A stretch of 46,959 nucleotides of DNA from the UHGV virus genome UHGV-1362024; one strand, written 5' to 3'. The notes under the pieces were generated by a model that ran no database searches, was not told the DNA's origin, and was given only the letters and a program-made list of their open reading frames with translations. Below, piece by piece: positions 1 through 46,959 of this stretch (within the stretch, counting starts at the first letter, position 1; every line of letters begins with the position of its first letter). Made by a program: the position numbers and the translations under genes. Source of the stretch: a virus.

Positions 1-2393
1 TGTATTCCGTCAGAAGCAAACCATGAATGCGTAGAACCGTATGCATAATCTGCCGCATTCTCTCCGAAAATGTATTGCAGGTTTATAAATGTGCAATTAA
101 GATCTGCGGCTACCGTTCTGGCTCTGGCGGCCATTGAAGCCATCGATACCGGGTTGTCAGTTCTTTGGTTCTCACACGGCATGACAAACAGGATATCAGC
201 GCCGGGCAATGTCGCCCTGATGCGGGCGATAAAGGAGCGCAGGTTAGACTCAAATGCAGTAGCGCCACCAGTTATCCTCTGGTCATTTGTGCCGGTAATA
301 ATAATCACCGTATCAAGAGCTAATTCTGTTAAAGCCTTGCCAAAATCAGTAGCGTCCATAGATAACCATGATGCAAGACTTGAGCCAGACGCACCTAGCT
401 TATGAACGCTAACGCCTGCCCCTGTTCCTATTGGTTTTAATCCGCAAAGCGAAACTGTACCAGAAACGTTTTCTATATTTAGAACGTTAGACGCATTTAC
501 GGTCGCTGGCGGGTTAATATCGACAAAAAGCAATCCACTACCTTGCACGTTGAGCGTCGTCCACGCACCTCCATCCCAGTTATATCGAATAACACCGTCG
601 CTTGTACCGACAAACCCAAGGCGGCAAGTTGACCACCCGCCGTCCGAGGTGCCAGGGACCGTAGCCTTCAGTGCATCCCCTGGTGTAGAGGACGTAACAA
701 CAGCAGTATCTGGACTGGAGTTGGTTGGGTTTTTCGTGCCGCTATAACTAAACAACCATGATCCTGTCCATGTGAATTGCGTTGGCAGGTCGCTGCTGAC
801 TGAGAAAATGTTGCCGTTAATTATTGATGCGGATGTGCTGTGACGGCCGAATGATACCCAGCCAACACCAGGACCACTACCATATTTAGCACGAATCGCT
901 TTTGCTAAAGGTTTCGCGAATCTTTCGGTTAATGTTCCCCATGAATCGCCAAAAATACCAACATTAAGAATGGCCGATACACCGGCTTCTAGTTGCCCCA
1001 ATTTCATCCGAGTAACGCGAAGCTGATAGGCTCTCTCTACATAATCGACGACTGGGGCTGCTGTAGTTGGTATTAAAGACGGGTCCAGCTGTAATGCATA
1101 TGGCTGGTAACTTGTGGATTCATTACCTTTTTCGAATTGCATCGTATCGAGTACGGTATTTGCGACTGACATTCGTACATAAGCTGCCCCAACCGGAATA
1201 GTTAAAGTCCTGGCTGTTGATGGAGAGGCTAGCGCTTCAACGCCAGAAATATAATTTTTGTTTGCATCGTAGAACGCGGTTTGATGCGAAAAACTTTGGG
1301 TGTAATTCTCTCCGGCTATTACGGGAATATAGTCAGAAGCAGAATACGATGAGTTAGCGATTAAATTACCTGTCGGATAGTTAACGTAATACCCCGATGT
1401 GACGGCAGCTTTATCAAAAAGGTTAACTCCTGGAATGAAAAATGATGCTTTATCCACTGTGACGGCGGCCTTTTGAATTGAAGAAGTAGTCACAACGTTG
1501 TTTTGCAGAGGCACTGCATAGGGGGCCACGGGTCTACCAGGCACAGTTGGATGTGCTTCGGATGTAGCAGACATCAAAAACACTGCGTCCAGCTCTACCG
1601 TACCCGCATTAGCGGTGTTTTCGATACGCACATCCAGCATAACCGCCCCAGATGGGACTGTTAGAGTGCGCAAATACCGATTGAACCCTGTTCCGGTGGC
1701 GTATAATAAATCCTGTGTCCCTATAGCAGTACCAGACGCATTACGAAAAACAAAAGCAACGCGCCCACCAGCGTTGGCGTACCATGCGATAACATTTAAA
1801 GATATGGTATCCCCGACAGCCACGGCACAATCGGCGAGCCATAATCTGCGAGCGGCAATGGCGCCCGCGGCGGGGCCAGCCACAATAGCCGGGAAGCCTA
1901 ATTTAGCATTGGTCGACAAAGCCGCGGTTAACGTTCCGCTAACAATGTGTGTTTTGCTTCCCACGGTAGGATTGGATAGCAATACCTCAAATAGCGGATC
2001 AAACAAAACATTCAAACCGGAATCAACGGCTTTTGATGCTTTGTCTACTGATTGTTGTGACGGCATTGCACGACCAGTTGCTGTTAGAGTACCAGCTACA
2101 TTTTGATATTCCAGCGCCAGAGATGCACCCGAAGCATCGCGCACGTATGTGTAAGAGTTGACCGGTATATTAGCAATATCAGCCTGTGCATCAGAAAGTG
2201 TCATATATTGCTTACCAAGAGGAATAAGATTTTTTCTTACCCCATCAATGGTATATCTTTCCACGCCGAATCTATCAGTGTATTTCTCGCTATCTGAATT
2301 TACAATCTCATCAACTTTTTCGCAGTTGAATCTAAAATCATTCAGGTCATTAGATGGAATTGGCTTGTTAGTTGGGGTAGTAGCCATTGGCTG
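1..2393 (-). CDS. Tail fibre / tailspike protein with C-terminal SGNH (GDSL-type) esterase module; 3' end runs off the window start (797+ aa seen)
   Basis: Hand translation of the minus strand from ATG at 2393 (RBS GGAG 9 nt upstream) is open to position 1. No minus ORFs are listed here, as expected for an ORF with no stop in the window. It shows GDS block I (VGIFGDSWGT), GxND block III (IIITGTNDQR) and DGI(H) block V at the window edge. It sits directly downstream of the J-like gene. Confidence 0.8.
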
Positions 2394-2425
2394 CAATCTC
2401 CATAATCATTAATTGCCCTATTGTA

Positions 2426-4906
2426 TCATGCAACAGGGTTGGTGTAGGCGTACATGGCGTCATTGTACTCAGTTACTGTGAGAGACACTGTGCCATCTGT
2501 ACCTGGGGTTTTCTGGCTGACTGTCCATAACGTCGAGTCAAGCTCAACCTCTGTGGAGATAGCATATCTTGATTCCGACTGAACATTAACACCGTCAAAA
2601 ATGTTTAACTCGAAGTCAGATGGCAATGCGCACTCGAACGTGTTCAAACCGGTAATAGTGCAGGTAAGGCGTTCTGATACATTCCCATTGGCACCGGTGA
2701 TAACCACAAATAGGCCGCTTCCTGCCGTGAGCTGTTCACTGGTGGTAAATACGTTTCCAGACCTTGATCGGATAACGCCCGTCTGCTGCACTGAATCATA
2801 AATGTCGACAACAGAAATCATATCGCCAACGTTCACCCACTCACCATCAGCAAGTGCTTTTATCTCCATTCCACGGCGTGAGTACATGAGACGGTTGCAC
2901 TCAAGCATGGCCCGGTCTGTTGCCTGATGCAGGTTTCGAACATATAGCATGTCGAATTTTTTCGGTTTGGTTGGCTCTCCCGGCTCTATACCAGAAGTGC
3001 CAACTTTATAATAAACATAAGCCTGTTTGTTGGTGTTTGGGTCGCGGTACTGAACACTTACGCCATCATATGACCCCGGCAAAGTCATGTCATAAGACAT
3101 TTTATAGCCATCGGCCTTTGTGTTTCTGGTATTGAATACGGTTTCAGGAGTTGATTTTTCCTCATCCCTTGAGAAAGACAAGACACCATCATCCCAAAAA
3201 ACCGTTACGCGAGCTGCATCACAGATGGTCTGAATTCGCTCACCAATGGACTTATCCTCATCGTCAAAGGTGTAATCAAAATACCCAAGGCGCTCATCAG
3301 GCAGCGCATCAGCTATTTCATAGAGCCTTCCCACGTCAATGGTGCTTTCAGGCTGACCAGCGGTAATAAGCCAGTTATGCAGCACTGAATCTGCGAAACT
3401 TCTTGATGGACTTAACGTATAGTCGACTGTCCCGGCTGTTCTGTTGTATCCAATAGTCCAGCGGGTGATCAGCGCATTATATTTGCGCTCAGTAACTGAT
3501 GTTGGCTGAAGCGTAGCCTTCACTGTCACTTTAACAAGAGTGTCATCAGGATAAACCACATTCTCGCGGATGTTGATAGCGTGCGCCGCCTGCAACGTTA
3601 CGCGGTTGCCAGAGTTTGAGTTGTTTGTCCTTTCAATGCTGATGGCATACTTAGCCAGCCCATAAGCAGGAGTTAACTTATACGTGCGATAATAGTTTTT
3701 GGTTGTCTGATTGAATGGGTTGTCAATACTGTCTGCAAGCTGCTCCTCGGTTCCTGGAATGGCGTCTCCATTATCATCAACCGCCCATACCTTGATCAGA
3801 TAATCCGCCGTGCCACTGGTTGGCCCAAGCTCAGACTGAACATGAACCCATACCTGCGTCGATTCCACGGCTCCAACATATGGGCCAACAACGAGCGCCT
3901 CATTATCCACAATCTGGAAATAAGTATTGTTGATGGTTGCGCCGCTCAGGTTGCCAATATTTGCGCCAGTCAGGTTATTGAAGGTGAAATTATAAAAATA
4001 CTGAATATCAGGAATGACGCCTGTCTCAGTTTCCTCAGCTGAAATGATGTTGCCGCTGAGTTCGATATTTTTTGTTACAGGGCCAGATGTTGTATTGTAA
4101 GTAATATTTATTGTTAATGTTACTGAGTGTGGCAAAGATAGCCCCATAAAGTAATCAAAATCAGTATTTTTTGGTATGACCATTAACAGCTGACCGCCAG
4201 CATAATCACCGCTGGTAACAGATGTTGTTGTTGCAGACTCAACAGGAGTTGTATCCGATTCGTTTAGCCCTGGAACCTCCTGACCATCAAGCCCGTCGAA
4301 CTGATAAGGCTCAATGATTTGTCCAATCACATCACCTGGATTGTAGATGACATGAGTGGCGCCTGGCAGAGAGCCAAGGTTAGTTTCCGCATAGCGAACC
4401 GATGAAATGGTATATTTCCCAAGGCCAAAATTCATGAACTCGGTGACGTACTTCAGATCGTCAATGTATTCAAAAAGCGATTCCTGAATCAGGTCTGGAA
4501 ATGCCCTTACCTGACCGAAGTTGTCAGGTCTTGCCTCTCCGTTTCGCGCAATATTGGTTTGCGATTTCAGGCTGTTATTGGGTGATTCAACAGTCGTGCC
4601 GGTGCTGGTTGATGGCGTTGATGCTTTTGGCAGCAGAAAAGAAAGAACCTTAGTTACAGGCTTGAGTATCGTGCTGATAAGGTCGCCAATGGCGCCGCGA
4701 GGCTGACAGTAAATGTTAACAATATCGTTTTGCTTTAACGATATCGACAATTCATCATCAGGGCCAAAAATGCGGCCATTCAGTGCAATCCTGATATCAG
4801 ATGGAAGGCCGGAATTCTCCAGCCATCTCCACAGATTAGTGCCAGCAGGGACATTACCCGTCTCTTTTGGAACACCTGGCATCTTCTGAATGTGAATAAC
4901 CGGCAT
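2426..4906 (-). CDS. Tail tip / host-specificity protein (lambda gpJ-like central fibre), possibly with a gpI-like N-terminal segment
   Basis: 826-aa ORF downstream of the K/L/M-like genes in canonical lambda-like order. Its 5' end overlaps the K-like ORF by about 50 nt. Confidence 0.7.
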
Positions 4907-5333
4907 AAGTCAGGAACCTTAATTTTGTTGATAATTTTTCGAGTGTTTTAAGGCGGTCTGTCTTGACTGCCGTTTTCTCTCGCGCATGCAGTATTTTATC
5001 ACGCCCCCACCATAGCGCGACATGTACCGGATGACTCCCTCTATAGGCAACCACCACATCGCCAGCTTTTGGCTGTTCGGTATCTTTCCAGAATGAAACT
5101 TCTCCATTGAAACAAGTGACAAAATCGCCGCCACTTGAATATGAATTATCATGATGGACATTAACATTCATGCAAAGGCGATAGAACAGCACCACCAAAC
5201 CCCAGCAGTCCACTGCATCAACGTGACAACATCTGTCGACGTATGGCTTTCCAAGCATCATCCTTTCAAAATCGTCAAACGGTACGCAGTCCGGGAAATT
5301 CTGTGATGTCATAAAGTTTTGCCACGTTGCCAT
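4854..5333 (-). CDS. Tail assembly protein with NlpC/P60 peptidase fold (lambda gpK-like); true start probably internal (near 5261 or 5312)
   Basis: Catalytic-type Cys context [11 protein letters not shown] and downstream His (HVALWWG, ILHA). It sits between the L-like and J-like genes. The listed start overlaps the upstream gene by 58 nt. Confidence 0.7.
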
Positions 5334-5745
5334 TAATTGGGTTTTTTATGGAGATGGAGACAGTTACATCAGACTGATCAAGCGTCACATCGTTCACATA
5401 AAGCGTATATGGTTTTAATGGTGTGTCTTTGTCGGTCTCGTCAAAACGCTGGTATAACGCAGTGATAGGCTCAATGCGTCCAGAACCTGACCATAACTTT
5501 AAATATTGCTTAAAGTCATTAGCCAGTCGCGCAAACTTCAGCGTGGCATTGATTACCGGTGTGTTCGATTGCTGGCTTCTGGTTACATCCATGCGCACTG
5601 GCTGGTAAGTATGACCGCCAAGTACAATATCAGAAAACTCATTGCCAACTAGCCGGACATAACCAAATGAAGAATGATAAAAGGTTATGGTGTCATACAG
5701 TTTCCAGTTTGGTCTTTTCGACTGGTATTCACGCAATGTTGGCAT
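5275..5745 (-). CDS. Minor tail protein (gpL-like)
   Basis: 156-aa ORF between the M-like and K-like genes; assignment is by position and size. Confidence 0.5.
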
Positions 5746-6215
5746 TATGGATACTCCGGCCAGTCTCTGTTAACAATTTCATCGAGCCACAATCTTTGGC
5801 TTGGTGGATATTCAACGATAATATCATCAGAGCCATCATCACTATTATTTAACGTTTTTGCTATCACGTTTCCTGTCCATGTTACGACGCCACCATTGAT
5901 GCTGGTTTGAACGGGATAGTCAGTAAAATGCAATGTCTGGTTTTGTCTTCCACTACCCCCAAGATCAACATCCATTGTAAACCATTCGTTGCATTTATTG
6001 AGATACTTGGGACTCCTTAACCACTGCATGAAAGCCCGGTCTTGCTCCAGAGTAAAAACCCACGTCAAACTCCATGTTACTGCAACATCGGTAGTTAACT
6101 TTTGAAATATTGGCGCCCCAACCGCAGGCTGATCGCTGCGGAATGTGGTTTGAGTCGTCATGTTCTTGCTGGCACGCTGCGCAAGCGGTAGCCATGATGG
6201 ATAAGGGATAGCCAT
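5745..6215 (-). CDS. Minor tail protein (gpM-like); listed ORF starts at 6263 but ATG at 6215 (MAIPYP, RBS GGAG) or 6227 is more likely
   Basis: First gene after the tape measure and GIY-YIG cassette. The late promoter element at 6241-6249 lies inside the listed 5' extension. Confidence 0.5.
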
Positions 6216-6240
6216 AGCGGTCTCCATTTTGTATTGTTGT

Positions 6241-6249
6241 ATTTTAGCA
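6241..6249 (-). promoter_or_regulatory. Extended -10 promoter element (TGCTAAAAT on minus strand) for the minor-tail operon
   Basis: Member of a family of TGnTAWAAT elements found upstream of each minus-strand structural block. Confidence 0.4.
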
Positions 6250-6351
6250 CGTTGATGGTACAATCACAGTGCAGCTAGTCCGGCCAGACGAAAAGATGAA
6301 CGTAGACATCCTGCTGCACCCTCAATCTACGAACCTGCTACGAGGTTGTTT

Positions 6352-7026
6352 ATGCCAGCAAAGATCACCATTGAAGAATTCATTTCTAGAGCCAAAGATG
6401 TTCACGGCAACAAGTATGACTACAATCTTGTAAAATTTAACAAAATTCATGACAAAGTATCTATAACATGCCGATACCACGGTGAGTTTATGCAAAGGGC
6501 TTATAGTCACCTTGCTGGATTTGGCTGTTCCATGTGTTCAGGAAAGAAGAAAATGAACTCCACTGGATTTGTCAGCAAGGCAATTTCTATCCATGGGGAT
6601 AAATATGGTTATAATAATGTTAAATATAAAAATAACCACACGCCTGTGACAATAACATGCATGAAGCATGGTGATTTCAAGCAGACTCCATCCGCGCACA
6701 TATCTGGAAAAGGATGCCCATCTTGCGCAGTTAGGGGATTTGATAGAAACAGAGTTTCTTTTGTGTACTTCTTGATGGGGGAGGGCTCGATAAAAGTTGG
6801 CGTTACAAAGGATATAAAAAATAGGGTCAGGCATTTGAAGATAGTTACTCCATTTGATTTTGATCTCATACATAAAATAAAAACAGATGGAGTTAAGGCT
6901 CGTAAAATTGAAAATTATTATCATAAGAAATACGAATCCAGTGGTTTTAAAGGCTTTAACGGCGCAACGGAGTGGCTTAAATATTCACCAGAACTTATGA
7001 ATGAGATAATGAAAGAAGCCCCGTAA
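6352..7026 (+). CDS. Putative homing endonuclease, GIY-YIG / T5orf172-type, with two N-terminal zinc-ribbon repeats
   Basis: GIY-YIG-like motifs: VSFVYFLMGEGSIKVGVT...R...IENYYH. Two repeats of HG-KY(D/G)Y...C..HG.F......H..G.GC..C. Plus-strand gene inserted between the TMP and minor tail genes. The listed start is TTG at 6346; ATG at 6352 has a GAGG RBS. Confidence 0.65.
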   Translation: MPAKITIEEFISRAKDVHGNKYDYNLVKFNKIHDKVSITCRYHGEFMQRAYSHLAGFGCSMCSGKKKMNSTGFVSKAISIHGDKYGYNNVKYKNNHTPVTITCMKHGDFKQTPSAHISGKGCPSCAVRGFDRNRVSFVYFLMGEGSIKVGVTKDIKNRVRHLKIVTPFDFDLIHKIKTDGVKARKIENYYHKKYESSGFKGFNGATEWLKYSPELMNEIMKEAP

Positions 7027-7041
7027 GGGGCTTTTTTTTAC
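7014..7041. terminator. Rho-independent terminator (GAAGCCCCGTAAGGGGCTTTTTTTT), usable in both directions
   Basis: GC hairpin plus T-run between the GIY-YIG gene end and the TMP gene end. Confidence 0.7.
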
Positions 7042-10000
7042 TCTGTAGCTCTTCTGTTGGTGCTGTAATTCCTTGAAATTGCCTGCCCAACAGCGCCTCC
7101 ATTGTCTATATCTGCGACGATTGTTTCAATTGTAATCGAGCCATCCCCATTGTCTCTCGCACTGGTAGTTGCTGTTGCTCCACTTGAATTATTATAAACA
7201 TTGTTATTTATAATCAAGCCACCACCAGAAGAACCGCCGGTTAGGTCTTTGTTGCTGATAACCTTTCCGTTGTCGCCAGGTATCATGTACTGATTGCCAT
7301 TGCTGGCTTGGAAGATTTCAGGCAGGTTATTCTCGCCGACCTGATACATTGATCCAGCCTGCGCCGGGCCGCCATTTTTCAATGCTCCAGCAACAGACAT
7401 GGCTTTAGCCACACCAACGGTGGAAACAATGCCAGCCTGTGCAGGGATTGCGTTAGCGCCAGCCGTGGCAAGCGAGGTCATTGCCGCTGCCGGCGCCATA
7501 GCCGCTGCTATTCCTGCCGCCTGAGCGGCGGTTGCGGCAGATGCTGCTGCCATTCCTGCCTGTCCCATTATTACTGATTTAAGCCACTCCACACCCATCT
7601 GAACGAAAGAGTTAATAACCGCATTTAACACATTACTCCCTATTGACTGTAGCGCCTCGCTAACAGACATTGAGCCAGTCAGAACACCGGTCAAGGCATT
7701 GCTTGCTGTTTGCCCAAAAGCATCAAATGCAGCAGCTGCTGCTTGCGTAGCCGCATTCTGCTGGCTCCACTCCTGCCACATGGCATCAAGGCGCTGCTGT
7801 CGATATTGCTCCTCAATAGCTGCTCTAGCCTGCTCAACCTCCGCTATCTTTTGCGGGTAAGCTACTGCGTAAGCATTGAGCGCTGCTAAATCCTTCTGAT
7901 AATTTGTTTCAACGGCAAACATTGGGGATGTCTGCGATTTTAATGCAGCGAACCCCTTGACAGCCTCGACTCTTTTTTTCTCTGCCTCTGCCTGAGCTTT
8001 GATCGCGTTGGCATTATCCCATGCCTTAGCCGCATATTGCCCGGCAAGATTAATCTGCTCCTGAGTGGCCCCCTTGCCAAGGGATTGCTGAGCAGCCAGT
8101 ATTGACTGTTCGCGGCTAAGCTCTCTTGTACTTTCAGCGGTAAGCAGTGACGTCTGGCGAAGCTGCTCAAGTTTATTGGCGATATTCTCCTGCTCTGTGG
8201 CTGCCTTGTTGGCCGCTGACTGAGAATCATTTTGCGCTTTTTCTCTTGCTTTCTCAGCCTCATTTAAATCATATATCTGCCCTGCAAGCTCACCAGCTCT
8301 GGCTATCTGATTGGGGTTATCAGTTACCTTAGCTGCCTCCATTCTCGCCTTTGTTACTGCCCTTTGTCTTTCATCCTGTATTTTTAAAAGTTGGTTTTGC
8401 TCCTCAAGATTGAGGATTATCTTGTCAGCTTCTTCTGTTGGGGGCGACACTTGCAAGGATTTTGGGTTGAAGTTTTGGCCTGCCTGATTTGCTCGGTTTA
8501 TCTCATCGGCAGTCAGGCCAAATGCTCTTGCTACAGCGCCCTGCACTCTCTCAAGGGTCGAACCTTTCTCAATCAGACCATCATGCACACCCATGGACGT
8601 GAGCATGTTGTTTGTAAGGGTCCTGCTTGCTTCGGCTGCTGTTTCCTGAGTTCTTGCTAGTTTTTCCTGAGCGTCAGCTAAATCTCTTGATTTTTTATTT
8701 AATTCATTGAGTACCCTTTCCTGTTCAGAAGCAAATTGCGACCCTTGACCAAGTGATTCAGCCACCTCTTGCGCGGCAGGAGTGAAGCTAAGATACCTCT
8801 CACGAAGTGCATCAACTTCACTTTGCAGATTTCTCACAGCATCCTTTTGAGCCGAAATTGAAATATTGGCGTCAGCTATCACCCCCCTGAGTTGGGTATT
8901 ATTCATCGCCTTCATTGAGTCGTTTACTTTGTCCAGACTATCGGCAAAGCGGATTGCTTCTTCTCTGGCTTGCTGTGCTTTCTGCCAAAAGTAAAATATT
9001 GCCCCCGCTGCTAACATCGCCGCGCCTGCTGGCCCGCCGATCAATGAAAGCGCACCTCTGGCAAGGCCAATTCCTACCGATGCAGCGCTTGCCGCGGATG
9101 CTGCTCTCGCTGATGCCGTAGCCTGTGCGTTTTCAGCCTGAGCAAGGGATAGTGACGCGGCACTAGCTCTTGATTTTGCTGCAACCAGAGCATCAAGCGC
9201 CAGCATCTCTGCGGCGCTGCCTTTGGCGGCCTCATATTCAGCCTTGGCCACCGACAAAGATGTTAGCGCCGCCTCTTTATCAGCGAAAGCTTTTCTCTGG
9301 GTGGCATTGGCGGCAAAGAGTGCAGATTGTGCCTGCTGATTCTCAGCTATTAATTGCTGTCTTGATGCCGCTATATCTGATATTTTCGCGGCAGTGGACA
9401 TTGCCAGCGCGCCAACATAACGGCCCCCCATTACGCCAGCTACAATGGTTAGTGCTGTGCCGAGGGCCTGAATGTTTTCACTTGCCAGTATCACTAAATC
9501 GCTAAAGATTTTTACGCCTGTTTTTACCGTTGCGTTTTCCCCAAAGAATCTTGCAACGTTATTTCCGGCTATCTCCAGAGACTGGCTGATGGTAGAAGTT
9601 GTTTTGGCGAACTCTCTCCCAATACTGTCTCCCTGCGAAAGAAGGCCATTAACTATAACATCAGTTGTCAATTTGCCTTGGGCGGCCATATTTCTAAGCT
9701 CACCGATGCCAACACCCAGAGAGTCGGCAAGAGCTATCATGAGCCGGTTTCCCTGCTCGTTTACTGAGTTAAACTCATCTCCTCGAAGGGCGCCAGATGC
9801 CATGCCTTGTGCAAGCTGTATAATTGCGTTGCTCGCCTCCTCAGCTGACGCTCCTGATACAACAAAACCCTGATTGATTATTGTTGTCAGCCTTGTCAGG
9901 TCTTCCACGCTTACGCCATAGCTTCTGGTAGACCTCTCCAGCCTGGCATATAAGGTGGCCGTTGCATCCAGTCCTGAGCGTGTTTTCTGCGCGATATCAA

Positions 10001-10337
10001 AAACACGATTAGTTACATCGGCAAGGGTTTCAAACGGCGGAACCGAGTCTCTCACGGCGTTAGAGAGTTTGTTACTCATATCCTGCCACGCCTGAGCATA
10101 GGCCCCGACCTGTTGCACGGAAAGTGCTGCAAGCAATCCCTTTGCGACACCAGTGAGGCTCGACATGGTTCCTTCCATTGAGCTTATAGAGCGCTCCGTC
10201 CTGTTTACACTAGCCTCAAGTCGCCCCATGTTTCCGCTGAGGTCATTTAGCATCGACTCTATTTCACGACTGCCAGCCGCTAACTGAGATGTATCAATGC
10301 CAACCTCATAGACAATGCCGCCAACTTCTTCTGCCAT
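7038..10337 (-). CDS. Tail tape measure protein
   Basis: 1099-aa ORF, Ala/Gln-rich coiled-coil composition, positioned between the chaperone and minor tail genes. Confidence 0.9.
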   Translation of the reverse strand: MAEEVGGIVYEVGIDTSQLAAGSREIESMLNDLSGNMGRLEASVNRTERSISSMEGTMSSLTGVAKGLLAALSVQQVGAYAQAWQDMSNKLSNAVRDSVPPFETLADVTNRVFDIAQKTRSGLDATATLYARLERSTRSYGVSVEDLTRLTTIINQGFVVSGASAEEASNAIIQLAQGMASGALRGDEFNSVNEQGNRLMIALADSLGVGIGELRNMAAQGKLTTDVIVNGLLSQGDSIGREFAKTTSTISQSLEIAGNNVARFFGENATVKTGVKIFSDLVILASENIQALGTALTIVAGVMGGRYVGALAMSTAAKISDIAASRQQLIAENQQAQSALFAANATQRKAFADKEAALTSLSVAKAEYEAAKGSAAEMLALDALVAAKSRASAASLSLAQAENAQATASARAASAASAASVGIGLARGALSLIGGPAGAAMLAAGAIFYFWQKAQQAREEAIRFADSLDKVNDSMKAMNNTQLRGVIADANISISAQKDAVRNLQSEVDALRERYLSFTPAAQEVAESLGQGSQFASEQERVLNELNKKSRDLADAQEKLARTQETAAEASRTLTNNMLTSMGVHDGLIEKGSTLERVQGAVARAFGLTADEINRANQAGQNFNPKSLQVSPPTEEADKIILNLEEQNQLLKIQDERQRAVTKARMEAAKVTDNPNQIARAGELAGQIYDLNEAEKAREKAQNDSQSAANKAATEQENIANKLEQLRQTSLLTAESTRELSREQSILAAQQSLGKGATQEQINLAGQYAAKAWDNANAIKAQAEAEKKRVEAVKGFAALKSQTSPMFAVETNYQKDLAALNAYAVAYPQKIAEVEQARAAIEEQYRQQRLDAMWQEWSQQNAATQAAAAAFDAFGQTASNALTGVLTGSMSVSEALQSIGSNVLNAVINSFVQMGVEWLKSVIMGQAGMAAASAATAAQAAGIAAAMAPAAAMTSLATAGANAIPAQAGIVSTVGVAKAMSVAGALKNGGPAQAGSMYQVGENNLPEIFQASNGNQYMIPGDNGKVISNKDLTGGSSGGGLIINNNVYNNSSGATATTSARDNGDGSITIETIVADIDNGGAVGQAISRNYSTNRRATE

Positions 10338-11044
10338 TATTTTGCTCCTTTGTTTTTAGCGGCCTTTCTGGCGGCTTTCTCTTTCAGTTTCTGTTTATTC
10401 AGTTTGGCCCGTTCATAAGACGCATCATACTGCTCGCGCGTCATGCCTTCCGGTTCCGGGTATTTTGATTTTATCATCTGCTGATACTCGGTCATGGTCA
10501 GGTCTTCGGCTTCCTCACGGGTGATTCCGAAATGAGTGCGAGCAGAGATGATGTAATCCGACATTCTCAACTCACTGGTTGTGCGCTTTTGGTTTTCCGA
10601 GCGCTGAGGAACCTTGAGCGGAGACTTGCCGATGATGCCATGCTCCATCAGGTTTCGAGCAATAATAATAATGTCATTAACTGGCATTCGTCCGGTGACG
10701 TACTTAACACCGCGCGGAGTCGGCTTCCATGATCCAATGAGCACCGAGATATCATCATCGCAACAGGACTGCATGATGAGGCAGGCGGCGCTGAGCACTT
10801 TCTTGCCATAGGCAGGACGTGACAGGATTTTTGCCACCTGAATCTGCGCGCCATATGGCATTGATTGAATGGCGCCGAGTATGGCCGCGTATTCATAGCC
10901 ATTAAGCGTAGCGTACATCTCGACAATCTCTTTCGGTGAGCCAAGCTCATTCATCGCCGCAAATGATGGTTTGAAGAAAAAAGACTTGTCAGCCAGGGAG
11001 ATGCGCATCTCTCCGATTTCTGTTAGCGGTGTGCGTTGTCTCAT
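10337..11044 (-). CDS. Tail assembly chaperone (gpG/GT-like)
   Basis: 235-aa ORF immediately upstream of the TMP, with a basic C-terminus. A possible frameshift product was not examined. Confidence 0.5.
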   Translation of the reverse strand: MRQRTPLTEIGEMRISLADKSFFFKPSFAAMNELGSPKEIVEMYATLNGYEYAAILGAIQSMPYGAQIQVAKILSRPAYGKKVLSAACLIMQSCCDDDISVLIGSWKPTPRGVKYVTGRMPVNDIIIIARNLMEHGIIGKSPLKVPQRSENQKRTTSELRMSDYIISARTHFGITREEAEDLTMTEYQQMIKSKYPEPEGMTREQYDASYERAKLNKQKLKEKAARKAAKNKGAK

Positions 11045-11072
11045 GTCTAAATCCTGTTTTCATAATGACGTA

Positions 11073-11081
11073 ATTATACCA
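11073..11081 (-). promoter_or_regulatory. Extended -10 promoter element (TGGTATAAT on minus strand) for the chaperone/TMP operon
   Basis: The minus strand reads cctgtcaaTGGTATAATtacg about 30 nt upstream of the chaperone ATG. Confidence 0.45.
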
Positions 11082-11098
11082 TTGACAGGAGACGCAAG

Positions 11099-11130
11099 AC
11101 TGACGTAGATTGAAAGCATAAGGTGATTAA
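11099..11130 (+). promoter_or_regulatory. Plus-strand promoter of the TGACGTAGATTGA family (copy 1)
   Basis: cTGACGTAGATTGAaagcataagGTGATTaag, immediately upstream of the 11142 ORF. Confidence 0.45.
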
Positions 11131-11141
11131 GGGTTTGACAT

Positions 11142-11276
11142 ATGAACGAGACTGATGCTGATTTGAGATTTTACATTGACCTGTACGTTGATTGCGGGTT
11201 TACCTATGATGAGGCCGAGTTGATGGCGAAAAAATTACTTGCAATGGTAGGGGTGACATTCGATGAAAATAACTGA
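11142..11276 (+). CDS. Small hypothetical protein (44 aa)
   Basis: Unlisted short ORF (MNETDADLRFYIDLYVDCGF...); its stop overlaps the HNH start. Confidence 0.3.
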   Translation: MNETDADLRFYIDLYVDCGFTYDEAELMAKKLLAMVGVTFDENN

Positions 11277-11748
11277 TTGGTCAGATATTTTTTATTATTG
11301 TGATGGGGCTATTTACTGGAAGATAAGAACCTCAAACAGAGTGAAAATCGGAAGCGAGGTGAAGGCGGTAGGAGGCAATGGATATAAGATTGTTGGAATC
11401 TATGGCGTCAAGTATCTTGTTCATCGCATCATCTGGGAAATGCATAATGGGAAAATTCCTGACGGAATGCAGATTGATCATATAGACCACAATAAAACAA
11501 ATGATAAGATAGATAACCTCAGGCTTGTCACTCCAAAAGAGAATAATCACAACATGAAGTTCAGGGTGACAAACAAATCAGGTGTTACTGGTGTTTCATG
11601 GGATAAACAACATAAAAAATGGGCCTCAAACATAAAAGTTGATGGCGTAAAGATTCATCTTGGATTGTTTTCTGACTTAAATATGGCCGCTGAAGCAAGG
11701 AGAAAGGCGGAGGTTAAGTATGATTTTCATGAGAACCATGGTAAATGA
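11263..11748 (+). CDS. HNH homing endonuclease with AP2-type DNA-binding domain (paralog 1 of 3)
   Basis: HRIIWEMHNGKIPDGMQIDHIDHNKTNDKIDNLRLV and a C-terminal AP2-like segment (TGVSWDKQHKKWASNIKVDGVKIHLGLF). Paralogous to 25798-26319 and 36515-37000. Confidence 0.85.
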   Translation: MKITDWSDIFYYCDGAIYWKIRTSNRVKIGSEVKAVGGNGYKIVGIYGVKYLVHRIIWEMHNGKIPDGMQIDHIDHNKTNDKIDNLRLVTPKENNHNMKFRVTNKSGVTGVSWDKQHKKWASNIKVDGVKIHLGLFSDLNMAAEARRKAEVKYDFHENHGK

Positions 11749-11996
11749 TGATGGATAACGAAAATCGCTATGCCTGCGAGCAATACCTTGATGCACTGGT
11801 GACGCTGGAACTATCTGCAAAGTTCGCCATGCTCGAGCGCCGCCCGGTAAATGGCAGCATTAAGGCGTGCTGGCAGGCTATCAGGCCGCGAGTGACCAAT
11901 TACCTCAACCGGAAGATTTTCGACGGCGTGAGTCGCCAGGCAATGCCACGCGGTGCGCTATGCATGTTGCGCCGTCAGCTTGATGAGTGTGTATGA
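11745..11996 (+). CDS. Hypothetical protein
   Basis: 83-aa ORF coupled to the HNH gene by an ATGA overlap. Confidence 0.4.
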   Translation: MMMDNENRYACEQYLDALVTLELSAKFAMLERRPVNGSIKACWQAIRPRVTNYLNRKIFDGVSRQAMPRGALCMLRRQLDECV

Positions 11997-12014
11997 TGTT
12001 GCGGGAGAAAACCA

Positions 12015-12167
12015 ATGGTGGTTGACCAAACAGATGCTGATGTCATATCCGCCTATGCCGGACAGTGCATTGACATTAATTACGCGATTGCCATTCGCTT
12101 AAAGCGATCTGAGTTTATGGCTAATCTGATTTTGTGGGCGATTAAAAATAAGACGAGGAAGGCGTGA
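12015..12167 (+). CDS. Small hypothetical protein (50 aa)
   Basis: Unlisted ORF MVVDQTDADVISAYAGQCIDINYA... Confidence 0.25.
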   Translation: MVVDQTDADVISAYAGQCIDINYAIAIRLKRSEFMANLILWAIKNKTRKA

Positions 12168-12169
12168 TA

Positions 12170-12364
12170 ATGAGAGCCATTCATAAAATAAAAAAAGAAA
12201 GCCATGTGAACGAAATGATTGAATATTACGGCTGGATTTATGTCCATAAATTTAAATCTTCGCATGGTAACATGCGGAGGATAGCAAGAAGAATGGAGCG
12301 AGATGGCAAATTAAAGATGATATCTCAAGATAAGTTGTTTTTTAGATATGTCAGAACAGAATAA
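12170..12364 (+). CDS. Hypothetical protein (64 aa; listed with GTG start at 12164)
   Basis: RBS GAGGAAGG before ATG 12170; followed by a terminator. Confidence 0.4.
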   Translation: MRAIHKIKKESHVNEMIEYYGWIYVHKFKSSHGNMRRIARRMERDGKLKMISQDKLFFRYVRTE

Positions 12365-12390
12365 ACCCCCTTTCGGGGGTTTTTTTATTA
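12363..12390. terminator. Bidirectional rho-independent terminator (AAACCCCCTTTCGGGGGTTTTTTT)
   Basis: Perfect hairpin flanked by an A-run and a T-run between converging genes. Confidence 0.75.
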
Positions 12391-13140
12391 CGTAACGGTA
12401 ACAATACACTTGGTGGAGTCAACGTAATCAGGACTGGTTGCCGAATCCATCACGCGGCAGAAGTACGTGCCAGCATCACCTGCGGCAGCAGTGGTCTTGG
12501 TGAACGTGTTGGTAGTAGCACTGCTGATCGGCGAAGTGCCTTTATACCATTGGTAGGTATAAGGCTCGACACCGCCAGCCGCAACTACCGGACCGAGCGT
12601 CAGAGTGCTGCCAGTAGCAACGGTTTTGGCTTCACTGATATCAGTAGTCAGCGTCAAATCTTCGATGCTTGACACGTCAACTGTAGAGCCATCATATGGC
12701 TTGAATTCAACTGAGCCGGTGATAATGTCGTTGGTGCCGCCATCGTAGCTCAGAGCGGTAATGTTGCAGTAGGCAACAACAACGGTATTACCGGTGGTCT
12801 GACGCACCCACAGCGAAGGCTGACGACGAGCTTTTACTTCGGTGACAAAGTATTTGATGAGGTTATGTACGCCATACTCATCAGCCTTATCAGCCTTGCG
12901 AACCTCAAAATCACCAGAAATGGTGAGGTCTGCGGTAGTGACCAGCGTCGCAACAAAGCCATCGCCATCATCAGCCTCTGAGGTAGTGGTGCTTGGGCTG
13001 AAGTCGACGCCTTTTGAGGTCATTGGAGCAAAAAACTTCCAATCTTCCTCTGCTGGTACAGCATCCCAGCAGCCATCAGCCAGCTCGATGAGCGACTGGC
13101 GACCTGTGATGATGCCGTTATCATTTGCACAAATAGCCAT
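12388..13140 (-). CDS. Major tail protein with C-terminal Ig-like (Big_2-like) domain
   Basis: 250-aa ORF with strong RBS AGAGAGGA. C-terminus YQWYKGTSPISSATTNTFTK...GTYFCRV is Ig-like, as in lambda gpV-type tail tube proteins. Confidence 0.7.
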   Translation of the reverse strand: MAICANDNGIITGRQSLIELADGCWDAVPAEEDWKFFAPMTSKGVDFSPSTTTSEADDGDGFVATLVTTADLTISGDFEVRKADKADEYGVHNLIKYFVTEVKARRQPSLWVRQTTGNTVVVAYCNITALSYDGGTNDIITGSVEFKPYDGSTVDVSSIEDLTLTTDISEAKTVATGSTLTLGPVVAAGGVEPYTYQWYKGTSPISSATTNTFTKTTAAAGDAGTYFCRVMDSATSPDYVDSTKCIVTVT

Positions 13141-13174
13141 GTTTAGAATCCTCTCTGTTTAGCTAAACAATCGC

Positions 13175-13183
13175 ATTATATCA
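13175..13183 (-). promoter_or_regulatory. Extended -10 promoter (TGATATAAT on minus strand) for the major tail gene
   Basis: The minus strand reads gtcaacaTGATATAATgcg 35 nt upstream of the ATG. Confidence 0.5.
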
Positions 13184-13185
13184 TG

Positions 13186-13214
13186 TTGACAGGTTTTGAT
13201 TGGTGGTGTAGATT
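13186..13214 (+). promoter_or_regulatory. Sigma70-type promoter TTGACA-17-TAGATT driving the structured-RNA/tRNA unit
   Basis: TTGACAggttttgattggtggtgTAGATT, back-to-back with the minus-strand extended -10 element. Confidence 0.5.
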
Positions 13215-13285
13215 TAACTTGCTGGTCGCAGAATGCAGGAAGATTGACAGGTGGCATTCGGATTTACTGTTAATTTGAGACGCCA

Positions 13286-13900
13286 GCAACTATCAGGTAA
13301 GAGCGCTGTTAAGTAGCTTCAGGGGACATCCCCGCACAGGTGACGACTTATGCGCAAAAGTAGATGTGGTAAGGCTTAAAGCGCTCTTTCCGATAGTTTT
13401 CGTGGCGACTTTGCGGGTTTTTAGAAACTGACCACAAAGATAAATGCAAACGAAGAAATGTATCTGGCAGTAGCCTAACGGCTAAACACCAGCAAGGCCT
13501 TCCGACTCCTTGTCAATGAATTCGGCGCACTGGCCCGGTGTGATTAATAATGGGCACACAACAGGTAAGAGCATTGGGTTAGCGCAGCAGAGCAACCGTT
13601 AAAGTAGAGTCATAATCGAAAAGACGATTCTGTTTGGTCGATGCAATGAGTGCTCTTTCCGTTGTGGTGAATGCGCAGGCTGATGCGATGGTTTAGGGTG
13701 GGCGGTTTCCCATGCCTTTCCGGACTCGAGCGGAAAAACCGATTCACTAAGGGTAGGCAACGCCAGAGAACAGCACCGGCCACCACAACAAGACCAGACG
13801 ATATATGAGTGTCTTAAAAAACAGATGGGAGCCGGTGGAATCCCGGCACACAACAGGTAAATCAATTTACCACCTTTGAGTTGTACGATTCATGTGGTTA
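13286..13900 (+). repeat. Array of three diverged 270-285 bp direct-repeat units, each starting near ACAGGTAA(G)AGC and containing a roughly 95-nt imperfect palindrome (AAGAGC...GCTCTT); candidate structured ncRNAs
   Basis: Unit anchors at 13293, 13562 and 13846. Long-range inverted repeats are AAGAGCGCTGTTAAG...CTTAAAGCGCTCTT and AAGAGCATTG...CAATGAGTGCTCTT. The AAGTAGA motif recurs. No credible ORF is present. Confidence 0.3.
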
Positions 13901-13919
13901 AGTGAGTTGGTTTATCGTT

Positions 13920-14047
13920 GTGGTGAAGCTCAACGGCGAGCTAGGGAATAGTTTTGCGGTGAAGATTCCGGATAAGTAACCGCAGGATGCGCGTAACCCA
14001 ATCAGCAGCGCACTGATGGAAGGTGGTTCGACTCCACTCACCACAAC
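13920..14047 (+). ncRNA. tRNA-like element (about 126 nt): perfect 7-bp acceptor stem TGTGGTG/CACCACA, D-arm GCTC/GAGC, T-arm GGTGG-TTCGACT-CCACT, with an oversized central region
   Basis: Hand-folded; no canonical anticodon arm identified. Possibly a degenerate tRNA or stable RNA. Confidence 0.25.
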
Positions 14048-14052
14048 ACAAC

Positions 14053-14129
14053 GCACCATTAGCTCATCAGGATAGAGCAATTGCCTTCTAAGCAATCGGT
14101 AACTGGTTCGAATCCAGTATGGTGCACCA
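14053..14129 (+). tRNA. tRNA-Arg (anticodon TCT), CCA encoded
   Basis: Manual cloverleaf. Acceptor GCACCAT/ATGGTGC (7 WC pairs), D-stem GCTC/GAGC, anticodon stem ATTGC/GCAAT with loop CTTCTAA, T-arm ACTGG-TTCGAAT-CCAGT, discriminator A. Confidence 0.8.
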
Positions 14130-14132
14130 AAT

Positions 14133-14209
14133 TCCCGTTTAGCTTAACTGGTTAAAGCACCCGACTCATAATCGGATGATTACAGGTTCGAATCCTGTCG
14201 CGGGAACCA
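14133..14209 (+). tRNA. tRNA-Met (anticodon CAT), CCA encoded; two stem mismatches
   Basis: Acceptor TCCCGTT/CGCGGGA (one GU, one mismatch), D-stem GCTT/AAGC, anticodon loop CTCATAA, T-arm ACAGG-TTCGAAT-CCTGT. Confidence 0.55.
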
Positions 14210-14593
14210 TCACTCACCAAAAACAACCCTCAGCAACAATTCATAAACAGGCCTTTTCTCTGTCGTAAGCGTAGGGCGGCCAAGCGGCGCCTGCAACTGA
14301 ATCATTCCAATACGACTATCAACTGGATGCTCTTTGATGTATGCGATGACATCAAGCGCTTTTGCCTTTGTTTCTTCGATGTTGTACTGGCCCTGCTGGC
14401 CGACAACATAGAGCGAAAAATAATAATCATTGCTGAGGTCTTTGCTTACGTTCGTGCCGCCATTGGATTGCAGCACCATAAACCGATCTGTGCCAACTTC
14501 GGTATCGTTCCAGAACTCAAGCTGAGAAGTCCACCCATCATAAAGACCGGCATCGCTAAGGTACTGGTCAACAAGCTCAAGCATATCTCTCAT
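14210..14593 (-). CDS. Putative neck / tail terminator-type protein
   Basis: 127-aa ORF in the head-tail joining block; assignment by position only. Confidence 0.35.
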   Translation of the reverse strand: MRDMLELVDQYLSDAGLYDGWTSQLEFWNDTEVGTDRFMVLQSNGGTNVSKDLSNDYYFSLYVVGQQGQYNIEETKAKALDVIAYIKEHPVDSRIGMIQLQAPLGRPTLTTEKRPVYELLLRVVFGE

Positions 14594-15006
14594 TTTAGCG
14601 TCATCTCTTTTTTAATTACCTGATCGACAAGTTCGCGTGTGTTTTCGCCAGCCTTGAGAAGGAATTTAGGCTCGCCGCTTTTATCCCACACGTTACCCTT
14701 TCCTTTGAGCCGTCCTGTGCGCGGCGTATTCGTGCCAAGCAATTTACCTGGTGCATTATGGACATACAGGGCGTAATTAGCGGAATACCCAATCTTGCCA
14801 GTTATGCGAGTGCCATTAACCTCAACGGTGTCATACTGGCTGTTTATCAGCGTTGACGTGGCTACTGGCGTCATGGAGGCCGATTCAGTCCTGATGATGT
14901 AGTTGGCGGCTTTTATTGCTGATACCGCCTTCTCGCCAGTAATCTCGCCGACTATCTGCTGGGTGCGCTTAATCGCCTGCTGGATACCTCGCATTTTGGC
15001 GGCCAT
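14590..15006 (-). CDS. Putative head-tail joining protein (HK97 gp10-like size and position)
   Basis: 138-aa ORF, translationally coupled to its neighbours. Confidence 0.35.
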   Translation of the reverse strand: MAAKMRGIQQAIKRTQQIVGEITGEKAVSAIKAANYIIRTESASMTPVATSTLINSQYDTVEVNGTRITGKIGYSANYALYVHNAPGKLLGTNTPRTGRLKGKGNVWDKSGEPKFLLKAGENTRELVDQVIKKEMTLK

Positions 15007-15009
15007 ACA

Positions 15010-15354
15010 TTACCCCGTTACCAGCGCAAAATCAGGTAGGTCATTGCGGTCTAGCGTATTGCCGTAATTCACGATGCTTCTAATCTGGTCAGCTCCGGCG
15101 GCCAGCGGGTCAGCACTGGTAATGGTGCCAAGCATGATGAAGTCGCCAACAGACGCATCCTGGTATTCCGTCCAGAATGTGTTTTTCTGTGCAATCTCAT
15201 TGCCAGCTGTGCCGGTGGTTAGGTTCTTATCGAAGCCATAATCACACATGATGGACTCTGGCGCGGCGAATGTTGGCTTGCCATATTTATCCTTGCCAGT
15301 AAGCCGCCAGATTGTGCATGGCTGCGTATAGCTCCATCTTGCTATTGCTGACAT
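15010..15354 (-). CDS. Putative head-tail connector protein
   Basis: 114-aa ORF in the neck block. Confidence 0.3.
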   Translation of the reverse strand: MSAIARWSYTQPCTIWRLTGKDKYGKPTFAAPESIMCDYGFDKNLTTGTAGNEIAQKNTFWTEYQDASVGDFIMLGTITSADPLAAGADQIRSIVNYGNTLDRNDLPDFALVTG

Positions 15355-15472
15355 GGTGCGGCCTCAAGAGTATAAACCCAGCGCGGAACAGGAAGGCGCA
15401 GCAACACCAGAATAACCAGCAACGGCATGCACCATTTACGGATTGCGATATTTACAGTTAATATTGACGTTT

Positions 15473-15865
15473 TCATCTACAGTTACTCCCGGCGACAACC
15501 CGAAACCACGGCTTTGCTGCCCCATCAGGCTCTTCTACAAGGTCGCCTGTGCAGTCTGCCGTATCGAGTAGCTTCATCTGATTGTAAAGGGCCATCCACG
15601 GCTTACTGCCATAGCCAAATGACTGCGACGCACCAGATGGCGCCCGGTGGCTGGTTATGTATCTTCCGGCTGTATTTGAGGCGATAAGGATTGAGGCCCA
15701 TAGCAGAATTGCATCCTGCCTACATGTGTCTTCAGGGTAATTAAGCTCAAGACACTCTGTGATGCTCGCCACCAGACACAGGATTCCCGTTGCGTCTGCT
15801 GTGGTGATAGTCACGCCTCTTGACGCCATGGCGGCGACAAGTTCACTTGCTGTCGGTGCTGCCAT
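15473..15865 (-). CDS. Putative head-tail adaptor; the listed ORF extends to 15934 but overlaps the upstream gene, so the internal Met (MAAPTASELV) is likely
   Basis: 153-aa listed ORF; an internal start removes a 90-nt overlap. Confidence 0.3.
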   Translation of the reverse strand: MAAPTASELVAAMASRGVTITTADATGILCLVASITECLELNYPEDTCRQDAILLWASILIASNTAGRYITSHRAPSGASQSFGYGSKPWMALYNQMKLLDTADCTGDLVEEPDGAAKPWFRVVAGSNCR

Positions 15866-16130
15866 TCTTTTTGCTCTCCCGAATCTTCCACCACATCTCA
15901 AAAAGGTTTTTTGCCACCAGTGACAGCGCGCCAAGTATAGAGGCTACCGCTGCCCACTCGGTAATCGAATGGGGGATCATTGAGGCAATGTATGATTGTG
16001 CGACCGGCGTCTGCTCTGCCACCTTCAGGCCAAGACCCGTGCCGATGGAGGTATAACCGGCTTTGTCGATTACCTGGCCGACAGTGCCACTAATTATCTG
16101 GTTTGCGGCGTGCTGAAGCGCGTCTCTCAT
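15843..16130 (-). CDS. Small membrane-anchored protein (C-terminal TM helix), first gene of the neck operon
   Basis: 95 aa with WAAVASILGALSLVAKNLF followed by a charged tail; RBS GGAG. Confidence 0.4.
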   Translation of the reverse strand: MRDALQHAANQIISGTVGQVIDKAGYTSIGTGLGLKVAEQTPVAQSYIASMIPHSITEWAAVASILGALSLVAKNLFEMWWKIRESKKNGSTDSK

Positions 16131-16275
16131 TAATTATTCTCCGAATGATGAACTTCCAGCATCTATACACCTGAACCAGCGAAAGCGCCATGACGATAAC
16201 GCCGATTGCTATATCCAATTTCGCCGCCTTACGTTTTTCAGGACGGAACAGCGCGGGTTGAGTGTTGTTGGTTTA

Positions 16276-16320
16276 ATTTTATCATAAAGTGTTGACGTAG
16301 ATTGAGGGTGTCGCTATAGT
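16276..16320. promoter_or_regulatory. Bidirectional promoter module: minus-strand extended -10 (TGATAAAAT) back-to-back with plus-strand TTGACGTAGATTGA-N10-TATAGT (copy 2)
   Basis: ATTTTATCAtaaagtgTTGACGtagattgagggtgtcgcTATAGTgatgacgtagaaac. TTGACG-17-TATAGT is a near-consensus sigma70 promoter, and a second GACGTAGA copy sits at about +1. Confidence 0.6.
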
Positions 16321-16360
16321 GATGACGTAGAAACAACAATAAATGTTAGAGGTGATGAAG

Positions 16361-16660
16361 ATGAATGAATTAAAAGGTACGCCGGGGTCGTGGGAAGTCG
16401 AAGATAACGGTTATTTTTATGACATTAACGCGGTGCGCGGAACTGTTGGGAATGTTTGCTCATCCGCAAGTTGGTTTGATAATGATGAGCATCGCGGTCC
16501 GGTGGCAATGGCAAATGCGCAACTCATCGCTGCCGCGCCGGAGTTGCTGGAAGCATTGCAAAATATGGTTGAAGCATATCAGTATGAGGCGTCAATTGAT
16601 AACCCAGCATTGCTGTCAGCGCGTGCCGCAATCGCGAAAGCACTCGGAGAATCCAAATGA
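16361..16660 (+). CDS. Hypothetical protein (listed from 16343; ATG 16361 has a better-spaced RBS GAGGTG)
   Basis: First gene of the plus-strand operon. Confidence 0.45.
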   Translation: MNELKGTPGSWEVEDNGYFYDINAVRGTVGNVCSSASWFDNDEHRGPVAMANAQLIAAAPELLEALQNMVEAYQYEASIDNPALLSARAAIAKALGESK

Positions 16661-16773
16661 TCCACCACGAAATACGAAAAGAAGACCTGAAGGCGTGGGA
16701 TAAGTTCAAAATCAAGCTGGCGTTAATCGTTATCGGATTCGCCATTGCCAGTGCAATCTGTTTATCAAAGTGA
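16657..16773 (+). CDS. Small membrane peptide (38 aa)
   Basis: Unlisted ORF MIHHEIRKEDLKAWDKFKIKLALIVIGFAIASAICLSK; ATGA-coupled to the upstream gene. Confidence 0.3.
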   Translation: MIHHEIRKEDLKAWDKFKIKLALIVIGFAIASAICLSK

Positions 16774-16780
16774 GGGGAAG

Positions 16781-17596
16781 ATGACATCTCTCGGAAAAAT
16801 TTACTCAGACAAAGAAACTCGCGGCGGAATCGTGGTCAACAAAGGTTATCAGGTCCCTGTCGACCAGCTTTACCTTGAGCCGGGGTACAACATCCGCGAA
16901 GCCGATGAGCAGCACGTTGAATACTTCGCGCAGTGTTGGGAATCAGGACAGCCAATCCCGGCGTTAACTGTTATTCCTGATTCCGACGGAAAGCGCATCA
17001 AGATTCTTGACGGCCAGCATCGTTACCTTGGAGCACTGCGTGCCATTGAGCGCGGCGTGCCAATTGCGCGAATTGAGTGCAAAGACTTCACCGGCGATGA
17101 GGCGGATAAAATCGCCTTCATGGTGTCTTCAAGTCAGGGCAAGCAACTCGACCCGCTTGAGCGTGCAAAGGCTTATGTGCGCCTCAAAGGGTTCGGGTGG
17201 ACGAATGAAGAAATCGCCAAGAAGGTCGGGCGCTCTGTGTCTGATGTGCAAATGCACCTGTCACTTGGTGATGTACCTGATGCCATCAAGCAGCGTATCA
17301 ATGCAGGCCAAATCAGCTATGCCAACGCCGTTGCGGTCGCACGTGAGCATGGCGATGATGCCGTTAACGTTATTGATGCCGCCGTTGAGGAAGCGAAAGC
17401 GCAGGGCAAAGATAAGGTGACGGCTAAAACGCTCAAGGCCAAAAAAGTTAAGCCGATTGACCGCCTGATTCAGTTGCTGAAAGAAGCAGACCATATGGTT
17501 GTCGCTGAGGGTCATGTTGCGCAGGAGACAGAAGAATTTTTGCGCCTTCCTTCCGCTGAGTTGAGTGAAGTTCTGGCTATTCTGGAGAAGCTGTGA
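16781..17596 (+). CDS. ParB-like nuclease domain protein (ParB/Srx N-terminal domain)
   Basis: KILDGQHRYLGA motif (DGxHR box). Listed from 16745, but ATG 16781 has RBS GAGGGG. Confidence 0.75.
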   Translation: MTSLGKIYSDKETRGGIVVNKGYQVPVDQLYLEPGYNIREADEQHVEYFAQCWESGQPIPALTVIPDSDGKRIKILDGQHRYLGALRAIERGVPIARIECKDFTGDEADKIAFMVSSSQGKQLDPLERAKAYVRLKGFGWTNEEIAKKVGRSVSDVQMHLSLGDVPDAIKQRINAGQISYANAVAVAREHGDDAVNVIDAAVEEAKAQGKDKVTAKTLKAKKVKPIDRLIQLLKEADHMVVAEGHVAQETEEFLRLPSAELSEVLAILEKL

Positions 17597-18525
17597 TGAC
17601 AGCCAGCTACTACAACGAATGGGACGCAAGTGCAGCGGCGTGGCTGCGAGAGTTAATTAACAATAAACTAATTCCTTACGGATATGTCGATGAACGATCA
17701 ATCACCGAAGTCACCCCTTCAGACCTGGAAGGATTTACACAGTGTCACTTCTTTGCCGGAATCGGAGGGTGGCCCCTTGCACTCCAGTTGGCTGGAATAC
17801 CAGCAAGCACTCAGCTCTGGACAGGATCACCACCTTGCCAGCCGTTTAGCGTTGCCGGTAAGTCTCTCGGATTTGACGACGAGCGGCACCTTGCCCCAGC
17901 ATTTCTCAGGCTCATCAGAGAGTGCAAGCCTCAATTGCTGTTTGGAGAGCAGGTTGCGGCAGCAATTGGAAAGCACTGGCTCGATTTTGTATTCCTTAAC
18001 CTGGAAGACAAAGGCTACGCCTGCGGGTCGGCAGTATTGCCAGCGTGCAGCGTCGGTGCACCACACAAACGCGACAGACTTTTCTTCGGCGCGATGCAAC
18101 TGGGCGACACCAATAGTGAACGACACAACTGGCAGCACGCATTGCTACAGCGGGAAGGACAGAAAGATATGCCTGAAGCTACCTGGACAGGCGAAGCTGG
18201 CCGCATTGCCCAGCCCAACTGCGAACAGCAACGACAGGGCTGCTGCACCAGAAAACGCACTAACTATGTATCGGAAGGACGGGAGCAAGATACAACAGCG
18301 TCTGCAGGATTTTGCAGCGATAACGCAACCAATCCGCATCACGGATTCTGGTCAGATGCTGACTGGCTCGGATGCAGGGATGGACAGTTCCGGCCAGTTG
18401 AACCCGGCACATTCCCGCTGGCTAATGGGATTCCCGCCAGGGTGGGACGACTGCGCGGTTATGGCAATGCCATCGTCCCGCAAGTCGCAGCGGAATTCAT
18501 TAAAGCATTCATGAGGTCAGTTTAA
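17593..18525 (+). CDS. DNA (cytosine-5)-methyltransferase
   Basis: Motif I FAGIGG, motif IV PCQPFS (catalytic Cys), motif VI-like FGEQV, motif VIII-like PHKRDRLFF, motif X GNAIVPQV. ATGA-coupled to ParB. Confidence 0.85.
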   Translation: MMTASYYNEWDASAAAWLRELINNKLIPYGYVDERSITEVTPSDLEGFTQCHFFAGIGGWPLALQLAGIPASTQLWTGSPPCQPFSVAGKSLGFDDERHLAPAFLRLIRECKPQLLFGEQVAAAIGKHWLDFVFLNLEDKGYACGSAVLPACSVGAPHKRDRLFFGAMQLGDTNSERHNWQHALLQREGQKDMPEATWTGEAGRIAQPNCEQQRQGCCTRKRTNYVSEGREQDTTASAGFCSDNATNPHHGFWSDADWLGCRDGQFRPVEPGTFPLANGIPARVGRLRGYGNAIVPQVAAEFIKAFMRSV

Positions 18526-18698
18526 TGAACCCCGAGCAATTCATAGAGAAAAACCTGCGCGAAAAACTGCCAGGCATCGACAACGCGGCTATAGAGGCCG
18601 CAATTACCCACTACAGGAGCAACCAGAGTGAAAAGAATGGCAAGATTTTCGATGAATGCCTGAAGGTTGCAAAACAACACATGATAAAGGTGAAGTGA
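18525..18698 (+). CDS. Small hypothetical protein (57 aa)
   Basis: Unlisted ORF MNPEQFIEKNLREKLPGIDNAAIEA...; coupled by TAATG to the upstream gene and GTGATGA to the downstream gene. Confidence 0.3.
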   Translation: MNPEQFIEKNLREKLPGIDNAAIEAAITHYRSNQSEKNGKIFDECLKVAKQHMIKVK

Positions 18699-19234
18699 TG
18701 AAATTAAAAGTTAGCAAGTTACTCCTTGAAGGTGCTTTGATATTTCAAGCCAAACAGGATGTGCGTTACTACCTGAATGGCATTTGCTTTATGCCTGATG
18801 GTCGAGTTGCCGCTACTGACGGTCATCGCGCCATGATTGCCAGTAAGCACGAAAACAAGATAAAAAGTAACGTCATCGTATCGGTAAGCAAGTCGCCAAC
18901 TAAGCGTTATGCGCATGCGCTACTGGACACCAAAACAGGTATTGTTACTTACCATGACGAGCATGAAATCATGGTAGGCGCAGGTATCTGCTCTGAGATT
19001 AATGGCCGATTCCCTGATATTGATCGCGTCATTCCTAAGCAGACCGCACCAACGGAACAGATTGGCTTTAATGCCAAATACCTGGAAGATGTTGAGAAGC
19101 TGGCGAAGTTGTTTAACCCGAAATTTGAAGCGGTGCTATTTGAGTTGAATGGCAACACCAGCGCCGCCGTCGCAAACATCAGTGCGCCTACTGGCGAGAC
19201 TGCAAAAGTTATCGTTATGCCAATGAGGATTTAG
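18698..19234 (+). CDS. Truncated DNA polymerase III beta sliding-clamp (DnaN) homolog, 178 aa
   Basis: QDVRYYLNGICF..ATDGHR matches E. coli beta QDVRYYLNGMLF..ATDGHR (domain II start). INGRFPDIDRVIPK matches VDGRFPDYRRVLPK. IGFNAKYLEDV matches IGFNVSYVLDV. The C-terminus KVIVMPMRI matches YVVMPMRL. Listed from 18656; ATG 18698 has RBS AAGGTGA. Confidence 0.75.
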   Translation: MKLKVSKLLLEGALIFQAKQDVRYYLNGICFMPDGRVAATDGHRAMIASKHENKIKSNVIVSVSKSPTKRYAHALLDTKTGIVTYHDEHEIMVGAGICSEINGRFPDIDRVIPKQTAPTEQIGFNAKYLEDVEKLAKLFNPKFEAVLFELNGNTSAAVANISAPTGETAKVIVMPMRI

Positions 19235-19488
19235 TGATGAAAAAGAATGGTGCTTTTACTCAGAAAGATGGCTCAAAAGTTGCCCGTCTTGGCGATGGTT
19301 ACGTTGGCATTAAATTTGGCTATTGCAATGGAGAAAAGTTAATGGCTTTTGCGAATACCATAAATCGCGGCATTCCTGGCGATAAAACTAATGATACTGA
19401 TGAGTCTGAAATTTACATCGCATTTAAAGATAATGCCGCAATCCAGCGGCTGATTGATAATCTCATTCAACTTCGCGACCATAAGTAA
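19234..19488 (+). CDS. Hypothetical protein (84 aa)
   Basis: Last gene of the operon, ATGA-coupled; followed by a terminator. Confidence 0.4.
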   Translation: MMKKNGAFTQKDGSKVARLGDGYVGIKFGYCNGEKLMAFANTINRGIPGDKTNDTDESEIYIAFKDNAAIQRLIDNLIQLRDHK

Positions 19489-20014
19489 ACAAAGCCCCTG
19501 TCGGGGCTTTTCTTTTATCACGGAAGATAAGCGTCATCCTCAAACCACGAAACGTAAGAGCATTGATATTTTGCGCCGCAGTATCCAGAGATGTGATGCG
19601 TAACAGATAGGTGGTATTAGGCGCCATGATGACCTGCTCACCAAGTTTTGACTGCGAATTACCCTGCCCCTGATTCGATGCGTTCCCTTCACTATACGTC
19701 GCGGCCACCGTCAGTTGCCCAATACTTGTAACCGTAGAGCCAGTAAGAAGCTGCGCTGTTGCAGTATGCTGCGCGATGTCATTTGGGTTATTAATCTCCG
19801 CAGCGGTTCCGCCAGTGACTACAGCTCCACGGTAAATGGATGCCACGACACCCTTACCGGTGTAGCCAATGATGCGCTGGTTAAACACGACCTGTTTTGA
19901 GCCGGTAATAAAAATGCTGTCAAGATTGGCTCCGCCAGCGACGTCAGTCACGCGACGCGATGCGGTAAATAGCTTTCTGCTTATTGGCAAGCTCCGAGTA
20001 GGACTGCGCGACAA
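19463..20014 (-). CDS. Putative structural (head-completion / connector) protein
   Basis: 183-aa Gly/Thr/Ala-rich ORF downstream of the capsid genes. Its 5' end overlaps the upstream ORF; a GTG start near 19945 is possible. Confidence 0.35.
   Translation of the reverse strand: MSRSPTRSLPISRKLFTASRRVTDVAGGANLDSIFITGSKQVVFNQRIIGYTGKGVVASIYRGAVVTGGTAAEINNPNDIAQHTATAQLLTGSTVTSIGQLTVAATYSEGNASNQGQGNSQSKLGEQVIMAPNTTYLLRITSLDTAAQNINALTFRGLRMTLIFRDKRKAPTGALFTYGREVE
19491..19517. terminator. Bidirectional rho-independent terminator (AAAGCCCCTGTCGGGGCTTTTCTTTT)
   Basis: Palindromic hairpin with flanking A-run and T-run between convergent units. Confidence 0.75.
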
Positions 20015-20336
20015 CCTGACTTGATGGCACTGAGGTATCAGCTCGCCACACCAGGACTCTCAGAGATGCAACGCCAGCAGGGGGTTGTGACTTGATCACC
20101 TTCAGTCGCAGTGCCACGCCATAATAATTATTATTGTTAATGTCAATCCAGAAGTCACCAGACGCAAACGGCGATACCATTACGGAAACAGAGCCGCTTG
20201 TTAATGGTTCATGGCTGCCGGAAGAGTTTAATGGCACAATCTGCACCTGCAATGCAGTCCAGTCTGCTGACATCAGCTCGTCAAGCATCACCTCTCCGTC
20301 ATCCCGCGTGGTGAATATGTCGTATCTTACAGCCAT
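19944..20336 (-). CDS. Putative structural protein (listed with TTG start at 20348; ATG at 20336 is preferred)
   Basis: ORF begins immediately after the terminator hairpin at 20351-20372. Confidence 0.35.
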   Translation of the reverse strand: MAVRYDIFTTRDDGEVMLDELMSADWTALQVQIVPLNSSGSHEPLTSGSVSVMVSPFASGDFWIDINNNNYYGVALRLKVIKSQPPAGVASLRVLVWRADTSVPSSQVVAQSYSELANKQKAIYRIASRD

Positions 20337-20350
20337 GGAAACCCCCAATA

Positions 20351-20372
20351 AAAAACCCGCATTATGCGGGTT
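20351..20372 (-). terminator. Rho-independent terminator (AACCCGCATAATGCGGGTTTTTTATT on minus strand)
   Basis: Hairpin plus T-run right after the stop of the 55-aa ORF. Confidence 0.6.
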
Positions 20373-20376
20373 CAGT

Positions 20377-20544
20377 TTACTCTGCTTTCTTTCTCTTTGT
20401 CGTCTTTTCTTGCGGGGTTGCCACTTCGAAAGACTTCTCTTCTACCAAAGAAGCCTTACCAACAAGCCATGCCGGAAGATTATCACCCTCATAGACATCA
20501 CCCTTTTTGAGATGGTGGCTGTCATGAGTAAGAATCCACTTCAT
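20377..20544 (-). CDS. Small hypothetical protein (55 aa)
   Basis: Unlisted ORF MKWILTHDSHHLKKGDVYEGDNLPAWLVGK... with RBS GGAGGA. Confidence 0.35.
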   Translation of the reverse strand: MKWILTHDSHHLKKGDVYEGDNLPAWLVGKASLVEEKSFEVATPQEKTTKRKKAE

Positions 20545-20553
20545 AATTCCTCC

Positions 20554-20811
20554 TTACGGCGTAACAATTCCAGCAGCGCGCAACTGAGCAAGTAACGCAT
20601 TAAGCTTTGTCCCTACAGCGTTTACTGCGGTGGTTGCAGAAGTTGCAACAGCGGCTGCGTCTTCACCAGAAACAGTTTGCGTGGCAATATCAGTAACTGC
20701 TGGCGTCTTTTTTACACCGCCAGCGGCAGAGGTAGTTGCAGCAGGGATGGCTGATGCTGGCACATTACTGAAATGACCAGTATCATCCAGGACTTTTTTC
20801 GGATTAATCAT
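20554..20811 (-). CDS. Small Ala/Thr-rich protein (85 aa), possible head-associated protein
   Basis: Low-complexity A/T/V-rich sequence directly after the capsid-gene terminator. Confidence 0.35.
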   Translation of the reverse strand: MINPKKVLDDTGHFSNVPASAIPAATTSAAGGVKKTPAVTDIATQTVSGEDAAAVATSATTAVNAVGTKLNALLAQLRAAGIVTP

Positions 20812-20823
20812 CTTCTTTACTCC

Positions 20824-20848
20824 AGATAAAAAAGGGGCTTTCGCCCCT
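20824..20848 (-). terminator. Rho-independent terminator after the major capsid gene (AGGGGCGAAAGCCCCTTTTTT on minus strand)
   Basis: Perfect hairpin plus T6 immediately 3' of the capsid stop. Confidence 0.7.
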
Positions 20849-20853
20849 CTTTG

Positions 20854-21870
20854 TTAGGATTGTGTACCCTGAACGTAACCAGCCTGTCCGAGCGCATCGT
20901 ATTTAAACTCTGGCGCGACAGCCGCAATTACGTTAAATGCGTAATCATCTTCAGGACGCAGACGGGTAAATGCGCGGGTGGTAATCGGCATGCCGGACAG
21001 CATCTGGAAGACTTCTGAGCGTTTAACGATACCCAGGATTTCATCTGCTGGAACGCGAGATGCAGGGATGATTGCTGCAACGCCAGGAATCTCCAGCAGG
21101 CGAGACAGGATGGTTTTCGGGTAGGTTGCCACATAATCAGTGGTTGACGCGTAGAACCAGTCGCTGTAGTTGACATAGAATGTCACTGGTGCGTAGTAGT
21201 TCTTAGCCTGAAGCGCCGCGATTGCCTTGGTAATGGCATCAACCCACTCAGCGCCAGTCGCAGCAGACAGGTCATAACCATGCGTGAATGTTGCACGATT
21301 TGGAGCTGTACGCAGGCCGTAAATGGTGGAGCCGCTAACGTTGATACTGGTATCGCCATTAATTACCATATCTTCCAGTTTCTCAGCTACTTTACGCACT
21401 GCGTTGTTGCTCGCTGCGGTGTCAAGCTGATAACCCTCGGTCTGAGCAGCCAGCATCTGACGCCATCCGAAGCTGAAGGATGAGTCGATGATCGGCAGAG
21501 GGGTGCCGTGGTAATCAATTACAGGCGCGTCGGTTTTTGCCTTGCCGCGACCATCCAGGCTGATGTTTACTTCGCCGGAATCGGAAACGGTCTGGAAGTA
21601 ATGCAGCAATTTACCGACAGGCATTGGCATTGACAGGCTTGACAGGTCACTGAAAACAGCCAGTACATCACGCTGAATCTCTACAGCCTGGCGGTCCCAA
21701 ATGCCCCATACATCTTTCGGCAGGGTTGATGCGTTACCAGTCAGGCCATCGGTGTAAATTCCACCGCGATTCTGCCATCCGCTGTTGGCAGCCATTACCT
21801 GGTGCTGGCGGTCATAGTTTCGGCGCTCATTAATAATTAACGCCGCTTGTTCTTTGGAAAACTTAAGCAT
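20854..21870 (-). CDS. Major capsid protein (DUF2184-like family, HK97-fold expected)
   Basis: 338-aa ORF downstream of the scaffold-like and 144-aa genes and followed by a strong terminator. The family name is from memory of this three-gene arrangement. Confidence 0.6.
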
Positions 21871-21880
21871 CGTTATCCCC

Positions 21881-22315
21881 TTATGCTTTCACGTATGCGT
21901 TAGCGATAACGACATCACCAAAACCCTGAGCGCTGAGGGTGCGGTTTGCCTTCTCGTCGAAAAATGCGATCACTACATCACCAGCAGCAGCGGCCTTGAA
22001 TACGCCAGCAGCGCCGACTGTCAATTCCTGACCGATGGTGTATGCAGCAGCAGCCAACTGAACATAGTATTCCTGGTCAGGCTCCGCACGATACAGAACT
22101 GCAGTTTCATTTGCAGCGTATGCTGTGTCGATGGTCTGACCATAGAAACGGCGATTGCCGAGGATAAAGATTCGGCCTTTAGCGTCTGTGGCGACGGTGG
22201 CATTTGCAGCAAGTTTCTTCACGGCAACACCAGGAGTCAGCGCGGTGGCGATCTGAACGTTAATGGTCTCCGGCTCACGCTCAACCGGACCACGATAAAT
22301 CACATGAGCAACCAT
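21881..22315 (-). CDS. Head protein (DUF2190-like position; decoration or scaffold accessory)
   Basis: 144-aa Ala-rich ORF between the scaffold-like and capsid genes. Confidence 0.35.
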
Positions 22316-23610
22316 TATTTAACCTCCAGATGAGCATTCAGGTCGTAATCCTTCCACTGGTCTTCTGCTTCACGGTTCGGCTGGAACCCGCCGGAAATCG
22401 GGGCCGCTTTACTGGTGAGTGCATAGGTTTCACGCAGTGCTTCGCCAGTCAGCGCATTAACAGCAGATTCCGGCAACTTCAGCTCAGCCATAATGGCGGC
22501 GCGCATTGCGGTTTCTTCCTGTGCAGCATTGGCTTGCAGCTGGTCGCGCAGAGTTTTGTTTTGCGCCTCCACATCGGCCAGTTTCTGGTTGACTGCGGTC
22601 AACGATTCCTGAACCGGTTTGAGGGCATCGGCTAATGCAGCCTGTAATTCCTCGTTAGTCATTGAGATTTCCCCTTGAGTTGTTTTTACCGGTTCAAGCT
22701 CTGTCTTATAAACAGCCTTAACCCGTTCACCGACTAATTCTACCATATCCTCGCGGACGATGTAGGACTGCATATAAATGGTGCCATCAATCTCAACGCC
22801 AAAGTAATTATCATAAACGGCGACGATATAGGGCCATACATCAGCGCCAGTCTCGGCCCTGATGATATTGCGGAGCTGCTCGGTAATATCCATGAACGAT
22901 AACTGATTGCCAGTCAGGCGATTGATGGCACGTTGCCACCATTTAATTTTGTTTGCACTTTCGTCGGTCATTACCGATTCCTCAAGGTTAACCACAACGC
23001 GCTCAATGTCTTCGCCATTGGTGGCAAAGATACCAACACCATCTGCTGGCGTTCCCGCTCCCGGGACCCCAGGCGGAAGAATGGCGAGATGATCCCATTC
23101 CATGTTGCGTGCAATCCATGAGTATTTCTTGCCCTTGCTTGTGCCTTCCGCAGCTTCGCGGTTGAGCAATAAGCCAGTGGATACGTGAATTGGTTCAGCG
23201 CCTTCGGTGGAGTTCATTAGAGCTTCAATGCGACCGAGTAGCTCACGACCTTTCTCTGAGCGTTCAGCGATGACTTTGTTTACCTTCAGGTCAACAAGCA
23301 CCTTGCCACCGTCATGAGAGGCGTTCTCTATCCACGCACCAACATGATACTGGTTTACCGCCCGAATGTTGTGCGCCGAAACGAAAGAGCCATCAACCAT
23401 TGGGTGGTTGTATGGGGCCGGGTTTCCATTTAGTCCATGATAACTATTGCGTATCTCTTCCGCTGGGTACATCCCGCCGTTCATCACTATATCGTCGCAT
23501 AACGGAATAACATTTTTTATAACGTAGTGCATGTCACCGTCGATCACCTGCTCACTAATATTGCTTGCAGAGTTGATTGTGGTGAGCACGTTGACTTGCA
23601 GCTTATTCAT
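22315..23610 (-). CDS. Prohead scaffold / protease-like protein (DUF2213-like) with C-terminal coiled-coil
   Basis: 431 aa; the C-terminal region ([40 protein letters not shown]) is scaffold-like. Sits upstream of the capsid gene. Confidence 0.45.
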
Positions 23611-23640
23611 TGCGTGGCTCCACGGTTACTTTATGCCCGG

Positions 23641-23649
23641 ATTATAACA
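23641..23649 (-). promoter_or_regulatory. Extended -10 promoter (TGTTATAAT on minus strand) for the scaffold/capsid operon
   Basis: The minus strand reads ggtgTGTTATAATccgg 30 nt upstream of the ATG, with RBS GTGGAG. Confidence 0.5.
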
Positions 23650-23749
23650 CACCATGAATATGCACCACGAAACGGACGCGAGAAGGTAAAGCGGAGATGC
23701 GGTAAAAGCGAAAAGAGTAGCAAAGAATGATATCAGTATGATTGGCATG

Positions 23750-23782
23750 GCTGCTACCTCCTGAATGCAAGGTAGCAGCCAA
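23750..23782. other. Perfect 11-bp stem hairpin (GGCTGCTACCT-N10-AGGTAGCAGCC) without a T-run
   Basis: Palindrome between the gene end at 23793 and the late promoter; candidate processing site or factor-dependent terminator. Confidence 0.3.
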
Positions 23783-23792
23783 TGATGAAGAT

Positions 23793-24137
23793 TTATTGAG
23801 GACTATTCTTATTTAGCATTCCGCAGTTAATTTTTGCGCGATTTACTGCATCCATGAACTTGCCGATTGACATCGTTTTCTTCAGTTCCGCAATGATTGC
23901 GCCATGTAACATCCTCTCCTCGCCATAGTACAGTTTATCGAGTCGCTGCTTCACCAGATTGCGGGTGCGCTGCATGTGGTCGCGTGCTTTGATGGCCTTC
24001 TCTTTCCATACTCTGCCTGCATCATGGTTGCCAGAAAGCTGACGCTCGATAGCCTCAATCTCAAAGGCAAGCGTCATATCAATGTCATCCAGTTCGCTGA
24101 TTGTTGCTTCCATGATTTCGTTAAGTTGTAGTTTCAT
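23793..24137 (-). CDS. Hypothetical protein (114 aa)
   Basis: Listed ORF, ATGA-coupled to the upstream gene. Confidence 0.4.
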   Translation of the reverse strand: MKLQLNEIMEATISELDDIDMTLAFEIEAIERQLSGNHDAGRVWKEKAIKARDHMQRTRNLVKQRLDKLYYGEERMLHGAIIAELKKTMSIGKFMDAVNRAKINCGMLNKNSPQ

Positions 24138-24409
24138 TTGTTAATATTCTCCTCTAAAGCTCTAATAACAGCGCGGGTCAGGAGACCCTCACCATTCATG
24201 GCTACGTGCGCTTTTATCTCGCTAAGCGCTGCCTTTAAAACGCCAACACTTACCGTAACAACTCGCTTATTATCTTCATTTATTTTCTTCAATCTCTCTA
24301 TTGCTGTTAGCTCTTCCACTATCCACCCCATCTCTCTACGATTATTGGCCGTGCGTTCACATTTGGTGACAAACAGCACGTTTCCTGATTTATGCTTTAC
24401 CGCCCACAT
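24134..24409 (-). CDS. Hypothetical protein (91 aa)
   Basis: Listed ORF in a coupled array of small genes. Confidence 0.4.
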   Translation of the reverse strand: MWAVKHKSGNVLFVTKCERTANNRREMGWIVEELTAIERLKKINEDNKRVVTVSVGVLKAALSEIKAHVAMNGEGLLTRAVIRALEENINK

Positions 24410-24921
24410 GACTGGCGCGCCCCGGCAAGCAGCTTTTCAAACATCATCCTGTCACGGCTCATGCCAAACGGAATAACCTCCTGCCAGTAATATTTCCATG
24501 CTCCGCCGGGAAGCATTTCACGGTCAACCTGACCAATGCTTGCCAGGTAGCGCATGCGTGCCTTGAGGATGGTGTAATTGACGCCTACAGCCTCTGCTAT
24601 CTGCTTGCTCTTGCGTCCCGGATTCGCCTCAAGATACGTCTGAATTGCCAAATCAAGCGCGGTATTATCGGGATTGAGGAAATACTTAAAGCAGCGCCTG
24701 CCATGGCTGACGCTTTCCTCCTTAATAATAAATCCCATGCTCTCCAGCTCAATCAGATAACCTGTAACGCTGGCTCGGTTTGTCATGCCAGTCTGCTTGC
24801 GTATCATGGCATTGGTTGCGCCGCCGCAGCGCTCTATCACCGTTAGTATTTGCGTTTTAAAGTCCATTTGCGCGCTCCAGTGCATCCTGTTTGTAGTCGC
24901 TAACTGTATATAGGAAGCCAT
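24397..24921 (-). CDS. Hypothetical protein (174 aa), possible winged-helix DNA-binding protein
   Basis: Listed ORF; no confident motif. Confidence 0.35.
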   Translation of the reverse strand: MASYIQLATTNRMHWSAQMDFKTQILTVIERCGGATNAMIRKQTGMTNRASVTGYLIELESMGFIIKEESVSHGRRCFKYFLNPDNTALDLAIQTYLEANPGRKSKQIAEAVGVNYTILKARMRYLASIGQVDREMLPGGAWKYYWQEVIPFGMSRDRMMFEKLLAGARQSCGR

Positions 24922-25093
24922 TTCTGGTATTCCATGACCTTACAGCAGAGCAAAGGCGGACGTACTTATCACCTTTCTTTCCGCAATCATTGCACTCAAT
25001 AATCCACTTGGAATCATTTACGCAAGCAAAAATATTAAGGCTCCCGCAATCATGGCACTCAAGTAATCCACTACTGCTCATCATTGGTTTCAT
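24857..25093 (-). CDS. Lar-family restriction-alleviation-like zinc-finger protein
   Basis: Two CxxC pairs (CHDCGS...CNDCGKKG) followed by AVRSWNTRNG, resembling the conserved A.WN.R element of Lar-type proteins. 78 aa; the 5' end overlaps the neighbour. Confidence 0.45.
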   Translation of the reverse strand: MKPMMSSSGLLECHDCGSLNIFACVNDSKWIIECNDCGKKGDKYVRLCSAVRSWNTRNGFLYTVSDYKQDALERANGL

Positions 25094-25326
25094 TTGGCCA
25101 CCTTTTCCATCATGTATTTAACCTGAATGTTGCATAGCTTTCTCAGCACCCTATCCCTGCGATAATCGCGCTTTATGCCAGGTCGCCCGAAACTGGCGCG
25201 TAGCATCTGTTTCAATGTTCGGCGGTCAGGCTGGTTTTTCTGCCACTCATGCCTTGCATTATCCTCCCTGACATCAGCCATTATTAACTGAAGCAACGTG
25301 CTGGCCCTGCTCATTTCGCCACCCAT
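25090..25326 (-). CDS. Small basic hypothetical protein (78 aa)
   Basis: Listed ORF. Confidence 0.35.
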   Translation of the reverse strand: MGGEMSRASTLLQLIMADVREDNARHEWQKNQPDRRTLKQMLRASFGRPGIKRDYRRDRVLRKLCNIQVKYMMEKVAK

Positions 25327-25502
25327 TCACCAATATTGCTGAAATGCGGGCGCCCTTCGCGCCATTCGATAATTTCGCGGTTAACCTGCCGCTGCATGCG
25401 GTTGCGAACTTCGCGCAATTCGCTTTCAACCCAGGCGCGAGTACGGTCGAGTTCCTCCAGCTTGTTCAACAACTCTTTTTCGTACACCTGATCAGTATTC
25501 AT
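25311..25502 (-). CDS. Small hypothetical protein (63 aa), predicted helical
   Basis: RBS GGAGAG before the ATG. Confidence 0.4.
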   Translation of the reverse strand: MNTDQVYEKELLNKLEELDRTRAWVESELREVRNRMQRQVNREIIEWREGRPHFSNIGEWVAK

Positions 25503-25585
25503 TTTTTCTCTCCATCAGCACTTTGTAGTGAACGCCATAATATTTGAGCACCTGACTATGGTTGTGCAGATACCCGTCATCATCT

Positions 25586-25801
25586 TCAATCGGTAGTCTT
25601 ACCACGATGTAAAACGCCCGGTAGAGTTCTGTCCATCCATGACAACATTTGCGCTTCCTCGGCTTCATGGGCGGCCTCCATAGCAGCCAGATCAATGCGC
25701 TGCTCGATAGATTTAATGATTGACTCTGGCACATTAAGCATTTGCAGAGTCTCCCTGCAATCGCGCTTATGAACTTCTGTCACCTCCTGCCACTTTTTCA
25801 T
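25586..25801 (-). CDS. Small hypothetical protein (71 aa)
   Basis: ATGA-coupled to the upstream HNH gene. It conflicts with the overlapping listed ORF 25492-25734, which I consider less likely. Confidence 0.35.
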   Translation of the reverse strand: MKKWQEVTEVHKRDCRETLQMLNVPESIIKSIEQRIDLAAMEAAHEAEEAQMLSWMDRTLPGVLHRGKTTD

Positions 25802-26319
25802 TCCACACCACCTTTTATCATTCTTTTTGGCCTATTGATTCCATGGTTTTCATGGAAACCATATTTCATTTCAGCTTCAAGTCTGGCCTTTATTGCTTCG
25901 CTCTTTTCTGAAAAGCGACCTAAGTGCAGCCTTGTTCCGTTTAAGACTATTTGCGCGTACCACTTGCCGCGCTTTTTATCAAAACAAACACCAACAACAC
26001 CACTGGTGTTGTCGCTCCTGATTGAACTGTTTCTCGTGTTTTCTCTCCTGTTAACAAGCCTGAGATTCTCTATTCGGTTGTCATCTCTGATGTGGTTGAT
26101 GTGATCAATTTCCATGTCTTCCGGTATTGGTCCGTTAAATAGCTCCCAAACAATCCTGTGCTCATATGTCTGGGTGTATTTTACTTTTACCTTTCGATAA
26201 CCTGTCGTTGGCTCCAGGCACCCAATCCTTGCGCCATCCTTTACGTTGTTTGACGGCTTAACCTTCCAGTAAAGCTTGCCGTTTTCGTAAACAAACAAGT
26301 CAATAAAGTTCATATCCAC
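25798..26319 (-). CDS. HNH homing endonuclease with AP2 domain (paralog 2 of 3)
   Basis: HRIVWELFNGPIPEDMEIDHINHIRDDNRIENLRLV with an AP2-like C-terminus (SGVVGVCFDKKRGKWYAQIVLNGTRLHLGRF). Confidence 0.85.
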   Translation of the reverse strand: MDMNFIDLFVYENGKLYWKVKPSNNVKDGARIGCLEPTTGYRKVKVKYTQTYEHRIVWELFNGPIPEDMEIDHINHIRDDNRIENLRLVNRRENTRNSSIRSDNTSGVVGVCFDKKRGKWYAQIVLNGTRLHLGRFSEKSEAIKARLEAEMKYGFHENHGINRPKRMIKGGVE

Positions 26320-26359
26320 ATCACTCGCATTAAGATGTTATAATCTACAACACCTAGTA

Positions 26360-26385
26360 TTGACTAATTGACGTAGATTAGTCAA
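26360..26385. promoter_or_regulatory. Palindromic operator / divergent promoter region: TTGACTAAT-TGACGTAG-ATTAGTCAA (copy 3 of the TGACGTAGATT module)
   Basis: 9-bp inverted repeat flanking the conserved TGACGTAG core, between divergent operons. A TTATAAT box sits about 20 nt upstream, at 26338. Confidence 0.5.
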
Positions 26386-26408
26386 GATGATTTCACAGGG
26401 GAGCGACA

Positions 26409-26609
26409 ATGGCGAGACAACGCAAAGAACCACTGGAAGTACTGACTGATATTATCGCTAAGCGCCAGCCGTTAAGCCTGCGAGATGTCAGATATTACGC
26501 GCACTGCTATGTAGCAATGCGCGAATGGAGTGCTGAAGAAATGTATGCGTTTGTGCGCGAACACTTCAGCGTGGATGAGAAAAACAAAGTTACGTTGAGG
26601 GTGGAGTGA
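26409..26609 (+). CDS. Hypothetical protein (66 aa)
   Basis: First gene of the plus-strand operon. Confidence 0.4.
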   Translation: MARQRKEPLEVLTDIIAKRQPLSLRDVRYYAHCYVAMREWSAEEMYAFVREHFSVDEKNKVTLRVE

Positions 26610-27079
26610 TGAAATACAAATACCTGAAAGGAAGTGCTGATTATTTTAATGGTCATGAAGATGCCGTTCTTGCTGTGAAGTCAGCAACCAGTGGCAAAAT
26701 CCACTACCTCAGCGCGGATTATGCAGGGCGAGATAAGGATATCGAAAAGGCTGGCGATATTGTTATCGCCCATCGTGAGCCAGTAACTGATGATGACTTG
26801 AATTGGCGCGCCATCTCAACAGAAGCCCTCATCACCGAGCGCGGCAACCGTTATGGCAAATTCAAAGACGGCGCAGAAATCATGCAGTCACTGAAAGACA
26901 CCATGCGAGACGTTGACGGCTGGAACAACCTGACGGCGAGCCAGAAGGAAGCGCTCGACATGATTCAGCATAAAATCGGTAGAATCCTGAATGGCGACCC
27001 GACATACGACGATAGCTGGAAGGACATTGCTGGCTATGCAACATTAATTGTTAATGAACTGAATGGGGAGGTAAAGTGA
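26606..27079 (+). CDS. Hypothetical protein (157 aa)
   Basis: ATGA-coupled. C-terminal helical segment ERGNRYGKFKDGAEIMQSLKD...LTASQKEALDMIQHKIGRIL. No confident family. Confidence 0.4.
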   Translation: MMKYKYLKGSADYFNGHEDAVLAVKSATSGKIHYLSADYAGRDKDIEKAGDIVIAHREPVTDDDLNWRAISTEALITERGNRYGKFKDGAEIMQSLKDTMRDVDGWNNLTASQKEALDMIQHKIGRILNGDPTYDDSWKDIAGYATLIVNELNGEVK

Positions 27080-27303
27080 TGGCACAATGCAAAAGCACTG
27101 AAGCACAAGAGTCTGGGCACTTTGAGTGCAATGGGTTTGCCGCACGATTAAAAGGCAAGCACCTGACCATTGAAGTGACTGGCGACAAAGTCAATGCTGC
27201 ATATGATTGCAGCCTGTTTACTCACGATGAGGTTGGGGTGATTATCAAGTGCATCCAGCACATCAACAAAAGTGTCAGCAAAGCGTCAATGGTGAAGTTA
27301 TGA
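27076..27303 (+). CDS. Hypothetical protein (75 aa)
   Basis: Coupled ORF. Confidence 0.4.
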   Translation: MMAQCKSTEAQESGHFECNGFAARLKGKHLTIEVTGDKVNAAYDCSLFTHDEVGVIIKCIQHINKSVSKASMVKL

Positions 27304-27428
27304 ATCGAGAGCCGGTAGCCTACATCATTACCAGCAATCGTGGCCGCCGCTATCTGGCGTTTGCTGGTAGTGTTGAGCACCAAAATGCAGCCATGTTTGG
27401 CTATGAGATGAAACCACTATACGAATGA
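27300..27428 (+). CDS. Small hypothetical protein (42 aa)
   Basis: Unlisted ORF MNREPVAYIITSNRGRRYLAFAGS..., ATGA-coupled. Confidence 0.3.
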   Translation: MNREPVAYIITSNRGRRYLAFAGSVEHQNAAMFGYEMKPLYE

Positions 27429-27437
27429 GGTGTAAAA

Positions 27438-27692
27438 ATGTCTTTAAGCTTTGGTGAGGCCTTAGAGGAGATGGGGATTGGATGCAAGGTCGCAAGAAAC
27501 GGGTGGAATGGAAAGGGTATGTTCCTGTTCATGATAGCAGGAGGGGCATGGGACTTTGAGTGCGACATTGATGGGGTTGATGGGCTTAATACGCTACCTT
27601 TTATCTGCATGAAAACGGCTGATGGGAAACTGGTTCCATGGCTGGCAAGCCAAACCGATATGATTGCAAGTGACTGGATGGTTATTGGTTGA
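27438..27692 (+). CDS. DUF2829-family protein (Tad2-like; candidate anti-Thoeris / signalling-nucleotide sponge)
   Basis: 84 aa. FGEALEEMGIGCKVARNGWNGKGMF and KTADGKLVPWLASQTDMIASDWMVIG match my recollection of the DUF2829 consensus (GWNGKGM...PWLASQTDM..DW). RBS GAGG; last gene before a terminator. Confidence 0.55.
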   Translation: MSLSFGEALEEMGIGCKVARNGWNGKGMFLFMIAGGAWDFECDIDGVDGLNTLPFICMKTADGKLVPWLASQTDMIASDWMVIG

Positions 27693-27696
27693 CGGC

Positions 27697-27720
27697 AAAG
27701 CCCCTTTACGGGGCTTTTTT
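27697..27720 (+). terminator. Rho-independent terminator (AAAGCCCCTTTACGGGGCTTTTTT)
   Basis: Hairpin plus T-run after the Tad2-like gene. Confidence 0.75.
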
Positions 27721-27857
27721 GTTGCTACAGGAATTGAGGCGCAGGGCCATATTCATCTTTTGCCGACTTGCTATACCGGCTTTTGCGTGCCGGTTGATAA
27801 CCATCTCTGCCTGAAGCCACATTGGCCGCCATTCTGTCATACTCCTCGCGCTTCTCT

Positions 27858-28352
27858 TTATTTAGCATTAACTGACCTCAGAGAGTTGTATTGCGCCTGG
27901 CATGTCAATCCTGCTTCTCTTGCTGAGTCAGCATATTCTGCCAGTTGTCGATTTCTTTCGACAGATTCGCTGAGCAGTTGGGAGAGCAAAACTCCGGTAC
28001 TGGCGGCTGGATTGCCAATGGACTCAGTTCTGGAATAATCGAGGAGCTGCTTTCTGATTGTGGCGAGCTGTTGCTGCAACCTGCCAGACTTAACAGCAGC
28101 AGCGGAAGCATCAGCACGCGCGGCATCAATGCGGTTTTGCGCTTCCTGCTCGATGGTCTTTTTGTCTTGCTCATGTTGTTCGCTTGCCTCTTTGTCTTTG
28201 GCCTTCTGCGCCTCTACGGCGGCCAGATATCCAGAGTGATATTTCTCCTTCCCGTAATTGACCCACTTTCCGTAGACAATCAGAGCCAGAAGAGCGACGC
28301 CAATGATAGCGGCAACAACTTTCCATTTAGCCTTGAGGATTTGCAGAATCAT
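27858..28352 (-). CDS. i-spanin (Rz-like)
   Basis: N-terminal TM helix (VVAAIIGVALLALIVYG) followed by a long charged coiled-coil periplasmic region; downstream of the holin. Confidence 0.7.
   Translation of the reverse strand: MILQILKAKWKVVAAIIGVALLALIVYGKWVNYGKEKYHSGYLAAVEAQKAKDKEASEQHEQDKKTIEQEAQNRIDAARADASAAAVKSGRLQQQLATIRKQLLDYSRTESIGNPAASTGVLLSQLLSESVERNRQLAEYADSAREAGLTCQAQYNSLRSVNAK
27905..28126 (-). CDS. o-spanin (Rz1-like lipoprotein) embedded in the +1 frame of the Rz gene
   Basis: Lipobox LLLLSLAGC, a Pro-rich mature region (PELSPLAIQPPVPEF), entirely inside the Rz ORF. The listed ORF starts at 28174, but the Met at 28126 (MPRVLMLPLL) is likely. Confidence 0.6.
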   Translation of the reverse strand: MPRVLMLPLLLLSLAGCSNSSPQSESSSSIIPELSPLAIQPPVPEFCSPNCSANLSKEIDNWQNMLTQQEKQD

Positions 28353-28572
28353 TTTTCAGCGCCTTATTCTCTTTCTTCATGCCGCGCATCTTCGCAAGCA
28401 TGGAGATGACCAGCACGGAGTAGCTGATTGCCTTAACCGTAAATGGTGGCAATGCGCTCTTGAGGTCGTCAGGCATCATCATCCAGACCTGCATCGCCAC
28501 ATCAGGGAATACCTGGAGGGCAGAGCATATTACCATCCAGATACCGATAAGCCAGTTAGTTAGGCGCCTCAT
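28327..28572 (-). CDS. Putative holin (two TM segments)
   Basis: 81 aa with TM1 LTNWLIGIWMVICSALQVF and TM2 FTVKAISYSVLVISMLA plus a charged C-terminus. ATGA-coupled to the lysozyme gene. Confidence 0.5.
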   Translation of the reverse strand: MRRLTNWLIGIWMVICSALQVFPDVAMQVWMMMPDDLKSALPPFTVKAISYSVLVISMLAKMRGMKKENKALKNDSANPQG

Positions 28573-29006
28573 GACATGTAGACCTGACGTTCAGCTGCGC
28601 GGCGCTTTGTGAGTCCGTTCATGACCTTGCCATTGGCGCGATTCCATACCCGGAACTGGTCGGCGGCGCAGGTGTAGCAGCAGGAATTATGCTTTTTCAG
28701 CAGAGTTGATTTACCAAAGTTACCAAGGCCAATGTTGTAGGCCAGCGACACCATTGCATCAAACTGCCCCTGAGTTGTTGGGGATGTGATGAGTGACGAA
28801 ACGCCGCTTTCAAATTTCGCTACGTCTTTATCAAACCATGCGTCAGCCATTGCCTGCGTGACCTTCATTCCCGGCTTAACGTCGCTTCCGGCATGACCGT
28901 ATCCGGCGGTGTACGGAGCGCCTCCGGTTGCCGGGTCAGGGTAAACTGCAAGCACTAGCCCTTCATGAGATTTAATTAAATTCTTTCCGCGCGTTGATAG
29001 TTTCAT
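28569..29006 (-). CDS. Endolysin, phage lysozyme (GH24, P22 gp19 / T4 E-like)
   Basis: EGLVLAVYPDP...YTAGYGH...FDAMVSLAYNIGLGNFGKSTLLKK aligns with P22 lysozyme EGERLKAYSD...TIGVGH...YDALCSLIFNIGKSAFAGSTVLRQ. RBS GGAGGT. Confidence 0.85.
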   Translation of the reverse strand: MKLSTRGKNLIKSHEGLVLAVYPDPATGGAPYTAGYGHAGSDVKPGMKVTQAMADAWFDKDVAKFESGVSSLITSPTTQGQFDAMVSLAYNIGLGNFGKSTLLKKHNSCCYTCAADQFRVWNRANGKVMNGLTKRRAAERQVYMS

Positions 29007-29030
29007 TTGTTACCTCCGGTGATGCAGATT

Positions 29031-29076
29031 ATTTTATCACAATAGTCTTGACGTAGATTGAATCGTAAGCGATGAT
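29031..29076. promoter_or_regulatory. Bidirectional promoter module (copy 4): minus-strand TGATAAAAT extended -10 for the lysis genes, back-to-back with plus-strand TTGACGTAGATTGA-N10-GATGAT
   Basis: ATTTTATCAcaatagtcTTGACGtagattgaatcgtaagcGATGATgtagttacac; 27 of 31 positions are identical to copy 2 across ATTTTATCA...TTGACGTAGATTGA. Confidence 0.55.
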
Positions 29077-29104
29077 GTAGTTACACAAACAAAGGGGATT
29101 CAAG

Positions 29105-29395
29105 ATGAAAAAATTAATCGCAGCAGCAGTATTCGCAATGGCTTCATTTGGTGCGTCGGCTGGCGAGTTTTGCAATGCAGTTGGTGAGTTCGGTGAAGCG
29201 GCGGCAGAAGCCCGTGATGCTGGCGTATCAAAGCAGATCGCGCTGATGGTTTCTTCTGGAGGCCAGTATAGCGCTGAATTTAACCAACTCAGCAAGGCCA
29301 TCGTTGATGGGGCATACAAAATGACAGACAAGACACCGAAAGAAGTGGCCGCAATCTCTCGCGAGGTCTGCCTGTCAACGATGGGTGACAAATGA
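29105..29395 (+). CDS. Small secreted protein (96 aa, cleavable signal peptide)
   Basis: MKKLIAAAVFAMASFGASA signal, then a soluble helical domain. First gene of a plus-strand cassette. Confidence 0.5.
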   Translation: MKKLIAAAVFAMASFGASAGEFCNAVGEFGEAAAEARDAGVSKQIALMVSSGGQYSAEFNQLSKAIVDGAYKMTDKTPKEVAAISREVCLSTMGDK

Positions 29396-29526
29396 TGTGC
29401 CCTCGCCTGATGTTTAAGGCCCGCAATCGCTACGTTAAATTAGTGATGCGCGGCATGGATGAGCATGCGGCGTGGTCTGTCGTGATGGGCGAACTGAAAA
29501 GCATTTATAACGGAGAGAGGAAATGA
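29392..29526 (+). CDS. Small hypothetical protein (44 aa)
   Basis: Unlisted ORF MMCPRLMFKARNRYVKLVMRGMDEHAAWSVVMGELK..., ATGA-coupled on both sides. Confidence 0.3.
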   Translation: MMCPRLMFKARNRYVKLVMRGMDEHAAWSVVMGELKSIYNGERK

Positions 29527-30410
29527 AGCTGATTGATATTTTGGTTGAAGAAACCATTGAAAACGGCTGGTCATGGCCGGAGCATGCCAATTGCATCACG
29601 CAGGACCGCGACAGAGAAATCATGCCGGCAAAATGCCAGCCAAGCGTTGCTAAATTTGAGGCTAGTTTTAATCGGTGGTTTCTTGATGGTTCTAGAATTG
29701 ATTGTTTCACCGCTGATGTTTTGGCAAGTGACTACGCCATCGCCATCATCACCCGCGAACAGTACGAAGCCGCACTGGCTGCCAAAAATGACGGCTGGAT
29801 TGAGTGGGGTGGTGGTGAGTACCCTCCTGTTAGCACAAATGCAGTTGTTGATGTGAAGTTGCGATGTGGTTCCATAACAGCTAGACAACCAGCAGGAGCC
29901 ATGAATTGGCAGGTAAATGCGCCGGGTGACCCTGGTGACATCATCGCCTACCGCCTGCACCAGCCGCAGGAGGCAGACCGGGTTCGCGCTGCCGCATGGA
30001 ATGCTTATGCTGGCATCACCGAAGCGGATGAAGAAGCCAACCTGAATGAGTGCATAGGTCAGGATGCTGCGCCGGTTTGGAATGGCGAATGCTTGCCGCC
30101 GGTTGGATGTGAGTGTGAGTTTATGAAACACACGCTTGATGCTATACCCAACTGGCGTCGAGGCATCATTAAATATGTCAGCGAATATACAGTGGTGATT
30201 GTTGAGGCGCTATCTCCGGGAGAATTTGTCGCCCATCCTCGCACCTGCGATTTTCGCCCCGTTCCCTCAGAAGCGGAGCGGAAGCGCGATGAGGCAAAGA
30301 TCGCGATTGCTGAGTTGTGCAGGTCATCTGCCAGCAATGGGCATTCAGCAGATTTGATTTTTGACGCCATCGCAGCCGGTAAAATTCCCGGCGTTAAGCT
30401 GGAGGATTGA
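29523..30410 (+). CDS. Hypothetical protein (295 aa), Cys/Trp-rich, no recognised family
   Basis: RBS GAGAGGA; part of the plus-strand cassette. Confidence 0.45.
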   Translation: MKLIDILVEETIENGWSWPEHANCITQDRDREIMPAKCQPSVAKFEASFNRWFLDGSRIDCFTADVLASDYAIAIITREQYEAALAAKNDGWIEWGGGEYPPVSTNAVVDVKLRCGSITARQPAGAMNWQVNAPGDPGDIIAYRLHQPQEADRVRAAAWNAYAGITEADEEANLNECIGQDAAPVWNGECLPPVGCECEFMKHTLDAIPNWRRGIIKYVSEYTVVIVEALSPGEFVAHPRTCDFRPVPSEAERKRDEAKIAIAELCRSSASNGHSADLIFDAIAAGKIPGVKLED

Positions 30411-30532
30411 TGATTATCATCTGCGTGGCCTGCAAGCACGAACACCACAACCGAGACAGGATTGAAAAGCCAGGAATTCGATATACGATGTGCCCAAAGT
30501 GCGGTTGCGGAGGGTTCATTAAAAAGCGTTAA
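30410..30532 (+). CDS. Zinc-ribbon mini-protein (40 aa, CxxC...CxxC)
   Basis: Unlisted ORF MIIICVACKHEHHNRDRIEKPGIRYTMCPKCGCGGFIKKR, overlapping the upstream stop (TGATG). Confidence 0.35.
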   Translation: MIIICVACKHEHHNRDRIEKPGIRYTMCPKCGCGGFIKKR

Positions 30533-30544
30533 TATAAGCCGCCA

Positions 30545-31489
30545 TCAGGCGGCTTTCTTGTGCGTATCCTGCCATGCTTCGCGCTGCTTATCGAGTCTTT
30601 CCTGCGTCTTCTCAAGTATCACCGGCTTGCCATCCATCACCAGCGCTGGAACCTGCGAGCAGTGACAGTTACGGCGGTTTGCGCCTTCGCTGTAGAACTC
30701 ATCAATCTCTTCAGGCGTGTAATATTTCCCGTGACGCGCAGCATGAGTAACGCGGGTTGTCTTCATCAGCGCCGACTGCCAGAGCATGATGGTATCCATA
30801 CCCAGCGTGACCTGCGCCTCTTTCACTTCGCGTCTGTTAGCCTCGCGCAGGGTGTTGGTGATTTCAGTCTGAGCAATTGATCGCGCATAGCTCCTTGATA
30901 CGTCCATGCGGTTAACGATGTTTTGCTCAACCACACCCGGAGCGTCGCCATTTGCAATGCCAGCAGTGATGACTTCTGCCACCTGCTGTCGCGTGTAATC
31001 AGAGAGGCCACCCCAGTCGTTATACGTGCGCGTGTACGCAAGTTGAAGCCTGTCGAGATACGGCTGAGAGTACAGGATTTCAGCAAGCGGCCTGCTGTCT
31101 TTGTATGCCGACGACAGGTCACTCAGGTCTGAGTTTGCCTTCTGCGTACCAGCATACATGGCGTCGCTGACATAGGATGATGCCCACATCCTGCCATGCG
31201 TGAAATCATCGGCCTCCAGCAGCTGACTATCAAGAATGCGCTGAAGTTCATCAAAGAATGTCGACGCACGGTAGGCAGAGAAATCATAATAATAATTTCC
31301 AGCCTCTGCGTTACCAGTCGCCACAGGAATGGCGCGGAACAGTTCGGCAACCTGGGATTTTAGCGTCACATACCTGGCGTCAACATCGCGCACCATCTTA
31401 TTGACGCGACCCACTGCACCGAGTGGGTCTGTCAGGCTCATGCTTAATTTTGGCTGCGGAAGCCGGGCATTAATTTTTAGGAGGCGCAT
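30545..31489 (-). CDS. Head morphogenesis protein (phage Mu F / SPP1 gp7-like)
   Basis: Conserved C-terminal region ...[18 protein letters not shown]...[25 protein letters not shown].... The listed start at 31606 overlaps the portal by 136 nt, so the internal Met (31489 or 31441) is likely. Confidence 0.7.
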
Positions 31490-32918
31490 CGGTCTGGCCC
31501 TGCTGTTGGTCTTGCTGTTGGTCTTGCTGTTGCTGCTGACCTTCCTGTAATCCGTCAGGAAGCTGCTCCTCCAGAGGCTCCATGCCAACAATGCCGCGCA
31601 TTTCATCTGCGGTCATCATGGCCATCTGTCCTGCATCGAATACAGATTTGTTTGCAGTGGCAAGCTTGACCAGCAGGTCTGCTTTGTTCAGCTCGGAAGG
31701 TGCAAGCAGGTCATCCCATTTGCAGTAATAACCGCTCTCTGGCGCTTTATCCAGAATGCCAAAGGAAATCATCCGGTCGATGAACACCGAAATGATGTAG
31801 TCCAGCCAGTCCTCGCGGCGCTGTTTGGCGCTCATGGCGTCGTCGGTTTTATCCTCATCGGATGCAAGGCGGCCAGTCTGCTGACCAAACAGGATGGTGA
31901 ATGGCTTCTTGATGGATGCCGCAAACTGGTTGGCCGCAATTGTCCATGTTGGCCCTGGGTCTGCTGGCGTCACCGAGAGCACTTTGACATCAGCGCCCAT
32001 CGTGAACATCGCCGCGTCAATTGCCTCATTCAGACGCGCTACATCCTCATTGAGCACATCAGCCAGTTCTTCCAGCGGCACGCCCATTTGCTGAGCCAGA
32101 GACTGAGCGGAAACGCTGTCTTTATTATAATTAACGTTGAGCTGCCGACTGGCATTCTTCAGGAAGCCCTCAGCGCTTGAGCCGGTGACTTTCGCCATGT
32201 CGATGAGGTGGTTATACCCAGCACGAAGAAGTGGGACGCCAGAGTAAATGGAGCCATCCATCGCACCCTCGGCAAATACGATAATGCGATCGGGATGAAT
32301 GCTCAGGGAGCGCGTTGGTTTTCCGTCGCTGTTGCAGGCGCCGACTACCGACTCCTGATATTCGTACATCTTCGGCTGACCATAGTCTTCGCTGGATTCG
32401 TCATTTTCCCATTCACTGACGCGGAGCTGCTCTTCCCACGCCGGAATGTAGCGGACAATGGCAGCATCCTTGATGCGTTTTGTTTTCGTGGTGTCTACCG
32501 GCTCATTCCACTGCCTTCCATCACGGATTTGCAGGATAAGGCCGGAGTAGCGGTTGATGAGGTTGCGGCGGTCTGCATCCTTGATGAACGGCGCAGCGCG
32601 CTTAAACAGCTTGTTGGCTGCTTTCTCCCACGGGGTGCTTGCTTTGTCATCGGCGCCTTCTTCGAGGATTTGCGGCGGAGTCTGCCAGCACTTATCGAGT
32701 ACGCGATTGACGCCAGCGGTTGCCGGTGCATAGCGCTCATAGGCATAGCGGAACATCTCGGCGGTGATTTCTTCAGGGTAGCCACATTCGACATACAGTC
32801 TGGTGTGCTTTTGGTCTATGTTTACACCGCTAAACTCCCGACGCTGCCGCTCGATGAGCCTGTTATTGTTCGCCACTCGCTGCTGAATATAGGTGTTTAC
32901 CGCCTCTAACTTTGACAT
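31470..32918 (-). CDS. Portal protein
   Basis: 482-aa ORF between TerL and the MuF-like gene, with a Gln-rich acidic C-terminal repeat ([15 protein letters not shown]). Confidence 0.75.
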
Positions 32919-32967
32919 TTCGTCACCATAAAAAATCCCATCGCATGGATGGGATTATAGCATAGTA

Positions 32968-33168
32968 TCAGTCACCAAGGGCTCTCTCTTGAAGGGCCTG
33001 GTCATTGTTATGGAATATAGCAAGCTCTATTCTATCCCCAAGAACCAAACCGCGACATTTGGCGTACAATTTATAGCGCTTTCCACTGAATCCAGGCTTA
33101 AACCATATCTCCTCAATCCACTTCCTGCAACCAACCGCAACATCATGAATCTGTTTTCTTGTCATCAC
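32968..33168 (-). CDS. Small hypothetical protein (66 aa)
   Basis: Listed ORF between the TerL and portal genes. Confidence 0.35.
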   Translation of the reverse strand: MMTRKQIHDVAVGCRKWIEEIWFKPGFSGKRYKLYAKCRGLVLGDRIELAIFHNNDQALQERALGD

Positions 33169-33350
33169 TTCACCTCAACGCATTGCAAATTGTCAACATT
33201 TGGACTTACATCATTCCACGTCCGCTTTTCCTCAGCGATTTTCATTGCCGTAATGGCCGCCCTGCACTGCTCCATGCTTTGCATCGGCACCACCTGCATA
33301 TTGGACGTGTTGCTTGTGATTACTAATATCAGGAAGAAATACGACATCAC
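33165..33350 (-). CDS. Small hypothetical protein with hydrophobic N-terminus (61 aa)
   Basis: Listed ORF, ATGA-coupled. Confidence 0.3.
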   Translation of the reverse strand: MMSYFFLILVITSNTSNMQVVPMQSMEQCRAAITAMKIAEEKRTWNDVSPNVDNLQCVEVK

Positions 33351-33568
33351 TTCGCCTCATCATCAACCAGCGATCTGAACCATGCTGGCTGCGACTTCGC
33401 AGCGAGTTTATAGTCAACACTCTGAATGTAACGTGCAGCATCATTCAGCTTGTCGGAAAGATAATAAAGTGACTTCCTTGCTCCAAGAAGCATGGCAGCG
33501 AATACCAGCATCACAATCAGGTGCGGATTGATGATGCAGAACAGGATTGTTTTGACGGCTTTCATCAC
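33347..33568 (-). CDS. Small membrane protein (73 aa, one TM helix)
   Basis: Listed ORF with TM segment ILFCIINPHLIVMLVFAAMLLG. Confidence 0.35.
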   Translation of the reverse strand: MMKAVKTILFCIINPHLIVMLVFAAMLLGARKSLYYLSDKLNDAARYIQSVDYKLAAKSQPAWFRSLVDDEAK

Positions 33569-33759
33569 TCAATCTCCTCGCCATCAATCCAGCGTTGCAG
33601 GACTTCGATAAGCTGCGCGGCCTGGTGTTTGTCGATGCCAATAAATGACTCAACACCGTAGCCATTCACTTGATACAACTCCACGACAGGAGTTCCATCC
33701 TCAAGCTCTTGCTCAGTTACGTGCATGTCATATGCGTTTTCTGTTTCTTCAATAATCAT
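33565..33759 (-). CDS. Small acidic hypothetical protein (64 aa)
   Basis: Listed ORF, coupled. Confidence 0.35.
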   Translation of the reverse strand: MIIEETENAYDMHVTEQELEDGTPVVELYQVNGYGVESFIGIDKHQAAQLIEVLQRWIDGEEIE

Positions 33760-33995
33760 AAATCACCACCCTCATCGTTATTTAGCTCAACATTCCGAAA
33801 GAAATCATTAATCGTCTTCAGGCCACTATAACCACGACGCCGCTGCAACTCACACAGCACTTCATCATACATGCGCAGAAGAATAGCCTCATCCACATCG
33901 TACCTTTCGCACAGTGCCTCATCCGACACACCAGCTCTTGCGAGTGAGTATATTTTTTCCTTCTGCTCCCACGAAAAAGATGAGTATGCCTTCAT
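33756..33995 (-). CDS. Small hypothetical protein (79 aa)
   Basis: Listed ORF, coupled. Confidence 0.35.
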   Translation of the reverse strand: MKAYSSFSWEQKEKIYSLARAGVSDEALCERYDVDEAILLRMYDEVLCELQRRRGYSGLKTINDFFRNVELNNDEGGDL

Positions 33996-34028
33996 GATGC
34001 CCCGGTGATGTAGTTATGTCAATGCGCC

Positions 34029-34057
34029 TTGACGTAGATTCTAGCATGGCGTAGATT
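34029..34057 (+). promoter_or_regulatory. Plus-strand promoter (copy 5): TTGACGTAGATT-N11-TAGATT, with a second GCGTAGATT copy forming the -10
   Basis: TTGACGtagattctagcatggcgTAGATTaaaatg, 27 nt upstream of the ATG at 34084. Confidence 0.5.
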
Positions 34058-34083
34058 AAAATGAAACCTCTCGGAGAAATCTT

Positions 34084-34374
34084 ATGAAATGTGTCATTTT
34101 CGAGCTTGATGGCGTGCTGCGCGATGCGGAAGGAAATGCTATTGCTGGCAACGTTGTGCTGGCTAAGTCACTCTACTCTGCCGGGCATGATGTGCTTATC
34201 ATGAGAGCAAAGCATGCGTATGCGTGGCTGCATGCTAACGATGTTTTCTATGATGACATCATGGCTTCGCACCAGCAGATTGACGCTGACAGAGTGGCCA
34301 TGGCGGTCGTGTCTGATGATGTTATTTATGCGGCCATGCGCAATGCAGGGATTCATTGCTGGCTTTACAAATAG
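34084..34374 (+). CDS. HAD-superfamily-like mini protein (96 aa)
   Basis: N-terminal CVIFELDGVL resembles HAD motif I (DxDG), but with Glu in place of the first Asp. Single-gene plus-strand cassette with its own promoter and terminator. Confidence 0.4.
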   Translation: MKCVIFELDGVLRDAEGNAIAGNVVLAKSLYSAGHDVLIMRAKHAYAWLHANDVFYDDIMASHQQIDADRVAMAVVSDDVIYAAMRNAGIHCWLYK

Positions 34375-34375
34375 A

Positions 34376-34398
34376 CCCCTGCTGGGGTCTTATCTTAT
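34376..34398 (+). terminator. Terminator hairpin (GACCCCTGCTGGGGTC followed by a T-rich tract)
   Basis: Between the HAD-like gene end and the TerL gene end. Confidence 0.5.
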
Positions 34399-35834
34399 CT
34401 CCTGCTCCTTCTAATCCATCCAGAGCCACGCTGCACAATGTAGTCATTCAGCGCATAACGTACCGCATCCCAATAGTGGTTGTATTTGTCCACGATTTCA
34501 GTGAGCACAAGGCCTGTATTCTTGTCGACCTTATGGCTGTACATCGCAGCCTCGTTTTTCATTTCCGTGCAGCGGTCATGAATGATGATGTTGTCGCAAC
34601 CCCTGAGCCAGGTGACGCCATCTTCAACACTGCCGGGCCATTTGTTGCAGGGATGAATGTCAAAGCCAGCGCGCTTGATGTGACTGATGGTTTCCGGCCT
34701 TGATGAGTCGGCATACCAGCGAGCCTTGCGCGCCATCGGAAATGCCTGGTCCATTGCTGCCGGATGGTCGGTAATCTCAAGATGAACCTTGCCATACTCG
34801 CGATTAATATAAACGTTGCGCCGATCGCCGGGTAGGTTTTCCACCCAAACCTCAACCATCGCAGCAGGGTCGCCAGAGAAACCGAAGTCCATGCCGTGAT
34901 AGGGCCCATGCCATTCAGGATTGACCTCAAAAGATGCTGTGCGCCATTTCCCGCCGAAGACCTGCTCATCACTGCGTTTATTAAATTTCCCTTCCCAAAT
35001 CCAGAGGTAGCGGTCAAAATCGACGCGCTTCATCTTGTCCTTTGAGCGGATTAACTCATCGGTCATCCATGGGTTATCTGTCCAGTTGCACTCAATGATG
35101 AGTATTTCATCATCTTCGTAAATGCCATCAACCATCTTGTCATGCCACGGCTGAACCCATTGAGTCCATGTGGCGTCTGTTTCTTTGTTTGGGTTAAACG
35201 TCACCCAAATCTCAGCTCCTGGGTTACGCACTGTTGGCTCAAGAATGTCCCATGATGCCTGGCTAACGTTTTCGGCTTCTTCAATCCATGCCTTGGTGAT
35301 ACCTGCAAAACCCTTAACGCCATTAACGTTACGATAAAGGCCACGGAATCGGAACTTCGATTTTGTTTTCTTGTGGGTAATCTTACCATCAATGCATCGG
35401 TATTCTTTTGATTCCCCCTTGCGCTCTATTTCATCTACCAATTCCTGATAGCTGGAGTCCTCAATAGACTGCTGAATTTCGCGGAAGCAACCAATACGCT
35501 CAGGCTTAAAGCGCGCAGACTCGGTGAGGATAGTTGAAACGGTGCGCGTCTTTGCTGAGCCACGACCACCATAGACAACCTTCCACGGCTTTGGATAAAG
35601 CAGCCTTTCGAGTTTTGCGGGGATTAAATGGTCGGCCTGCGTGGTTGCATGGGTGACATCTTCAACGCCGTTAGCGGTCATTCTGAGGCGCTTGATGACG
35701 CTCTTCTGCATGTCACAGATGCCGAAGATAGCCGACTCGGCAACATCGGTCAGCACATCATCCACCTGCGCCTCCAGCTTTTCGATTGCCAGTGCGGACA
35801 GGCGTTTACGAGCCATGGCGGGATGTTCCCACAA
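34395..35834 (-). CDS. Terminase large subunit
   Basis: Walker A VVYGGRGSAKT; 479 aa; upstream of the portal. An alternative start at 35816 (MARKRL) is possible. Confidence 0.85.
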   Translation of the reverse strand: MWEHPAMARKRLSALAIEKLEAQVDDVLTDVAESAIFGICDMQKSVIKRLRMTANGVEDVTHATTQADHLIPAKLERLLYPKPWKVVYGGRGSAKTRTVSTILTESARFKPERIGCFREIQQSIEDSSYQELVDEIERKGESKEYRCIDGKITHKKTKSKFRFRGLYRNVNGVKGFAGITKAWIEEAENVSQASWDILEPTVRNPGAEIWVTFNPNKETDATWTQWVQPWHDKMVDGIYEDDEILIIECNWTDNPWMTDELIRSKDKMKRVDFDRYLWIWEGKFNKRSDEQVFGGKWRTASFEVNPEWHGPYHGMDFGFSGDPAAMVEVWVENLPGDRRNVYINREYGKVHLEITDHPAAMDQAFPMARKARWYADSSRPETISHIKRAGFDIHPCNKWPGSVEDGVTWLRGCDNIIIHDRCTEMKNEAAMYSHKVDKNTGLVLTEIVDKYNHYWDAVRYALNDYIVQRGSGWIRRSRR

Positions 35835-35953
35835 TAGTAATTATTGTTGCTGACATCATGAACATGATGCCCCATATCGCAAATGCAATCTCGTTTGACT
35901 TATCACCCATAGCAAACATGAGCATGGCGCAGACCATTAGTAACATTGATATT

Positions 35954-36397
35954 TTAAACATTCTGCTGCTCCAGTAACTTCTCCAGTCGCTCAAGGCGCG
36001 CCGCAAGCTCTGTTACCTCTTCGATATCAAGCCCAGCCTTCAGAATGTCTGCCATCATCTTGCCAATGTCAGCTGGAACAACGCCAGTAGAGACACCCTT
36101 GATAATCGCATCCATCTTCTGTACAGGCGTGCCGTCAGAAGGAAAATCAAACTCAACAGGGGGAGCTACAGGCTTTGGAATTGGGTTAAGTCTCAGGAAT
36201 ATCTCACGCAGCATGCCGGTAGCCTGAGCGTCTTCGCATGTCATCGCCTTATTGATGTAATACGTGACGAATTCAATCTCATTCATCGGTGTATTTGCTG
36301 CACGTAATGCTTCAAGAAGCACTGTTCTGTAGCTTTTTCCTCTTGGTGGTGGCTGATTGCTGGATGAAAATTTGTGCTTAGGGTTCGGATTTGCCAT
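35954..36397 (-). CDS. Putative terminase small subunit (listed from 36433; the start at 36397, MANPNP, lies downstream of the promoter)
   Basis: Position upstream of TerL; basic N-terminus and coiled-coil C-terminus. Confidence 0.45.
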   Translation of the reverse strand: MANPNPKHKFSSSNQPPPRGKSYRTVLLEALRAANTPMNEIEFVTYYINKAMTCEDAQATGMLREIFLRLNPIPKPVAPPVEFDFPSDGTPVQKMDAIIKGVSTGVVPADIGKMMADILKAGLDIEEVTELAARLERLEKLLEQQNV

Positions 36398-36432
36398 TTT
36401 ATATGTGTCCTTTGAGTAACTCACATAGGACA

Positions 36433-36441
36433 TATCTTACC
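36433..36441 (-). promoter_or_regulatory. Extended -10-like promoter (TGGTAAGAT on minus strand) for the terminase operon
   Basis: Located just downstream of a minus-strand terminator and about 35 nt upstream of the MANPNP start. Confidence 0.35.
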
Positions 36442-36461
36442 ACATGGCGTAGATAAAAAAG

Positions 36462-36490
36462 AAGCCAGCGCAATGCTGGCTTAAAGGGTG
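36462..36490 (-). terminator. Rho-independent terminator (AGCCAGCATTGCGCTGGCTTCTTTTTT on minus strand) after the HNH gene
   Basis: Hairpin plus T6. Confidence 0.6.
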
Positions 36491-36514
36491 GTGAGGTGAT
36501 GATCGATGAAACTA

Positions 36515-37000
36515 TTATACACCATGATTATCGTGAAACCCATACTCTTCTTCTGCTTTCTTTCTTGCCAGCTCCGCATCAAGTATGTCGTTGAAATATC
36601 CAAGATGTATGAACTTCTTGTTAACCCTTATTTTTGCTTGCCACTTTCGCTTATCCTTCCTCCAGTGTACCCCAGTTACTCCACTACTATTGCTAGAGTA
36701 CTTAGATTTGTTTTTTAGATTCCCTCCCCTATTTGTCAGCCTGAGATTTTCAATCCTGTTATCACCAGGGTTATGGTTTATATGGTCAATCTCCAATCCG
36801 CCAGTTATAGGGCCATTATGCATTTCCCATATGATTCTGTGCGCAAAGTATTTTCGTCCAGAGCACCAAATAGATGTATATCCTTTTGACCCTGAGTGGC
36901 CTGCAACCTTACCTTTTCTTGCCTTGCGGCCATCATCCTCGCGCCATATCAGGTTTCCGTTGTTGTATTCAAACAGCTCATTCCAGTCTATTCTTTTCAT
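36515..37000 (-). CDS. HNH homing endonuclease with AP2 domain (paralog 3 of 3); listed from 37066, but MKRIDW at 37000 matches the N-termini of the paralogs
   Basis: AHRIIWEMHNGPITGGLEIDHINHNPGDNRIENLRLT; AP2-like TGVHWRKDKRKWQAKIRVNKKFIHLGYF. Confidence 0.85.
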   Translation of the reverse strand: MKRIDWNELFEYNNGNLIWREDDGRKARKGKVAGHSGSKGYTSIWCSGRKYFAHRIIWEMHNGPITGGLEIDHINHNPGDNRIENLRLTNRGGNLKNKSKYSSNSSGVTGVHWRKDKRKWQAKIRVNKKFIHLGYFNDILDAELARKKAEEEYGFHDNHGV

Positions 37001-37157
37001 CACACTTACCGCTCCTGCACCACAAATCATTGCGTGGGGATTTAACATGAACCACCTCAATCGCATCAGGAAAGGCTTTGGCGATTGCTGCTATGAAGCG
37101 GTCGACGCCTTCTAGCCGAGCCTTCTGCCACACCTCCTGCTTTGATTTTTGCGGCAT
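36978..37157 (-). CDS. Small hypothetical protein (59 aa)
   Basis: Unlisted ORF MPQKSKQEVWQKARLEGVDRFIAAIAKAF...; TAATG-coupled. Confidence 0.25.
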   Translation of the reverse strand: MPQKSKQEVWQKARLEGVDRFIAAIAKAFPDAIEVVHVKSPRNDLWCRSGKCDEKNRLE

Positions 37158-37315
37158 TACTGATACCTCGTAGTTGAGTACATATTCCGAAGCATGCTGT
37201 TATGCTCAACCACCATCATCATGCTGCCAACCTGAATGACTGCATGATGCTTACCAGTCTCCTCATAAAGAAAGTCAGCCTCTTCGCATGCAGCCTGAAT
37301 GTCGCTCCACAGCAT
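37157..37315 (-). CDS. Small hypothetical protein (52 aa)
   Basis: Unlisted ORF MLWSDIQAACEEADFLYEETGKHHAVIQV... with RBS GAGGTGA. Confidence 0.25.
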   Translation of the reverse strand: MLWSDIQAACEEADFLYEETGKHHAVIQVGSMMMVVEHNSMLRNMYSTTRYQ

Positions 37316-37318
37316 AAA

Positions 37319-37411
37319 TCACCTCACAATAAACCAGATGGCTAACGCAACAGCAATCCAGAATGCCAACAGTGATAAGGCAATCAGTCTGCGGATGATG
37401 TAGGGTTTCAC
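37319..37411 (-). CDS. Small membrane peptide (30 aa, GTG start)
   Basis: Unlisted ORF VKPYIIRRLIALSLLAFWIAVALAIWFIVR with RBS GGAGGT; GTGA-coupled to the upstream gene. Confidence 0.25.
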   Translation of the reverse strand: MKPYIIRRLIALSLLAFWIAVALAIWFIVR

Positions 37412-38349
37412 GACTTACCTCCGTTGAGCATGGCGGCGCGGCAGGCGTCATAAGATTCTCGCATCGCGTCTTTTACCCAGCCAAGTGGCTTATTACCGCT
37501 AAGTTCCAGCCATTCATCGAACGTTGGCACTACCGGTGCTGACTGGAACGGCTTCCTACCCTTCACCCAGGTAACCAGCGCCTGAATATGCTTTTCACAT
37601 GTTGCCGCCAGCATCTCATCTGATTCAGGCGCTGCTATACCGGCGTTACTGAGGGCCAAACGCAGACCATTCGGCACTACCGGAGCTGGCTGTGCGTGGC
37701 GATAGAGCTTCGTCCCGTATGGCATTTGCTGAATGCCGACAAGCGGTCTAATCTCTCGCTCCCCAAAATCTTCGGGGTCACCATAAATTGAAACCACTTC
37801 TGCCACCGGCTCCCCGTCCCTTGCGGACAGCGCCAGTTCAGCAAGCTGCAGGTCAGCCAATATTTCTTCGCGCGCGCTTTCGAATGCTGTCTGTCGTGAT
37901 GCCATTTTCAGAGCTTTGGCGATGCTGTGGTTTGCCTTGCTCATTTGGCCCCCCCCCTCGCGCAGCTGCTTGGCGAACTTAAGCGCCTCTTCGGTCGCGC
38001 CATTCCAGCGGCCGCCCCTACTGGAAACCCACTCCTCCACCCCATCAGCCTTAATACCGGCTACGATGCGATCGGTGGCGGGGGTCGTTTCTTGCGGAGA
38101 TACAGCAATACGAATGGTTTCTAGTGCCGGGTCAGTTTCAACTGTTGGCACCTTGATATAACCTAACTGCACCCCGTTCATGATGAACATGCGGCGATCA
38201 TCGCTCGTCGCCTTCAGCGCTATATTCTCCACAGCCAGCTGAACGCACAGCTTTGCAACCTTGAGGTATTTTTCCTCTTTGATTGAGAGTTCACCACCGC
38301 CCTCAAGGTTTTTAATAATTTCATGAACTTCGTTAATTTCGATATCCAT
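37408..38349 (-). CDS. Hypothetical protein (313 aa)
   Basis: Listed ORF; no recognised motif. Confidence 0.45.
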   Translation of the reverse strand: MDIEINEVHEIIKNLEGGGELSIKEEKYLKVAKLCVQLAVENIALKATSDDRRMFIMNGVQLGYIKVPTVETDPALETIRIAVSPQETTPATDRIVAGIKADGVEEWVSSRGGRWNGATEEALKFAKQLREGGGQMSKANHSIAKALKMASRQTAFESAREEILADLQLAELALSARDGEPVAEVVSIYGDPEDFGEREIRPLVGIQQMPYGTKLYRHAQPAPVVPNGLRLALSNAGIAAPESDEMLAATCEKHIQALVTWVKGRKPFQSAPVVPTFDEWLELSGNKPLGWVKDAMRESYDACRAAMLNGGKS

Positions 38350-38355
38350 AAATCC

Positions 38356-38634
38356 TCACTTAACCGCCTGTAAACGCTCAAGCTCACGCATCAGTGCAGA
38401 TACACGGCGTTGCCGCAAAGTCTCTGCATGCTCTTTTGCCTGTTGCTCATCAAGCCAGTATTCACCACGTTTAAAGTAAACATCGCCAACCACAGCAACC
38501 TGCCCATCAGCAAATAGCTGTGCGCTTTCGTACTTCTGAATGCCACGGGTCAGCGCGTACTTCGTGACCCATATAGTCTCAGCGCTTGCCGCGTTAGCGA
38601 TAACCAGTAAAGCCACTGCCAGTAATTTATTCAT
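38356..38634 (-). CDS. Small secreted protein (92 aa, signal peptide MNKLLAVALLVIANAASA)
   Basis: Listed ORF; predicted periplasmic. Confidence 0.45.
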   Translation of the reverse strand: MNKLLAVALLVIANAASAETIWVTKYALTRGIQKYESAQLFADGQVAVVGDVYFKRGEYWLDEQQAKEHAETLRQRRVSALMRELERLQAVK

Positions 38635-38649
38635 TGTTGCTAAACCGGT

Positions 38650-38835
38650 TTAGTTTCCACCAGATGACACGATAACCTGCTCAAGCACTCTATGCTTACC
38701 TTCACCACTAAAAACTCGACAGACGCGCTTACCGTTGCTGTATGCATGCATTGCCTGCGCCATCATAAAGTTTTGCGCCTTAACTGCGCCCATTTCAGGC
38801 TCCAGTTGAGTGCGCGTGTAGATTGCTTTGGTCAT
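38650..38835 (-). CDS. Small hypothetical protein (61 aa)
   Basis: Listed ORF. Confidence 0.35.
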   Translation of the reverse strand: MTKAIYTRTQLEPEMGAVKAQNFMMAQAMHAYSNGKRVCRVFSGEGKHRVLEQVIVSSGGN

Positions 38836-38847
38836 TTTATCCCTCCA

Positions 38848-38964
38848 TCAAAAACCAAAGTCGCCAGTAAACTGAGCAAGCTCTTCGCCATGCTCATCCA
38901 CCACATAGCCATCGAATACAACACCACCATTTTCGTCTTGCTGTTTTTTATCTTCCATCTTCAT
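38848..38964 (-). CDS. Small acidic hypothetical protein (38 aa)
   Basis: Unlisted ORF MKMEDKKQQDENGGVVFDGYVVDEHGEELAQFTGDFGF with RBS AGAGGTGA; first gene after promoter copy 7. Confidence 0.25.
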   Translation of the reverse strand: MKMEDKKQQDENGGVVFDGYVVDEHGEELAQFTGDFGF

Positions 38965-38988
38965 CACCTCTTTGTTGTTGGTGTGGTA

Positions 38989-39017
38989 ACTATACGATGG
39001 CGCTCAATCTACGTCAA
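38989..39017 (-). promoter_or_regulatory. Minus-strand promoter (copy 7): TTGACGTAGATTGA-N10-TATAGT
   Basis: The reverse complement reads TTGACGtagattgagcgccatcgTATAGT; TTGACG-17-TATAGT is a near-consensus sigma70 promoter. Confidence 0.6.
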
Positions 39018-39039
39018 TATGATGATGAAAATAAATAAA

Positions 39040-39470
39040 CAATAGCAAACTAATAGTTTTGTAACGCAAGTTACTATATCTCTAAGAGGTTTTAAAGTCT
39101 ATTGCTTATATATAAATAATTAGTAGGTATTGAAGGAGAAAAAAGGTCTTATAGGGGCCTCTATCGTCCCGAACGTTTTTTAGGTCACGACTTTAGAGAA
39201 TCCAGATATGACGCGGCTTGCAGGGCGATTTTGCTTCTAAAGTCTATTTTTTGTGTGGGGGGGGGTATTTTTTGTTATGAATTTTATTTTTTGATAGGGG
39301 GGGGGGTCCAAAAAAGTAGACTTTAGAGCTGTTTTTTGGTGTTTTTCTTTTAAGAATCAATAACTTCCTAAAGACTTTTTGAATGTCGTTCTAAAGTCTG
39401 TAAAACATTAGAACTAAATAAAATCATAAACTTAGATAAAGTTACTACTTTTAACGTGTTTGGTCAACTT
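39040..39470. repeat. AT-rich non-coding region with six copies of CTAAAGTCTA / TAGACTTTAG in both orientations and two homopolymeric G tracts (G9, G11); candidate origin, packaging or regulatory region
   Basis: Motif copies near 39097, 39190, 39239, 39317, 39371 and 39393. An inverted pair CTAAAGTCTA...TAGACTTTAG flanks the G9 and G11 tracts. No ORFs. Confidence 0.4.
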
Positions 39471-39481
39471 CAATCAAACAA

Positions 39482-39503
39482 AAAGCCACCGTCTAGGTGG
39501 CTT
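39482..39503 (-). terminator. Rho-independent terminator (AAGCCACCTAGACGGTGGCTTTTTG on minus strand) ending the leftward replication operon
   Basis: Hairpin plus T-run just past the stop at 39508. Confidence 0.65.
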
Positions 39504-39507
39504 TGCT

Positions 39508-39885
39508 TTAGTTATATGCACAATCCCTTTCTCTCCTCGCGTCAAGGTGTCTCTTCAGTTCTTCCCTGTTGACGCCAAACGCATCGCAGAAGTTTGCCAC
39601 GGCATTTCCAGCGAAATGCTCATCGGGAGTCCACTTGCCGCACTTTTTCGCCACATCACGATAAGGCTGTGAAATGAAAGCGGTGTTGCCCTTGTAGTTT
39701 ATGCGGCAGAAAAATACATCATCCTCTATGCTGTGACCCATATTGCATCGGAACACTGGCACGCTGTGATAGTAGACTTCCATCAGGTTGCGTCCAGTCA
39801 TCATGTTTAGCGCTGCTTCTGGCTCGCACTCAGCTTCATACTGGCTGTATGCAAAAATATCGCTTTGCTGAATTACGCGGATCAT
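39508..39885 (-). CDS. Hypothetical protein (125 aa), Cys/His-rich
   Basis: Coupled downstream of the primase-helicase gene. Confidence 0.45.
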   Translation of the reverse strand: MIRVIQQSDIFAYSQYEAECEPEAALNMMTGRNLMEVYYHSVPVFRCNMGHSIEDDVFFCRINYKGNTAFISQPYRDVAKKCGKWTPDEHFAGNAVANFCDAFGVNREELKRHLDARRERDCAYN

Positions 39886-42215
39886 ATGCTTACCTCATCA
39901 TTAACTAATTTGTAGATGATGGCCCGGTTGCTTGTACGCTTGGCCTCTTTATCCTCAATAACCTCGCCGTCTTCAATGAGCTTGTCCAGCATGCGCTCAG
40001 AGTCAGCTCGTTTATAGTTTCCATCCTTGGCCACGCCAATGATGATCGCTTTGCGGGCCATTCCACGCTTGACGTACTCACGGACAAGCGATTCAAGCCC
40101 TTCTACGCGCCTGTCGTTGCTCTTGGAGTTAGCCCCTGACAAACTATCAGCCCGCATCATTAAATCGCTTGTTGATTTGATGGTGAGCGCAACGGCGTAC
40201 CGTAGATGCTCCATTGTAATAACGCCAGTATCGCAGGCAAGAATCCCGGATATCTTCGCCACCTTTACAGCGCATCGGTTAATCAACGGTTGATAACCCG
40301 TGCCATTTTCTACGTGCTGACGGGCAATCATCTTGAGCCATGAAAAAAACTCTTTTGCCATCGCTGAAACCTCTGGCGTTGCCTTTATTGCTCGCCTTTC
40401 TTTGCTGCTTATGATTGATTCAGTCCAGTTTTTGTAACCAGCAGTAGTGCCATTTATTATTGTTTTTATAGTCATTTGCATGGGCATTGGCAGGTCGCAG
40501 TATTCCACGTCTTCGTTTTCGTCTGCGATTTCCTGAAGCTCCTGCATAATCATGGCGCGACCCATGAGACCTGATTTGATGTTCTCTTCGGTAATGAGTT
40601 TTTTGAACTGGTCATCCGTAGATACACCAAACATGGAAAAGAAAGGATTTCGTATCGCACCATCTATACGACGAATCACATCTTCAAACTGACGCTTAAT
40701 ATCGACAGGATCTGCTTGCAACTCGTTTTCTTCGATCATCATCATGAGAGTGCCAAGCCTTTTTTCAAACTGCTTGACGTATTCATCAGTGATGCGCTGG
40801 TCACAGTACAGTATTTCTGCTGTGTATGACTCCATTAGTGCGCCAGCCGTGGCCATGTTGTACTCGCTGACCTTTTGTCCAACCACACTGCCTAGTTTGA
40901 TGCCAATCTCATCCATAATGAGGTTAAACATCTGATTAGCTGCCAGCCCCTCATATATGGCTCTTTCAGAACGGATTTTACCGGCCACTGTCTTGCTGAG
41001 TCCTGAGCAGTCGATAATTTTTTGCAGGGCCGCAAGCACGTCACCCTTTCCTGAGCCAGACCCGGCGATGCCAATAGAAAAAAGATTTGGTACAGCCTTA
41101 CGATTGGTAAGGTAAATATCTGAAGAGGCGCCGCAGATGATTGATGCCGCATGGATGGCTGCCAGAGCTGCAAGATATTCTCTTTTCTCAGCGCAGTTTC
41201 TGTTAATCCACTCCGTCAACTTTCCCACGAACCCTGGCGGAAATCGCACATCAACAGATTTGTAATCGACGGGGCATTCTCCAACACCCATCGCCATTTT
41301 TTTCTCAAACTTCTCAAGCAATGCAATTTCTTCTGGAGATGCCTGAAATGATACCGCACGAACCCATCCACCCTCTTCAGCCAGATGAACAAGAGTAGCG
41401 GCAGTGACACGGTCTCCGTTTCCCTTACCGTATGAATGCCAGTGGTAATCCATGTCAGATGGGTCATACTTTGAGAAGCGTGATGACCATGAGTCCCACA
41501 GCTCAAATCCGTTACCATCTGTTGCCTCATGAATTGCCATGCCAACTCGAATCCAGTCATCATAATCTTCACCACAGTTAATGTGGTTCAGCATGTCCTG
41601 AAGTTCCTGCATGGAAAACGATTCGGCACCGAGTGAAAATTCCTCGCGCTCTGCTCGCTGCAATAGCTCAACAAGTGACGACGGAGGCTCTGTTATGGAT
41701 GACGGAGAGCCATGCTCAGCTTCATAAAAGTTGCCTGATTTGTGGAATGAGCCACATCCTATAACGAAACCTGATGACTTGAAGTCAATTCCTTTGAATC
41801 TCTTGTCGTGAGAATTGAGCTTCACTCCATTTGGCAATTTATAATAAATATGCTTTCCGCCACCACCAGTGTTCACCACAAATCCTGATTCATCGGCAAG
41901 CTCCATATCAAGCGCCTCGCAAAGCGCCTCATACCCTTCATTGCCACCATTTCGCGGGTCAACATCCACGACAAGATAGCCATCGACCAGCACACCGAAG
42001 CTGTTTAGCTGGCCAAACTCGCGCATGTTTTCGAGTTGGTCATCTTCCCATATGATTCCACATTGCCAGTTTGACATTATGGGATGCTTGCCTGCTGCGT
42101 GGCATTCAGGACGCTCGCAGGTGCATTTTCTGTCATGATCCATCGGGTAGATTCCTATAACAGGGAATCCGGCGGCGTGATAATCCTTGTATCCTGTCAT
42201 TATTTCGCTCTCCAT
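39882..42215 (-). CDS. DNA primase-polymerase / helicase (prim-pol N-terminal domain plus D5/DUF3987-type helicase region)
   Basis: 777 aa. N-terminal bifunctional prim-pol-like region (GFPVIGIYPMD...GKHPIMSNWQ...VVDVDPRNGG...GGGGKHIYYKL); C-terminal P-loop GIAGSGSGKGDV. Confidence 0.8.
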   Translation of the reverse strand: MESEIMTGYKDYHAAGFPVIGIYPMDHDRKCTCERPECHAAGKHPIMSNWQCGIIWEDDQLENMREFGQLNSFGVLVDGYLVVDVDPRNGGNEGYEALCEALDMELADESGFVVNTGGGGKHIYYKLPNGVKLNSHDKRFKGIDFKSSGFVIGCGSFHKSGNFYEAEHGSPSSITEPPSSLVELLQRAEREEFSLGAESFSMQELQDMLNHINCGEDYDDWIRVGMAIHEATDGNGFELWDSWSSRFSKYDPSDMDYHWHSYGKGNGDRVTAATLVHLAEEGGWVRAVSFQASPEEIALLEKFEKKMAMGVGECPVDYKSVDVRFPPGFVGKLTEWINRNCAEKREYLAALAAIHAASIICGASSDIYLTNRKAVPNLFSIGIAGSGSGKGDVLAALQKIIDCSGLSKTVAGKIRSERAIYEGLAANQMFNLIMDEIGIKLGSVVGQKVSEYNMATAGALMESYTAEILYCDQRITDEYVKQFEKRLGTLMMMIEENELQADPVDIKRQFEDVIRRIDGAIRNPFFSMFGVSTDDQFKKLITEENIKSGLMGRAMIMQELQEIADENEDVEYCDLPMPMQMTIKTIINGTTAGYKNWTESIISSKERRAIKATPEVSAMAKEFFSWLKMIARQHVENGTGYQPLINRCAVKVAKISGILACDTGVITMEHLRYAVALTIKSTSDLMMRADSLSGANSKSNDRRVEGLESLVREYVKRGMARKAIIIGVAKDGNYKRADSERMLDKLIEDGEVIEDKEAKRTSNRAIIYKLVNDEVSI

Positions 42216-42442
42216 TGAGTAACTGCTGGGCGCAAATCTTCCTTTTTAAAAAGTCCGTTGGTTAGCTTATCTACCTCTATGGCAGCCGTTGCGCTGATGC
42301 GCCCACGGGAAACCCATTCGTTTACTGATTGACGAGAAACGCCAAGGAATCGCGCCAGCGATGCCTGTCCTCCCATATGCTCAATAAGAGCATCAAGAGC
42401 CTTCTTTTCCATTTCTTTGATTTGTTCAGCGATGGTTTTCAT
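42200..42442 (-). CDS. Cro/XRE-like helix-turn-helix regulator (listed ORF extends to 42538 with a GTG start; ATG near 42441 with strong RBS GGAGGA is preferred)
   Basis: HTH segment GGQASLARFLGVSRQSVNEWVSRGRIS. First gene of the leftward operon, facing the rightward replication promoter. Confidence 0.6.
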   Translation of the reverse strand: MKTIAEQIKEMEKKALDALIEHMGGQASLARFLGVSRQSVNEWVSRGRISATAAIEVDKLTNGLFKKEDLRPAVTQWRAK

Positions 42443-42467
42443 CTTTCCTCCTTCTAATTTATAGAAG

Positions 42468-42530
42468 AATGATAAACGCAAAATATTTTTATGTAAAGCT
42501 ATTGACCTGACGAATGTCCTGTCGTATCTT
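42468..42530. promoter_or_regulatory. Divergent back-to-back promoters: rightward TTGACC-17-TATCTT (42502-42530) and leftward TTTACA-N17/18-TATCAT
   Basis: Both hexamer pairs read directly; arranged like a lambdoid early switch region. Confidence 0.5.
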
Positions 42531-42573
42531 TTACTCACACCAGCAACAACGCTGAGTGATTCGAGAGGACACT

Positions 42574-43416
42574 ATGAGCTTATCAATGATTCAAAAACCA
42601 AAACCAGTTTCACCTATCATTACTCTTGTTGGCACCCCTGGCGTTGGCAAGACTACTCTGGCAGCGCTTTTCCCTAAGCCTGTTTTCATTCAGGCGGAAG
42701 AGATTACCGGTGTATTCGACGACTGGGACGAAGAAAACAAGCCTGACTCATTCCCGGTGCTGAAACGAGCTGATGCAAAGCGCAAGACGAGCACCAAAGA
42801 AGACTTGTTGTCGCAGTTGCGCGCTCTTATCACAGAAGAGCATGACTATAAAACGCTGGTTATCGACTCCATCACCAGCCTACACGCCATGTTTGAGCAT
42901 GAGGTTTGCGAAAACTATGGAGTAGATAACGTTGGCGCAGCAGCGGGTGGTTACAACAAGGGCTATCTGGTTGTGGCGGAGATGCATGCTGAAATTATTA
43001 ACGCCTGCAAGTATCTTCGTTCCAACAAAGGTATGAGCATCATTTATCTTGCGCATGCTGGCATACGTAAGATGAAGAACCGACCAGATTCTGACGAATA
43101 CACCGTTTATACCCTCAATATGCACGAAGCCAGTATTGATGGTTACGTTGCGCTTAGCGATGCTGTTATCTATATCCGCAATGAGGAGTTTGTGAAGGGT
43201 GCTGAGACAGATAAAAAAGGCCAGGTAACTAAGTTCGGTAAAGTTGTGCAGACAGGGCAGCGTGTACTTGTCACCTCTGGTGATGGACGGGTTGGTTACG
43301 TTAATGCGAAAAATCGCTTCAACCTTGAGCCTGAGATTCAGTTTGATAAAGGAGAAAATCCACTTCTGACAGAGATTAAGTATTATGCGTCTTTACGAGA
43401 TAACGAAACAGCTTAA
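42574..43416 (+). CDS. Sak4-like RecA-family ATPase (AAA_24-type single-strand annealing / recombination accessory protein)
   Basis: Walker A LVGTPGVGKTT near the N-terminus, in a recombination module with Gp157-like and SSB genes. RBS CGAGAGGACA. Listed from 42556. Confidence 0.7.
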   Translation: MSLSMIQKPKPVSPIITLVGTPGVGKTTLAALFPKPVFIQAEEITGVFDDWDEENKPDSFPVLKRADAKRKTSTKEDLLSQLRALITEEHDYKTLVIDSITSLHAMFEHEVCENYGVDNVGAAAGGYNKGYLVVAEMHAEIINACKYLRSNKGMSIIYLAHAGIRKMKNRPDSDEYTVYTLNMHEASIDGYVALSDAVIYIRNEEFVKGAETDKKGQVTKFGKVVQTGQRVLVTSGDGRVGYVNAKNRFNLEPEIQFDKGENPLLTEIKYYASLRDNETA

Positions 43417-43864
43417 CGAACTGCTTGCGATGGAAGATATTCCGCGCGAGCAGATTGAAGATACCATTAACCTGATTGAGGAGGAGTTTGAAGGAAAGGC
43501 CGAGATGGTGGCCGCTTATATCAGCGAGCTTGAGGCGGATGAGGCTGGCATGAAGGCTGAGATTGTTCGCCTGTCAGAACGCAAACGTGTGCTGACTGCG
43601 AAGATAGATAACCTTAAAGATTATCTTCGTCAGAACATGCTGGCATCTGGAAAAACGAATATCAAAGGCAAGCTTTTCAGCATCACGCTTGGCAAACCAT
43701 CTCCTGTTTTGGATGTGCTTGTCCCGGTTGAGCAGTTGCCTGAGAAGTATCGCGTTGTAAATTTTTCGGCAGATAATGCAGCCATTAAAGCAGCACTGAA
43801 AGCCGGAACTGAAATTAAAGGTTGTGCCATCACCGATGGAAAACCAAAGCTGATCATCAAATAA
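43385..43864 (+). CDS. Siphovirus Gp157-family protein
   Basis: 159-aa coiled-coil protein adjacent to Sak4, the canonical pairing. The 5' end overlaps Sak4 by 32 nt. Confidence 0.55.
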   Translation: MRLYEITKQLNELLAMEDIPREQIEDTINLIEEEFEGKAEMVAAYISELEADEAGMKAEIVRLSERKRVLTAKIDNLKDYLRQNMLASGKTNIKGKLFSITLGKPSPVLDVLVPVEQLPEKYRVVNFSADNAAIKAALKAGTEIKGCAITDGKPKLIIK

Positions 43865-43880
43865 TCGAGAGGACATAAAA

Positions 43881-44417
43881 ATGGGTTTCTGGAATCTTTC
43901 TGACGGTAAAGAAGTTGAGTCAAAGTCTGAATTTGAGGCTGGTGGTGGTTTTGAAGTTATTCCTGACGGCACCCGCGTGCTGGCTGCTGTTGAAGAGTGC
44001 AAGGACGATGAATGGGAAGGTGAGCGCTTCTTTAACCTTAAATGGCGCATCCTGGACGATGATTACAAAAATCGTATCATCTTCCAGAAGCTAAAGGTTT
44101 TCAGCCAGAAGGACAAGCAGCGCGATAACGCTATCAGCATGCTGGCAGCAATTGATGCAAACGCTGGAGGTAAATTGATGGCGTCAGGGAAAGAGCCTAC
44201 TGATTTTGCAATCGCAAGTGCGCTGGCTAACCGCCCGATGATCCTCCTGCTTCGCGTCTGGCAGTCTGACGATAAGCAGAAATCAGGTAACTACGTCGCT
44301 GGCGTCTTTGGTCGCCAGCAAACTAAATCCGCTACAGCAGCAAAGCCACAAAAGCAAACGGCAAAGCCACAGGGTGAAGAGCCGCCGATGGATTTCGATG
44401 AAGATATTCCGTTTTGA
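43881..44417 (+). CDS. Putative ssDNA-binding protein (non-canonical fold) carrying a bacterial SSB-type C-terminal tail DFDEDIPF
   Basis: The C-terminus PMDFDEDIPF matches the SSB-Ct interaction motif. Position is in the Sak4/Gp157 module. RBS CGAGAGGACA. No OB-fold signature recognised by eye. Confidence 0.5.
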   Translation: MGFWNLSDGKEVESKSEFEAGGGFEVIPDGTRVLAAVEECKDDEWEGERFFNLKWRILDDDYKNRIIFQKLKVFSQKDKQRDNAISMLAAIDANAGGKLMASGKEPTDFAIASALANRPMILLLRVWQSDDKQKSGNYVAGVFGRQQTKSATAAKPQKQTAKPQGEEPPMDFDEDIPF

Positions 44418-44432
44418 TTTTAATAAGTAACC

Positions 44433-44455
44433 AAGGGCCATTCGTGGCCCTTTTT
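44433..44455 (+). terminator. Rho-independent terminator (AAGGGCCATTCGTGGCCCTTTTT)
   Basis: Hairpin plus T-run after the SSB-like gene. Confidence 0.7.
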
Positions 44456-44471
44456 CATTCGAGAGGACATT

Positions 44472-46334
44472 ATGAAATATACGCTAAGGCCATACCAGCA
44501 GGAAGCGGTTGACGCGGCTATGGCACATATCAGAAGCACAATTTCATCATGCGTAATAATTCTCCCTACTGGCGCAGGCAAGTCAATGGTTGTCGCTGAG
44601 CTTGCAGCACGCATCTATGAGATGAGTAAAAAGCGTGTGCTTTGCATTGCTCCAACCGGGGAACTTGTGACACAGAATCGATCTAAATACCTTTTAACTG
44701 GCGAGCCAGCAAGCATGTTCAGCGCCAAGGCTGGCCCTAAAAATCTGCGCCACCCTGTTGTTTTTGGCTCTCCTGTCACAATCAAAAACTCTATTGAAAT
44801 GTTCGGCGATAAATATGGAGCTGTAATTATTGACGAGTGCGACGGAATCACGCCAACCATTAAATTTATTATTAATGAGATGAGGCGTCGCAACCCAAAG
44901 CTGCGCATCATTGGCATGACCGCAACGCCTTATCGCCTTGGTACGGGGTACATATTTAAAGATCATTACCAGTCCGGCCCCACTGATGAAGAGACAGCCA
45001 TTGATCCTTACTATGACAAGGTTGTTTATGAGCTTGAGGCAAAATTCCTGATTGATAATGGCTATCTGACTCCTCCAGTTACTGAGCACGTAGAAGAAGA
45101 ATATGATACCTCTGGACTTGAGAAGGATAAGCTTGGGCGTTATACAACGGCATCGGTAGAGCGCGCCATGGTTGGAAAAGGACGCAAGACGTCTCGCATT
45201 GTTGAGGATATCGTCAGGCGATCAGTGAATCGCCGGGGAACTATGATTTTCGCCAGCACGAAAAAGCATGCCATGGAGATTATGGAATCTCTGCCTCCTG
45301 GTAGTTATAGCTATGTTTTCGGTGATATGCCTACTGCTGAGCGCAATAAGGCGATATCAGATTTTAAGGCGCAGAAGGTTAAATACATTGTCAACCAGAA
45401 TATCCTTACGGTTGGCGTCGATGTGCCACATTGCGATCATATTGCTGTAATGCGCGCCACAGAGTCGCCGCGCCTGTATCAGCAGATAATAGGTCGTGGA
45501 ACCAGGCTATACGAAGGTAAGGAAAACTTTCTCGTTAGCGACTATGCAGGAAACATAGAGCGTCATTTTGCTGAGACAGGAGACCTGTTTACTCCTGAGA
45601 TTAAAGCAACACGAAAAAAACCATCTGTTCCAATGGAAGTAAAATGCCCATCGTGCGGATTTGTTAATGAATTTGGAGTGCGTCCAAATCCAGAAGGCCT
45701 TGAGATGGACAGTGAGGGATATTGGCTTGATCTATCTGGTGACAGAATAATGGTAGAAATTTATGATAAATCTGGCGAAAAGATAGGGCAAAAGCCAATG
45801 CCCGGACACTTTGGGCGCCGCTGTAAGAACTATATTATGGTTGGTGCGCTGCGTGAAATGCGTCGCTGCACGTATAAATGGTCATTCAAAGAGTGCCCTG
45901 ATTGTGGTTTTGAAAATGATATTGCTGCTCGTAACTGCGTGAGCTGCAAAGCAGAAATTATTGATCCAAACAAGAAGCTACAGGAAGAGGCTGCAAGACT
46001 TGATGCTGCGCCAGATGCAACCAAGCAATCAAAAGTTACAATGATGAGCATAACTCGCCACTATGTAAGCAGTGGTGATGATATGTTGGTAGTTAAGTTT
46101 GCTATTGAGCAGTCGCCATGGTTCGTTAACAAATTCTTTAAACCCATGGCAGAAAAGACGTGGCAAAGAAGAGAATGGGAAGACTTCAGTATTAAATCTT
46201 TTGGAGAGGTACTGGAAATAGATGAAGCACTATCTAGAAGAGAAGATGCCACACATCCTACTGCCATTATGTTCAGAAAGGATAAAGGCAGCAAATATTA
46301 CAATGTGAAAGGAATGTATTGGGGTGAGTTATGA
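44472..46334 (+). CDS. Superfamily II DEAD/DEAH-type helicase with C-terminal zinc-ribbon region
   Basis: Motif I LPTGAGKS, motif II IIDECD, arginine-finger-type QQIIGRGTR, C-terminal CPSCG...CPDCG...CVSCK. RBS CGAGAGGACA. Confidence 0.85.
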   Translation: MKYTLRPYQQEAVDAAMAHIRSTISSCVIILPTGAGKSMVVAELAARIYEMSKKRVLCIAPTGELVTQNRSKYLLTGEPASMFSAKAGPKNLRHPVVFGSPVTIKNSIEMFGDKYGAVIIDECDGITPTIKFIINEMRRRNPKLRIIGMTATPYRLGTGYIFKDHYQSGPTDEETAIDPYYDKVVYELEAKFLIDNGYLTPPVTEHVEEEYDTSGLEKDKLGRYTTASVERAMVGKGRKTSRIVEDIVRRSVNRRGTMIFASTKKHAMEIMESLPPGSYSYVFGDMPTAERNKAISDFKAQKVKYIVNQNILTVGVDVPHCDHIAVMRATESPRLYQQIIGRGTRLYEGKENFLVSDYAGNIERHFAETGDLFTPEIKATRKKPSVPMEVKCPSCGFVNEFGVRPNPEGLEMDSEGYWLDLSGDRIMVEIYDKSGEKIGQKPMPGHFGRRCKNYIMVGALREMRRCTYKWSFKECPDCGFENDIAARNCVSCKAEIIDPNKKLQEEAARLDAAPDATKQSKVTMMSITRHYVSSGDDMLVVKFAIEQSPWFVNKFFKPMAEKTWQRREWEDFSIKSFGEVLEIDEALSRREDATHPTAIMFRKDKGSKYYNVKGMYWGEL

Positions 46335-46789
46335 TTTTTCCTGAGTGGTTAAAGATTTATGGTGAAAAGGACTACCGCAATAAAAAATGTCCTGTAGAAG
46401 ATGCTGAACTTGTAACATTCATAAATCAGTTGAAGAGAATGTATCCTGACAGTTTTGGGCGCCTTGTTCTTCACGTCCCAAACGAGGGGAAGAGAAGAGC
46501 GCACGAAGTTAATAATCTAAAAAAGAAGGGAGCTTTAAACAAAGGAGCTTCAGATATAATAATCCCTGGGAACCCATCACTTGTCATTGAGATGAAGAGG
46601 AGAGACCATACACTTTGCGAATGGGAGGATGGTCAGCTTGAGTATCTTGAGGCAAGTAAAAAAGTAGGGTGCTTTGTGTGCGTATGCCTTGGATGGGAAG
46701 CTGCCATGATGGCATTCAATGACTGGAGAGCAACGCATTACCCTTTGAAAAAGCCTCATGATAAGAGCATACAAATTGATAGTTTTTGA
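46331..46789 (+). CDS. VRR-NUC domain nuclease (PD-(D/E)xK fold)
   Basis: GASDIIIPGNPSLVIEMKRRD motif typical of VRR-NUC (D...E.K). ATGA-coupled to the helicase. Confidence 0.65.
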   Translation: MIFPEWLKIYGEKDYRNKKCPVEDAELVTFINQLKRMYPDSFGRLVLHVPNEGKRRAHEVNNLKKKGALNKGASDIIIPGNPSLVIEMKRRDHTLCEWEDGQLEYLEASKKVGCFVCVCLGWEAAMMAFNDWRATHYPLKKPHDKSIQIDSF

Positions 46790-46864
46790 ATGAAACCATC
46801 AAACACGTCAAAATCACCAGCAAACGAGCCGACGATGGATTTTGATGATGATATTCCGTTTTGA
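46790..46864 (+). CDS. 24-codon mini-ORF ending in an SSB-type tail (MKPSNTSKSPANEPTMDFDDDIPF); duplicated copy of the SSB 3' end
   Basis: The 39 nt GAGCCGACGATGGATTTTGATGATGATATTCCGTTTTGA are 36/39 identical to the SSB gene 3' end. The ATG abuts the VRR-NUC stop (TGAATG). It is followed by a terminator paralogous to the SSB terminator. Confidence 0.35.
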   Translation: MKPSNTSKSPANEPTMDFDDDIPF

Positions 46865-46869
46865 TGAAG

Positions 46870-46891
46870 AAAGGGCCGAATGGCCCTTTTT
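46870..46891 (+). terminator. Rho-independent terminator (AAGGGCCGAATGGCCCTTTTTG), paralog of the 44433 terminator
   Basis: Hairpin plus T-run. Confidence 0.7.
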
Positions 46892-46959
46892 GTTATCTCA
46901 TTGTCATTACACGATATATTGCATCTTTTATTAAATACCCTCCAGTAGCAGGGGCTGGA

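Follow-up and report, generated by a model that had tools for sequence, protein, structure and literature searches.

An 11-mer, TGRYGTAGATT, at almost all predicted promoters of non-structural cassettes in a Klebsiella phage and related phages of Salmonella and E. coli

The Klebsiella siphophage genome analysed here (UHGV-1362024; 46,959 nt, hereafter the window) contains exactly six copies of the sequence TGACGTAGATT, at 11101, 16293, 26369, 29049 and 34030 on the (+) strand and at 39006 on the (−) strand. Shuffled sequences gave an expectation of 0.02 copies and none reached six, which bears out the core sites listed in a first-pass annotation of this DNA. In its 14-mer form, TTGACGTAGATTGA, the match is perfect at 16292, 29048 and 39004–39017 (−); a single base differs at 11100, and two bases differ at both 26368 and 34029. 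The leftmost copy (copy 1, 11101–11111, (+)) lies in a −10 region, with TTGACA at 11082–11087, 18 bp 5′ of its TAGATT; the first gene of the unit begins 30 nt downstream of the motif (ATG 11142, (+)) and is followed by an HNH gene at 11263–11748. The variant TGGTGTAGATT at 13204–13214 (+) forms the −10 region of TTGACA(13186)-17-TAGATT, ahead of an ORF-poor leader and the tRNA-Arg/tRNA-Met unit at 14053–14209 (+). This tRNA unit had been set apart as the exception among the accessory cassettes, but it carries a motif of the same family. At copy 2 (16292–16333, (+)), TTGACG (−35) is fused to TAGATT, TATAGT (−10) lies at 16315–16320, and the leader holds a second copy, TGACGTAGAAA, at about +1 (16323–16333, (+)). 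The entire leader is conserved between genera, and the unit that it heads (ATG 16361, (+)) is a cassette of ParB/KorB-like, C5-methylase and clamp-like genes.

A divergent promoter knot occupies both strands at 26336–26379. Copy 3 (26369–26379, (+)) heads the cassette at 26409–27692, which includes a Tad2-like gene. On the opposite strand the motif TGTTGTAGATT (26342–26352, (−)), missed in the first pass, heads a leftward unit (−) of HNH, Lar-like and MarR-like genes, whose ATG follows 28 nt downstream. The knot also holds an extended −10, TGTTATAAT (26336–26344, (+)), which overlaps the minus-strand motif, and inverted TTGACT hexamers. The 9-bp inverted repeat described around copy 3 is present in the window, but relatives keep only TTGAC...GTCAA. 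At copy 3 no −10 hexamer follows at a distance of 17 bp (the GATGAT at this site is only 12 bp away), and the 26342/26369 pair is without a −35 partner at 17 bp in any genome compared.

Three motif copies make up the copy 4 array (29020–29083, (+)), which heads the cassette at 29105–30532: the degenerate TGATGCAGATT (29020–29030, (+)), the core TTGACGTAGATT (29048–29059, (+)) with GATGAT 17 bp downstream (29071–29076), and TGATGTAGTTA (29073–29083, (+)). The context reported as common to copies 2 and 4 is indeed shared, with a 1-nt indel between them. In the copy 5 array (34006–34057, (+)), ahead of a gene at 34084–34374, TGATGTAGTTA (34006–34016, (+)) is followed by a core (34030–34040, (+)) that provides the −35 and by TGGCGTAGATT (34047–34057, (+)), which provides the −10 at 17 bp; the extended −10 TGCTAGAAT (34038–34046, (−)) overlaps this core back to back. 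Copy 6 (38989–39017, (−)) reads TTGACG(39017–39012)-17-TATAGT(38994–38989) and heads a leftward set of small genes from ATG 38958 (−). The second copies near core promoters, also noticed in the first pass, are real, and these degenerate direct repeats are conserved in relatives. Six full plus-strand cores had been claimed; there are five, the site at 36445–36455 (+), TGGCGTAGATA, being a weak match preceded at 17 bp by AGGACA. No credible plus-strand gene lies downstream of it, and its function is therefore doubtful; the real gene next to it (36515–37066, (−)) encodes an HNH protein. The GIY-YIG cassette does have an inverted CGTAGA pair (6301/6326), but its promoter is an extended −10, TGGTACAAT (6256–6264), and no motif there scores above threshold.

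The unit of conservation is not the CGTAGA half-site, as first supposed, but an 11-mer with the family consensus TGRYGTAGATT. CGTAGA occurs 23 times against 10.7 expected, its sites including 36448, the inverted 6301/6326 pair and the second copies at 16326 and 34050. Allowing up to one mismatch, TGRYGTAGATT has 14 matches against 2.5 expected. A matrix scan found 13 matches in the window (2.7 in shuffles), 12 of them intergenic, though intergenic DNA is only 6.6% of the window. Copies are confined to the 5′ ends of units, and almost every one is directed toward the next gene. With the exception of 36445, strong copies lie 22–67 nt 5′ of an SD-bearing start codon or of the tRNA unit, and the distances to the start cluster at 22–35 nt for proximal copies and 43–67 nt for distal ones. 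The motif is asymmetric in every copy, and matrix positions +11 and +12 carry only 0.4–0.6 bit.

TGACGTAGATT is the commonest 10-mer in all seven family genomes examined (the window genome and six relatives). The 11-mer is 93% identical between genera and its flanks 46–49%, so that the earlier description of a conserved promoter-associated module heading non-structural cassettes, kept while its surroundings diverge, holds. Roufvirus-like Klebsiella phages mostly have the TGACG form of the 5′ half and Skatevirus-like phages the TGATG form; phages infecting various enterobacterial hosts retain the motif, which persists through some 25% divergence at the nucleotide level and heads replication genes in KpV2811-type genomes. 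Its intergenic placement (12/13) and orientation to the next gene support the view that the set behaves like one regulon. In this phage, as in its relatives from Salmonella and E. coli, almost all predicted promoters ahead of non-structural cassettes carry the 11-mer.

A −35-like hexamer and a −10-like hexamer with A at position 2 and T at position 6, spaced 16–18 bp apart as for sigma-70, are found at 11082–11111, 13186–13214, 16292–16320, 29048–29076, 34029–34057 and 39017–38989; this spacing is absent at 26369, 26342 and 29020. The 11-mer occurs in two registers. In register A, TAGATT is the −10 and TTGACA lies 17–18 bp upstream (at 11082 and 13186). In register B, TTGACG is the −35, followed after 17 bp by TATAGT, GATGAT or TAGATT (16292, 29048, 34029 and 39017). 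The TTGACG-17-(−10) geometry originally ascribed to the best copies is present at these four sites but not at copies 1 and 3; copy 1 reads CTGACG and is therefore not a −35, its TAGATT being the −10 of TTGACA-18-TAGATT. A −35 role suits some copies, but TAGATT is the −10 in several others and in most Skatevirus copies, in genomes with many TTGACR-17-(TGATG)TAGATT promoters. We propose that the 3′ half, TAGATT, would act as a −10 hexamer with the critical T−12, A−11 and T−7 intact (11101, 13204, 34047 and probably 26342 and 26369), and that the 5′ half, TGACG with its preceding T, would act as a TTGACG −35 for a promoter core 17 bp downstream (16293, 29049, 34030 and 39006), so that copies would build single or tandem promoters. 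From sequence, we infer that the motif units have active promoters and early timing. A literature search found no start-site, RNA-seq or expression data for any family member. The TG of TGRYGTAGATT lies three bases 5′ of TAGATT, at −17/−16. An extended −10 has its TG at −15/−14, a single base 5′ of the hexamer, and we rejected that identity for the 11-mer on this ground.

Bases that sigma-70 can dispense with are as invariant as those it requires, namely TGRYG 5′ of the −10, the G and T within TAGATT, and TAGATT after the −35. Because of this invariance, and because some conserved copies fit neither register, we suggest that the 11-mer is probably also an operator for a second reader, probably a repressor. 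It resembles an operator in being an asymmetric site found at many promoters (12 intergenic matches) and conserved beyond the needs of polymerase. One sequence-specific protein, by binding the same 11-mer, would occlude a −10 at some promoters and a −35 at others, and this putative protein would repress or modulate the whole early regulon. Tandem copies are irregularly spaced (10, 17, 22, 24, 25, 27 and 29–30 bp) and therefore fit cooperative binding poorly. Our preferred reading, held at about an even chance, is that TGRYGTAGATT is the signature of sigma-70 (host RNA polymerase) promoters for non-structural, presumably early units and, most likely, a site for a sequence-specific protein.

Promoter function alone, with the 11-mer as the family's optimised sigma-70 consensus and no extra protein reader, is a possible though doubtful account of the same data. 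The additional conserved bases would then reflect polymerase effects (spacer/upstream −10 contacts, open-complex kinetics) or bidirectional overlap. All strong copies fit a −35 or −10 role at 17–18 bp, and among DNA-binding proteins none that is indispensable tracks the motif's distribution. Orthologous −10 hexamers swap between TAGATT and TATAGT, the Skatevirus counterpart of the copy 6 −10 being TGATGTAGATT. TAGATT overlaps an opposite-strand extended −10 at 26336–26352 and 34030–34046, and at two sites its constraint could partly stem from such overlap. However, the −17/−16 bases, where sigma-70 is not known to make base-specific contacts, and the bases of TAGATT, a hexamer two steps away from the optimal TATAAT, are invariant both between genera and over ~10 paralogous sites in each genome. 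The 11-mer is moreover kept at −35, a position in which polymerase has no known use for TAGATT; a TAGATT-like sequence follows TTGACG but not TTGACA. Different genera also share degenerate copies that violate the −10 rules through loss of A−11 or T−7, namely TAGAAA at 16328, TGATGCAGATT at 29020 and, in Skatevirus, TGATGTTGATT.

For a second reader of the motif, the leading candidate is a tandem winged-helix 'MarR-like' protein of 156 aa (24397–24867, (−)), predicted to be transcribed from the 26342 motif promoter; its assigned fold comprises two winged-helix units. The protein is family-specific (152 records), present in 7/7 natural motif-bearing genomes and absent from both motif-less outgroups (n = 2), a co-occurrence that counts as a single evolutionary event, since protein and motif are each traits of the clade. 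It would be a dispensable reader: seszw_280L, a laboratory mutant that is viable and retains the motifs, has lost the gene. The Cro/YdaS-like HTH protein (42200–42442) put forward in the first pass as a possible regulator lies within a replication module shared with VLCpiS13c alone, and five relatives have the motif but lack this protein; therefore it is not a family-wide factor. The ParB/KorB-like protein is disfavoured, being uncoupled from the motif, with its gene missing in the natural phage VLCpiS13d. Every candidate reader is dispensable.

Were the 11-mer instead a −35-independent element requiring a phage specificity factor, in the style of middle promoters, each copy would be a promoter and a single rule would cover all of them, distal copies included. 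Copies without a −35 do lie 22–30 nt from genes (26342, 26369, KpV2811 3167 and LPST10 3699). We regard such a factor as unlikely: many copies have a perfect TTGACA or TTGACG at 17–18 bp and therefore need no activator, the replication genes headed by the motif in KpV2811-type phages are needed before or with any phage factor, and the sole family-specific DNA-binding candidate can be deleted.

The structural and lysis operons have promoters of a second class, extended −10 elements (TGnTAnAAT) without a −35. The sequence TGNTANAAT has 14 matches against 7.6 expected, in a set separate from the 11-mer; 12 of the 14 are on the structural-gene strand, and most lie 24–35 nt from late-gene starts. 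Minus-strand sites precede the tail, head, portal and lysis operons, among them TGATAAAAT (29031–29039, (−)), 24 nt upstream of the endolysin ATG, with further sites (−) at 2420, 4993, 6241, 10468, 11073, 13175, 16276, 23641, 32954 and 34038. The arrangement is conserved in LPST10. A switch between −35/−10 early and extended −10 late promoters has been described for Thermus phage P23-45 gp39 and for T4 AsiA (PMC4124052). The layout here is similar, with −35 promoters on early-type units and −35-less extended −10 promoters on structural operons, and it is on such a layout that those factors, directed at sigma region 4 or the flap, act; but the likeness concerns the genomic promoter layout and not the 11-mer, and no gp39- or AsiA-like protein was identified. 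Several extended −10 promoters interlock back to back with motif promoters, and the calculated centre of the 14-mer falls at about −40.5 (11073), −41.5 (13175), −29.5 (16276) and −30.5 (29031) of the divergent extended −10. A role in activating these divergent late promoters, in the manner of a T4 MotA box, was rejected, since the position is not fixed near −30. Several late promoters carry no motif at all.

The sequence TTGAYGTAGATTGA resembles an FNR/CRP-family box (TTGAT-N4-ATCAA), which would make a host regulator the controller of the cassettes. The left half agrees at 4–5 of 5 positions, and the motif is kept across several enterobacterial hosts. The symmetric C of the right half is essential for FNR/CRP binding, but the right half here, ATTGA, lacks it, and its last two bases are unconserved. 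Two-fold symmetry of the FNR or CRP type (TTGAT-N4-ATCAA or TGTGA-N6-TCACA) was not found, the right half reading ATTGA, ATTAG or ATTCT, and every copy is asymmetric. A near-identical 14-mer, TTGATGTAGATTAA, is listed for a gonococcal gene as its FNR site (PMC1802743), a likeness that speaks for a host factor. The 14-mers at 11100 and 13203 are, by calculation, centred near −41 of divergent late promoters; over all copies, however, the centre lies at −28.5 or −11.5 of the motif's own promoter and at ~−30 to −41 of divergent ones. Control by such a host factor is highly improbable.

Cassette contents vary among relatives while the promoter is kept, as would be the case if the promoter persisted mainly because it offers a stretch of homology through which accessory cassettes are exchanged. 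Homology endpoints in four relatives fall within 100 nt of a motif in 11 of 157 cases against 4.9 expected (p ~0.013); in 4/4 relatives homology stops at 13214 or 13217, 0 or 3 nt past the 13204 motif, and in Tbat1_6 it stops at 11113. The T4-type PeSL are mobile promoter/stem-loop regulatory cassettes, and as there, hypervariable accessory genes ending in terminators are found beside an early promoter that is conserved, with some junctions ≤3 nt from the motif edge; unlike PeSL, the promoter here has no conserved stem-loop partner, and breakpoint enrichment is weak. Yet homologous recombination needs more than 11 bases to be efficient, breakpoint enrichment is modest with most copies lying elsewhere, and strict orientation, gene distance and conservation over ~25% divergence indicate a transcriptional function. 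A primarily recombinational role is quite improbable, and cassette swapping is more likely a by-product than the main function.

The preferred reading, a sigma-70 promoter signature that most likely doubles as a protein site, has counterparts in known phages. Mycobacteriophage L5 gp71 binds 13-bp asymmetric sites ('stoperators') and P1 C1 binds 17-bp operators; in both, ~10–30 copies per genome lie in short intergenic regions in fixed orientation and overlap promoter hexamers, and the L5 site has a TTGACA-like −35 on its complement. These are temperate phages in which the repressor is known and serves immunity, and in L5 further sites between genes stop elongating transcription. The 11-mer is likewise non-palindromic, multi-copy, intergenic, oriented and overlapping with promoter hexamers, but its reader is only a candidate, the annotations of relatives include neither an integrase nor an immunity repressor, and its copies lie only at the 5′ ends of units. 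T4 early promoters have a phage-specific consensus longer than that of the host. As in T4, many near-identical sigma-70 promoters with extra conserved bases head early genes (here presumed early); unlike in T4, one 11-mer serves as both −35 and −10, the −10 is TAGATT and the TG is at −17/−16. Control through the 11-mer would be a case, not described before, of a type of regulation well known in phages.

The window represents approximately the entire genome of a Klebsiella siphophage whose nearest relatives are KpV2811, BUCT541, VLCpiS13 and pIS4-A (Roufvirus and related). Further relatives, at ~75–80% nucleotide identity in the head genes, are Skatevirus-like phages of Salmonella, E. coli and Shigella, namely LPST10, seszw and Bas81. 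The minus strand carries structural and lysis genes, broken up by short plus-strand accessory cassettes, many of which are closed by terminator-like hairpins. Pfam bore out several gene labels of the first-pass annotation, and identified a T5orf172/MUG113 GIY-YIG-type nuclease (6346–7026), an HNH endonuclease (11263–11748), a ParB/KorB-like HTH protein (16745–17596), a C5 methylase (17593–18525), a Tad2-like protein (Thoeris anti-defence; 27438–27692; PF11195, 86 bits) in the cassette behind motif copy 3, and a Cro/YdaS-like HTH protein (42200–42442). An Rfam search found two tRNAs and nothing else above threshold.

We found that TGACGTAGATT occurs six times in this genome, against 0.02 expected from shuffles, at precisely the positions claimed for a conserved core by the first-pass annotation (copies 1–6: 11101, 16293, 26369, 29049 and 34030 on the plus strand, 39006 on the minus strand). 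The longer 14-mer is exact at three of these sites and carries 1–2 mismatches at the remaining three, and CGTAGA is enriched about twofold (23 versus 10.7 expected). In an unbiased k-mer count the motif was the top repeated 10-mer of the window genome, as it is in KpV2811, Tbat1_6, VLCpiS13c, VLCpiS13d, LPST10 and Bas81. Since TGATGTAGATT is the prevailing form in Skatevirus-like genomes (its 10-mer occurs ten times in LPST10), we set the family consensus as TGRYGTAGATT, the 11-mer. With ≤1 mismatch this consensus has 14 matches in the window versus 2.5 expected, adding 13204 (the tRNA-unit promoter), 34047 (a second copy), 26342 (−), and the weaker 29020 and 36445. The proposed check by position matrix, derived here from 70 sites of the family and applied at a threshold of ≥9 bits, gave 13 hits versus 2.7 ± 1.7 in shuffles, 12 of them within the 6.6% intergenic fraction. 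The CGTAGA pair previously pointed out in the GIY-YIG leader fell under the matrix threshold, and we take it to be chance or a small hairpin.

Orthologous Roufvirus-like and Skatevirus-like sites were aligned ungapped with the motif as anchor. Identity across genera was 0.93 within the 11-mer versus 0.46–0.49 in the 40–50 nt on each side, and variation in the motif was restricted to the R and Y positions. Depending on the phage, copy 3 reads TGACG, TGGCG or TGATG, and its divergent partner TGTTG, TGGTG or TGACG. In neither of the nearest outgroups that share homologous head genes, Yersinia phage P400 (53% protein identity) and Klebsiella phage Kp4862-1 (40%), does the motif exceed chance. Because it is conserved across genera and not above chance in these outgroups, the motif is a selected, family-specific signal. 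An exact 14-mer scan of IMG/VR returned 119 stretches: 39 with ≥2 copies, probably relatives, and 80 with a single copy, probably chance. Literature searched for the sequence of either motif strand gave only unrelated primers and a single gonococcal FNR table, with no description of the motif, and literature searched by genus name yielded no promoter or transcript work on these genera. FNR/CRP was tried as a reading of the motif and rejected, as were sigma-54 and other alternative-sigma consensus sequences.

A promoter scan and our own distance measurements placed the motif in two registers. In register A, the most frequent arrangement in Skatevirus, the motif forms the −10 region, with TAGATT placed 17–18 bp after TTGACA or TTGACG and the start of the gene 22–44 nt downstream. 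Plus-strand sites 11101 (TTGACA-18-TAGATT), 13204 (the tRNA-unit promoter, TTGACA-17-TAGATT), 34047 and, weakly, 36445 are of this kind; copy 1 at 11101 is not a −35, as a C precedes the motif. In register B the motif gives the −35: TTGACG is followed immediately by TAGATT, and the −10 hexamer lies exactly 17 bp past TTGACG, as at 16293 (+) and 39006 (−), both with TATAGT, 29049 (+) with GATGAT, and 34030 (+), where the −10 is the next copy's TAGATT. Under a −10 rule of A at position 2, T at position 6 and at least 4/6 matches, passed by ~1.6% of random hexamers, four of the five TTGACG copies have a −10 at exactly 17 bp, which a simple estimate makes very unlikely by chance. A change of register or of hexamer can occur between orthologues: copy 6 has TATAGT as its −10 in the window and TGATGTAGATT in Skatevirus, a swap which argues that TAGATT is a genuine −10-type hexamer. 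A third class of copies has neither a −35 nor a −10 partner, and comprises the divergent pair 26342 (−)/26369 (+), 27 bp apart and kept in 7/7 genomes, 29020 upstream of copy 4, 34006 upstream of copy 5 and, in relatives, the KpV2811 pair 3143/3167 and the LPST10 10-bp tandem 3689/3699. We consider it highly probable that the motif-bearing sites are functional sigma-70 promoters, and very improbable that the 11-mer marks a factor-dependent promoter. An RNA-level role was rejected, since in the −10 register the predicted start falls downstream of the motif. The earlier interpretation is partly supported: the element is a promoter module and probably defines a regulon, but the unit, registers and candidate regulator need revision.

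Cassette contents differ among the relatives, and the promoters persist. Breakpoints of homology to four relatives show a mild enrichment near the motif (11 within 100 nt of copies versus 4.9 expected, p ~0.013). Homology to 4/4 relatives stops at 13214 or 13217, either exactly where the tRNA-unit motif ends on its 3' side or 3 nt beyond. In Tbat1_6 it also stops at 11113, within 3 nt of the motif end, and the transcribed cargo downstream of these promoter-edge junctions is replaced. The junctions at 13214/13217 and 11113 suggest that cassettes have been exchanged where the promoter ends, plausibly as a side effect rather than the main function of the motif. Between the tRNA-unit promoter and tRNA-Arg/Met lies an ORF-poor leader (13215–14052). 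Parts of it have matches in 343 phage records, which belong to several unrelated groups and mostly carry no annotation beneath the match. Rfam gave only sub-threshold tmRNA-like matches to this leader, which may be an unannotated non-coding RNA or a tRNA-derived element.

The structural genes have promoters of another kind. The extended −10 element TGnTAnAAT occurs 14 times in the window versus 7.6 expected; the minus strand holds 12 of the 14, and the distance to the late-gene start downstream is 24–35 nt for most. Between 2420 and 34046 they precede almost every structural or lysis operon, with minus-strand elements ahead of the tail fibre (2420), a gene (6241), the DUF6246 and tape-measure operon (11073), the major tail gene (13175), the prohead gene (23641), the endolysin (29031), the portal (32954) and a unit at 34038, and at none of these did we find a usable −35. 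LPST10 has the same layout. Several extended −10 promoters stand back to back with motif promoters, and at 26336–26352 and 34030–34046 the extended −10 hexamer and the opposite-strand TAGATT overlap by three bases, forming a bidirectional core. There thus appear to be two promoter classes, −35-dependent motif promoters for non-structural units and −35-independent promoters for structural units. This suggests a −35-independent late class, and perhaps a switch of the anti-sigma-region-4 type. A MotA-like activator for the late promoters was rejected. P23-45 gp39 and T4 AsiA exploit such a two-class layout (PMC4124052); the likeness is one of promoter layout, not of the 11-mer, and no such factor was identified here.

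Sigma-70 requires T−12, A−11 and T−7 in the −10 hexamer, and TTGAC in the −35. Equally invariant here, both among paralogues and across genera, are the G and second T of TAGATT, TG..G at −17 to −13, and TAGATT after TTGACG. The TAGATT-like sequence follows TTGACG and not TTGACA, and therefore the 11-mer behaves as a unit. Degenerate copies that break the −10 rules are still conserved: TAGAAA at 16328 is invariant in 7 genomes, TGATGTTGATT is kept in three Skatevirus-like genomes (LPST10, Bas81 and seszw_280L), and TGATGCAGATT is the conserved degenerate copy at 29020. Constant overlap with a core hexamer is what a repressor operator would be expected to show. From these patterns we infer a second, protein reader of the 11-mer, against which counts the irregular spacing between copies. 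We hold the full promoter-plus-operator reading to be evenly balanced between right and wrong, and the promoter-only reading to be rather unlikely.

The Cro/YdaS-like HTH protein had been suggested as the regulator, and is excluded as the motif reader because five motif-bearing relatives lack its gene, which sits in a replication module (39508–46789) common to VLCpiS13c only. A stretch of ~440 bp free of ORFs (39040–39480) contains two G9 runs, T tracts and, in both orientations, 4–6 copies of TCTAAAGTCT/AGACTTTAGA. Repeats of TAAAGTCT are confined to the window and VLCpiS13c, and so move together with the replication module that holds the primase, Cro-like and Sak4 genes; they probably serve as origin iterons. 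Between the Cro/YdaS-like and Sak4-like genes (42443–42555), divergent promoters TTTACA-17-TATCAT (−) and TTGACC-17-TATCTT (+) carry no 11-mer, and look like a separate, imported regulatory unit of the module.

The ParB/KorB-like protein (HTH_ParB and KorB domains, 80–99% conserved) lies behind the strongest promoter, and its cassette's 5' leader (16321–16360) is nearly invariant between genera; AGAGGTGATGAAGATG is a recurrent translation-initiation context at 16345–16363, 38956–38974 (−) and other cassette starts. The protein is disfavoured as reader because the natural phage VLCpiS13d, which lacks the ParB/methylase/clamp cassette (15231–16629 in VLCpiS13d coordinates), keeps all motif copies including the copy-2 promoter, and because the motif-less outgroup Kp4862-1 has a 48% homologue. 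A MarR-like protein (24397–24867, −; 156 aa) was predicted to fold as two tandem winged-helix units (pLDDT 72.6), and a fold search with the model gave generic winged-helix matches alone, none with E-value ≤0.001. It is confined to this family (152 records), and its presence in 7/7 natural genomes examined and absence from 2/2 outgroups make a co-occurrence with the motif that counts as a single evolutionary event. A K-x-R-x-R pattern is kept in its presumed second recognition helix despite 37% identity, and its gene appears to be transcribed from the predicted 26342 motif promoter. The gene is deleted in seszw_280L, a viable genome-reduced laboratory Skatevirus (PMC9825161) that keeps the promoter motifs and the ParB-like gene. 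The MarR-like protein would therefore be a dispensable modulator, if it reads the motif at all.

A bolder reading makes the 11-mer an operator through which a virulent siphophage would switch from early to late transcription, family-wide. A protein of the phage, perhaps the tandem winged-helix one acting as a monomer, would bind this asymmetric site, a single sequence made to coincide with the −35 or −10 of every early promoter. Binding would shut off the entire early regulon and release polymerase to the extended −10 late promoters interlocked with it. We regard this reading, together with its alternative that TGRYG+TAGATT is a −35-independent promoter element of a kind not recognised before, as distinctly unlikely. 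If a binding protein exists, this would be a compact case of one asymmetric operator overlapping either promoter hexamer; the motif is a fresh example within a familiar class, that of phage-specific conserved promoters or operators. Among phages of Klebsiella, Salmonella and E. coli, the Roufvirus- and Skatevirus-like siphophages are common; they are found in the BASEL collection, have served in a genome-reduction study and figure among therapy candidates. Approximately 12 predicted early promoters with one 11-mer and ~12 extended −10 late promoters, both conserved across genera, make a testable map, which offers engineering handles, such as cassette swaps behind a defined promoter or tuning of payload expression, and a simple system for studying what sets the order of gene expression in a small virulent phage.

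Follow-up and report, generated by a model that had tools for sequence, protein, structure and literature searches.

This locus raises the question of what occupies a gap of about 1 kb between phage genes in which no protein appears to be encoded. The window, i.e., the whole 46,959-nt stretch of DNA analysed here (virus genome UHGV-1362024), contains a gap of 1,069 bp at positions 13141-14209, flanked by minus-strand genes: the major tail protein gene (phrog_853, 12388-13140) on one side and the phrog_782 gene (14210-14593), followed by the tail completion/Neck1 gene (14590-15006), on the other. The preliminary description had reported an ORF-free gap between the neck and major tail genes with a sigma-70-type promoter, and both observations were borne out. 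Only short mechanical ORFs of up to 88 aa are present in the gap, none of them credible, and the promoter (TTGACA-17-TAGATT, 13186-13214, plus strand) matched the consensus at 10 of 12 positions in the scan. The same hexamers, with different spacers, are kept in four relatives (L001, L002, L103 and L237), where the predicted transcript start lies merely 4-8 nt upstream of the motif AGUUUUCGU.

The distal end of the gap is occupied by two genuine plus-strand tRNA genes, as had been claimed. The tRNA-Arg(UCU) (14053-14129) and the tRNA with the anticodon CAU, called Met (14133-14209), were both found by ARAGORN and scored 67.3 and 60.4 bits, respectively, in Rfam, thus passing the heuristic as well as the tRNA covariance model (RF00005). 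The sole E. coli matches of the CAU tRNA, found in three genomes with 82-87% identity, are annotated as tRNA-Ile, and it is possibly a tRNA-Ile2 (lysidine) instead of a tRNA-Met.

The rest of the gap had been divided into three diverged repeat units of 270-285 bp. The repeat search recovered the repeated stem strands GGCACACAACAGGTAA and GCTCTTTCCG(TTGTGGTGAA) (families D1, D4, D7, I7, I9 and I12), and these strands alone recur: the intervening sequence is unrelated between the units, and each piece between the stems has its own separate homologues in other phages. The three long-range stems themselves all fold as had been proposed. Hairpin module 1, corresponding to unit 1 (13288-13398, plus strand; stem AACUAUCAGGUAAGAGCGCU / AGCGCUCUUUCCGAUAGUU, interior of about 70 nt), has an MFE of -43.5 kcal/mol (z -3.9), hairpin module 2, corresponding to unit 2 (13557-13666, plus strand; stem CACAACAGGUAAGAGCA / UGCUCUUUCCGUUGUG), of -36.7 kcal/mol (z -2.6) and hairpin module 3, at the start of unit 3 (13849-13922, plus strand; stem CACAACAGGUAAAUCAA / UUGGUUUAUCGUUGUG), of -31.1 kcal/mol (z -4.5).

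These hairpins are not the cores of the units, as had been assumed, but conserved stems around hypervariable interiors. Hairpin module 1 is an insertion relative to L001 and L002, its interior has a homologous module in L103, and its lower stem covaries with those of other modules (CACAAC/GUUGUG, AACUAUC/GAUAGUU, GAAACUGG/CCAGUUUU). The interior of hairpin module 2 varies strongly among phages, and the stem of this module encloses unrelated interiors in L001, L002, L003, L004, lambda (L129) and P1 (L252). The same stems are also present in the phage lambda late leader, and they have the appearance of boundary or processing elements. In the window, the CAU anticodon arm recurs within the interior of hairpin module 2 (repeat family D11).

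The region is therefore not a repeat array; it consists of independent RNA modules shuffled among phages. It is highly mosaic, with 30-59% of the 1,070 nt common to the closest relatives, and in the phages compared the modules always lie within or adjoining tRNA clusters. The earlier view of a plus-strand, non-coding, structured RNA cluster beside tRNA genes is supported, and the modules are conserved in related and unrelated phages alike.

The most conserved component, at positions 13395-13555 between units 1 and 2, had been overlooked. Judging from its sequence, it is very probably a real, conserved tmRNA-like RNA. A pre-resume linker, AAGAUAAAU (13437-13445, plus strand; AUAAAU context), is nearly invariant in the alignment of family members, and its U at -5 and A at -4 correspond, in the comparison with E. 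coli ssrA, to U85 and A86 of E. coli tmRNA, two positions with a functional role according to published tmRNA genetics. It is followed by the tag frame GCA AAC GAA GAA AUG UAU CUG GCA GUA GCC UAA (13446-13478, plus strand), encoding ANEEMYLAVA*. This frame has no start codon: it opens with an Ala resume codon, and its stop is located in the loop of a hairpin that covaries.

The tag frame was found in 22 distinct nucleotide versions among phages and prophages, each with 10 codons and a stop, the apparent conservation of codons 1-3 being inflated because part of the sequence set was gathered by patterns fixing them; members found by BLAST (L003-L006) have the same features as the pattern-collected sequences. 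All three stop codons, UAA, UGA and UAG, occur at the same site. The numbers of variable sites at the first, second and third codon positions are 5/5/9, the third being the highest, and eight of the tag peptides have two or three alternative nucleotide sequences each. Two other reading frames were considered and rejected: an AUG ORF in the +1 frame (MQTKKCIWQ*) has no conserved length, is missing from L006 and lacks a Shine-Dalgarno sequence, and a conventional ORF in frame with the tag meets an in-frame UAG 24 nt upstream and has no start codon.

The stop codon lies in the loop of a P5-like hairpin (13464-13492; CUGG..CCAG and UAGCC..GGCUA), which is followed by two pseudoknots, all on the plus strand. 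In PK2 (13493-13525), the loop CCGA of the stem CAAGG/CCUUG pairs with a downstream UCGG, while in PK3 (13526-13555) CGCAC pairs with GUGUG in the loop of the hairpin GCCC..GGGC; the PK3 loop sequence UGAUUAAUAA is invariant. Both sides were changed in five of nine pairs of the P5-like helices (1 and 2) and in six of nine pairs of the PK2 helices (3 and 4), the latter being 98% paired, with covariants such as CCGA/UCGG, CCAG/CUGG, CCAA/UUGG and CUAG/CUAG. Support for the PK3 helices (5 and 6) comes from CGCAC/GUGUG, CGUAC/GUAUG, GGAGU/ACUCU, CAGAC/GUCUG, CGCAU/AUGUG and CGCAG/CUGUG. Taken together, the 27 pairs of P5, PK2 and PK3 are 91.6% paired, compared with 27-44% when the 3' partners are slid, and 17 pairs are changed on both sides; none of 500 shuffles reached the observed values. 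No PK1 or PK4 was found in the module, and a scan of the whole alignment for covarying helices was empty for the 5' region.

The likeness to tmRNA (SsrA, 10Sa RNA; RF00023) comprises the GCA Ala resume codon, the upstream context of which is A/U-rich and has the -5 U and -4 A, a tag that starts with AND or ANE and ends with a hydrophobic residue and A-x-A, and a stop in a P5-type hairpin loop followed by H-type pseudoknots. The sub-threshold Rfam matches in the gap were to tmRNA models only and fell exactly on the tag frame, as they also did in L035. The scores of the module were 21.2 bits for RF04321 and 11.7 bits for RF00023, short of the gathering score of 47, and L035 scored 15.6 bits against beta_tmRNA (gathering score 84). 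Unlike tmRNA, the module is only about 165 nt long, and its 5' domain is antisense to the tmRNA of the host itself. It also has no tRNA-like domain of its own, i.e., no acceptor stem, G3:U70, T arm or CCA. ARAGORN, which detected 26 tmRNAs in other IMG/VR loci, called none in the window and none in 29 family loci. The promoter in L001, L002, L004 and L237 leaves no space for a 5' acceptor strand, and the T-loop motif occurs in the region only at 14025, 14105 and 14185, in no case joined to the module.

Three candidates for further tmRNA-like parts were rejected. The motif AGUUUUCGU is not a D-loop analogue but an exact antisense to the host tag; the strands of the flanking helix (X' and X, CACAAC/GUUGUG) do not form an acceptor, as no T arm, G3:U70 or CCA fits; and pairing of GAAUUCGG with the 5' domain as a P2a-like helix is contradicted by the covariation, which puts UCGG with the PK2 loop.

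The module matched 767 phage records, all with Enterobacterales hosts and none with an RNA annotation at this place. Its carriers include Chi-like, Felix-O1-like and Vi1-like phages, P1 and lambdoid prophages and span Ackermannviridae, Ounavirinae and Schitoviridae, and it is intact in at least six unrelated phage groups; some copies, e.g., L041 and L095, seem truncated. A pattern scan of genome contigs gave at least seven members among the matches listed, which are mostly due to chance; these members include L237 as well as L149, L171, L173, L174 and L178, which come from Rosenbergiella, Pseudocitrobacter, Rouxiella and Erwinia.

The 5' domain of the module, AGUUUUCGUGGCGACUUUGCGGGUUUUUAGAAACUGACCACA (13395-13436, plus strand), is complementary to nt 54-106 of E. 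coli tmRNA, a segment that runs from PK1 through the linker to the GCA resume codon and codons 1-5 of the host tag. The comparison was made with E. coli ssrA only; the target segment is presumably identical in Klebsiella and Salmonella. An nhmmer profile of the domain matched the minus strand of E. coli ssrA, and RNAduplex placed the window copy at tmRNA 54-106 with -40.5 kcal/mol (z -4.3). The optimal duplex was located at 54-106 or 76/79-106 in 22 of the 24 distinct variants, with energies down to -48 kcal/mol and z-scores down to -5.9, and elsewhere on E. coli tmRNA in the other two (L050 and L088). The z-scores are moderate, since U-rich sequences retain a fair affinity for the A-rich tmRNA region after shuffling (means of -21 to -37 kcal/mol). 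In local alignments to the reverse complement of ssrA, every sequence type starts at nt 105, and 0-13 of 2000 shuffles reached the observed score. The predicted dimer with tmRNA has an energy of -178.4 kcal/mol compared with -164.9 kcal/mol for the two monomers.

This complementarity is conserved. Within the antisense blocks, 93% of the alignment cells pair with E. coli tmRNA, and the invariant blocks face its single-stranded linker and the tag start; among the non-consensus cells, 49 retain the pair and 47 break it. The main sequence type keeps the PK1 antisense, the Felix-type and L149-type keep the sub-block CUAUUUUU, and AGUUUUCG is invariant in all 34 sequences counted. Codons 3-5 of the phage frame have diverged from the host GAC GAA AAC and AGUUUUCG has not changed; therefore, the domain matches the host tag and not the phage's own frame. 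In the main type, the duplex needs PK1 of tmRNA to be opened, and in the window the first nucleotides of the domain lie in the stem of hairpin module 1, so that processing is needed to free them. A search for a host tmRNA with GCU AAC, which would remove the A·A mismatch, gave a single match in a protein-coding region, and a search of viral contigs for a Pseudomonas-type analogue (antisense of GCCAACGACGACAACU) gave genuine tmRNA genes and coding regions only. Comparison of the other modules of the window with tmRNA revealed nothing specific, 30-nt windows elsewhere reaching similar energies.

Based on these features, we propose that 13395-13555 and its flanking hairpins give rise to a phage RNA composed of an antisense domain and a tmRNA-derived message, which would anneal to host tmRNA and replace or block its template; we consider the chances of this proposal as a whole to be about even. 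Its transcription would start at its own promoter, or at the late promoter in lambdoid prophages, and the flanking hairpins and tRNA-like modules would be the sites at which the RNA is cut out of the transcript of the tRNA cluster. The 5'-terminal antisense domain of about 42 nt would then pair in vivo with tmRNA from the linker over the resume codon to the fifth codon of the tag, and in the main sequence type across pseudoknot 1 too, a mode of action that we consider fairly probable.

Annealing would mask the host resume codon and place the resume codon of the message part (AUAAAU, the 10-codon tag frame, the stop in the P5-like hairpin, PK2 and PK3) at a distance of 9-16 nt from PK1 or the end of the duplex, compared with 11 nt in the host tmRNA. 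Host Ala-tmRNA/SmpB could still rescue stalled ribosomes, and the phage frame would be translated, giving A-ANEEMYLAVA instead of ANDENYALAA. This replacement of the host tag is put forward tentatively and falls somewhat short of being probable. The conversion of host tmRNA into a hybrid two-piece tmRNA with a message supplied by the phage is suggested with the same reserve. At a minimum, pairing would block host tagging. The phage tags (..LAVA, ..LMAA, ..LAAA) still resemble ordinary degrons, so that a swap of tags would be of doubtful benefit.

Blocking could also be the whole function. An RNA acting solely as an antisense inhibitor would mask the resume codon or trigger RNase III cleavage and thereby end the tagging of phage proteins, the frame and pseudoknots being an untranslated scaffold or decoy (e.g., for S1 or ribosome binding). 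The complementarity fits such an inhibitor as well as it fits template replacement, and no known mechanism would allow a message to be read while annealed in trans. [quoted passage not shown] This oligonucleotide contains AGTTTTCGTCGTTTGCGACTA and shares AGTTTTCGTC..GTT.GCGACT with the phage RNA, which is antisense to the same stretch of tmRNA; the oligonucleotide, however, is a man-made DNA that only blocks, whereas the phage RNA is natural, reaches into PK1 and has a tag frame. Inhibition alone leaves unexplained the constant 10 codons, the stop site kept through UAA, UGA and UAG, the third-position bias of the changes, the kept -5 U and -4 A context and the conserved spacing from the duplex end to the phage resume codon, and we consider it rather unlikely to be the full account.

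The preliminary description had interpreted the region as a family of stable, possibly tRNA-derived RNAs. In a wider form, these would be stable RNAs or processing scaffolds transcribed together with the tRNAs, aiding tRNA maturation or acting as decoys for host nucleases that target tRNAs, with no specific link to tmRNA. The part of this view that stands is that several modules are tRNA-shaped; the units do not form a small paralogous family. The tRNA-like third unit was confirmed as an element at 13917-14047 (plus strand) with an acceptor-like stem of 9-10 bp, a D arm (GCUC/GAGC), a middle of about 75 nt and a canonical T arm with GGTTCGACTCC (GGUUCGACUCC); its fold has a z of -2.1, and it is without CCA and G3:U70. 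Related sequences, reaching 92.6% identity and lacking annotation, were found in E. coli prophages; other phages also have homologues. Upstream of it lies a small conserved module (13794-13847, plus strand) that ends in the hairpin GCCGG-UGGAAUC-CCGGC and is 87% identical to the piece following tRNA-Cys in the N4-like phage UE-M3 (L005, 1768-1826).

A second tRNA-shaped module, Element B (13661-13789, plus strand), is a cloverleaf-like RNA closed by a 9-bp stem (GUUGUGGUG/CACCACAAC). Within this stem are a D-like hairpin with the loop GGCUGA, a middle portion that varies, and a T-like hairpin; the loop of the latter, ACAGC in the window copy and UCAGC in relatives, is complementary to that of the D-like hairpin. 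Its sequence is conserved in at least nine phages and prophages and shows compensatory changes (GCGCA/UGCGC to GCGUA/UACGC, GCCGG/CCGGC to GUCGG/CCGAC and, in lambda, GUG/CAC to CUG/CAG); the fold of the window copy alone has a z of just -1.1. Element B of L035 matched STnc100 (RF02076) with 20.1 bits (E 0.09), below the gathering score of 47, and the window copy had no STnc100 match in Rfam at E<=10; only the closing helix and the first hairpin are alike, plus the terminator in the case of prophages. Neither Element B nor the element at 13917-14047 was called a tRNA by ARAGORN or Rfam.

These two elements, the T-arm hairpin interiors in L001, L035, L098 and P1, the anticodon arm copy in unit 2 and the constant association with tRNA clusters all agree with the tRNA-derived reading, which may fit the other modules. 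For 13395-13555 it is improbable, as it accounts neither for the tag frame and pseudoknots nor for the 40-50-nt complementarity to tmRNA.

The tRNA-like modules could instead serve as the acceptor of a self-sufficient two-piece tmRNA, joined to the message by the CACAACAGGUAAGAGC / GCUCUUUCCGUUGUG helix after loop excision. Such modules usually lie within 100-150 nt downstream, the connecting helix being about 17-20 bp long and capped by a hypervariable loop that resembles the excised loop of permuted tmRNA genes. In the two-piece permuted tmRNAs of alpha-proteobacteria, cyanobacteria and some phages (RF04321 and its clan), the message is likewise separate from the 3' acceptor part and pairing between the RNAs is needed; permuted tmRNAs do exist on viral contigs, where they also carry the pre-resume AUAAAUGCAAACGA of the module, and in the Felix-like L092 and L102 the module is followed by the gene of a tRNA-like RNA that has G3:U70, A73 and CCA. 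However, the tRNA-like modules in the window are all without G3:U70 or encoded CCA, and the neighbouring modules, which lack both, vary between phages: an ordinary tRNA-Arg stands there in SUSP2 and L118, and nothing in L041, L095 and L171. The ARAGORN search for permuted tmRNAs was negative on all family loci and positive on 24 other viral loci. Furthermore, the helix would join the pieces at the acceptor end and not at the P2 entry of tmRNA, and the invariant anti-tmRNA motif would have no explanation, which makes this arrangement very improbable. In the reading that we prefer, that of an RNA annealing to host tmRNA, the partner would differ from that of known two-piece tmRNAs in being the host's complete one-piece tmRNA, paired through its linker, tag start and PK1 and not via the acceptor stem and P2; the module itself comes with no encoded acceptor piece.

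That the module has no function, being what is left of a captured tmRNA gene in decay or debris from recombination within a mosaic tRNA cassette, is the least credible explanation: the mosaic region (30-59% shared) and the truncated-looking copies (L041, L095) would suit it, but the module is intact in at least six unrelated phage groups, with 767 records, and shows compensatory helix changes, a preserved frame and stop and an invariant 5' motif.

Among known phage RNAs, the base-pairing RNAs encoded by enterobacterial prophages, STnc100/PasD and the EHEC prophage anti-sRNAs AgvB and AsxR, are situated in the same lambdoid late-leader neighbourhood as the module. Base pairing with a host non-coding RNA is the mode of action of AgvB and AsxR. 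In contrast to the module, these RNAs target mRNAs or Hfq sRNAs and have no tag frame or pseudoknots. Species 1 and 2 (bands C and D) of the phage T4 tRNA cluster, the likely analogy behind the preliminary description, are small, stable, structured RNAs that are co-transcribed and processed with tRNAs; the likeness lies in their position with phage tRNAs, and to our knowledge they have no tmRNA-like features. Phage genes acting on trans-translation include the full tmRNAs of the mycobacteriophage Bxz1 group and Bacillus phage G and the TLD-only molecule of DS6A (PMC4131195). An exhaustive search in 2014 of the RefSeq bacterial viruses of the time (543 genomes) reported ssrA in mycobacteriophages only. 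Unlike those RNAs, which are detectable by ARAGORN and Rfam, the module is called by neither. Our search of the literature for a phage tmRNA-like RNA, an anti-tmRNA, or a tmRNA in Casjensviridae, Ackermannviridae or Felixounavirus gave only pipeline mentions and synthetic oligonucleotides, and an RNA of the kind suggested by these sequences does not appear to have been described in the searchable literature.

The 'non-coding filler' of phage tRNA clusters consists of exchangeable RNA modules bounded by conserved helices, and in hundreds of genomes the tmRNA-like one is left blank or overlaid by spurious small ORFs. If the proposal is true, such a re-programming RNA would lie unannotated in P1, Felix-O1-like, Vi1-like and Chi-like model phages and in lambdoid prophages of pathogenic E. 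coli. The module occurs in well-studied, therapeutically used phages and in EHEC-type prophages, and P1 or lambdoid prophages can readily be studied. As a design principle, a short antisense handle combined with a message module could re-program tmRNA tags in trans. Trans-translation is the main bacterial pathway of ribosome rescue and nascent-chain quality control, and it influences phage growth. A widespread phage RNA targeting tmRNA would represent a new kind of host take-over and the first natural trans-acting re-programming of trans-translation, and, if the tag is used, a functional tmRNA would be made from two genomes in a new way.

The DNA is a siphophage genome whose nearest kin are Klebsiella phages of the ZCKP8 / KP591P1 / VLCpiS13 group, placed by one paper with the Chi-like Casjensviridae (PMC12827599). 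The ORF-free gap of the preliminary description was recovered as 1,069 bp (13141-14209), flanked by the minus-strand genes for the major tail protein (12388-13140, phrog_853) on one side and for phrog_782 (14210-14593) and the tail completion/Neck1 protein (14590-15006) on the other. The sigma70-type promoter was located at 13186-13214 with the consensus-like sequence TTGACA-17-TAGATT, and both tRNAs described earlier were called by ARAGORN and Rfam, two of the checks proposed there: tRNA-Arg(UCU) at 14053-14129 and a tRNA with a CAU anticodon, called as Met(CAT), at 14133-14209, both on the plus strand. As the only E. coli relatives of the latter (three genomes, 82-87% identity) are labelled tRNA-Ile, it may be a lysidine-modified tRNA-Ile2 for AUA, comparable to ileZ of Stx phages.

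Between the window and its relatives, just 30-59% of the 1,070 nt is shared, and this in blocks. The three long-range stems claimed for the gap give good folds at 13288-13398 (z -3.9), 13557-13666 (z -2.6) and 13849-13922 (z -4.5), here called hairpin modules 1 to 3; the proposed three diverged repeat units did not hold, as a repeat search found just the stem strands in common. The stems CACAACAGGUAAGAGCA / UGCUCUUUCCGUUGUG reappear across phages around wholly unlike interiors, and their lower parts are compensatory (CACAAC/GUUGUG, AACUAUC/GAUAGUU and GAAACUGG/CCAGUUUU). The tRNA likeness of the third unit (13917-14047) extends to a tRNA shape and a canonical T arm, but the tRNA finders reject the element. 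For this element and other pieces of the gap, E. coli copies occur in subsets of genomes only, unannotated and not as core genes. Another conserved RNA, Element B (13661-13789), is cloverleaf-like and shows compensatory changes, and its resemblance to the prophage sRNA family STnc100 is weak and sub-threshold. Phage lambda has the same hairpin as these modules in its late leader, immediately 3' of tR', and there an element closed by GUUGUGCUG...CAGCACAAC follows it. This copy (L129 488-642; NC_001416, about 44787-44941) lies directly past the 6S/tR' terminator at a site unannotated in the record, with hairpin strands CACAACAGGTAAGAGCATTGAG...CCAGTGCTCTTTCCGTTGTG and then the element closed by GTTGTGCTG...CAGCACAAC.

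The interior of hairpin module 2 (13607-13618, GAGTCATAATCG) resembles the anticodon stem-loop of the CAU tRNA (14163-14174, GACTCATAATCG), and an interior with this near-copy is also kept in another locus, L090. A piece of about 55 nt at 13794-13847, with a T-arm-like hairpin at its end, is 87% identical to L005 1768-1826 of the N4-like phage UE-M3, where it comes after tRNA-Cys, and is one more exchangeable RNA module.

The central element of the gap is an unannotated tmRNA-like module at 13395-13555. The sole sub-threshold Rfam matches within the gap were to tmRNA models, on 13436-13486, where a frame reads GCA AAC GAA GAA AUG UAU CUG GCA GUA GCC UAA and encodes ANEEMYLAVA*, compared with ANDENYALAA of E. 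coli SsrA. KP591P1 and ZCKP8 have the same promoter followed immediately by a block equivalent to 13395-13560, so that hairpin module 1 of the window is an insertion relative to both. Distant BLAST searches found the block, and not its neighbours, in unrelated phage groups: Ackermannviridae (UPM2146, a Kuttervirus), Ounavirinae (SUSP2), Schitoviridae (UE-M3), phage P1 and lambdoid prophages, where it occupies the gap from the Q antiterminator gene to the holin gene. Phage lambda does not carry it. The block was matched in 767 of 50,697 phage records, with hosts that all belong to Enterobacterales, and in 137 of 5,426 complete E. coli genomes (coverage of at least 80%); none of the matching records carries an RNA annotation of it.

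The tag frame is 10 codons long in all 22 distinct nucleotide versions. The tags start with AN(D/E) and end with a hydrophobic residue followed by A-x-A, and the site of the stop codon is fixed although UAA, UGA or UAG may be used. Variation is greatest at third codon positions, and for each of eight peptides there are two or three different coding sequences. Part of the set was collected by patterns fixing codons 1-3; these left the frame length and the stop codon free, and the members found by BLAST agree. In P1, the complete module (L252 1184-1371) has the dmt methylase gene on one side and the tRNA genes on the other; its tag is ANDDLMMVAA, and its PK2/PK3 is a variant resembling the form in N4-like phages. 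Partial matches to the module come from about 650 E. coli plasmid records, and their sizes of about 90-110 kb suggest P1-like phage-plasmids. In prophages, tRNA-Arg(UCU) again adjoins the module, e.g., in Rosenbergiella (L149), where a CAU tRNA comes next.

An alignment of 35 sequences supports a tmRNA-like structure. As in helix 5 of tmRNA, a two-part hairpin carries the stop codon in its loop; it is followed by PK2 (a CAAGG/CCUUG stem whose loop CCGA pairs with UCGG further 3') and PK3 (CGCAC pairing with GUGUG within the loop of a GCCC/GGGC hairpin). Across 27 pairs, 91.6% of cells are paired, compared with 27-44% when the partners are slid; both sides changed in 17 of them, and none of 500 shuffles reached the observed values. 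A scan for further covarying helices found no PK1, PK4 or P2 in the module. Neither in the window nor in 29 loci of the family did ARAGORN detect a standard or permuted tmRNA, but it called 26 tmRNAs (24 permuted) in unrelated viral contigs that had turned up in the same scan as these loci. The promoter lies only 4-8 nt 5' of the conserved 5' motif in four contexts, and therefore an acceptor strand has no space. The neighbouring tRNA-like modules vary by phage and have neither G3:U70 nor CCA. Without a tRNA-like domain, the module does not have the feature that defines the tmRNA family. In 2014, an exhaustive search of the RefSeq bacterial viruses then at hand (543 genomes) located ssrA in mycobacteriophages alone (PMC4131195).

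Other loci carry several tRNA-like or tmRNA-like pieces. In two Felix-O1-like viral contigs (L092 2116-2197 and L102 1894-1975), an 82-nt tRNA-like RNA directly past the module and a hairpin carries a 7-bp acceptor stem, G3:U70, A73 and an encoded CCA, i.e., the alanine identity set, together with a UCU (Arg) anticodon arm and a long variable region; it has no D arm and is uncalled by ARAGORN. The same slot in SUSP2 and L118 holds an ordinary tRNA-Arg(UCU). A conserved inter-module element in prophage-type contigs (L035 5190-5224 and L025 1907-1951, both minus strand) ends in GCUGGGUUGAUCUCCAGCCGUCAGCUCCACGA, similar to the T arm and the 3' strand of the acceptor stem in E. coli tmRNA (CAGCUCCAC) with CGA replacing CCA; no matching 5' strand was seen there. 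The 24 circularly permuted tmRNAs called by ARAGORN come from IMG/VR loci L011-L120 (e.g., L017 7154-7563, L045 309-788 and L110 3485-3882), with tags including ANDERFLMAA, ANDNAFLMAA and ANESVYRLAA. They share the pre-resume sequence AUAAAUGCAAACGA with the module, which may point to its evolutionary source.

The comparison of the module profile with E. coli ssrA gave the expected sense match at the tag and, unexpectedly, a minus-strand match as well. The 5' domain (13395-13436, including AGUUUUCGU and GCGACU), with the pattern AGUUUUCGUC..GUUAGCGACU..UUUGCGG.CUUUUUA, corresponds in reverse complement to tmRNA nt 105-68, a stretch reading UAAAAAG-CCGCAAA-(AAAU)-AGUCGCAAAC-GACGAAAACU. The target comparison was made on E. 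coli ssrA, and the stretch is presumably the same in Klebsiella and Salmonella. The RNAduplex optimum falls on tmRNA 54-106 in the main type (-35 to -48 kcal/mol, z down to -5.9) or 76/79-106 in the Felix-type and L043/L149-type, together 22 of 24 distinct variants; in L050 and L088 it lies elsewhere on tmRNA. The z-scores are moderate because U-rich shuffles bind the A-rich target too. Local alignments of five sequence types to the reverse complement of ssrA all start at nt 105, with scores matched by 0-13 of 2000 dinucleotide shuffles. The complementary sub-blocks that are kept differ between types, AGUUUUCG shows no change in any of the 34 sequences counted, and the invariant blocks lie opposite the linker and tag start, which are single-stranded in tmRNA. 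As codons 3-5 of the module have diverged from the host GAC GAA AAC, the 5' domain fits the host RNA and not the phage message. In a model that leaves out PK1, the predicted heterodimer is favoured over the two monomers by 13.5 kcal/mol. The standard laboratory anti-ssrA oligonucleotide, the usual reagent for suppressing tmRNA-mediated release, has AGTTTTCGTCGTTTGCGACTA. Searches found neither variant host tmRNAs nor, on viral contigs, analogues for Pseudomonas-type tags.

In the unprocessed transcript of this window, hairpin module 1 takes up the first nucleotides of the antisense domain in its stem. The pre-resume segment (ACCACAAAGAUAAAUGCA) resembles the hairpin-module 5' strand (CACAACAGGUAAGAGCA), and two repeats show its complementarity to the 3' strand: I4 (13431-13444 and 13911-13924, 93%) and I3 (13431-13448 and 13651-13668, 72%). 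This likeness could reflect a shared origin or masking of the resume region at the precursor stage.

On this computational evidence, the module probably acts through pairing with tmRNA. Cleavage at the flanking long hairpins and tRNA-like modules would free the RNA from the cluster transcript. Its 5' domain would nucleate on host tmRNA where the linker and tag start are exposed, and from there pairing, in the main type, would zip through PK1. The duplex would hide the host resume codon, and the phage strand would leave it beside the PK1 site and present AUAAAU|GCA 9-16 nt on, compared with 11 nt between PK1 and the resume codon in host tmRNA. The pre-resume U at -5 and A at -4 match those of E. 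coli tmRNA. Ribosomes rescued by host Ala-tmRNA/SmpB would then proceed to read the phage tag. Under the main rival reading, the RNA would only block host tagging, which agrees with the complementarity but leaves the preserved frame and stop codon unaccounted for. The geometry, a frame conserved in the manner of coding sequence and the absent tRNA-like domain together make reading of the phage tag the best explanation, although use of the tag is itself given somewhat less than even odds.

The searchable literature yielded no natural anti-tmRNA and no tmRNA-like RNA of enterobacterial phages, and searches on the relevant phage families likewise turned up no tmRNA-like RNA. The nearest known systems are tmRNA, two-piece tmRNAs, complete phage tmRNAs, prophage anti-sRNAs and the synthetic anti-ssrA oligonucleotide. 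None of these five joins an antisense handle for host tmRNA to a replacement message, as the module appears from its sequence to do. Possible gains for the phage are a changed SspB/ClpXP handling of tagged proteins, or rescue that would be sustained where the host message is damaged or disadvantageous.

Follow-up and report, generated by a model that had tools for sequence, protein, structure and literature searches.

What does a beta clamp of half the usual size do in a bacteriophage? The question is raised by UHGV-1362024, 46,959 nucleotides of DNA from a Klebsiella phage (the window), in which one operon encodes a truncated homolog of the bacterial sliding clamp DnaN together with a ParB-like protein and a DNA methyltransferase. 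Is this mini-clamp a ring-forming clamp, an aid to the enzymes encoded beside it, a poison for the host clamp, or something else?

The operon and the genes around the mini-clamp

The initial annotation placed seven plus-strand genes behind what it took to be the strongest promoter in the window. All seven ORFs are present, neighbors sharing 1–4 nt or sitting 7 nt apart, and the operon stands, as does its sigma-70-type promoter (TTGACG-17-TATAGT, 16292–16320, plus strand, 10/12 match). The promoter is not, however, uniquely strong: 14 sites in the window reach the 10/12 score, and the same hexamer pair recurs at 39017 on the minus strand, with similarity extending beyond the hexamers. Its -35 element falls within a recurrent 13-mer, TGACGTAGATTGA, present in 7 copies where 0.93 would be expected. 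At the other end of the operon lies a hairpin with T runs on either side, AAAGCCCC-TGTC-GGGGCTTT (19491–19510), a bidirectional intrinsic terminator.

The first gene (16361–16660) encodes a 99-aa protein of unassigned function belonging to phrog_1273; a GAGGTG Shine-Dalgarno sequence lies 6 nt upstream of its ATG at 16361, and the KpV2811 homolog is equally long. It overlaps by 4 nt the gene for a 38-aa peptide with a hydrophobic C-terminal segment (16657–16773). The product of the third gene (16781–17596) had been called a ParB-like nuclease. That it is a ParB-like DNA-binding protein is clear: HTH_ParB (PF17762) reaches 43.2 bits (4.5e-11; cutoff 22.6), PF08535 (2.6e-6) and phrog_1033 (3e-87) also match, and a DGQHR-type N-terminal region is followed by a ParB/KorB HTH. 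The N-terminal domain itself is indicated only by the DGQHR-like motif and by TIGR00180, at 2e-11 but 43.8 bits (cutoff 58.45); the Pfam search reported no match to PF02195 or to a separate 'ParB-like nuclease' domain. The call of a C5 cytosine DNA methyltransferase for the fourth gene (17596–18525) was sound: PF00145 reaches 79.7 bits (3.5e-22; cutoff 22), phrog_363 matches at 1.5e-84, and motifs I (FAGIGG), IV (PPCQPFS) and X (GNAIVP) are all in the sequence.

A 57-aa protein of unassigned function (18525–18698, phrog_4439) comes next, its gene translationally coupled to that of the 178-aa mini-clamp (18698–19234). The best-supported mini-clamp start is the ATG at 18698, which an AAGGTGA Shine-Dalgarno sequence precedes by 4 nt and which is backed by the N-terminus MK(I/L)KVS common to distant relatives. 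The last gene (19234 or 19237 to 19488) encodes 83 or 84 aa of unassigned function, for which Pfam and PHROG profile searches gave no family match.

A clamp fold with a pocket and no ring interface

As first proposed, the 178-aa protein is truly homologous to DnaN, at half its size. In phmmer searches against beta clamps in the PDB (E = 2.8e-13), residues 7–116 align to E. coli beta 136–252 and residues 113/120–178 to 307/315–366, which amounts to domain II and the latter half of domain III. There is no domain I, and much of domain III is lost as well, again as the initial annotation had it. TIGR00663 matches at E = 2.5e-11 with 43.2 bits (cutoff 137.65), over positions 138–252 only, and a profile of the mini-clamp family finds E. 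coli DnaN at 98.7 bits. The Pfam search returned PF02767 (19.8 bits) and PF02768 (15 bits) in the correct order, both under the gathering cutoff of 27, and no match to PF00712, the DnaN N-terminal domain; the full set of three DnaN domains at family threshold is not seen. AlphaFold2 (AF2) predicts a confident, compact monomer (pLDDT 96.9) with the clamp fold, in which a 9-residue loop takes the place of domain II helix alpha-2, and the same truncation is predicted for other family members (BFVD, TM 0.84–0.89).

Which parts of the clamp has evolution kept? The review PMC11139829 lists 18 residues of the E. coli beta pocket that receives clamp-binding motifs (CBMs). All 18 have counterparts in the mini-clamp and 15 are identical, among them the C-terminal MPMR(L/I), against 33 of 133 (25%) outside the pocket (Fisher p = 2e-6). 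Across the mini-clamp family, mean conservation is 0.75 in the pocket and 0.37 elsewhere (p = 3e-8), and pocket residues make up 10 of the 16 top-conserved columns (p = 4e-8). Conserved positions outside the pocket adjoin pocket residues in sequence, and at sequence level no second conserved patch is apparent in the family. Both subsites (I and II) of the DnaN pocket are thus present, and the earlier claim that the hydrophobic protein-binding cleft is retained applies to what is the best-conserved part of the family. Part of this conservation could be structural, since pocket residues also help to fold any clamp.

The head-to-tail dimer interface of DnaN is missing. Its domain I residues (I78, R103, F106) fall in the segment without a mini-clamp counterpart, and its domain III residues (I272, L273, E298, E304) in the absent first half of that domain; the C-terminal module of the mini-clamp matches the second half of domain III with 29.1 bits and the first with 6.1. 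A weak alignment of the alternative kind (E = 0.006, 6 bits) does place residues ~134–170 on the first half, including the I272/L273 helix, so some interface-like surface may survive.

Besides being phage-encoded and less than half as long as DnaN (366 aa), the mini-clamp differs in charge, with a pI of 9.0 (family median 8.3) against 5.2 for E. coli beta. Conserved Lys/Arg residues at positions 11, 19, 134, 137 and 142 lie on or beside the two retained channel-side helices. The gene is under purifying selection (dN/dS 0.11, 165 sequence pairs). The protein is probably a basic clamp-fold fragment, monomeric or otherwise non-ring, that keeps only the CBM pocket at the domain II/III junction.

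Distribution and gene neighborhood

The initial annotation had treated the gene as something out of the ordinary, which it is not. About 277 sequenced phage records carry a homolog, and at E<1e-10 there are matches to 152 representatives of clusters at 50% identity; among the 150 cluster-representative matches listed, lengths are mostly 170–210 aa. The gene is an ordinary member of the phrog_3007 family (E = 3.3e-58, residues 1–178 against profile positions 1–186 of 190). Nor is the clamp annotation itself new: in GenBank, relatives in Roufvirus-like Klebsiella phages, Kagunavirus, Dhillonvirus, Sortsnevirus, Serratia phage Eta and others are already labeled 'DNA pol III beta subunit' or sliding clamp. 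The PHROG label of phrog_3007, 'RusA-like Holliday junction resolvase', is a misannotation; the mini-clamp has no RusA match in Pfam at E<=1, and its fold is that of a clamp. No functional study of the family was found in the open-access literature, and papers on relatives do no more with the gene than use it as a marker, 'pol III beta' (PMC9901506). No PADLOC defense-system model matched the mini-clamp. A 1004-aa match with ten stretches (P0239) was discarded as a WD40-repeat false positive. Close homologs occur in BASEL phages of E. coli K-12, namely Bas14, Bas77 (71% identity), and Bas78 and Bas79 (similar DNA matches). In a scan of bacterial genomes, the first dozen or so matches were in Pantoea, Serratia, Symbiopectobacterium, Atlantibacter, Neptuniibacter and others; later ones were partial (query residues ~18–150) and resembled cellular dnaN genes.

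Do the ParB-like protein, the methyltransferase and the mini-clamp form a functional unit, as originally suggested? We surveyed 129 loci in 18 clusters by seed homology of all ORFs, together with GenBank annotation. Among the 82 close loci ParB is near the mini-clamp in 53, the 57-aa gene in 51 and the 83/84-aa gene in only 6. The C5 methyltransferase is near in only 7, a count to be read as a lower bound because the seed set covers only some methyltransferase families, and it is an accessory gene within this phage group. In four other lineages (Kagunavirus, another Guernseyvirinae phage, Dhillonvirus, and a Shewanella phage with a tail-sheath gene) the mini-clamp gene stands alone, on the opposite strand inside the structural module, so a partner need not be co-encoded. 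The data do not support the three-gene unit. A general association of methyltransferase genes with mini-clamps, which Sortsne and Vibrio PVP-XSN had suggested, was likewise dropped, as it held in only a few of the 18 clusters.

The replication genes of the Klebsiella phage encode a PrimPol-helicase, an SF2 helicase, Sak4, Gam and an SSB, and no dedicated DNA polymerase was found among the proteins scanned. Its SSB ends in DFDEDIPF, resembling the DFDDDIPF tail of E. coli SSB. The phage appears to depend on the host replisome. It does not follow that mini-clamps are confined to polymerase-less phages: Dhillonvirus Bas14 has both a mini-clamp gene and its own DNA polymerase I. A clamp-loader gene was not seen in any mini-clamp phage context examined. 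Loose CBM patterns are not enriched in the Klebsiella phage proteome (3 found, against ~8 expected from estimated residue frequencies), and none occurs in the seven Bas14 replication and methyltransferase proteins scanned, which points to host clients. A CBM partner encoded by the phage was accordingly rejected, the one candidate string in the ParB-like protein being poorly placed and poorly conserved (see below).

Possible functions of the mini-clamp

We judge it somewhat probable that the protein works as a ring-less mini-clamp, with the client proteins of the host clamp as its binding partners and itself as their tether or decoy. Transcribed from a host-type sigma-70 promoter, it would act off the ring, because the canonical interface for ring closure is absent, and its predicted pocket would bind the QL(x)LF-type motifs of host clients; candidates are Pol III alpha and delta, Hda, translesion polymerases, MutS and MutL. 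As a loader-independent tether it might use its basic concave face to keep proteins of the host replisome on phage DNA. As a decoy, an idea of the initial annotation that is still viable, it might instead draw clients off the host clamp. For the Klebsiella phage we slightly favor the tether. Neither version suits every carrier phage cleanly: a decoy that blocked Pol III would hurt a phage lacking a polymerase, and recruitment of host Pol III cannot be the universal role, since Bas14 has its own DNA polymerase I.

Are there precedents for a clamp that works without a ring? The herpesvirus factors UL42, UL44, PF-8 and BMRF1 have the clamp fold yet form no closed ring, being monomers or C-shaped dimers; their basic surfaces contact DNA and they hold the polymerase at a peptide site equivalent to the clamp pocket. 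They differ from the mini-clamp in having two full domains, in being PCNA-like rather than beta-like and in serving a virus-encoded polymerase, and the likeness is one of fold and logic only, a sequence relationship not being detectable. T4/RB69 gp45, by contrast, is a closed trimer of two-domain subunits with its own loader and polymerase, and full-length phage DnaN homologs are closed dimers of three-domain subunits; the mini-clamp has one and a half domains and, in the contexts examined, no accompanying loader gene. Experiment offers a case of a clamp outside any ring with its pocket still on display, the monomeric E. coli beta variant I272A/L273A, which binds delta ~50 times tighter than the dimer does (PMC11139829), although that is an engineered full-length protein and the mini-clamp a natural truncated one.

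More tentatively, mini-clamps may form a previously unrecognised class of phage host-takeover proteins, ring-less, loader-independent and pocket-only, that bring clients to phage DNA or draw them away from the clamp of the host. The beta-clamp pocket is a hub that organizes replicative, repair and regulatory proteins in bacteria, and an antibiotic target. If the idea is right, hundreds of phages infecting Klebsiella, Salmonella, E. coli, Vibrio and Burkholderia would carry a bacterial-virus counterpart of the UL42/UL44 strategy aimed at the host clamp interactome, a new route by which a 20-kDa pocket-only protein rewires or disarms the host replisome. Such a reading of the family would also correct a widespread misannotation (polymerase subunit or RusA resolvase), and the mini-clamp could serve as a minimal scaffold for studying or screening clamp-pocket ligands.

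Could the mini-clamp be a true sliding clamp after all? Four protomers of 1.5 domains (12 beta-alpha-beta-beta-beta motifs) might pair their half-domains into a six-domain ring, loaded by the host clamp loader and lending processivity to host Pol III or to a polymerase of the phage. Given the pseudo-twofold symmetry within the clamp fold, a pair of half-domains might in principle restore a whole domain; pocket conservation would be needed equally for binding loader and polymerase, and basic residues are kept on or beside the channel-side helices. We nevertheless consider this unlikely. Apart from the loss of the canonical interface residues and the lack of a phage loader gene in the contexts examined, each protomer would lack two neighboring channel helices, since the model has a loop for domain II alpha-2; the proposed ring would show pockets on both faces; beyond the pocket no conserved surface patch hints at an oligomer interface; and the stand-alone monomer is predicted with very high confidence.

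Less likely still is an accessory factor that tethers the co-encoded methyltransferase or ParB-like protein to DNA, as PCNA tethers DNMT1. Methyltransferase genes do flank the mini-clamp gene in three unrelated phages, the one in the window, Sortsne (Dam, clamp, MTase) and Vibrio PVP-XSN (clamp, Dam, SSB); ParB lies directly upstream in Serratia phage Eta as well as near the gene in most close loci; and the ParB-like protein carries QMHLSL, which fits the hexameric CBM consensus. This string, however, lies within the ParB HTH helix and loses its Gln in divergent homologs (DLHLQL, DQLLAF), and no CBM-like string was found in the C5 methyltransferase. The rarity of the C5 methyltransferase in the close loci, with none in most other clusters by the seed methyltransferases used, and the four lineages with a lone gene argue against the tethering of neighbors, as does Bas14, whose Dam and Dcm genes are ~20 kb from the mini-clamp.

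The initial annotation raised a dominant-negative clamp subunit, which would co-assemble with host beta monomers or cap an opened ring and so block host replication. Homology to host beta, free beta-sheet edges and the 6-bit alignment to the I272/L273 region give this some footing, but both partners of the head-to-tail interface lie in deleted segments, family conservation centers on the pocket and not on edge strands, and the Klebsiella phage appears to need the replisome that would be poisoned; we disfavor it as highly improbable. Finally, a functionless, decaying remnant of a captured dnaN, suggested by truncation and by scores below the Pfam gathering thresholds, is effectively refuted by purifying selection, a length held at ~170–210 aa over >100 divergent clusters, a confident and compact model, and a translationally coupled gene with a good Shine-Dalgarno sequence.

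Clamp homology, fold and annotation

The 178-residue protein encoded at 18698-19234 (+), a half-size beta clamp homolog (hereafter the mini-clamp), was assigned to the DnaN family in the initial annotation, and phmmer, TIGR00663 and a family profile all confirm this. A phmmer search against PDB sequences returned beta clamps only, down to E<0.3 (top match E=2.8e-13); residues 7-116 align with E. coli beta 136-252, i.e. domain II and the interdomain linker, and residues 120-178 align with 315-366. TIGR00663 matches the protein at 2.5e-11, and E. coli DnaN reaches 98.7 bits with a profile made from 100 diverse family members. In Pfam, PF02767 and PF02768 match in the correct order but both are below threshold, so a standard pipeline would give the protein either no annotation or BLAST-derived labels.

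An AF2 model built from a 100-sequence alignment (pLDDT 96.9, pTM 0.90) has the order beta-alpha-beta-beta-beta, four strands, GRFPD linker, strand-alpha-beta-beta-beta, which indicates that domain II is kept whereas domain III has only one of its two motifs. The second channel helix of domain II is replaced in the model by a 9-residue loop with a conserved proline. A profile of the C-terminal module favors the second half of domain III (29.1 bits) over the first half (6.1 bits), and no other clamp half-domain scored with it. The most economical colinear scenario is that domain I and residues roughly 253-312 were lost.

In a scan against 1.84 billion cluster representatives, 152 matched at E<1e-10. 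Among the 150 matches listed, most relatives are 170-210 aa long; full-length DnaN enters the scan only at about 3e-11. One match, P0239, is a WD40-repeat protein of 1004 aa (repeat CFSPDGRYALSG; E=1.4e-11 over 10 stretches), and was rejected as a repeat-driven false positive, a caution for automated family counts. Homologs occur in 277 sequenced phages, including those of Klebsiella, Salmonella, Escherichia, Vibrio, Shewanella, Burkholderia, Pantoea and Xanthomonas; among the Escherichia carriers are Kagunavirus, Dhillonvirus, Sortsnevirus and the BASEL phages Bas14 and Bas77. A few bacterial genomes also have the gene, possibly in prophages, and in BFVD many phage proteins share this truncated model (TM 0.84-0.89). 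The mini-clamp is an ordinary member of a widespread, uncharacterized phage family that already carries submitter labels in GenBank ('DNA polymerase III beta subunit', 'sliding clamp'). No functional study of the family was found in the searchable literature. Its PHROG family, phrog_3007, is labeled 'RusA-like Holliday junction resolvase', and this label has been spread by pharokka and RefSeq (e.g. NC_054653, NC_071150, NC_048178). A RusA-like identity is contradicted by the fold and by Pfam. Since sequence and fold identify a beta clamp homolog, the label on the whole family is a propagating misannotation.

Binding pocket, dimer interface and charge

The residues of the E. coli clamp that form the dimer interface and the pocket for clamp-binding motifs (CBMs), which lies at the domain II/III junction, were taken from a 2024 review (PMC11139829) and transferred to the mini-clamp via the family alignment. 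Subsite I comprises R152, L155, T172, G174, H175, R176, L177, P242, R246, V247, V360 and M362, and subsite II H175, N320, Y323, V344, M362, P363, M364 and R365 (PMC11139829). All 18 pocket residues have an aligned counterpart and 15 are identical to E. coli beta, versus 33/133 elsewhere (Fisher p=2e-6); the other three pocket residues carry conservative substitutions (L to A, V to A, V to I). The early view that the protein-binding cleft is retained was thus correct. In 100 family representatives, which share only 27-49% identity with the mini-clamp, mean conservation is 0.75 in the pocket versus 0.37 in the rest (p=3e-8), pocket residues make up 10 of the 16 top-conserved columns (p=4e-8), and other conserved positions mostly adjoin pocket residues in sequence. 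The dimer-interface residues I78, R103, F106, I272, L273, E298 and E304, on the other hand, all fall in missing segments.

The predicted pI is 9.0 (family median 8.3, with 65% of members >7.5); that of full-length clamps is 5.2 for E. coli beta and about 4.8 for two others. Conserved Lys/Arg residues, among them positions 11, 19, 134, 137 and 142, lie on the two channel-side helices that remain or beside them.

The operon and its neighborhoods in other phages

The window (46,959 bases) is essentially the complete genome of a Klebsiella siphovirus whose nearest relatives are KpV2811, BUCT541, vB_KpnS_ZX4 and the Roufvirus Aeromonas phage pIS4-A. It has two HNH_3 homing-endonuclease-like genes (PF13392), at 11263-11748 (+, E=9e-22) and 36515-37066 (-, E=2e-18). 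The mini-clamp gene belongs to a compact plus-strand operon (16292-19510) of seven ORFs whose junctions are overlaps of 1-4 nt or a 7-nt gap. The others encode a phrog_1273 protein with unknown function (16361-16660), a 38-aa peptide ending in a hydrophobic segment (16657-16773), a ParB/KorB-type HTH protein (16781-17596; HTH_ParB 4.5e-11, the N-terminal ParB domain matching below threshold), a seemingly intact C5 cytosine methyltransferase (17596-18525; PF00145 3.5e-22) with FAGIGG, PPCQPFS and GNAIVP motifs, a 57-aa phrog_4439 protein (18525-18698) and an orphan 83-aa protein (19237-19488). A 276-aa ORF at 17684-18514 (+), in an alternative frame wholly within the methyltransferase gene, is probably spurious. 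A bidirectional terminator hairpin (19491-19510) ends the operon.

The sequence-matched promoter TTGACG-17-TATAGT (16292-16320, +), singled out initially as the strongest-looking in the window, is a good one but not unique, as 14 window sites score 10/12. The 13-mer TGACGTAGATTGA overlaps its -35 hexamer. Allowing two mismatches, this 13-mer occurs seven times in the window versus 0.93 expected (0/100 shuffles reach seven), at 11101, 16293 and 29049 (+) and 39004 (-), with near-copies at 26369, 34030 and 34047 (+). The similarity between sites 16292 and 39017 (-) extends over ~60 nt and includes an identical TTGACG-17-TATAGT. The repeated region is probably an early promoter or operator in common use by the phage.

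Does the operon setting stressed in the initial annotation, with ParB-like protein, methyltransferase and mini-clamp together, recur elsewhere? This arrangement is not general. Of the 82 loci in the closest cluster, 53 have ParB near the mini-clamp gene and 51 the 57-aa gene, but only 7 have the C5 methyltransferase there and 6 the last operon ORF. The methyltransferase is absent in most relatives of the window phage, and in KpV2811 an additional gene with an endonuclease VII domain (L001 22276-22734) lies between it and the 57-aa gene (cf. window ~18525); this stretch is a hotspot of gene gain and loss. Other gene orders are SSB - ParB - mini-clamp - helicase (Serratia phage Eta), Dam - mini-clamp - methyltransferase (Sortsne) and mini-clamp - Dam - SSB (Vibrio PVP-XSN). 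In Kagunavirus XY2 (L002 4965-5486), Guernseyvirinae SE1 (L135 2971-3486), Dhillonvirus Bas14 (L136 2992-3510) and Shewanella 1/41 (L137 3004-3552), the last of which also carries a tail-sheath gene, a solitary mini-clamp gene sits on the opposite strand amid structural (late) genes, a moron-like placement. These solitary genes have their own AT-rich upstream regions, with promoter-like sites in 2/4; in Bas14 a direct repeat, TTGGTTGCAC, is present twice upstream, overlapping such a site.

Because the gene travels alone, the likeliest partners of the mini-clamp are host factors or DNA and not a co-encoded protein. Pattern searches are consistent with this: in the window phage's proteome loose CBM patterns show no enrichment, and the Bas14 replication proteins scanned have none. 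The sole good-looking match, QMHLSL, is in the ParB HTH helix, and divergent ParB homologs lose its glutamine.

Proposed role and alternatives

No dedicated DNA polymerase was found among the window proteins scanned. The replication and recombination genes include a PrimPol/PriCT_2/DUF3987 primase-helicase (39882-42215, -), an SF2 helicase (44472-46334, +), a Sak4-like annealase (AAA_24; 42556-43416, +), a Mu Gam-like protein (43385-43864, +) and an SSB (43881-44417, +) with the C-terminus PPMDFDEDIPF. This ending resembles the acidic tail of E. coli SSB, DFDDDIPF, so that the phage SSB may, judging by its sequence, interact with the partners of host SSB (chi/clamp loader, PriA, others). The tail likewise suggests that the phage relies on the host Pol III holoenzyme. 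Yet Bas14 has a mini-clamp plus its own DNA polymerase I, so the family's role is not simply to stand in for a missing polymerase accessory.

Best supported, with moderate confidence, is a reading in which the mini-clamp would be a pocket-only clamp module without a ring, binding the QL(x)LF motifs carried by host clamp clients. Bound to DNA, it would act as a tether that holds host clients, a logic resembling that of herpesvirus UL42 and UL44; the basic charge and retained channel-side lysines make this version attractive for the window phage. A soluble mini-clamp would instead be a decoy that strips clients off the host clamp, which may suit phages with their own polymerase. In E. coli, a monomeric variant of beta has an about 50-fold higher affinity for delta than the dimer (PMC11139829), and a clamp fragment could therefore compete effectively. 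The idea is sharply defined, can be tested in model E. coli phages and seems not to have been explored.

Four alternatives were ranked by confidence. The first, a true ring assembled from four mini-clamp protomers, is unlikely. That the protein serves ParB or the methyltransferase as an accessory is more doubtful still; its link to these genes is largely incidental. The dominant-negative, or poison, subunit of the host ring raised in the initial annotation is disfavored and quite improbable since both halves of the dimer interface are missing; the weak alternative alignment of the C-terminal module with the first half of domain III leaves it a small opening. Least probable by far is a dead remnant, which is refuted by the selection data: among close relatives dN/dS for the gene is 0.11.

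Follow-up and report, generated by a model that had tools for sequence, protein, structure and literature searches.

Tad2 proteins are small oligomeric phage proteins that sequester, but do not degrade, a nucleotide immune signal, a property they share with Tad1 and Acb2, whose folds and families are unrelated (PMC12393519, PMC10680739). The Tad2 protein of the Bacillus myophage SPO1 (gp34.65; structures 8SME, 8SMF, 8SMG and 8WJE) has 89 residues and contacts the signal 1''-3' gcADPR through W25, N26, I63, T65, D67, H71, W73, S76, T78 and D79 (10.1101/2023.05.01.538930). It carries a 24-residue insertion between strands beta2 and beta3 and bound no cyclic nucleotide (PMC10680739). In HgmTad2, also described as AcrIIA7 (8KBI-8KBM, 8WJC), gcADPR is contacted by W21, N22, G23, M76, A78, T82, V84, W87, L88, S90, T92 and D93, and both HgmTad2 and SptTad2 (8WJD) have a second pocket for cGG, cGAMP and cUG, which is formed by an insertion of 35-41 residues together with R31, K46, S47, F70 and N85 (PMC10680739). 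Finally, ModTad2/MoTad2 (8V3E, 9EIB) recognizes His-ADPR and is inactive against type I Thoeris (10.1101/2024.01.03.573942), and it also binds cUMP and cCMP (PMC12393519).

The specificity of Tad2 is plastic: CBASS, Pycsar and the Thoeris types I, II and IV are each inhibited by some members, and in some cases a second pocket at the other interface is used (Hadary et al., PMC12393519). Of 84 sponge homologs screened, 19 inhibited none of seven systems (PMC12393519). With regard to type I Thoeris, four of five diverse Tad2 homologs were inhibitory according to the literature, in which only about 1% of Tad2 proteins are predicted to be non-functional for gcADPR binding. Tad2 and AcrIIA7 are merged by AntiDefenseFinder as one detectable family (PMC11724313). 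Descriptions of the family, with structures and a mechanism, have already been published, and both Pfam and AntiDefenseFinder would label the gene described here.

This gene lies in the viral genome UHGV-1362024, and the whole stretch of 46,959 nt that was analysed is referred to as the window. In a preliminary description of the window, the gene had been singled out as a candidate for an immune-signal sponge of the DUF2829 family, located at the end of a plus-strand cassette. Below, its product is compared with the described Tad2 proteins, and its surroundings with the syntenic loci of related phages.

The 84-residue product is a member of the Tad2 family

Translation of the open reading frame yielded the protein MSLSFGEALEEMGIGCKVARNGWNGKGMFLFMIAGGAWDFECDIDGVDGLNTLPFICMKTADGKLVPWLASQTDMIASDWMVIG, with the length and both of the motifs that had been quoted in the preliminary description. 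The Pfam search matched PF11195 (Tad2-like, formerly DUF2829) over profile positions 2-73 of 73 with 86 bits (E = 2.5e-24), compared to a gathering cut-off of 25 bits, and thus confirmed the family that had been named from the motifs. When PDB sequences were searched with phmmer, only Tad2 proteins were matched, at E-values between 3e-18 and 1e-15 (HgmTad2/AcrIIA7, 3.1e-18; ModTad2, 2e-17; SptTad2, 6e-16; SPO1 Tad2, 9e-16). Tad1 and Acb2 were matched neither in sequence nor in structure in the Pfam, PDB phmmer and Foldseek searches.

An AlphaFold2 model, predicted as a monomer from an alignment of 86 homologs, had a mean pLDDT of 94.6. It contained the elements of the Tad2 fold, namely an N-terminal helix (residues 5-13), an antiparallel beta-sheet (17-20, 29-33, 55-59, 65-67 and 80-83) and a short helix (72-76) preceding the last strand. 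In a Foldseek search of the PDB, the top 24 matches were exclusively Tad2 structures, with TM-scores of 0.70-0.80 and 36-44% identity, and the 25th match already had an E-value above 1. The model therefore matches the solved Tad2 structures, a comparison that had been proposed along with the initial assignment. HgmTad2/AcrIIA7 and SptTad2 were the best matches in both sequence and fold. Membership in the Tad2/DUF2829 family is clear, and as secure as computation allows. In view of the PF11195 match and of the almost exclusively synonymous changes among the copies of the gene, described further below, the open reading frame is not a chance one.

A second Tad2-like open reading frame was not found in the window, and the composition of the gene is not anomalous (GC 0.478, compared to 0.48 for the window). 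Its Shine-Dalgarno-like sequence overlaps the stop codon of the preceding gene, c4. Most GenBank copies of the protein are labelled 'hypothetical protein'; in UniRef, a homolog from a Klebsiella podophage with 64% identity is named 'Thoeris anti-defense 2-like'.

The gcADPR pocket is conserved

The published contact lists were mapped to the 84-residue protein through HMMER and MAFFT alignments. The equivalent residues are W23, N24, G25, M58, T60, D62, K64, V66, W68, L69, S71, T73 and D74, and all 13 of them correspond to the residue found in SPO1 Tad2, in HgmTad2, or in both. Eight of the ten SPO1 Tad2 contacts are identical (W23, N24, T60, D62, W68, S71, T73 and D74) and the two others are conservative substitutions, I63 being replaced by M58 and H71 by V66, which are exactly the M76 and V84 of HgmTad2. 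Of the 12 HgmTad2 contacts, 10 are identical and the remaining two positions, T60 and K64, carry the SPO1 residues. HgmTad2 and SptTad2 share the C-terminal pocket segment WLASQTDM with the 84-residue protein. In the alignment of the 86-sequence clade, the pocket columns are 87-100% conserved, except for K64 at 74%. The WNG loop, the M/I-x-T strand and the W-x-x-S-x-T-D segment, which together characterize a conserved pocket, are thus all present.

The resemblance to SPO1 Tad2 extends to the fold (Foldseek TM 0.70-0.78), to the overall length, to the short beta2-beta3 insertion (21 residues in the 84-residue protein) and to the virulent lifestyle of the phage. The two proteins nevertheless share only about 40-44% identity overall and their insertions are unrelated in sequence. 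The SPO1 protein comes from a myophage of Bacillus, whereas the present one belongs to a siphophage of Gram-negative enterobacteria and is known from its sequence and model.

The gene closes a conserved operon

The features of the locus are collected in Table 1; the occurrence of the cassette genes refers to 61 cassettes, that is, 60 syntenic loci and the window.

Table 1. Annotated features of the cassette and its flanks, in window coordinates
Feature	Position	Strand	Basis or remark
HNH endonuclease, left flank	25798-26319	minus	
Promoter-like P1, TCCACA-18-TATAAT with upstream TG (extended -10)	26315..26344	+	consensus scan, 10/12 matches
Palindromic element TTGACTAATTGACGTAGATTAGTCAA	26360..26385	.	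contains TTGACGTAGATT; conserved across relatives
c1, 66 aa, core cassette gene, no known function	26409..26609	+	phrog_14963, E = 1.3e-39; in 54/61 cassettes
c2, 156 aa, core, DUF6378 C-terminal domain	26609..27079	+	PF19905, phrog_17775
c3, ~74 aa, variable cassette gene, no known function	27079..27303 (ORF from 27076)	+	in 19/61 cassettes
c4, 42 aa, near-core cassette gene	27300..27428	+	phrog_34266, E = 2.4e-15; in 46/61 cassettes
Shine-Dalgarno-like GAGGTG	27427..27432	+	seen in sequence; 5 nt 5' of the ATG of the Tad2-like gene
Tad2-family (DUF2829) gene	27438..27692	+	84 aa, ATG to TGA
Intrinsic-terminator-like hairpin AAAGCCCCTTTACGGGGCTTT then T-run, cassette end	27697..27723	+	scan
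Rz-like spanin, right flank (lysis block)	27858-28352	minus	
Endolysin, right flank (lysis block)	28569-29006	minus	

As had been described, the Tad2-like gene is the last of a five-gene plus-strand operon (26409-27692), in which five coupled open reading frames overlap or nearly abut: the junctions read GTGATG between c1 and c2 and between c2 and c3, and ATGA between c3 and c4, followed by a 9-nt spacer to the Tad2-like gene. We take the cassette to be a co-translated operon, since overlapping stop and start codons are the usual sign of one. Gene c2 is present in all 60 syntenic loci, and thus in 61 of 61 cassettes when the window is counted. It matched PF19905 with 27.7 bits (cut-off 27.1) and phrog_17775 with E = 1.2e-82. 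Its listed start is the GTG at 26606, but the homologs start with MKYKYLKG, which corresponds to the ATG at 26609. No relative of c2 was found among PDB sequences, and its AlphaFold2 model was unusable (pLDDT 49, shallow alignment). Gene c3 had neither a Pfam nor a PHROG match. Genes c1, c2 and c4 are core, and c3 and several other inserts are variable. With variation in certain slots only, the cassette as a whole does not represent an anti-defence island, but a conserved operon in which some slots vary.

The preliminary description had placed the cassette within a late region encoded on the opposite strand. The flanking genes are indeed on the opposite strand and the right flank is the lysis block, but the left flank consists of the HNH endonuclease and, beyond it, of small regulator-like and accessory genes, also on the minus strand, so that the designation 'late' does not hold on that side.

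Approximately 100 nt on the 5' side of c1 are strongly conserved among 63 related sequences, and the pattern TTCCACA-N18-TGnTAnAAT is kept in these 63 upstream regions. Judged from its motifs, P1 probably acts as a promoter. The palindrome TTGACTAATTGACGTAGATTAGTCAA, which as a whole is unique in the window, displays TTGACT hexamers resembling a -35 element on both strands, and the scan placed a promoter-like site on the minus strand at this palindrome (26385-26356); the element may represent a divergent promoter or an operator. The TTGACGTAGATT sequence that it contains occurs in the window in five exact copies and one copy with a single mismatch, compared to 0.27 expected by chance. The further exact copies are located at 16292, 29048, 34029 and 39006 (minus strand) and the one-mismatch copy at 11100, and every one of them is found shortly before a transcription unit. 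The recurrence of this sequence and the conservation of the region 5' of c1 bear out the conserved promoter module noted earlier. At the other end, the scan placed the G+C-rich terminator hairpin with its T-run at 27697-27717, four nucleotides past the stop codon of the Tad2-like gene. In 43 related loci, filled and empty slots alike are followed by this hairpin, and the view that the cassette has its own terminator was upheld.

The gene occupies an accessory slot and is under purifying selection

The genomes closest to the window are those of Klebsiella siphophages of about 46-48 kb, for example KpV2811, BUCT541 and Flyfo siphovirus Tbat1_6. The phages pIS4-A and pYD38-A also match as named relatives, pIS4-A being a Roufvirus according to a taxonomy lookup. 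Tbat1_6 encodes a 100% identical protein, labelled in GenBank as 'protein of unknown function DUF2829'. In BUCT541 the cassette is likewise present, but there the 42-aa open reading frame runs directly into the same terminator hairpin, without a Tad2-like gene. A published link between this phage group and Tad2 was not found in the literature searched.

Among the 60 syntenic loci, mostly from IMG/VR, six carry the Tad2-like gene (L001, L028, L034, L053, L062 and L065), always in the same slot and 9-13 nt after c4. The content of the slot, defined as the interval from the c4 stop codon to the conserved terminator (AAAGCCCCnnnnGGGGCTTTTTT), was tabulated in 43 loci and the window. It was empty, with 22-25 nt, in 22 cases and contained the Tad2-like gene in seven, a 71-aa gene in six, a 58-aa gene in three and a 54-aa gene in another three; a 55-aa gene, a 31-aa open reading frame and an HNH endonuclease gene were found once each. 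For the alternative cargoes, no Pfam match above threshold, only function-less PHROGs and no PDB match better than E = 0.1 were obtained. The position thus behaves as an accessory hotspot, with presence or absence at a fixed site and alternative cargo between conserved flanks. The accessory placement attributed to the gene is reflected in its clean presence or absence as a single gene between the 42-aa open reading frame and the conserved terminator.

Comparison of the gene in the window with its copies revealed six synonymous changes for L001, seven for L053 and eleven for L034, and no nonsynonymous change in any of the three. With about 51 synonymous and 201 nonsynonymous sites in the gene, a rough estimate puts the chance that eleven changes are all synonymous below one in a million. 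The Tad2-like gene is under strong purifying selection.

The degree of identity also varies along the loci. In L034, the module composed of c4 and the Tad2-like gene has a nucleotide identity of 93-96% with the window, whereas its flanks are 67-83% identical or undetectable. For L034 and L065 taken together, the module is 85-96% identical, compared to 74-83% or no detectable identity for c1, c2 and Rz. Beyond the terminator, L034 aligns over 162 nt with 67% identity, and in L065 only the terminator hairpin of about 28 nt aligns (89%). The identity of the module exceeds that of the flanks in these two loci, which indicates that the module has moved between diverged backbones by horizontal exchange.

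Proposed function and alternative readings

By homology, we infer that the 84-residue protein functions as a sponge, and this inference includes its tetrameric state, its ligand, the timing of its expression and an anti-Thoeris phenotype. It is probably a homotetramer that would sequester 3'cADPR, and also 2'cADPR, and thereby disarm type I Thoeris. The gene would be transcribed by the host RNA polymerase as the last of the five cassette genes and translated from its own Shine-Dalgarno sequence. In the homotetramer, a pocket would be present at each of two inter-dimer interfaces, lined by the loop W23-N24-G25, by M58, T60, D62, K64 and V66, and by W68-L69-x-S71-x-T73-D74. These pockets would bind the product of the Thoeris TIR protein, 1''-3' gcADPR (3'cADPR), and probably 1''-2' gcADPR as well, non-covalently and without degradation. 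With gcADPR sequestered in this way, the Thoeris effector ThsA would never be activated and the phage would escape abortive infection by type I Thoeris.

Ligand specificity is the main uncertainty of the sponge reading. The protein could be a Tad2 sponge with another or an additional ligand, such as His-ADPR (type II Thoeris), N7-cADPR (type IV Thoeris), cUMP/cCMP (Pycsar, with a second pocket located at the interface within the dimer) or an undiscovered signal. Tad2 members that inhibit each such system are known, Tad2_71 blocking Thoeris I, II and IV (Hadary et al., PMC12393519), and MoTad2 binds cUMP through a second pocket (PMC12393519). The similarity to ModTad2 is not restricted to the fold (TM 0.75-0.78) and the overall length. 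Its beta2-beta3 insertion is of similar length, with a comparable GG-aromatic start and a similar GG-aromatic...D pattern, and the insertion of the 84-residue protein (AGGAWDFECD...) aligns better with it than with that of SPO1 Tad2; a cUMP-type second pocket as in ModTad2 may therefore be present. The position of W38 within the insertion is aromatic in 84 of the 86 clade members, but in the same clade alignment the insertion residues are far less conserved than those of the main pocket. Position by position, the main pocket itself agrees with the gcADPR binders, and four positions set it apart from ModTad2, K64, V66, L69 and T73 being D, A, T and S in the latter, in which the C-terminal segment reads WTPSVSDI instead of WLASQTDM. 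As regards membership in the His-ADPR clade (ModTad2, TmoTad2 and CcaTad2), the comparison covered this segment and the main-pocket positions, and the ModTad2-type W-T-P-S-V-S-D was found to be replaced by W-L-A-S-Q-T-D. On balance, a different or additional ligand appears rather unlikely. A dual sponge against Thoeris and CBASS, which like HgmTad2 and SptTad2 would bind cGG, 3'3'-cGAMP or cUG, is much less probable still. In favour of such a sponge, the 84-residue protein is of the same family, with HgmTad2/AcrIIA7 as its best match among PDB sequences, but the HMMER match to HgmTad2 consists of two stretches and skips the insertion. An insertion of 35-41 residues is required for this activity (PMC10680739) and is found in the cyclic-dinucleotide-binding subgroup of HgmTad2 (41 residues), SptTad2 and SaTad2; that of the 84-residue protein is close in length to the one of SPO1 Tad2. 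The contacts of the second pocket are likewise not kept: R31 is replaced by I33 and F70 by T52, N85 faces a gap, and nothing in the 84-residue protein corresponds to S47, K46 and L36. Because both the insertion and the contacts of the second pocket are absent, the protein resembles the gcADPR half of HgmTad2 only, and without the long insertion no block of cGG- or cGAMP-dependent CBASS is expected. We therefore discarded the cyclic-dinucleotide/CBASS sponge, as the insertion is too short and contact residues are missing, and the binding of cyclic oligonucleotides that had been mentioned for some family members is unlikely here.

Two further readings concern functions other than the binding of an immune signal. 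An AcrIIA7-type anti-CRISPR activity that inhibits Cas9 is suggested by existing labels, as GenBank homologs in the Escherichia phages Louie and Huey are called 'anti-CRISPR protein' and PDB entry 8kbi bears the title 'Inhibitor of Type II CRISPR-Cas system'. To our knowledge, the CRISPR-Cas systems of Klebsiella are of type I and not of type II-A, which counts against such an activity. HgmTad2/AcrIIA7 and other Tad2 homologs moreover failed to inhibit SpyCas9 in vitro and in vivo (PMC10680739), and on these published negative data we dismissed the anti-CRISPR reading, which is extremely improbable. The gene could also be a selfish passenger or have a role outside defence, with no counter-defence function in this phage. 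It must be dispensable, being absent from about 90% of the relatives, and the homologs that inhibited none of the systems in the published screen would fit a passenger. Strong purifying selection and the intact pocket residues argue against this, as do its co-transcription with core genes, its good ribosome-binding site and its horizontal exchange between diverged backbones with the protein sequence kept, and we regard a passenger as very unlikely.

Implications for the phage group

The gene raises no new question about Tad2 itself. Its presence flags about 10% of this Klebsiella-type siphophage group as likely Thoeris evaders, which bears on the choice and engineering of therapeutic phages. 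Near-isogenic pairs that differ in the gene, such as Tbat1_6, with it, and BUCT541, without it, can serve as natural controls. More tentatively, Roufvirus-like phages may reserve the position between the 42-aa open reading frame and the terminator for a single counter-defence gene, in which case its 71-, 58-, 54- and 55-aa occupants would be unrecognised counter-defence proteins; in addition or instead, the conserved aromatic insertion may allow the enterobacterial Tad2 clade with the short insert to bind another signal than gcADPR. We consider this possible, though the lesser probability. The fixed slot with its swappable cargo amounts to a short list of small proteins that are candidates for counter-defence screening, and this is the part most worth following.

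Alternative genes at the end of the cassette

The position that the Tad2-like gene holds in the window, between the stop codon of c4 (the fourth gene of the five-gene plus-strand cassette) and the conserved terminator, was found to be occupied by other genes in related loci. Each of these loci carried a single small gene exactly at this place, encoding a protein of 71, 58, 54 or 55 residues. A function, a Pfam family and a PDB relative were sought for the four proteins and none was found. Because they occupy the slot of the Tad2-like gene, we regard these genes, judged by position, as candidate counter-defence genes.

Features in and around the cassette and elsewhere in the window
Feature	Position	Strand	Remark
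78-aa double-CxxC zinc-ribbon protein	24857-25093	-	weak Lar-like restriction-alleviation match
HNH_3/AP2 homing-type endonuclease	25798-26319	-	start within the promoter-like region of the cassette
26-nt element, 9-bp inverted arms TTGACTAAT...ATTAGTCAA	26360-26385		between divergent minus-strand genes and cassette
Mosaic stretch between c2 and c4	27076-27428; equivalent region of L001-L065		
71-aa gene	post-c4 slot of L003, L004, L020, L038, L048, L052		
58-aa gene	post-c4 slot of L031, L032, L057		
54-aa gene	post-c4 slot of L012, L013, L016		
55-aa gene	post-c4 slot of L037		
12-mer TTGACGTAGATT	11100, 16292, 26368, 29048, 34029	+	exact or one-mismatch copies
12-mer TTGACGTAGATT	39006-39017	-	minus-strand copy
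24-aa ORF MKPSNTSKSPANEPTMDFDDDIPF	46790-46864	+	adjoins stop codon of 152-aa ORF 46331-46789

Variation was also seen further upstream. The core gene c2 (26609-27079, plus strand) is variable in its N-terminal half; its C-terminal half (residues ~72-155), which contains DUF6378, is conserved and also occurs by itself in distant viral contigs (L052-L081). The label 'phosphofructokinase' given in PHROGs to a related family looks doubtful. Only 19 of the 61 cassettes (60 loci and the window) contain the next gene, c3; in others the c2-c4 interval encodes a predicted membrane protein of ~120-137 residues (in 17 loci), a 73-aa protein (in 13) or an 87-aa protein (in 10).

Mobile endonucleases are concentrated around the cassette. 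Of the 60 related loci, about nine (among them L004, L008-L010, L017, L018, L024 and L060) carry a 99%-identical copy of the HNH_3/AP2 gene at the same position, and in L011 the slot after c4 is occupied by a different HNH gene.

Putative regulatory elements

The palindromic element upstream of the cassette supplies a -35-like TTGACT on either strand and is kept in 63 relatives; it may be a back-to-back promoter pair or a regulator binding site. The 12-mer occurs in the window as five exact copies and one with a single mismatch, against 0.27 expected. All copies are intergenic, each upstream of a transcription unit, and those at 16292 and 39006 are followed 17 nt downstream by TATAGT. The 12-mer resembles a promoter or operator module specific to the phage.

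An SSB-type tail and a possible Lar-like gene

The 24-aa ORF near the window end consists almost entirely of an SSB-type C-terminal tail, shared with the window's 178-aa protein (43881-44417, plus strand), which ends in ...PPMDFDEDIPF. The adjoining 152-aa ORF has a counterpart annotated as a VRR-NUC-like nuclease in one relative. Since in the Klebsiella phages BUCT541 and KpV2811 and in ZX4 a full-length SSB gene has its 3' end in the same DNA, the short ORF is most simply explained as the leftover of a module swap. It retains an ATG, and it could alternatively be translated as an SSB-tail decoy.

Finally, the zinc-ribbon gene lies 2.4 kb from the Tad2-like gene. Its product matched phrog_599 (E = 1e-6) and, with a score under the threshold, Pfam PF14354; the genes at the syntenic position in Tbat1_6 and AB4P2 bear a Lar-like annotation. 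It is possibly a second counter-defence gene.

Follow-up and report, generated by a model that had tools for sequence, protein, structure and literature searches.

A candidate replication origin beside the primase-helicase gene of a Roufvirus-like Klebsiella phage

The alpha protein of satellite phage P4 joins a primase, a helicase and a C-terminal winged-helix origin-binding domain, and reads short direct and inverted repeats. Its primase is of the DnaG/Toprim type, its helicase is of the SF3 type, and a second site, crr, is required. In phage lambda, repeated initiator sites lie by an AT-rich region inside the O gene, and the O protein, which is not a helicase, recruits the host DnaB through P. 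Archaeal ORB origins lie beside the initiator gene and have inverted repeats on both sides of an AT-rich unwinding region; the repeat and the initiator are mutually specific, and an MCM-type helicase is involved. The Rep and PriRep proteins of the SaPI elements are self-loading helicases in which a C-terminal winged helix reads the iterons; the SaPI origin, located just downstream of rep, has oppositely oriented iterons around an AT-rich centre, and SaPI5 has a fused Pri-Rep (PMC9371898).

Here we analyzed a window of 46,959 nucleotides from a Roufvirus-like Klebsiella siphophage, the structural half of which is 94% identical to KpV2811, and in particular the segment at 39040-39470. It is probable, judging from its anatomy and its relatives, that the segment is the phage replication origin used by the adjacent primase-helicase. 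Roufvirus-like and Cedarrivervirus-like phages of Klebsiella, E. coli, Shigella and Yersinia are under development for therapy, and we found no description in the literature of their replication or of the origins used by this helicase family.

The closest precedent for the proposed origin appears to be the SaPI Rep/PriRep origin (PMC9371898). In both, short repeats lie right beside a primase-helicase gene, and their specificity differs between elements. Opposed repeats surround an AT-rich centre, which here is a 31-bp core between the repeats at 39237 (plus strand) and 39317 (minus strand), and the helicase carries a C-terminal winged helix, which here is the predicted repeat reader. Unlike SaPI Rep, the helicase here is DUF3987/MCM-like, and the primase is an AEP PrimPol. 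No homology to SaPI Rep was found in the 777-amino-acid protein, in which Pfam recognized only Prim-Pol, PriCT_2 and DUF3987. The repeats are 8 to 10 bp here and 5 to 6 bp in SaPI, an extra ORF separates the gene from the putative origin, and G.C homopolymer blocks bound the core. The genome that carries the putative origin also differs, being that of a virulent Gram-negative siphophage rather than a satellite.

The other systems resemble the locus in part. As in P4 alpha, a single polypeptide is predicted to combine primase, helicase and C-terminal winged helix, but the enzymes here are a PrimPol and an MCM-like helicase, and no sequence match was found among solved structures at an E value of 0.01 or better. 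As with the lambda-type origins, the module is swapped together with the initiator among mosaic relatives, although here the repeats lie outside the gene and the presumed initiator is itself a helicase. With the ORB origins the locus has in common inverted repeats around an AT-rich region beside the presumed initiator gene, an apparent mutual specificity of repeat and initiator, and an MCM-type helicase, but it has no adjacent Orc1/Cdc6 gene, and the presumed reader is part of the helicase. The G.C blocks recall the haloarchaeal G-strings (PMC4010727), but the fixed polarity of G-strings at the repeat end is not seen: the runs here occur on either strand, at 4 to 13 bp from a repeat, and are missing in several lineages. 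The logic of the proposed origin is familiar, and the recurrent G.C block is its unusual detail.

Genome setting of the segment

The genes around the segment are oriented leftward, in the order Cro-like gene, 777-amino-acid primase-helicase gene, 125-amino-acid ORF (ORF125), terminator, segment, promoter P1 and small genes; the terminase gene lies about 3 to 4.5 kb left of P1, beyond the small genes. The primase-helicase gene (39882-42215, minus strand) is translationally coupled to ORF125 (39508-39885, minus strand), which is conserved in the module. The operon formed by the Cro-like, PrimPol-helicase and ORF125 genes ends in an intrinsic terminator at 39482-39504 (minus strand), for which the terminator scan gave nine pairs followed by a T run and RNA folding gave -15.9 kcal/mol (z = -3.7). 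This terminator is the right boundary of the element. The segment starts 12 bp past it; about 410 bp, including ORF125, separate the segment from the stop codon of the helicase gene.

The left boundary is the strong promoter P1 (TTGACG-17-TATAGT; 38989-39017, minus strand) of the leftward small-gene/terminase operon. The flank at 39000-39037 around P1 is kept in all of the approximately 45 relatives. A promoter-like site, P2 (TAGACT-17-TATAGT; 39073-39101, minus strand), stands in tandem with P1. The preliminary description had placed the segment between the operon terminator and the seventh copy of a promoter. Both the terminator and the promoter are present, but the copy number could not be confirmed: the extended P1 sequence resembles a single other site, 84 bp upstream, and a search for a repeated promoter family showed that TATAGTWAC is common to P1 and the nearby P2 only.

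The segment had also been described as ORF-free and AT-rich, and both statements are borne out. No ORF of 50 or more amino acids is found in 39046-39459. The homopolymers are crossed only by two short ORFs, of 31 and 38 amino acids, that lack an ATG, and these cannot be conserved because the differences in run length among relatives are not multiples of three. Of all 200-bp stretches in the window, 39261-39460 (29% GC) is the richest in AT. A second AT-rich control region, located at about 42.4 to 42.6 kb, weighs against the proposed origin. Cumulative GC skew, although not strong evidence in a phage, does not mark 39040-39470 either: its turn, at about 42.4 kb, follows the direction of transcription, and it is therefore uninformative on the segment. 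An Rfam covariance-model scan of 38500-40000 with E values up to 1 gave no match, and inspection of the segment by eye revealed no convincing DnaA or IHF sites.

Repeats, G runs and the AT-rich core

The core motif TAAAGTC occurs eight times in the window, and five of the eight copies fall within the 306 bp of 39093-39398, where about 0.03 would be expected. The 10-mer CTAAAGTCTA, when one mismatch is allowed, has four matches, all in the segment, with 1.5 expected for the whole window. The six copies initially counted are thus of unequal quality: two are exact, two have one mismatch and two have two mismatches. The exact copies, copy 3 (39237-39246, plus strand) and copy 4 (39317-39326, minus strand), are the inner left and inner right repeats, and both point at the core. 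One mismatch is found in copy 1 (TTAAAGTCTA; 39092-39101, plus strand) and in copy 6 (CTAAAGTCTG; 39391-39400, plus strand), the latter of which is conserved in phages S13c, XY3 and 6991. Copy 2 (CTAAAGTCGT; 39187-39196, minus strand) has two mismatches with an exact TAAAGTC core, and copy 5 (CTAAAGACTT; 39368-39377, plus strand) has two mismatches and reads CTAAAGTCAT in phage 6991.

The inverted pair reported to bracket the G runs is evident. Together with their T6 and A6 tracts, the inner repeats form a 17-nt inverted repeat (39236-39252 and 39311-39327) that is 94% complementary, and the corresponding DNA hairpin has a z score of -4.55. A 35-nt block at 39146-39180 (GGTCTTATAGGGGCCTCTATCGTCCCGAACG) is present in all PrimPol-type close relatives and is recognizable in the diverged relative L031. 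A hidden terminator hairpin in this block was rejected (z = +0.65 to +0.74).

Because copy 1 and the -35 hexamer of P2 overlap, some repeat copies could be regulatory. In its full form, this alternative would make the repeats operators through which the winged helix of the primase-helicase, or another regulator, controls the tandem promoters P2 and P1 of the small-gene/terminase operon, with no replication start in the segment. The conserved 35-nt block and the position of the region between an early and a later operon would be compatible with such a role. However, five of the six repeats lie 90 to 300 bp upstream of P2, around the AT-rich core and not over promoter elements, and the early divergent promoters near 42.4 to 42.6 kb have no TAAAGTC. 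A DNA reader borne on a helicase also suits origin recognition (PMC9371898). We therefore consider an exclusively regulatory role rather unlikely, while control of transcription and origin function could coexist.

The core is bounded by two homopolymers on the plus strand, a G9 run at 39257-39265 (9 to 11 nt in relatives) on the left and a G10 run at 39297-39306 (7 to 10 nt in close relatives) on the right. The first had been correctly given as G9; the second had been given as G11. The 31 bp between them (39266-39296; 10% GC) form a candidate unwinding element and rank 34th least stable by nearest-neighbor stability among the 46,929 31-mers of the window. The caution that long homopolymers attract assembly errors applies to the lengths of the runs but not to their existence. 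Because the runs are seen in six or more independently assembled genomes of close relatives, with the length ranges given above, we take them to be real and their exact length to be uncertain or variable.

G or C runs of at least 6 nt were found within the repeat region in nine lineages. The spacers between paired runs are 31, 32, 33 (six times) and 39 bp, i.e., 31 to 33 bp in eight of nine, with 10 to 24% GC. Neither the strand nor the polarity relative to the repeat is fixed. The order is G...G in the clade of the window, C...C (relative to the gene) in P400, G...C in ECO111 and C...G in L028 and L029. Since the strand is not conserved, the conserved property is a block of G.C pairs and not a G-rich strand. 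Runs are absent from YX3973, L030 and L035 and from the relatives with a replaced right half described below, and are thus not essential to the family. The G.C block is frequent but dispensable across lineages.

The absence of runs from some lineages, the error-prone nature of homopolymers and the different run lengths among near-identical genomes (9, 10 or 11 and 7, 9 or 10) could mean that the runs have no function and reflect assembly or sequencing artefacts or neutral slippage in an AT-rich spacer. This is hard to reconcile with their distribution. Across 11 loci, not all of them independent, the repeat regions (6.1 kb) contain 14 runs of at least 7 nt and the flanks (123.6 kb) contain 3. 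They recur in lineages whose surroundings cannot be aligned, they persist in phage 6991 while the adjacent bases diverge, and the spacing of paired runs is nearly constant. A lack of function is accordingly judged quite unlikely. The earlier suggestion of a slippage-prone regulatory element was right in that the run lengths differ between relatives, but no regulatory consequence is evident.

G-rich transcripts stabilize R-loops at the ColE1 and mitochondrial origins. The G runs could form a G-quadruplex, or stabilize an R-loop, that primes or triggers initiation, and the window, like its closest relatives, has both runs on the same strand, together comprising four G3 tracts. The run strand is not conserved, however, and the two runs are on opposite strands in ECO111, L028 and L029; moreover, no convincing promoter reads into the runs. 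This explanation seems highly improbable. As a general explanation of the runs, G-quadruplex, R-loop and cruciform were all rejected, as neither strand nor pairing potential is conserved.

Relatives of the segment and co-variation of repeats with the helicase wing

The segment is 94% identical to its counterparts in VLCpiS13c (S13c) and vB_KpnP_XY3 (XY3) and 78% identical to that in phage 6991. In the alignment with these three phages, conserved islands coincide with the repeats and the G runs. Relative to 6991, the repeat positions and the G-run positions are each 89% identical, while the other positions are 73% identical and the right-half background is 66% identical; for the repeat positions, the Fisher p value is 0.0035 against the former background and 0.0005 against the latter. 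The motif copies on which the origin proposal was first based are thus conserved beyond background in 6991.

In other close relatives (S13b, RSU-F4K5, L010-12, L017, L036 and several IMG/VR contigs), the right half is replaced and only 39000-39225 is retained. Their primase-helicases are 97 to 99% identical to that of the window, with an identical C-terminus and winged helix. These relatives have neither the G runs nor the long inverted repeat, and have looser AAAGTC/CTAAAG motifs. Because the right half is swapped out in phages with an identical winged helix, the precise core of the window must be dispensable or replaceable. They also have an extra gene on the opposite strand, for a protein of about 190 amino acids that aligns to the C-terminal domain of the primase-helicase, including the wing (SNRAI/SNRTI), with pairwise E values of 2e-5 and 4e-4. 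This stand-alone winged-helix gene inside the region is regulator-like, and it is a point in favor of the operator explanation. Most Roufvirus relatives (e.g., ZX4, MK54 and pYD38-A) have a DnaG-type primase and a separate helicase instead, and the corresponding place is taken by about 400 bp of AT-rich, non-coding DNA unrelated to the segment.

We then compared phages and metagenomic contigs whose primase-helicase is 60 to 79% identical to that of the window. All of them have a non-coding gap of 450 to 950 bp beside the gene, which is AT-rich except in L029 (GC 0.43, equal to the locus). The gap is downstream of the gene in the window-type order and upstream in the Sf11-type order, in which the PrimPol-ORF125 cassette is inverted. 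That the design is kept in Sf11-type genomes despite this inversion argues against the operator explanation. Including the more distant Pseudoalteromonas phage H103, 11 diverged relatives have inverted repeats around an AT-rich spacer of 30 to 60 bp beside the gene (ECO111, Sf11, YX3973, P400, L028 to L032, L034 and H103), and the repeat region is adjacent to the primase-helicase gene in at least 10 relatives.

The repeat sequence varies among these phages, and the repeats typically form an inverted pair. The repeat is CGGGAAGCG in Sf11, L028, L029 and L034, CTATTTCCCGT in ECO111, ACCCTAAATGCCA in YX3973, CCTATTT(A/G)CCC in L030, CTCTGTAAA in L032 and TTAGAAA/CCTAAA in P400 and L035, while L031 has CTAAAGTC, as in the window. 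In H103, in which the protein is about 36% identical, GGGATTGATAGTAGATAG...CTATCTACTATCAATCCC is found downstream of the gene.

The primase-helicase itself has the features of an initiator. At the C-terminus of the AlphaFold2 model of the 777-amino-acid protein (pLDDT 85.7), three helices and a beta hairpin make up a winged helix, which is encoded by codons 700-777 (39885-40118, minus strand), and the variable residues RTSNRA of the wing motif RTSNRAI are placed at the wing. The top Foldseek matches of the ATPase part are MCM2-7 and archaeal MCM. Published work describes DUF3987 proteins as MCM-like helicases that carry a wHTH at the C-terminus (PMC4889955), and 5'-3' helicase activity has been demonstrated for a PriCT-DUF3987 protein (PMC11724360). 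Together, the Pfam domains, the modelled winged helix, the MCM match and this literature make the protein a fitting candidate for a self-loading initiator. A sequence search of solved structures with the protein gave no match at an E value of 0.01 or better, and a protein search for a characterized plasmid replicon using this helicase returned only a 27% partial PrimPol match.

Comparison in silico of the helicases with their repeats showed that the repeat class co-varies with a five-residue C-terminal wing motif. The Sf11, ECO111 and YX3973 helicases are 94 to 98% identical over residues 1-712 and 98 to 100% identical over residues 301-660, but only 77 to 83% identical over the last 60 residues, and their repeats differ. 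Conversely, Sf11, L028 and L029 have in common the wing SHNVI and the repeat CGGGAAGCG although their helicase bodies are 70 to 77% identical, and the window and L031 have in common the wing SNRAI and the repeat CTAAAGTC although their bodies are 68% identical. In genomes with the Sf11-type order, more than 2 kb of near-identical sequence separates the wing codons from the repeats, so a single recombination tract or simple linkage cannot explain the pairing.

The co-variation also held out of sample. From its wing alone (SHNVI), P0006 was predicted to have CGGGAAGCG, and GGAAGCG occurs four times in its region and nowhere else in the locus; the region also holds a C7...G5 core. A weaker confirmation came from P0001 (wing SNRAI), a replaced-right-half form with two AAAGTC and several CTAAAG copies. 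The Cro-like, ORF125-like and Sf11-gp1-like proteins were rejected as repeat readers because none follows the repeat class; for the Cro-like regulator, this also weighs against the operator explanation. The pairing yields a candidate initiator, a candidate origin and a putative five-residue specificity determinant (SNRAI, SHNVI, SNAVx or SNKAV) matched to repeat sequences. The placement of the origin beside the primase-helicase gene, as first proposed, is thus backed by the same layout at the same gene in diverged phages and by the co-variation of repeat and wing.

From these results, we infer the following mechanism for the proposed origin. The C-terminal winged helix of the 777-amino-acid PrimPol/MCM-like helicase would read the CTAAAGTCTA-type repeats, of which the two inner ones face each other across the core bounded by G9 and G10. 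Helicase rings might assemble on both sides, on the inverted half-sites, and then open the core; the fused PrimPol would prime, and a host polymerase would extend. The G.C blocks would probably serve as boundaries at the level of the duplex, setting how far the DNA opens, or alternatively as secondary or shape-read contacts. Their recurrence at a fixed spacing of 31 to 33 bp hints at a rule delimiting origin melting, and the locus could offer a small bacterial model for self-loading onto double-stranded DNA by an MCM-like helicase fused to a PrimPol.

A broader version, which we offer as a speculation and regard as doubtful in its entirety, is that the whole family of phage PrimPol/MCM-like self-loading helicases uses one origin design, of which the present locus would be one version. 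Inverted winged-helix sites, each followed by a pure G.C block on either strand, would delimit a fixed bubble of 31 to 33 bp, about three helical turns. In bacterial viruses, this would parallel the ORB/G-string layout of archaea. Slippage of the runs would alter the spacing of the half-sites and might thereby tune origin firing.

Relation of the element to the terminase and to genome ends

In the herpesvirus pac1 motif, a T-rich tract lies between poly-C and poly-G runs. The element bears a resemblance to this motif, and the terminase gene belongs to the operon headed by the region. The symmetric G-run structure could hence be a terminase recognition or cut site on concatemers (pac, cos or a terminal-repeat boundary), as the preliminary description had also considered. 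Several database records are indeed broken within or close to the equivalent region: the break in XY3 corresponds to window position 39435/39436, the Sf11 record has an exact terminal redundancy of 335 bp with its left end in a T8 run inside its own element, and the KpV2811, ZCKP8, ZC2 and ZCKp20p records each have an end at about 200 bp from the conserved promoter.

The element, however, does not follow the terminase. The phages with the closest TerL and upstream ORF (Tbat1_6, SCNJ1-C, MK54 and DP01; 88 to 89%) have only 36 to 37 nt of the region in common with the window, while VLCpiS13c has the element at 94% identity with a TerL that is only 74.5% identical. The repeats co-vary with the helicase wing, which is not expected of a terminase site. 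Unlike pac1, the element thus tracks the helicase, and it occurs in circularly permuted relatives (PMC9412545). P400, which has the two-run architecture, was found by Bal31 digestion and ligation to be circularly permuted without cohesive ends (PMC9412545), and KlebP_265 and ZCKp20p are terminally redundant and permuted according to PhageTerm (PMC11769527, PMC9901506). Given the circular permutation of related phages, an end of the cos or terminal-repeat type is unlikely; cohesive and terminal-repeat ends were rejected on this published permutation and on the failure of the element to track the terminase. Overall, the terminase-site proposal is not supported by the comparison, and we consider a packaging signal of any of these kinds very unlikely.

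Homopolymers are frequent assembly break points, and the contig ends of near-identical IMG/VR phages are scattered. The breaks in the XY3 record are most simply explained as assembly breaks at homopolymers, and for the 335-bp redundancy of Sf11 we propose the same. The element also marks a recombination-prone module boundary, with a homopolymer hotspot at which assemblies break.

Promoter-like sites and gene order at the repeat region

Two leftward promoter-like sites are arranged in tandem at the repeat region, the downstream one at window positions 38986-39017 and the upstream one at 39070-39101. Both share the extended -10 sequence TATAGTWAC, and the -35 hexamer of the upstream site, TAGACT, is supplied by repeat copy 1. 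The 35-nt block GGTCTTATAGGGGCCTCTATCGTCCCGAACG (window 39146-39180) was kept in all close relatives that carry the PrimPol-type primase-helicase and was still recognisable in the related locus L031. Folding of this block revealed no stable hairpin.

The cassette formed by the primase-helicase gene and its coupled 125-aa ORF (ORF125) has opposite orientations in the window-type and the Sf11-type genomes (loci L018, L020, L022, L028-L030 and L034), while the promoter of the small-gene operon adjoins the repeat region in both. Since the cassette is inverted and the repeat region stays fixed beside this promoter, the candidate origin lies downstream of the primase-helicase gene in one type and upstream of it in the other. 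In the Sf11-type genomes, an ORF of about 72 aa, represented by Sf11 gp1 (L020:267-482) and its homologues in L018, L022, L028-L030 and L034, separates the repeat region from the primase-helicase gene. This gp1-like ORF is highly variable (26-72% identity among otherwise close phages), and it did not track the repeat class in the Sf11-type genomes.

Additional winged-helix gene and DnaG-type relatives

In some relatives that encode the same primase-helicase, the repeat region contains an additional gene of about 190-210 aa (L004:4055-4630; L005:4077-4637; L017, approximately positions 625-1285 in the printed stretch; and L036:5728-6363, the last grouped by position and length only). Alignment showed that the L004 and L005 products match the C-terminal winged helix of the helicase, including the wing motif (SNRAI/SNRTI), and the same motif was found in the L017 translation. 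The extra gene product could act on its own at the origin, binding there as a regulator or as a competitor.

In the Roufvirus relatives whose replication module is of the DnaG type, the equivalent position is occupied by a different AT-rich region of about 400 bp (L006/L008:4537-4928). This region contains its own palindromes, GGGGTAAAATTTACCCC and GGGGCAGGTTAATTGCCCC, and may be the origin or control region of these phages.

Homopolymer runs, annotation and record ends

In phage 6991, a CDS of 93 aa that is annotated on the opposite strand (6991_0070, L002:3205-3483) spans both G runs. Because no equivalent ORF exists in the window and the run lengths vary by non-multiples of three, the annotation is probably spurious.

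The last 335 bp of the Sf11 GenBank record (L021, record 46120-46454) are identical to its first 335 bp (L020:1-335), and the boundary of this repeat falls within the T8 run of Sf11's own repeat/C8 element. Either the assembly overlaps itself at a homopolymer here, or the genome has a real terminal repeat.

Outside the two runs of the element, the only G/C homopolymer of at least 7 nt in the window is a C9 run at 37949-37957 (G9 on the coding minus strand), inside a 313-aa ORF (37408-38349), and it is thus a possible frameshift or sequencing-error hotspot.
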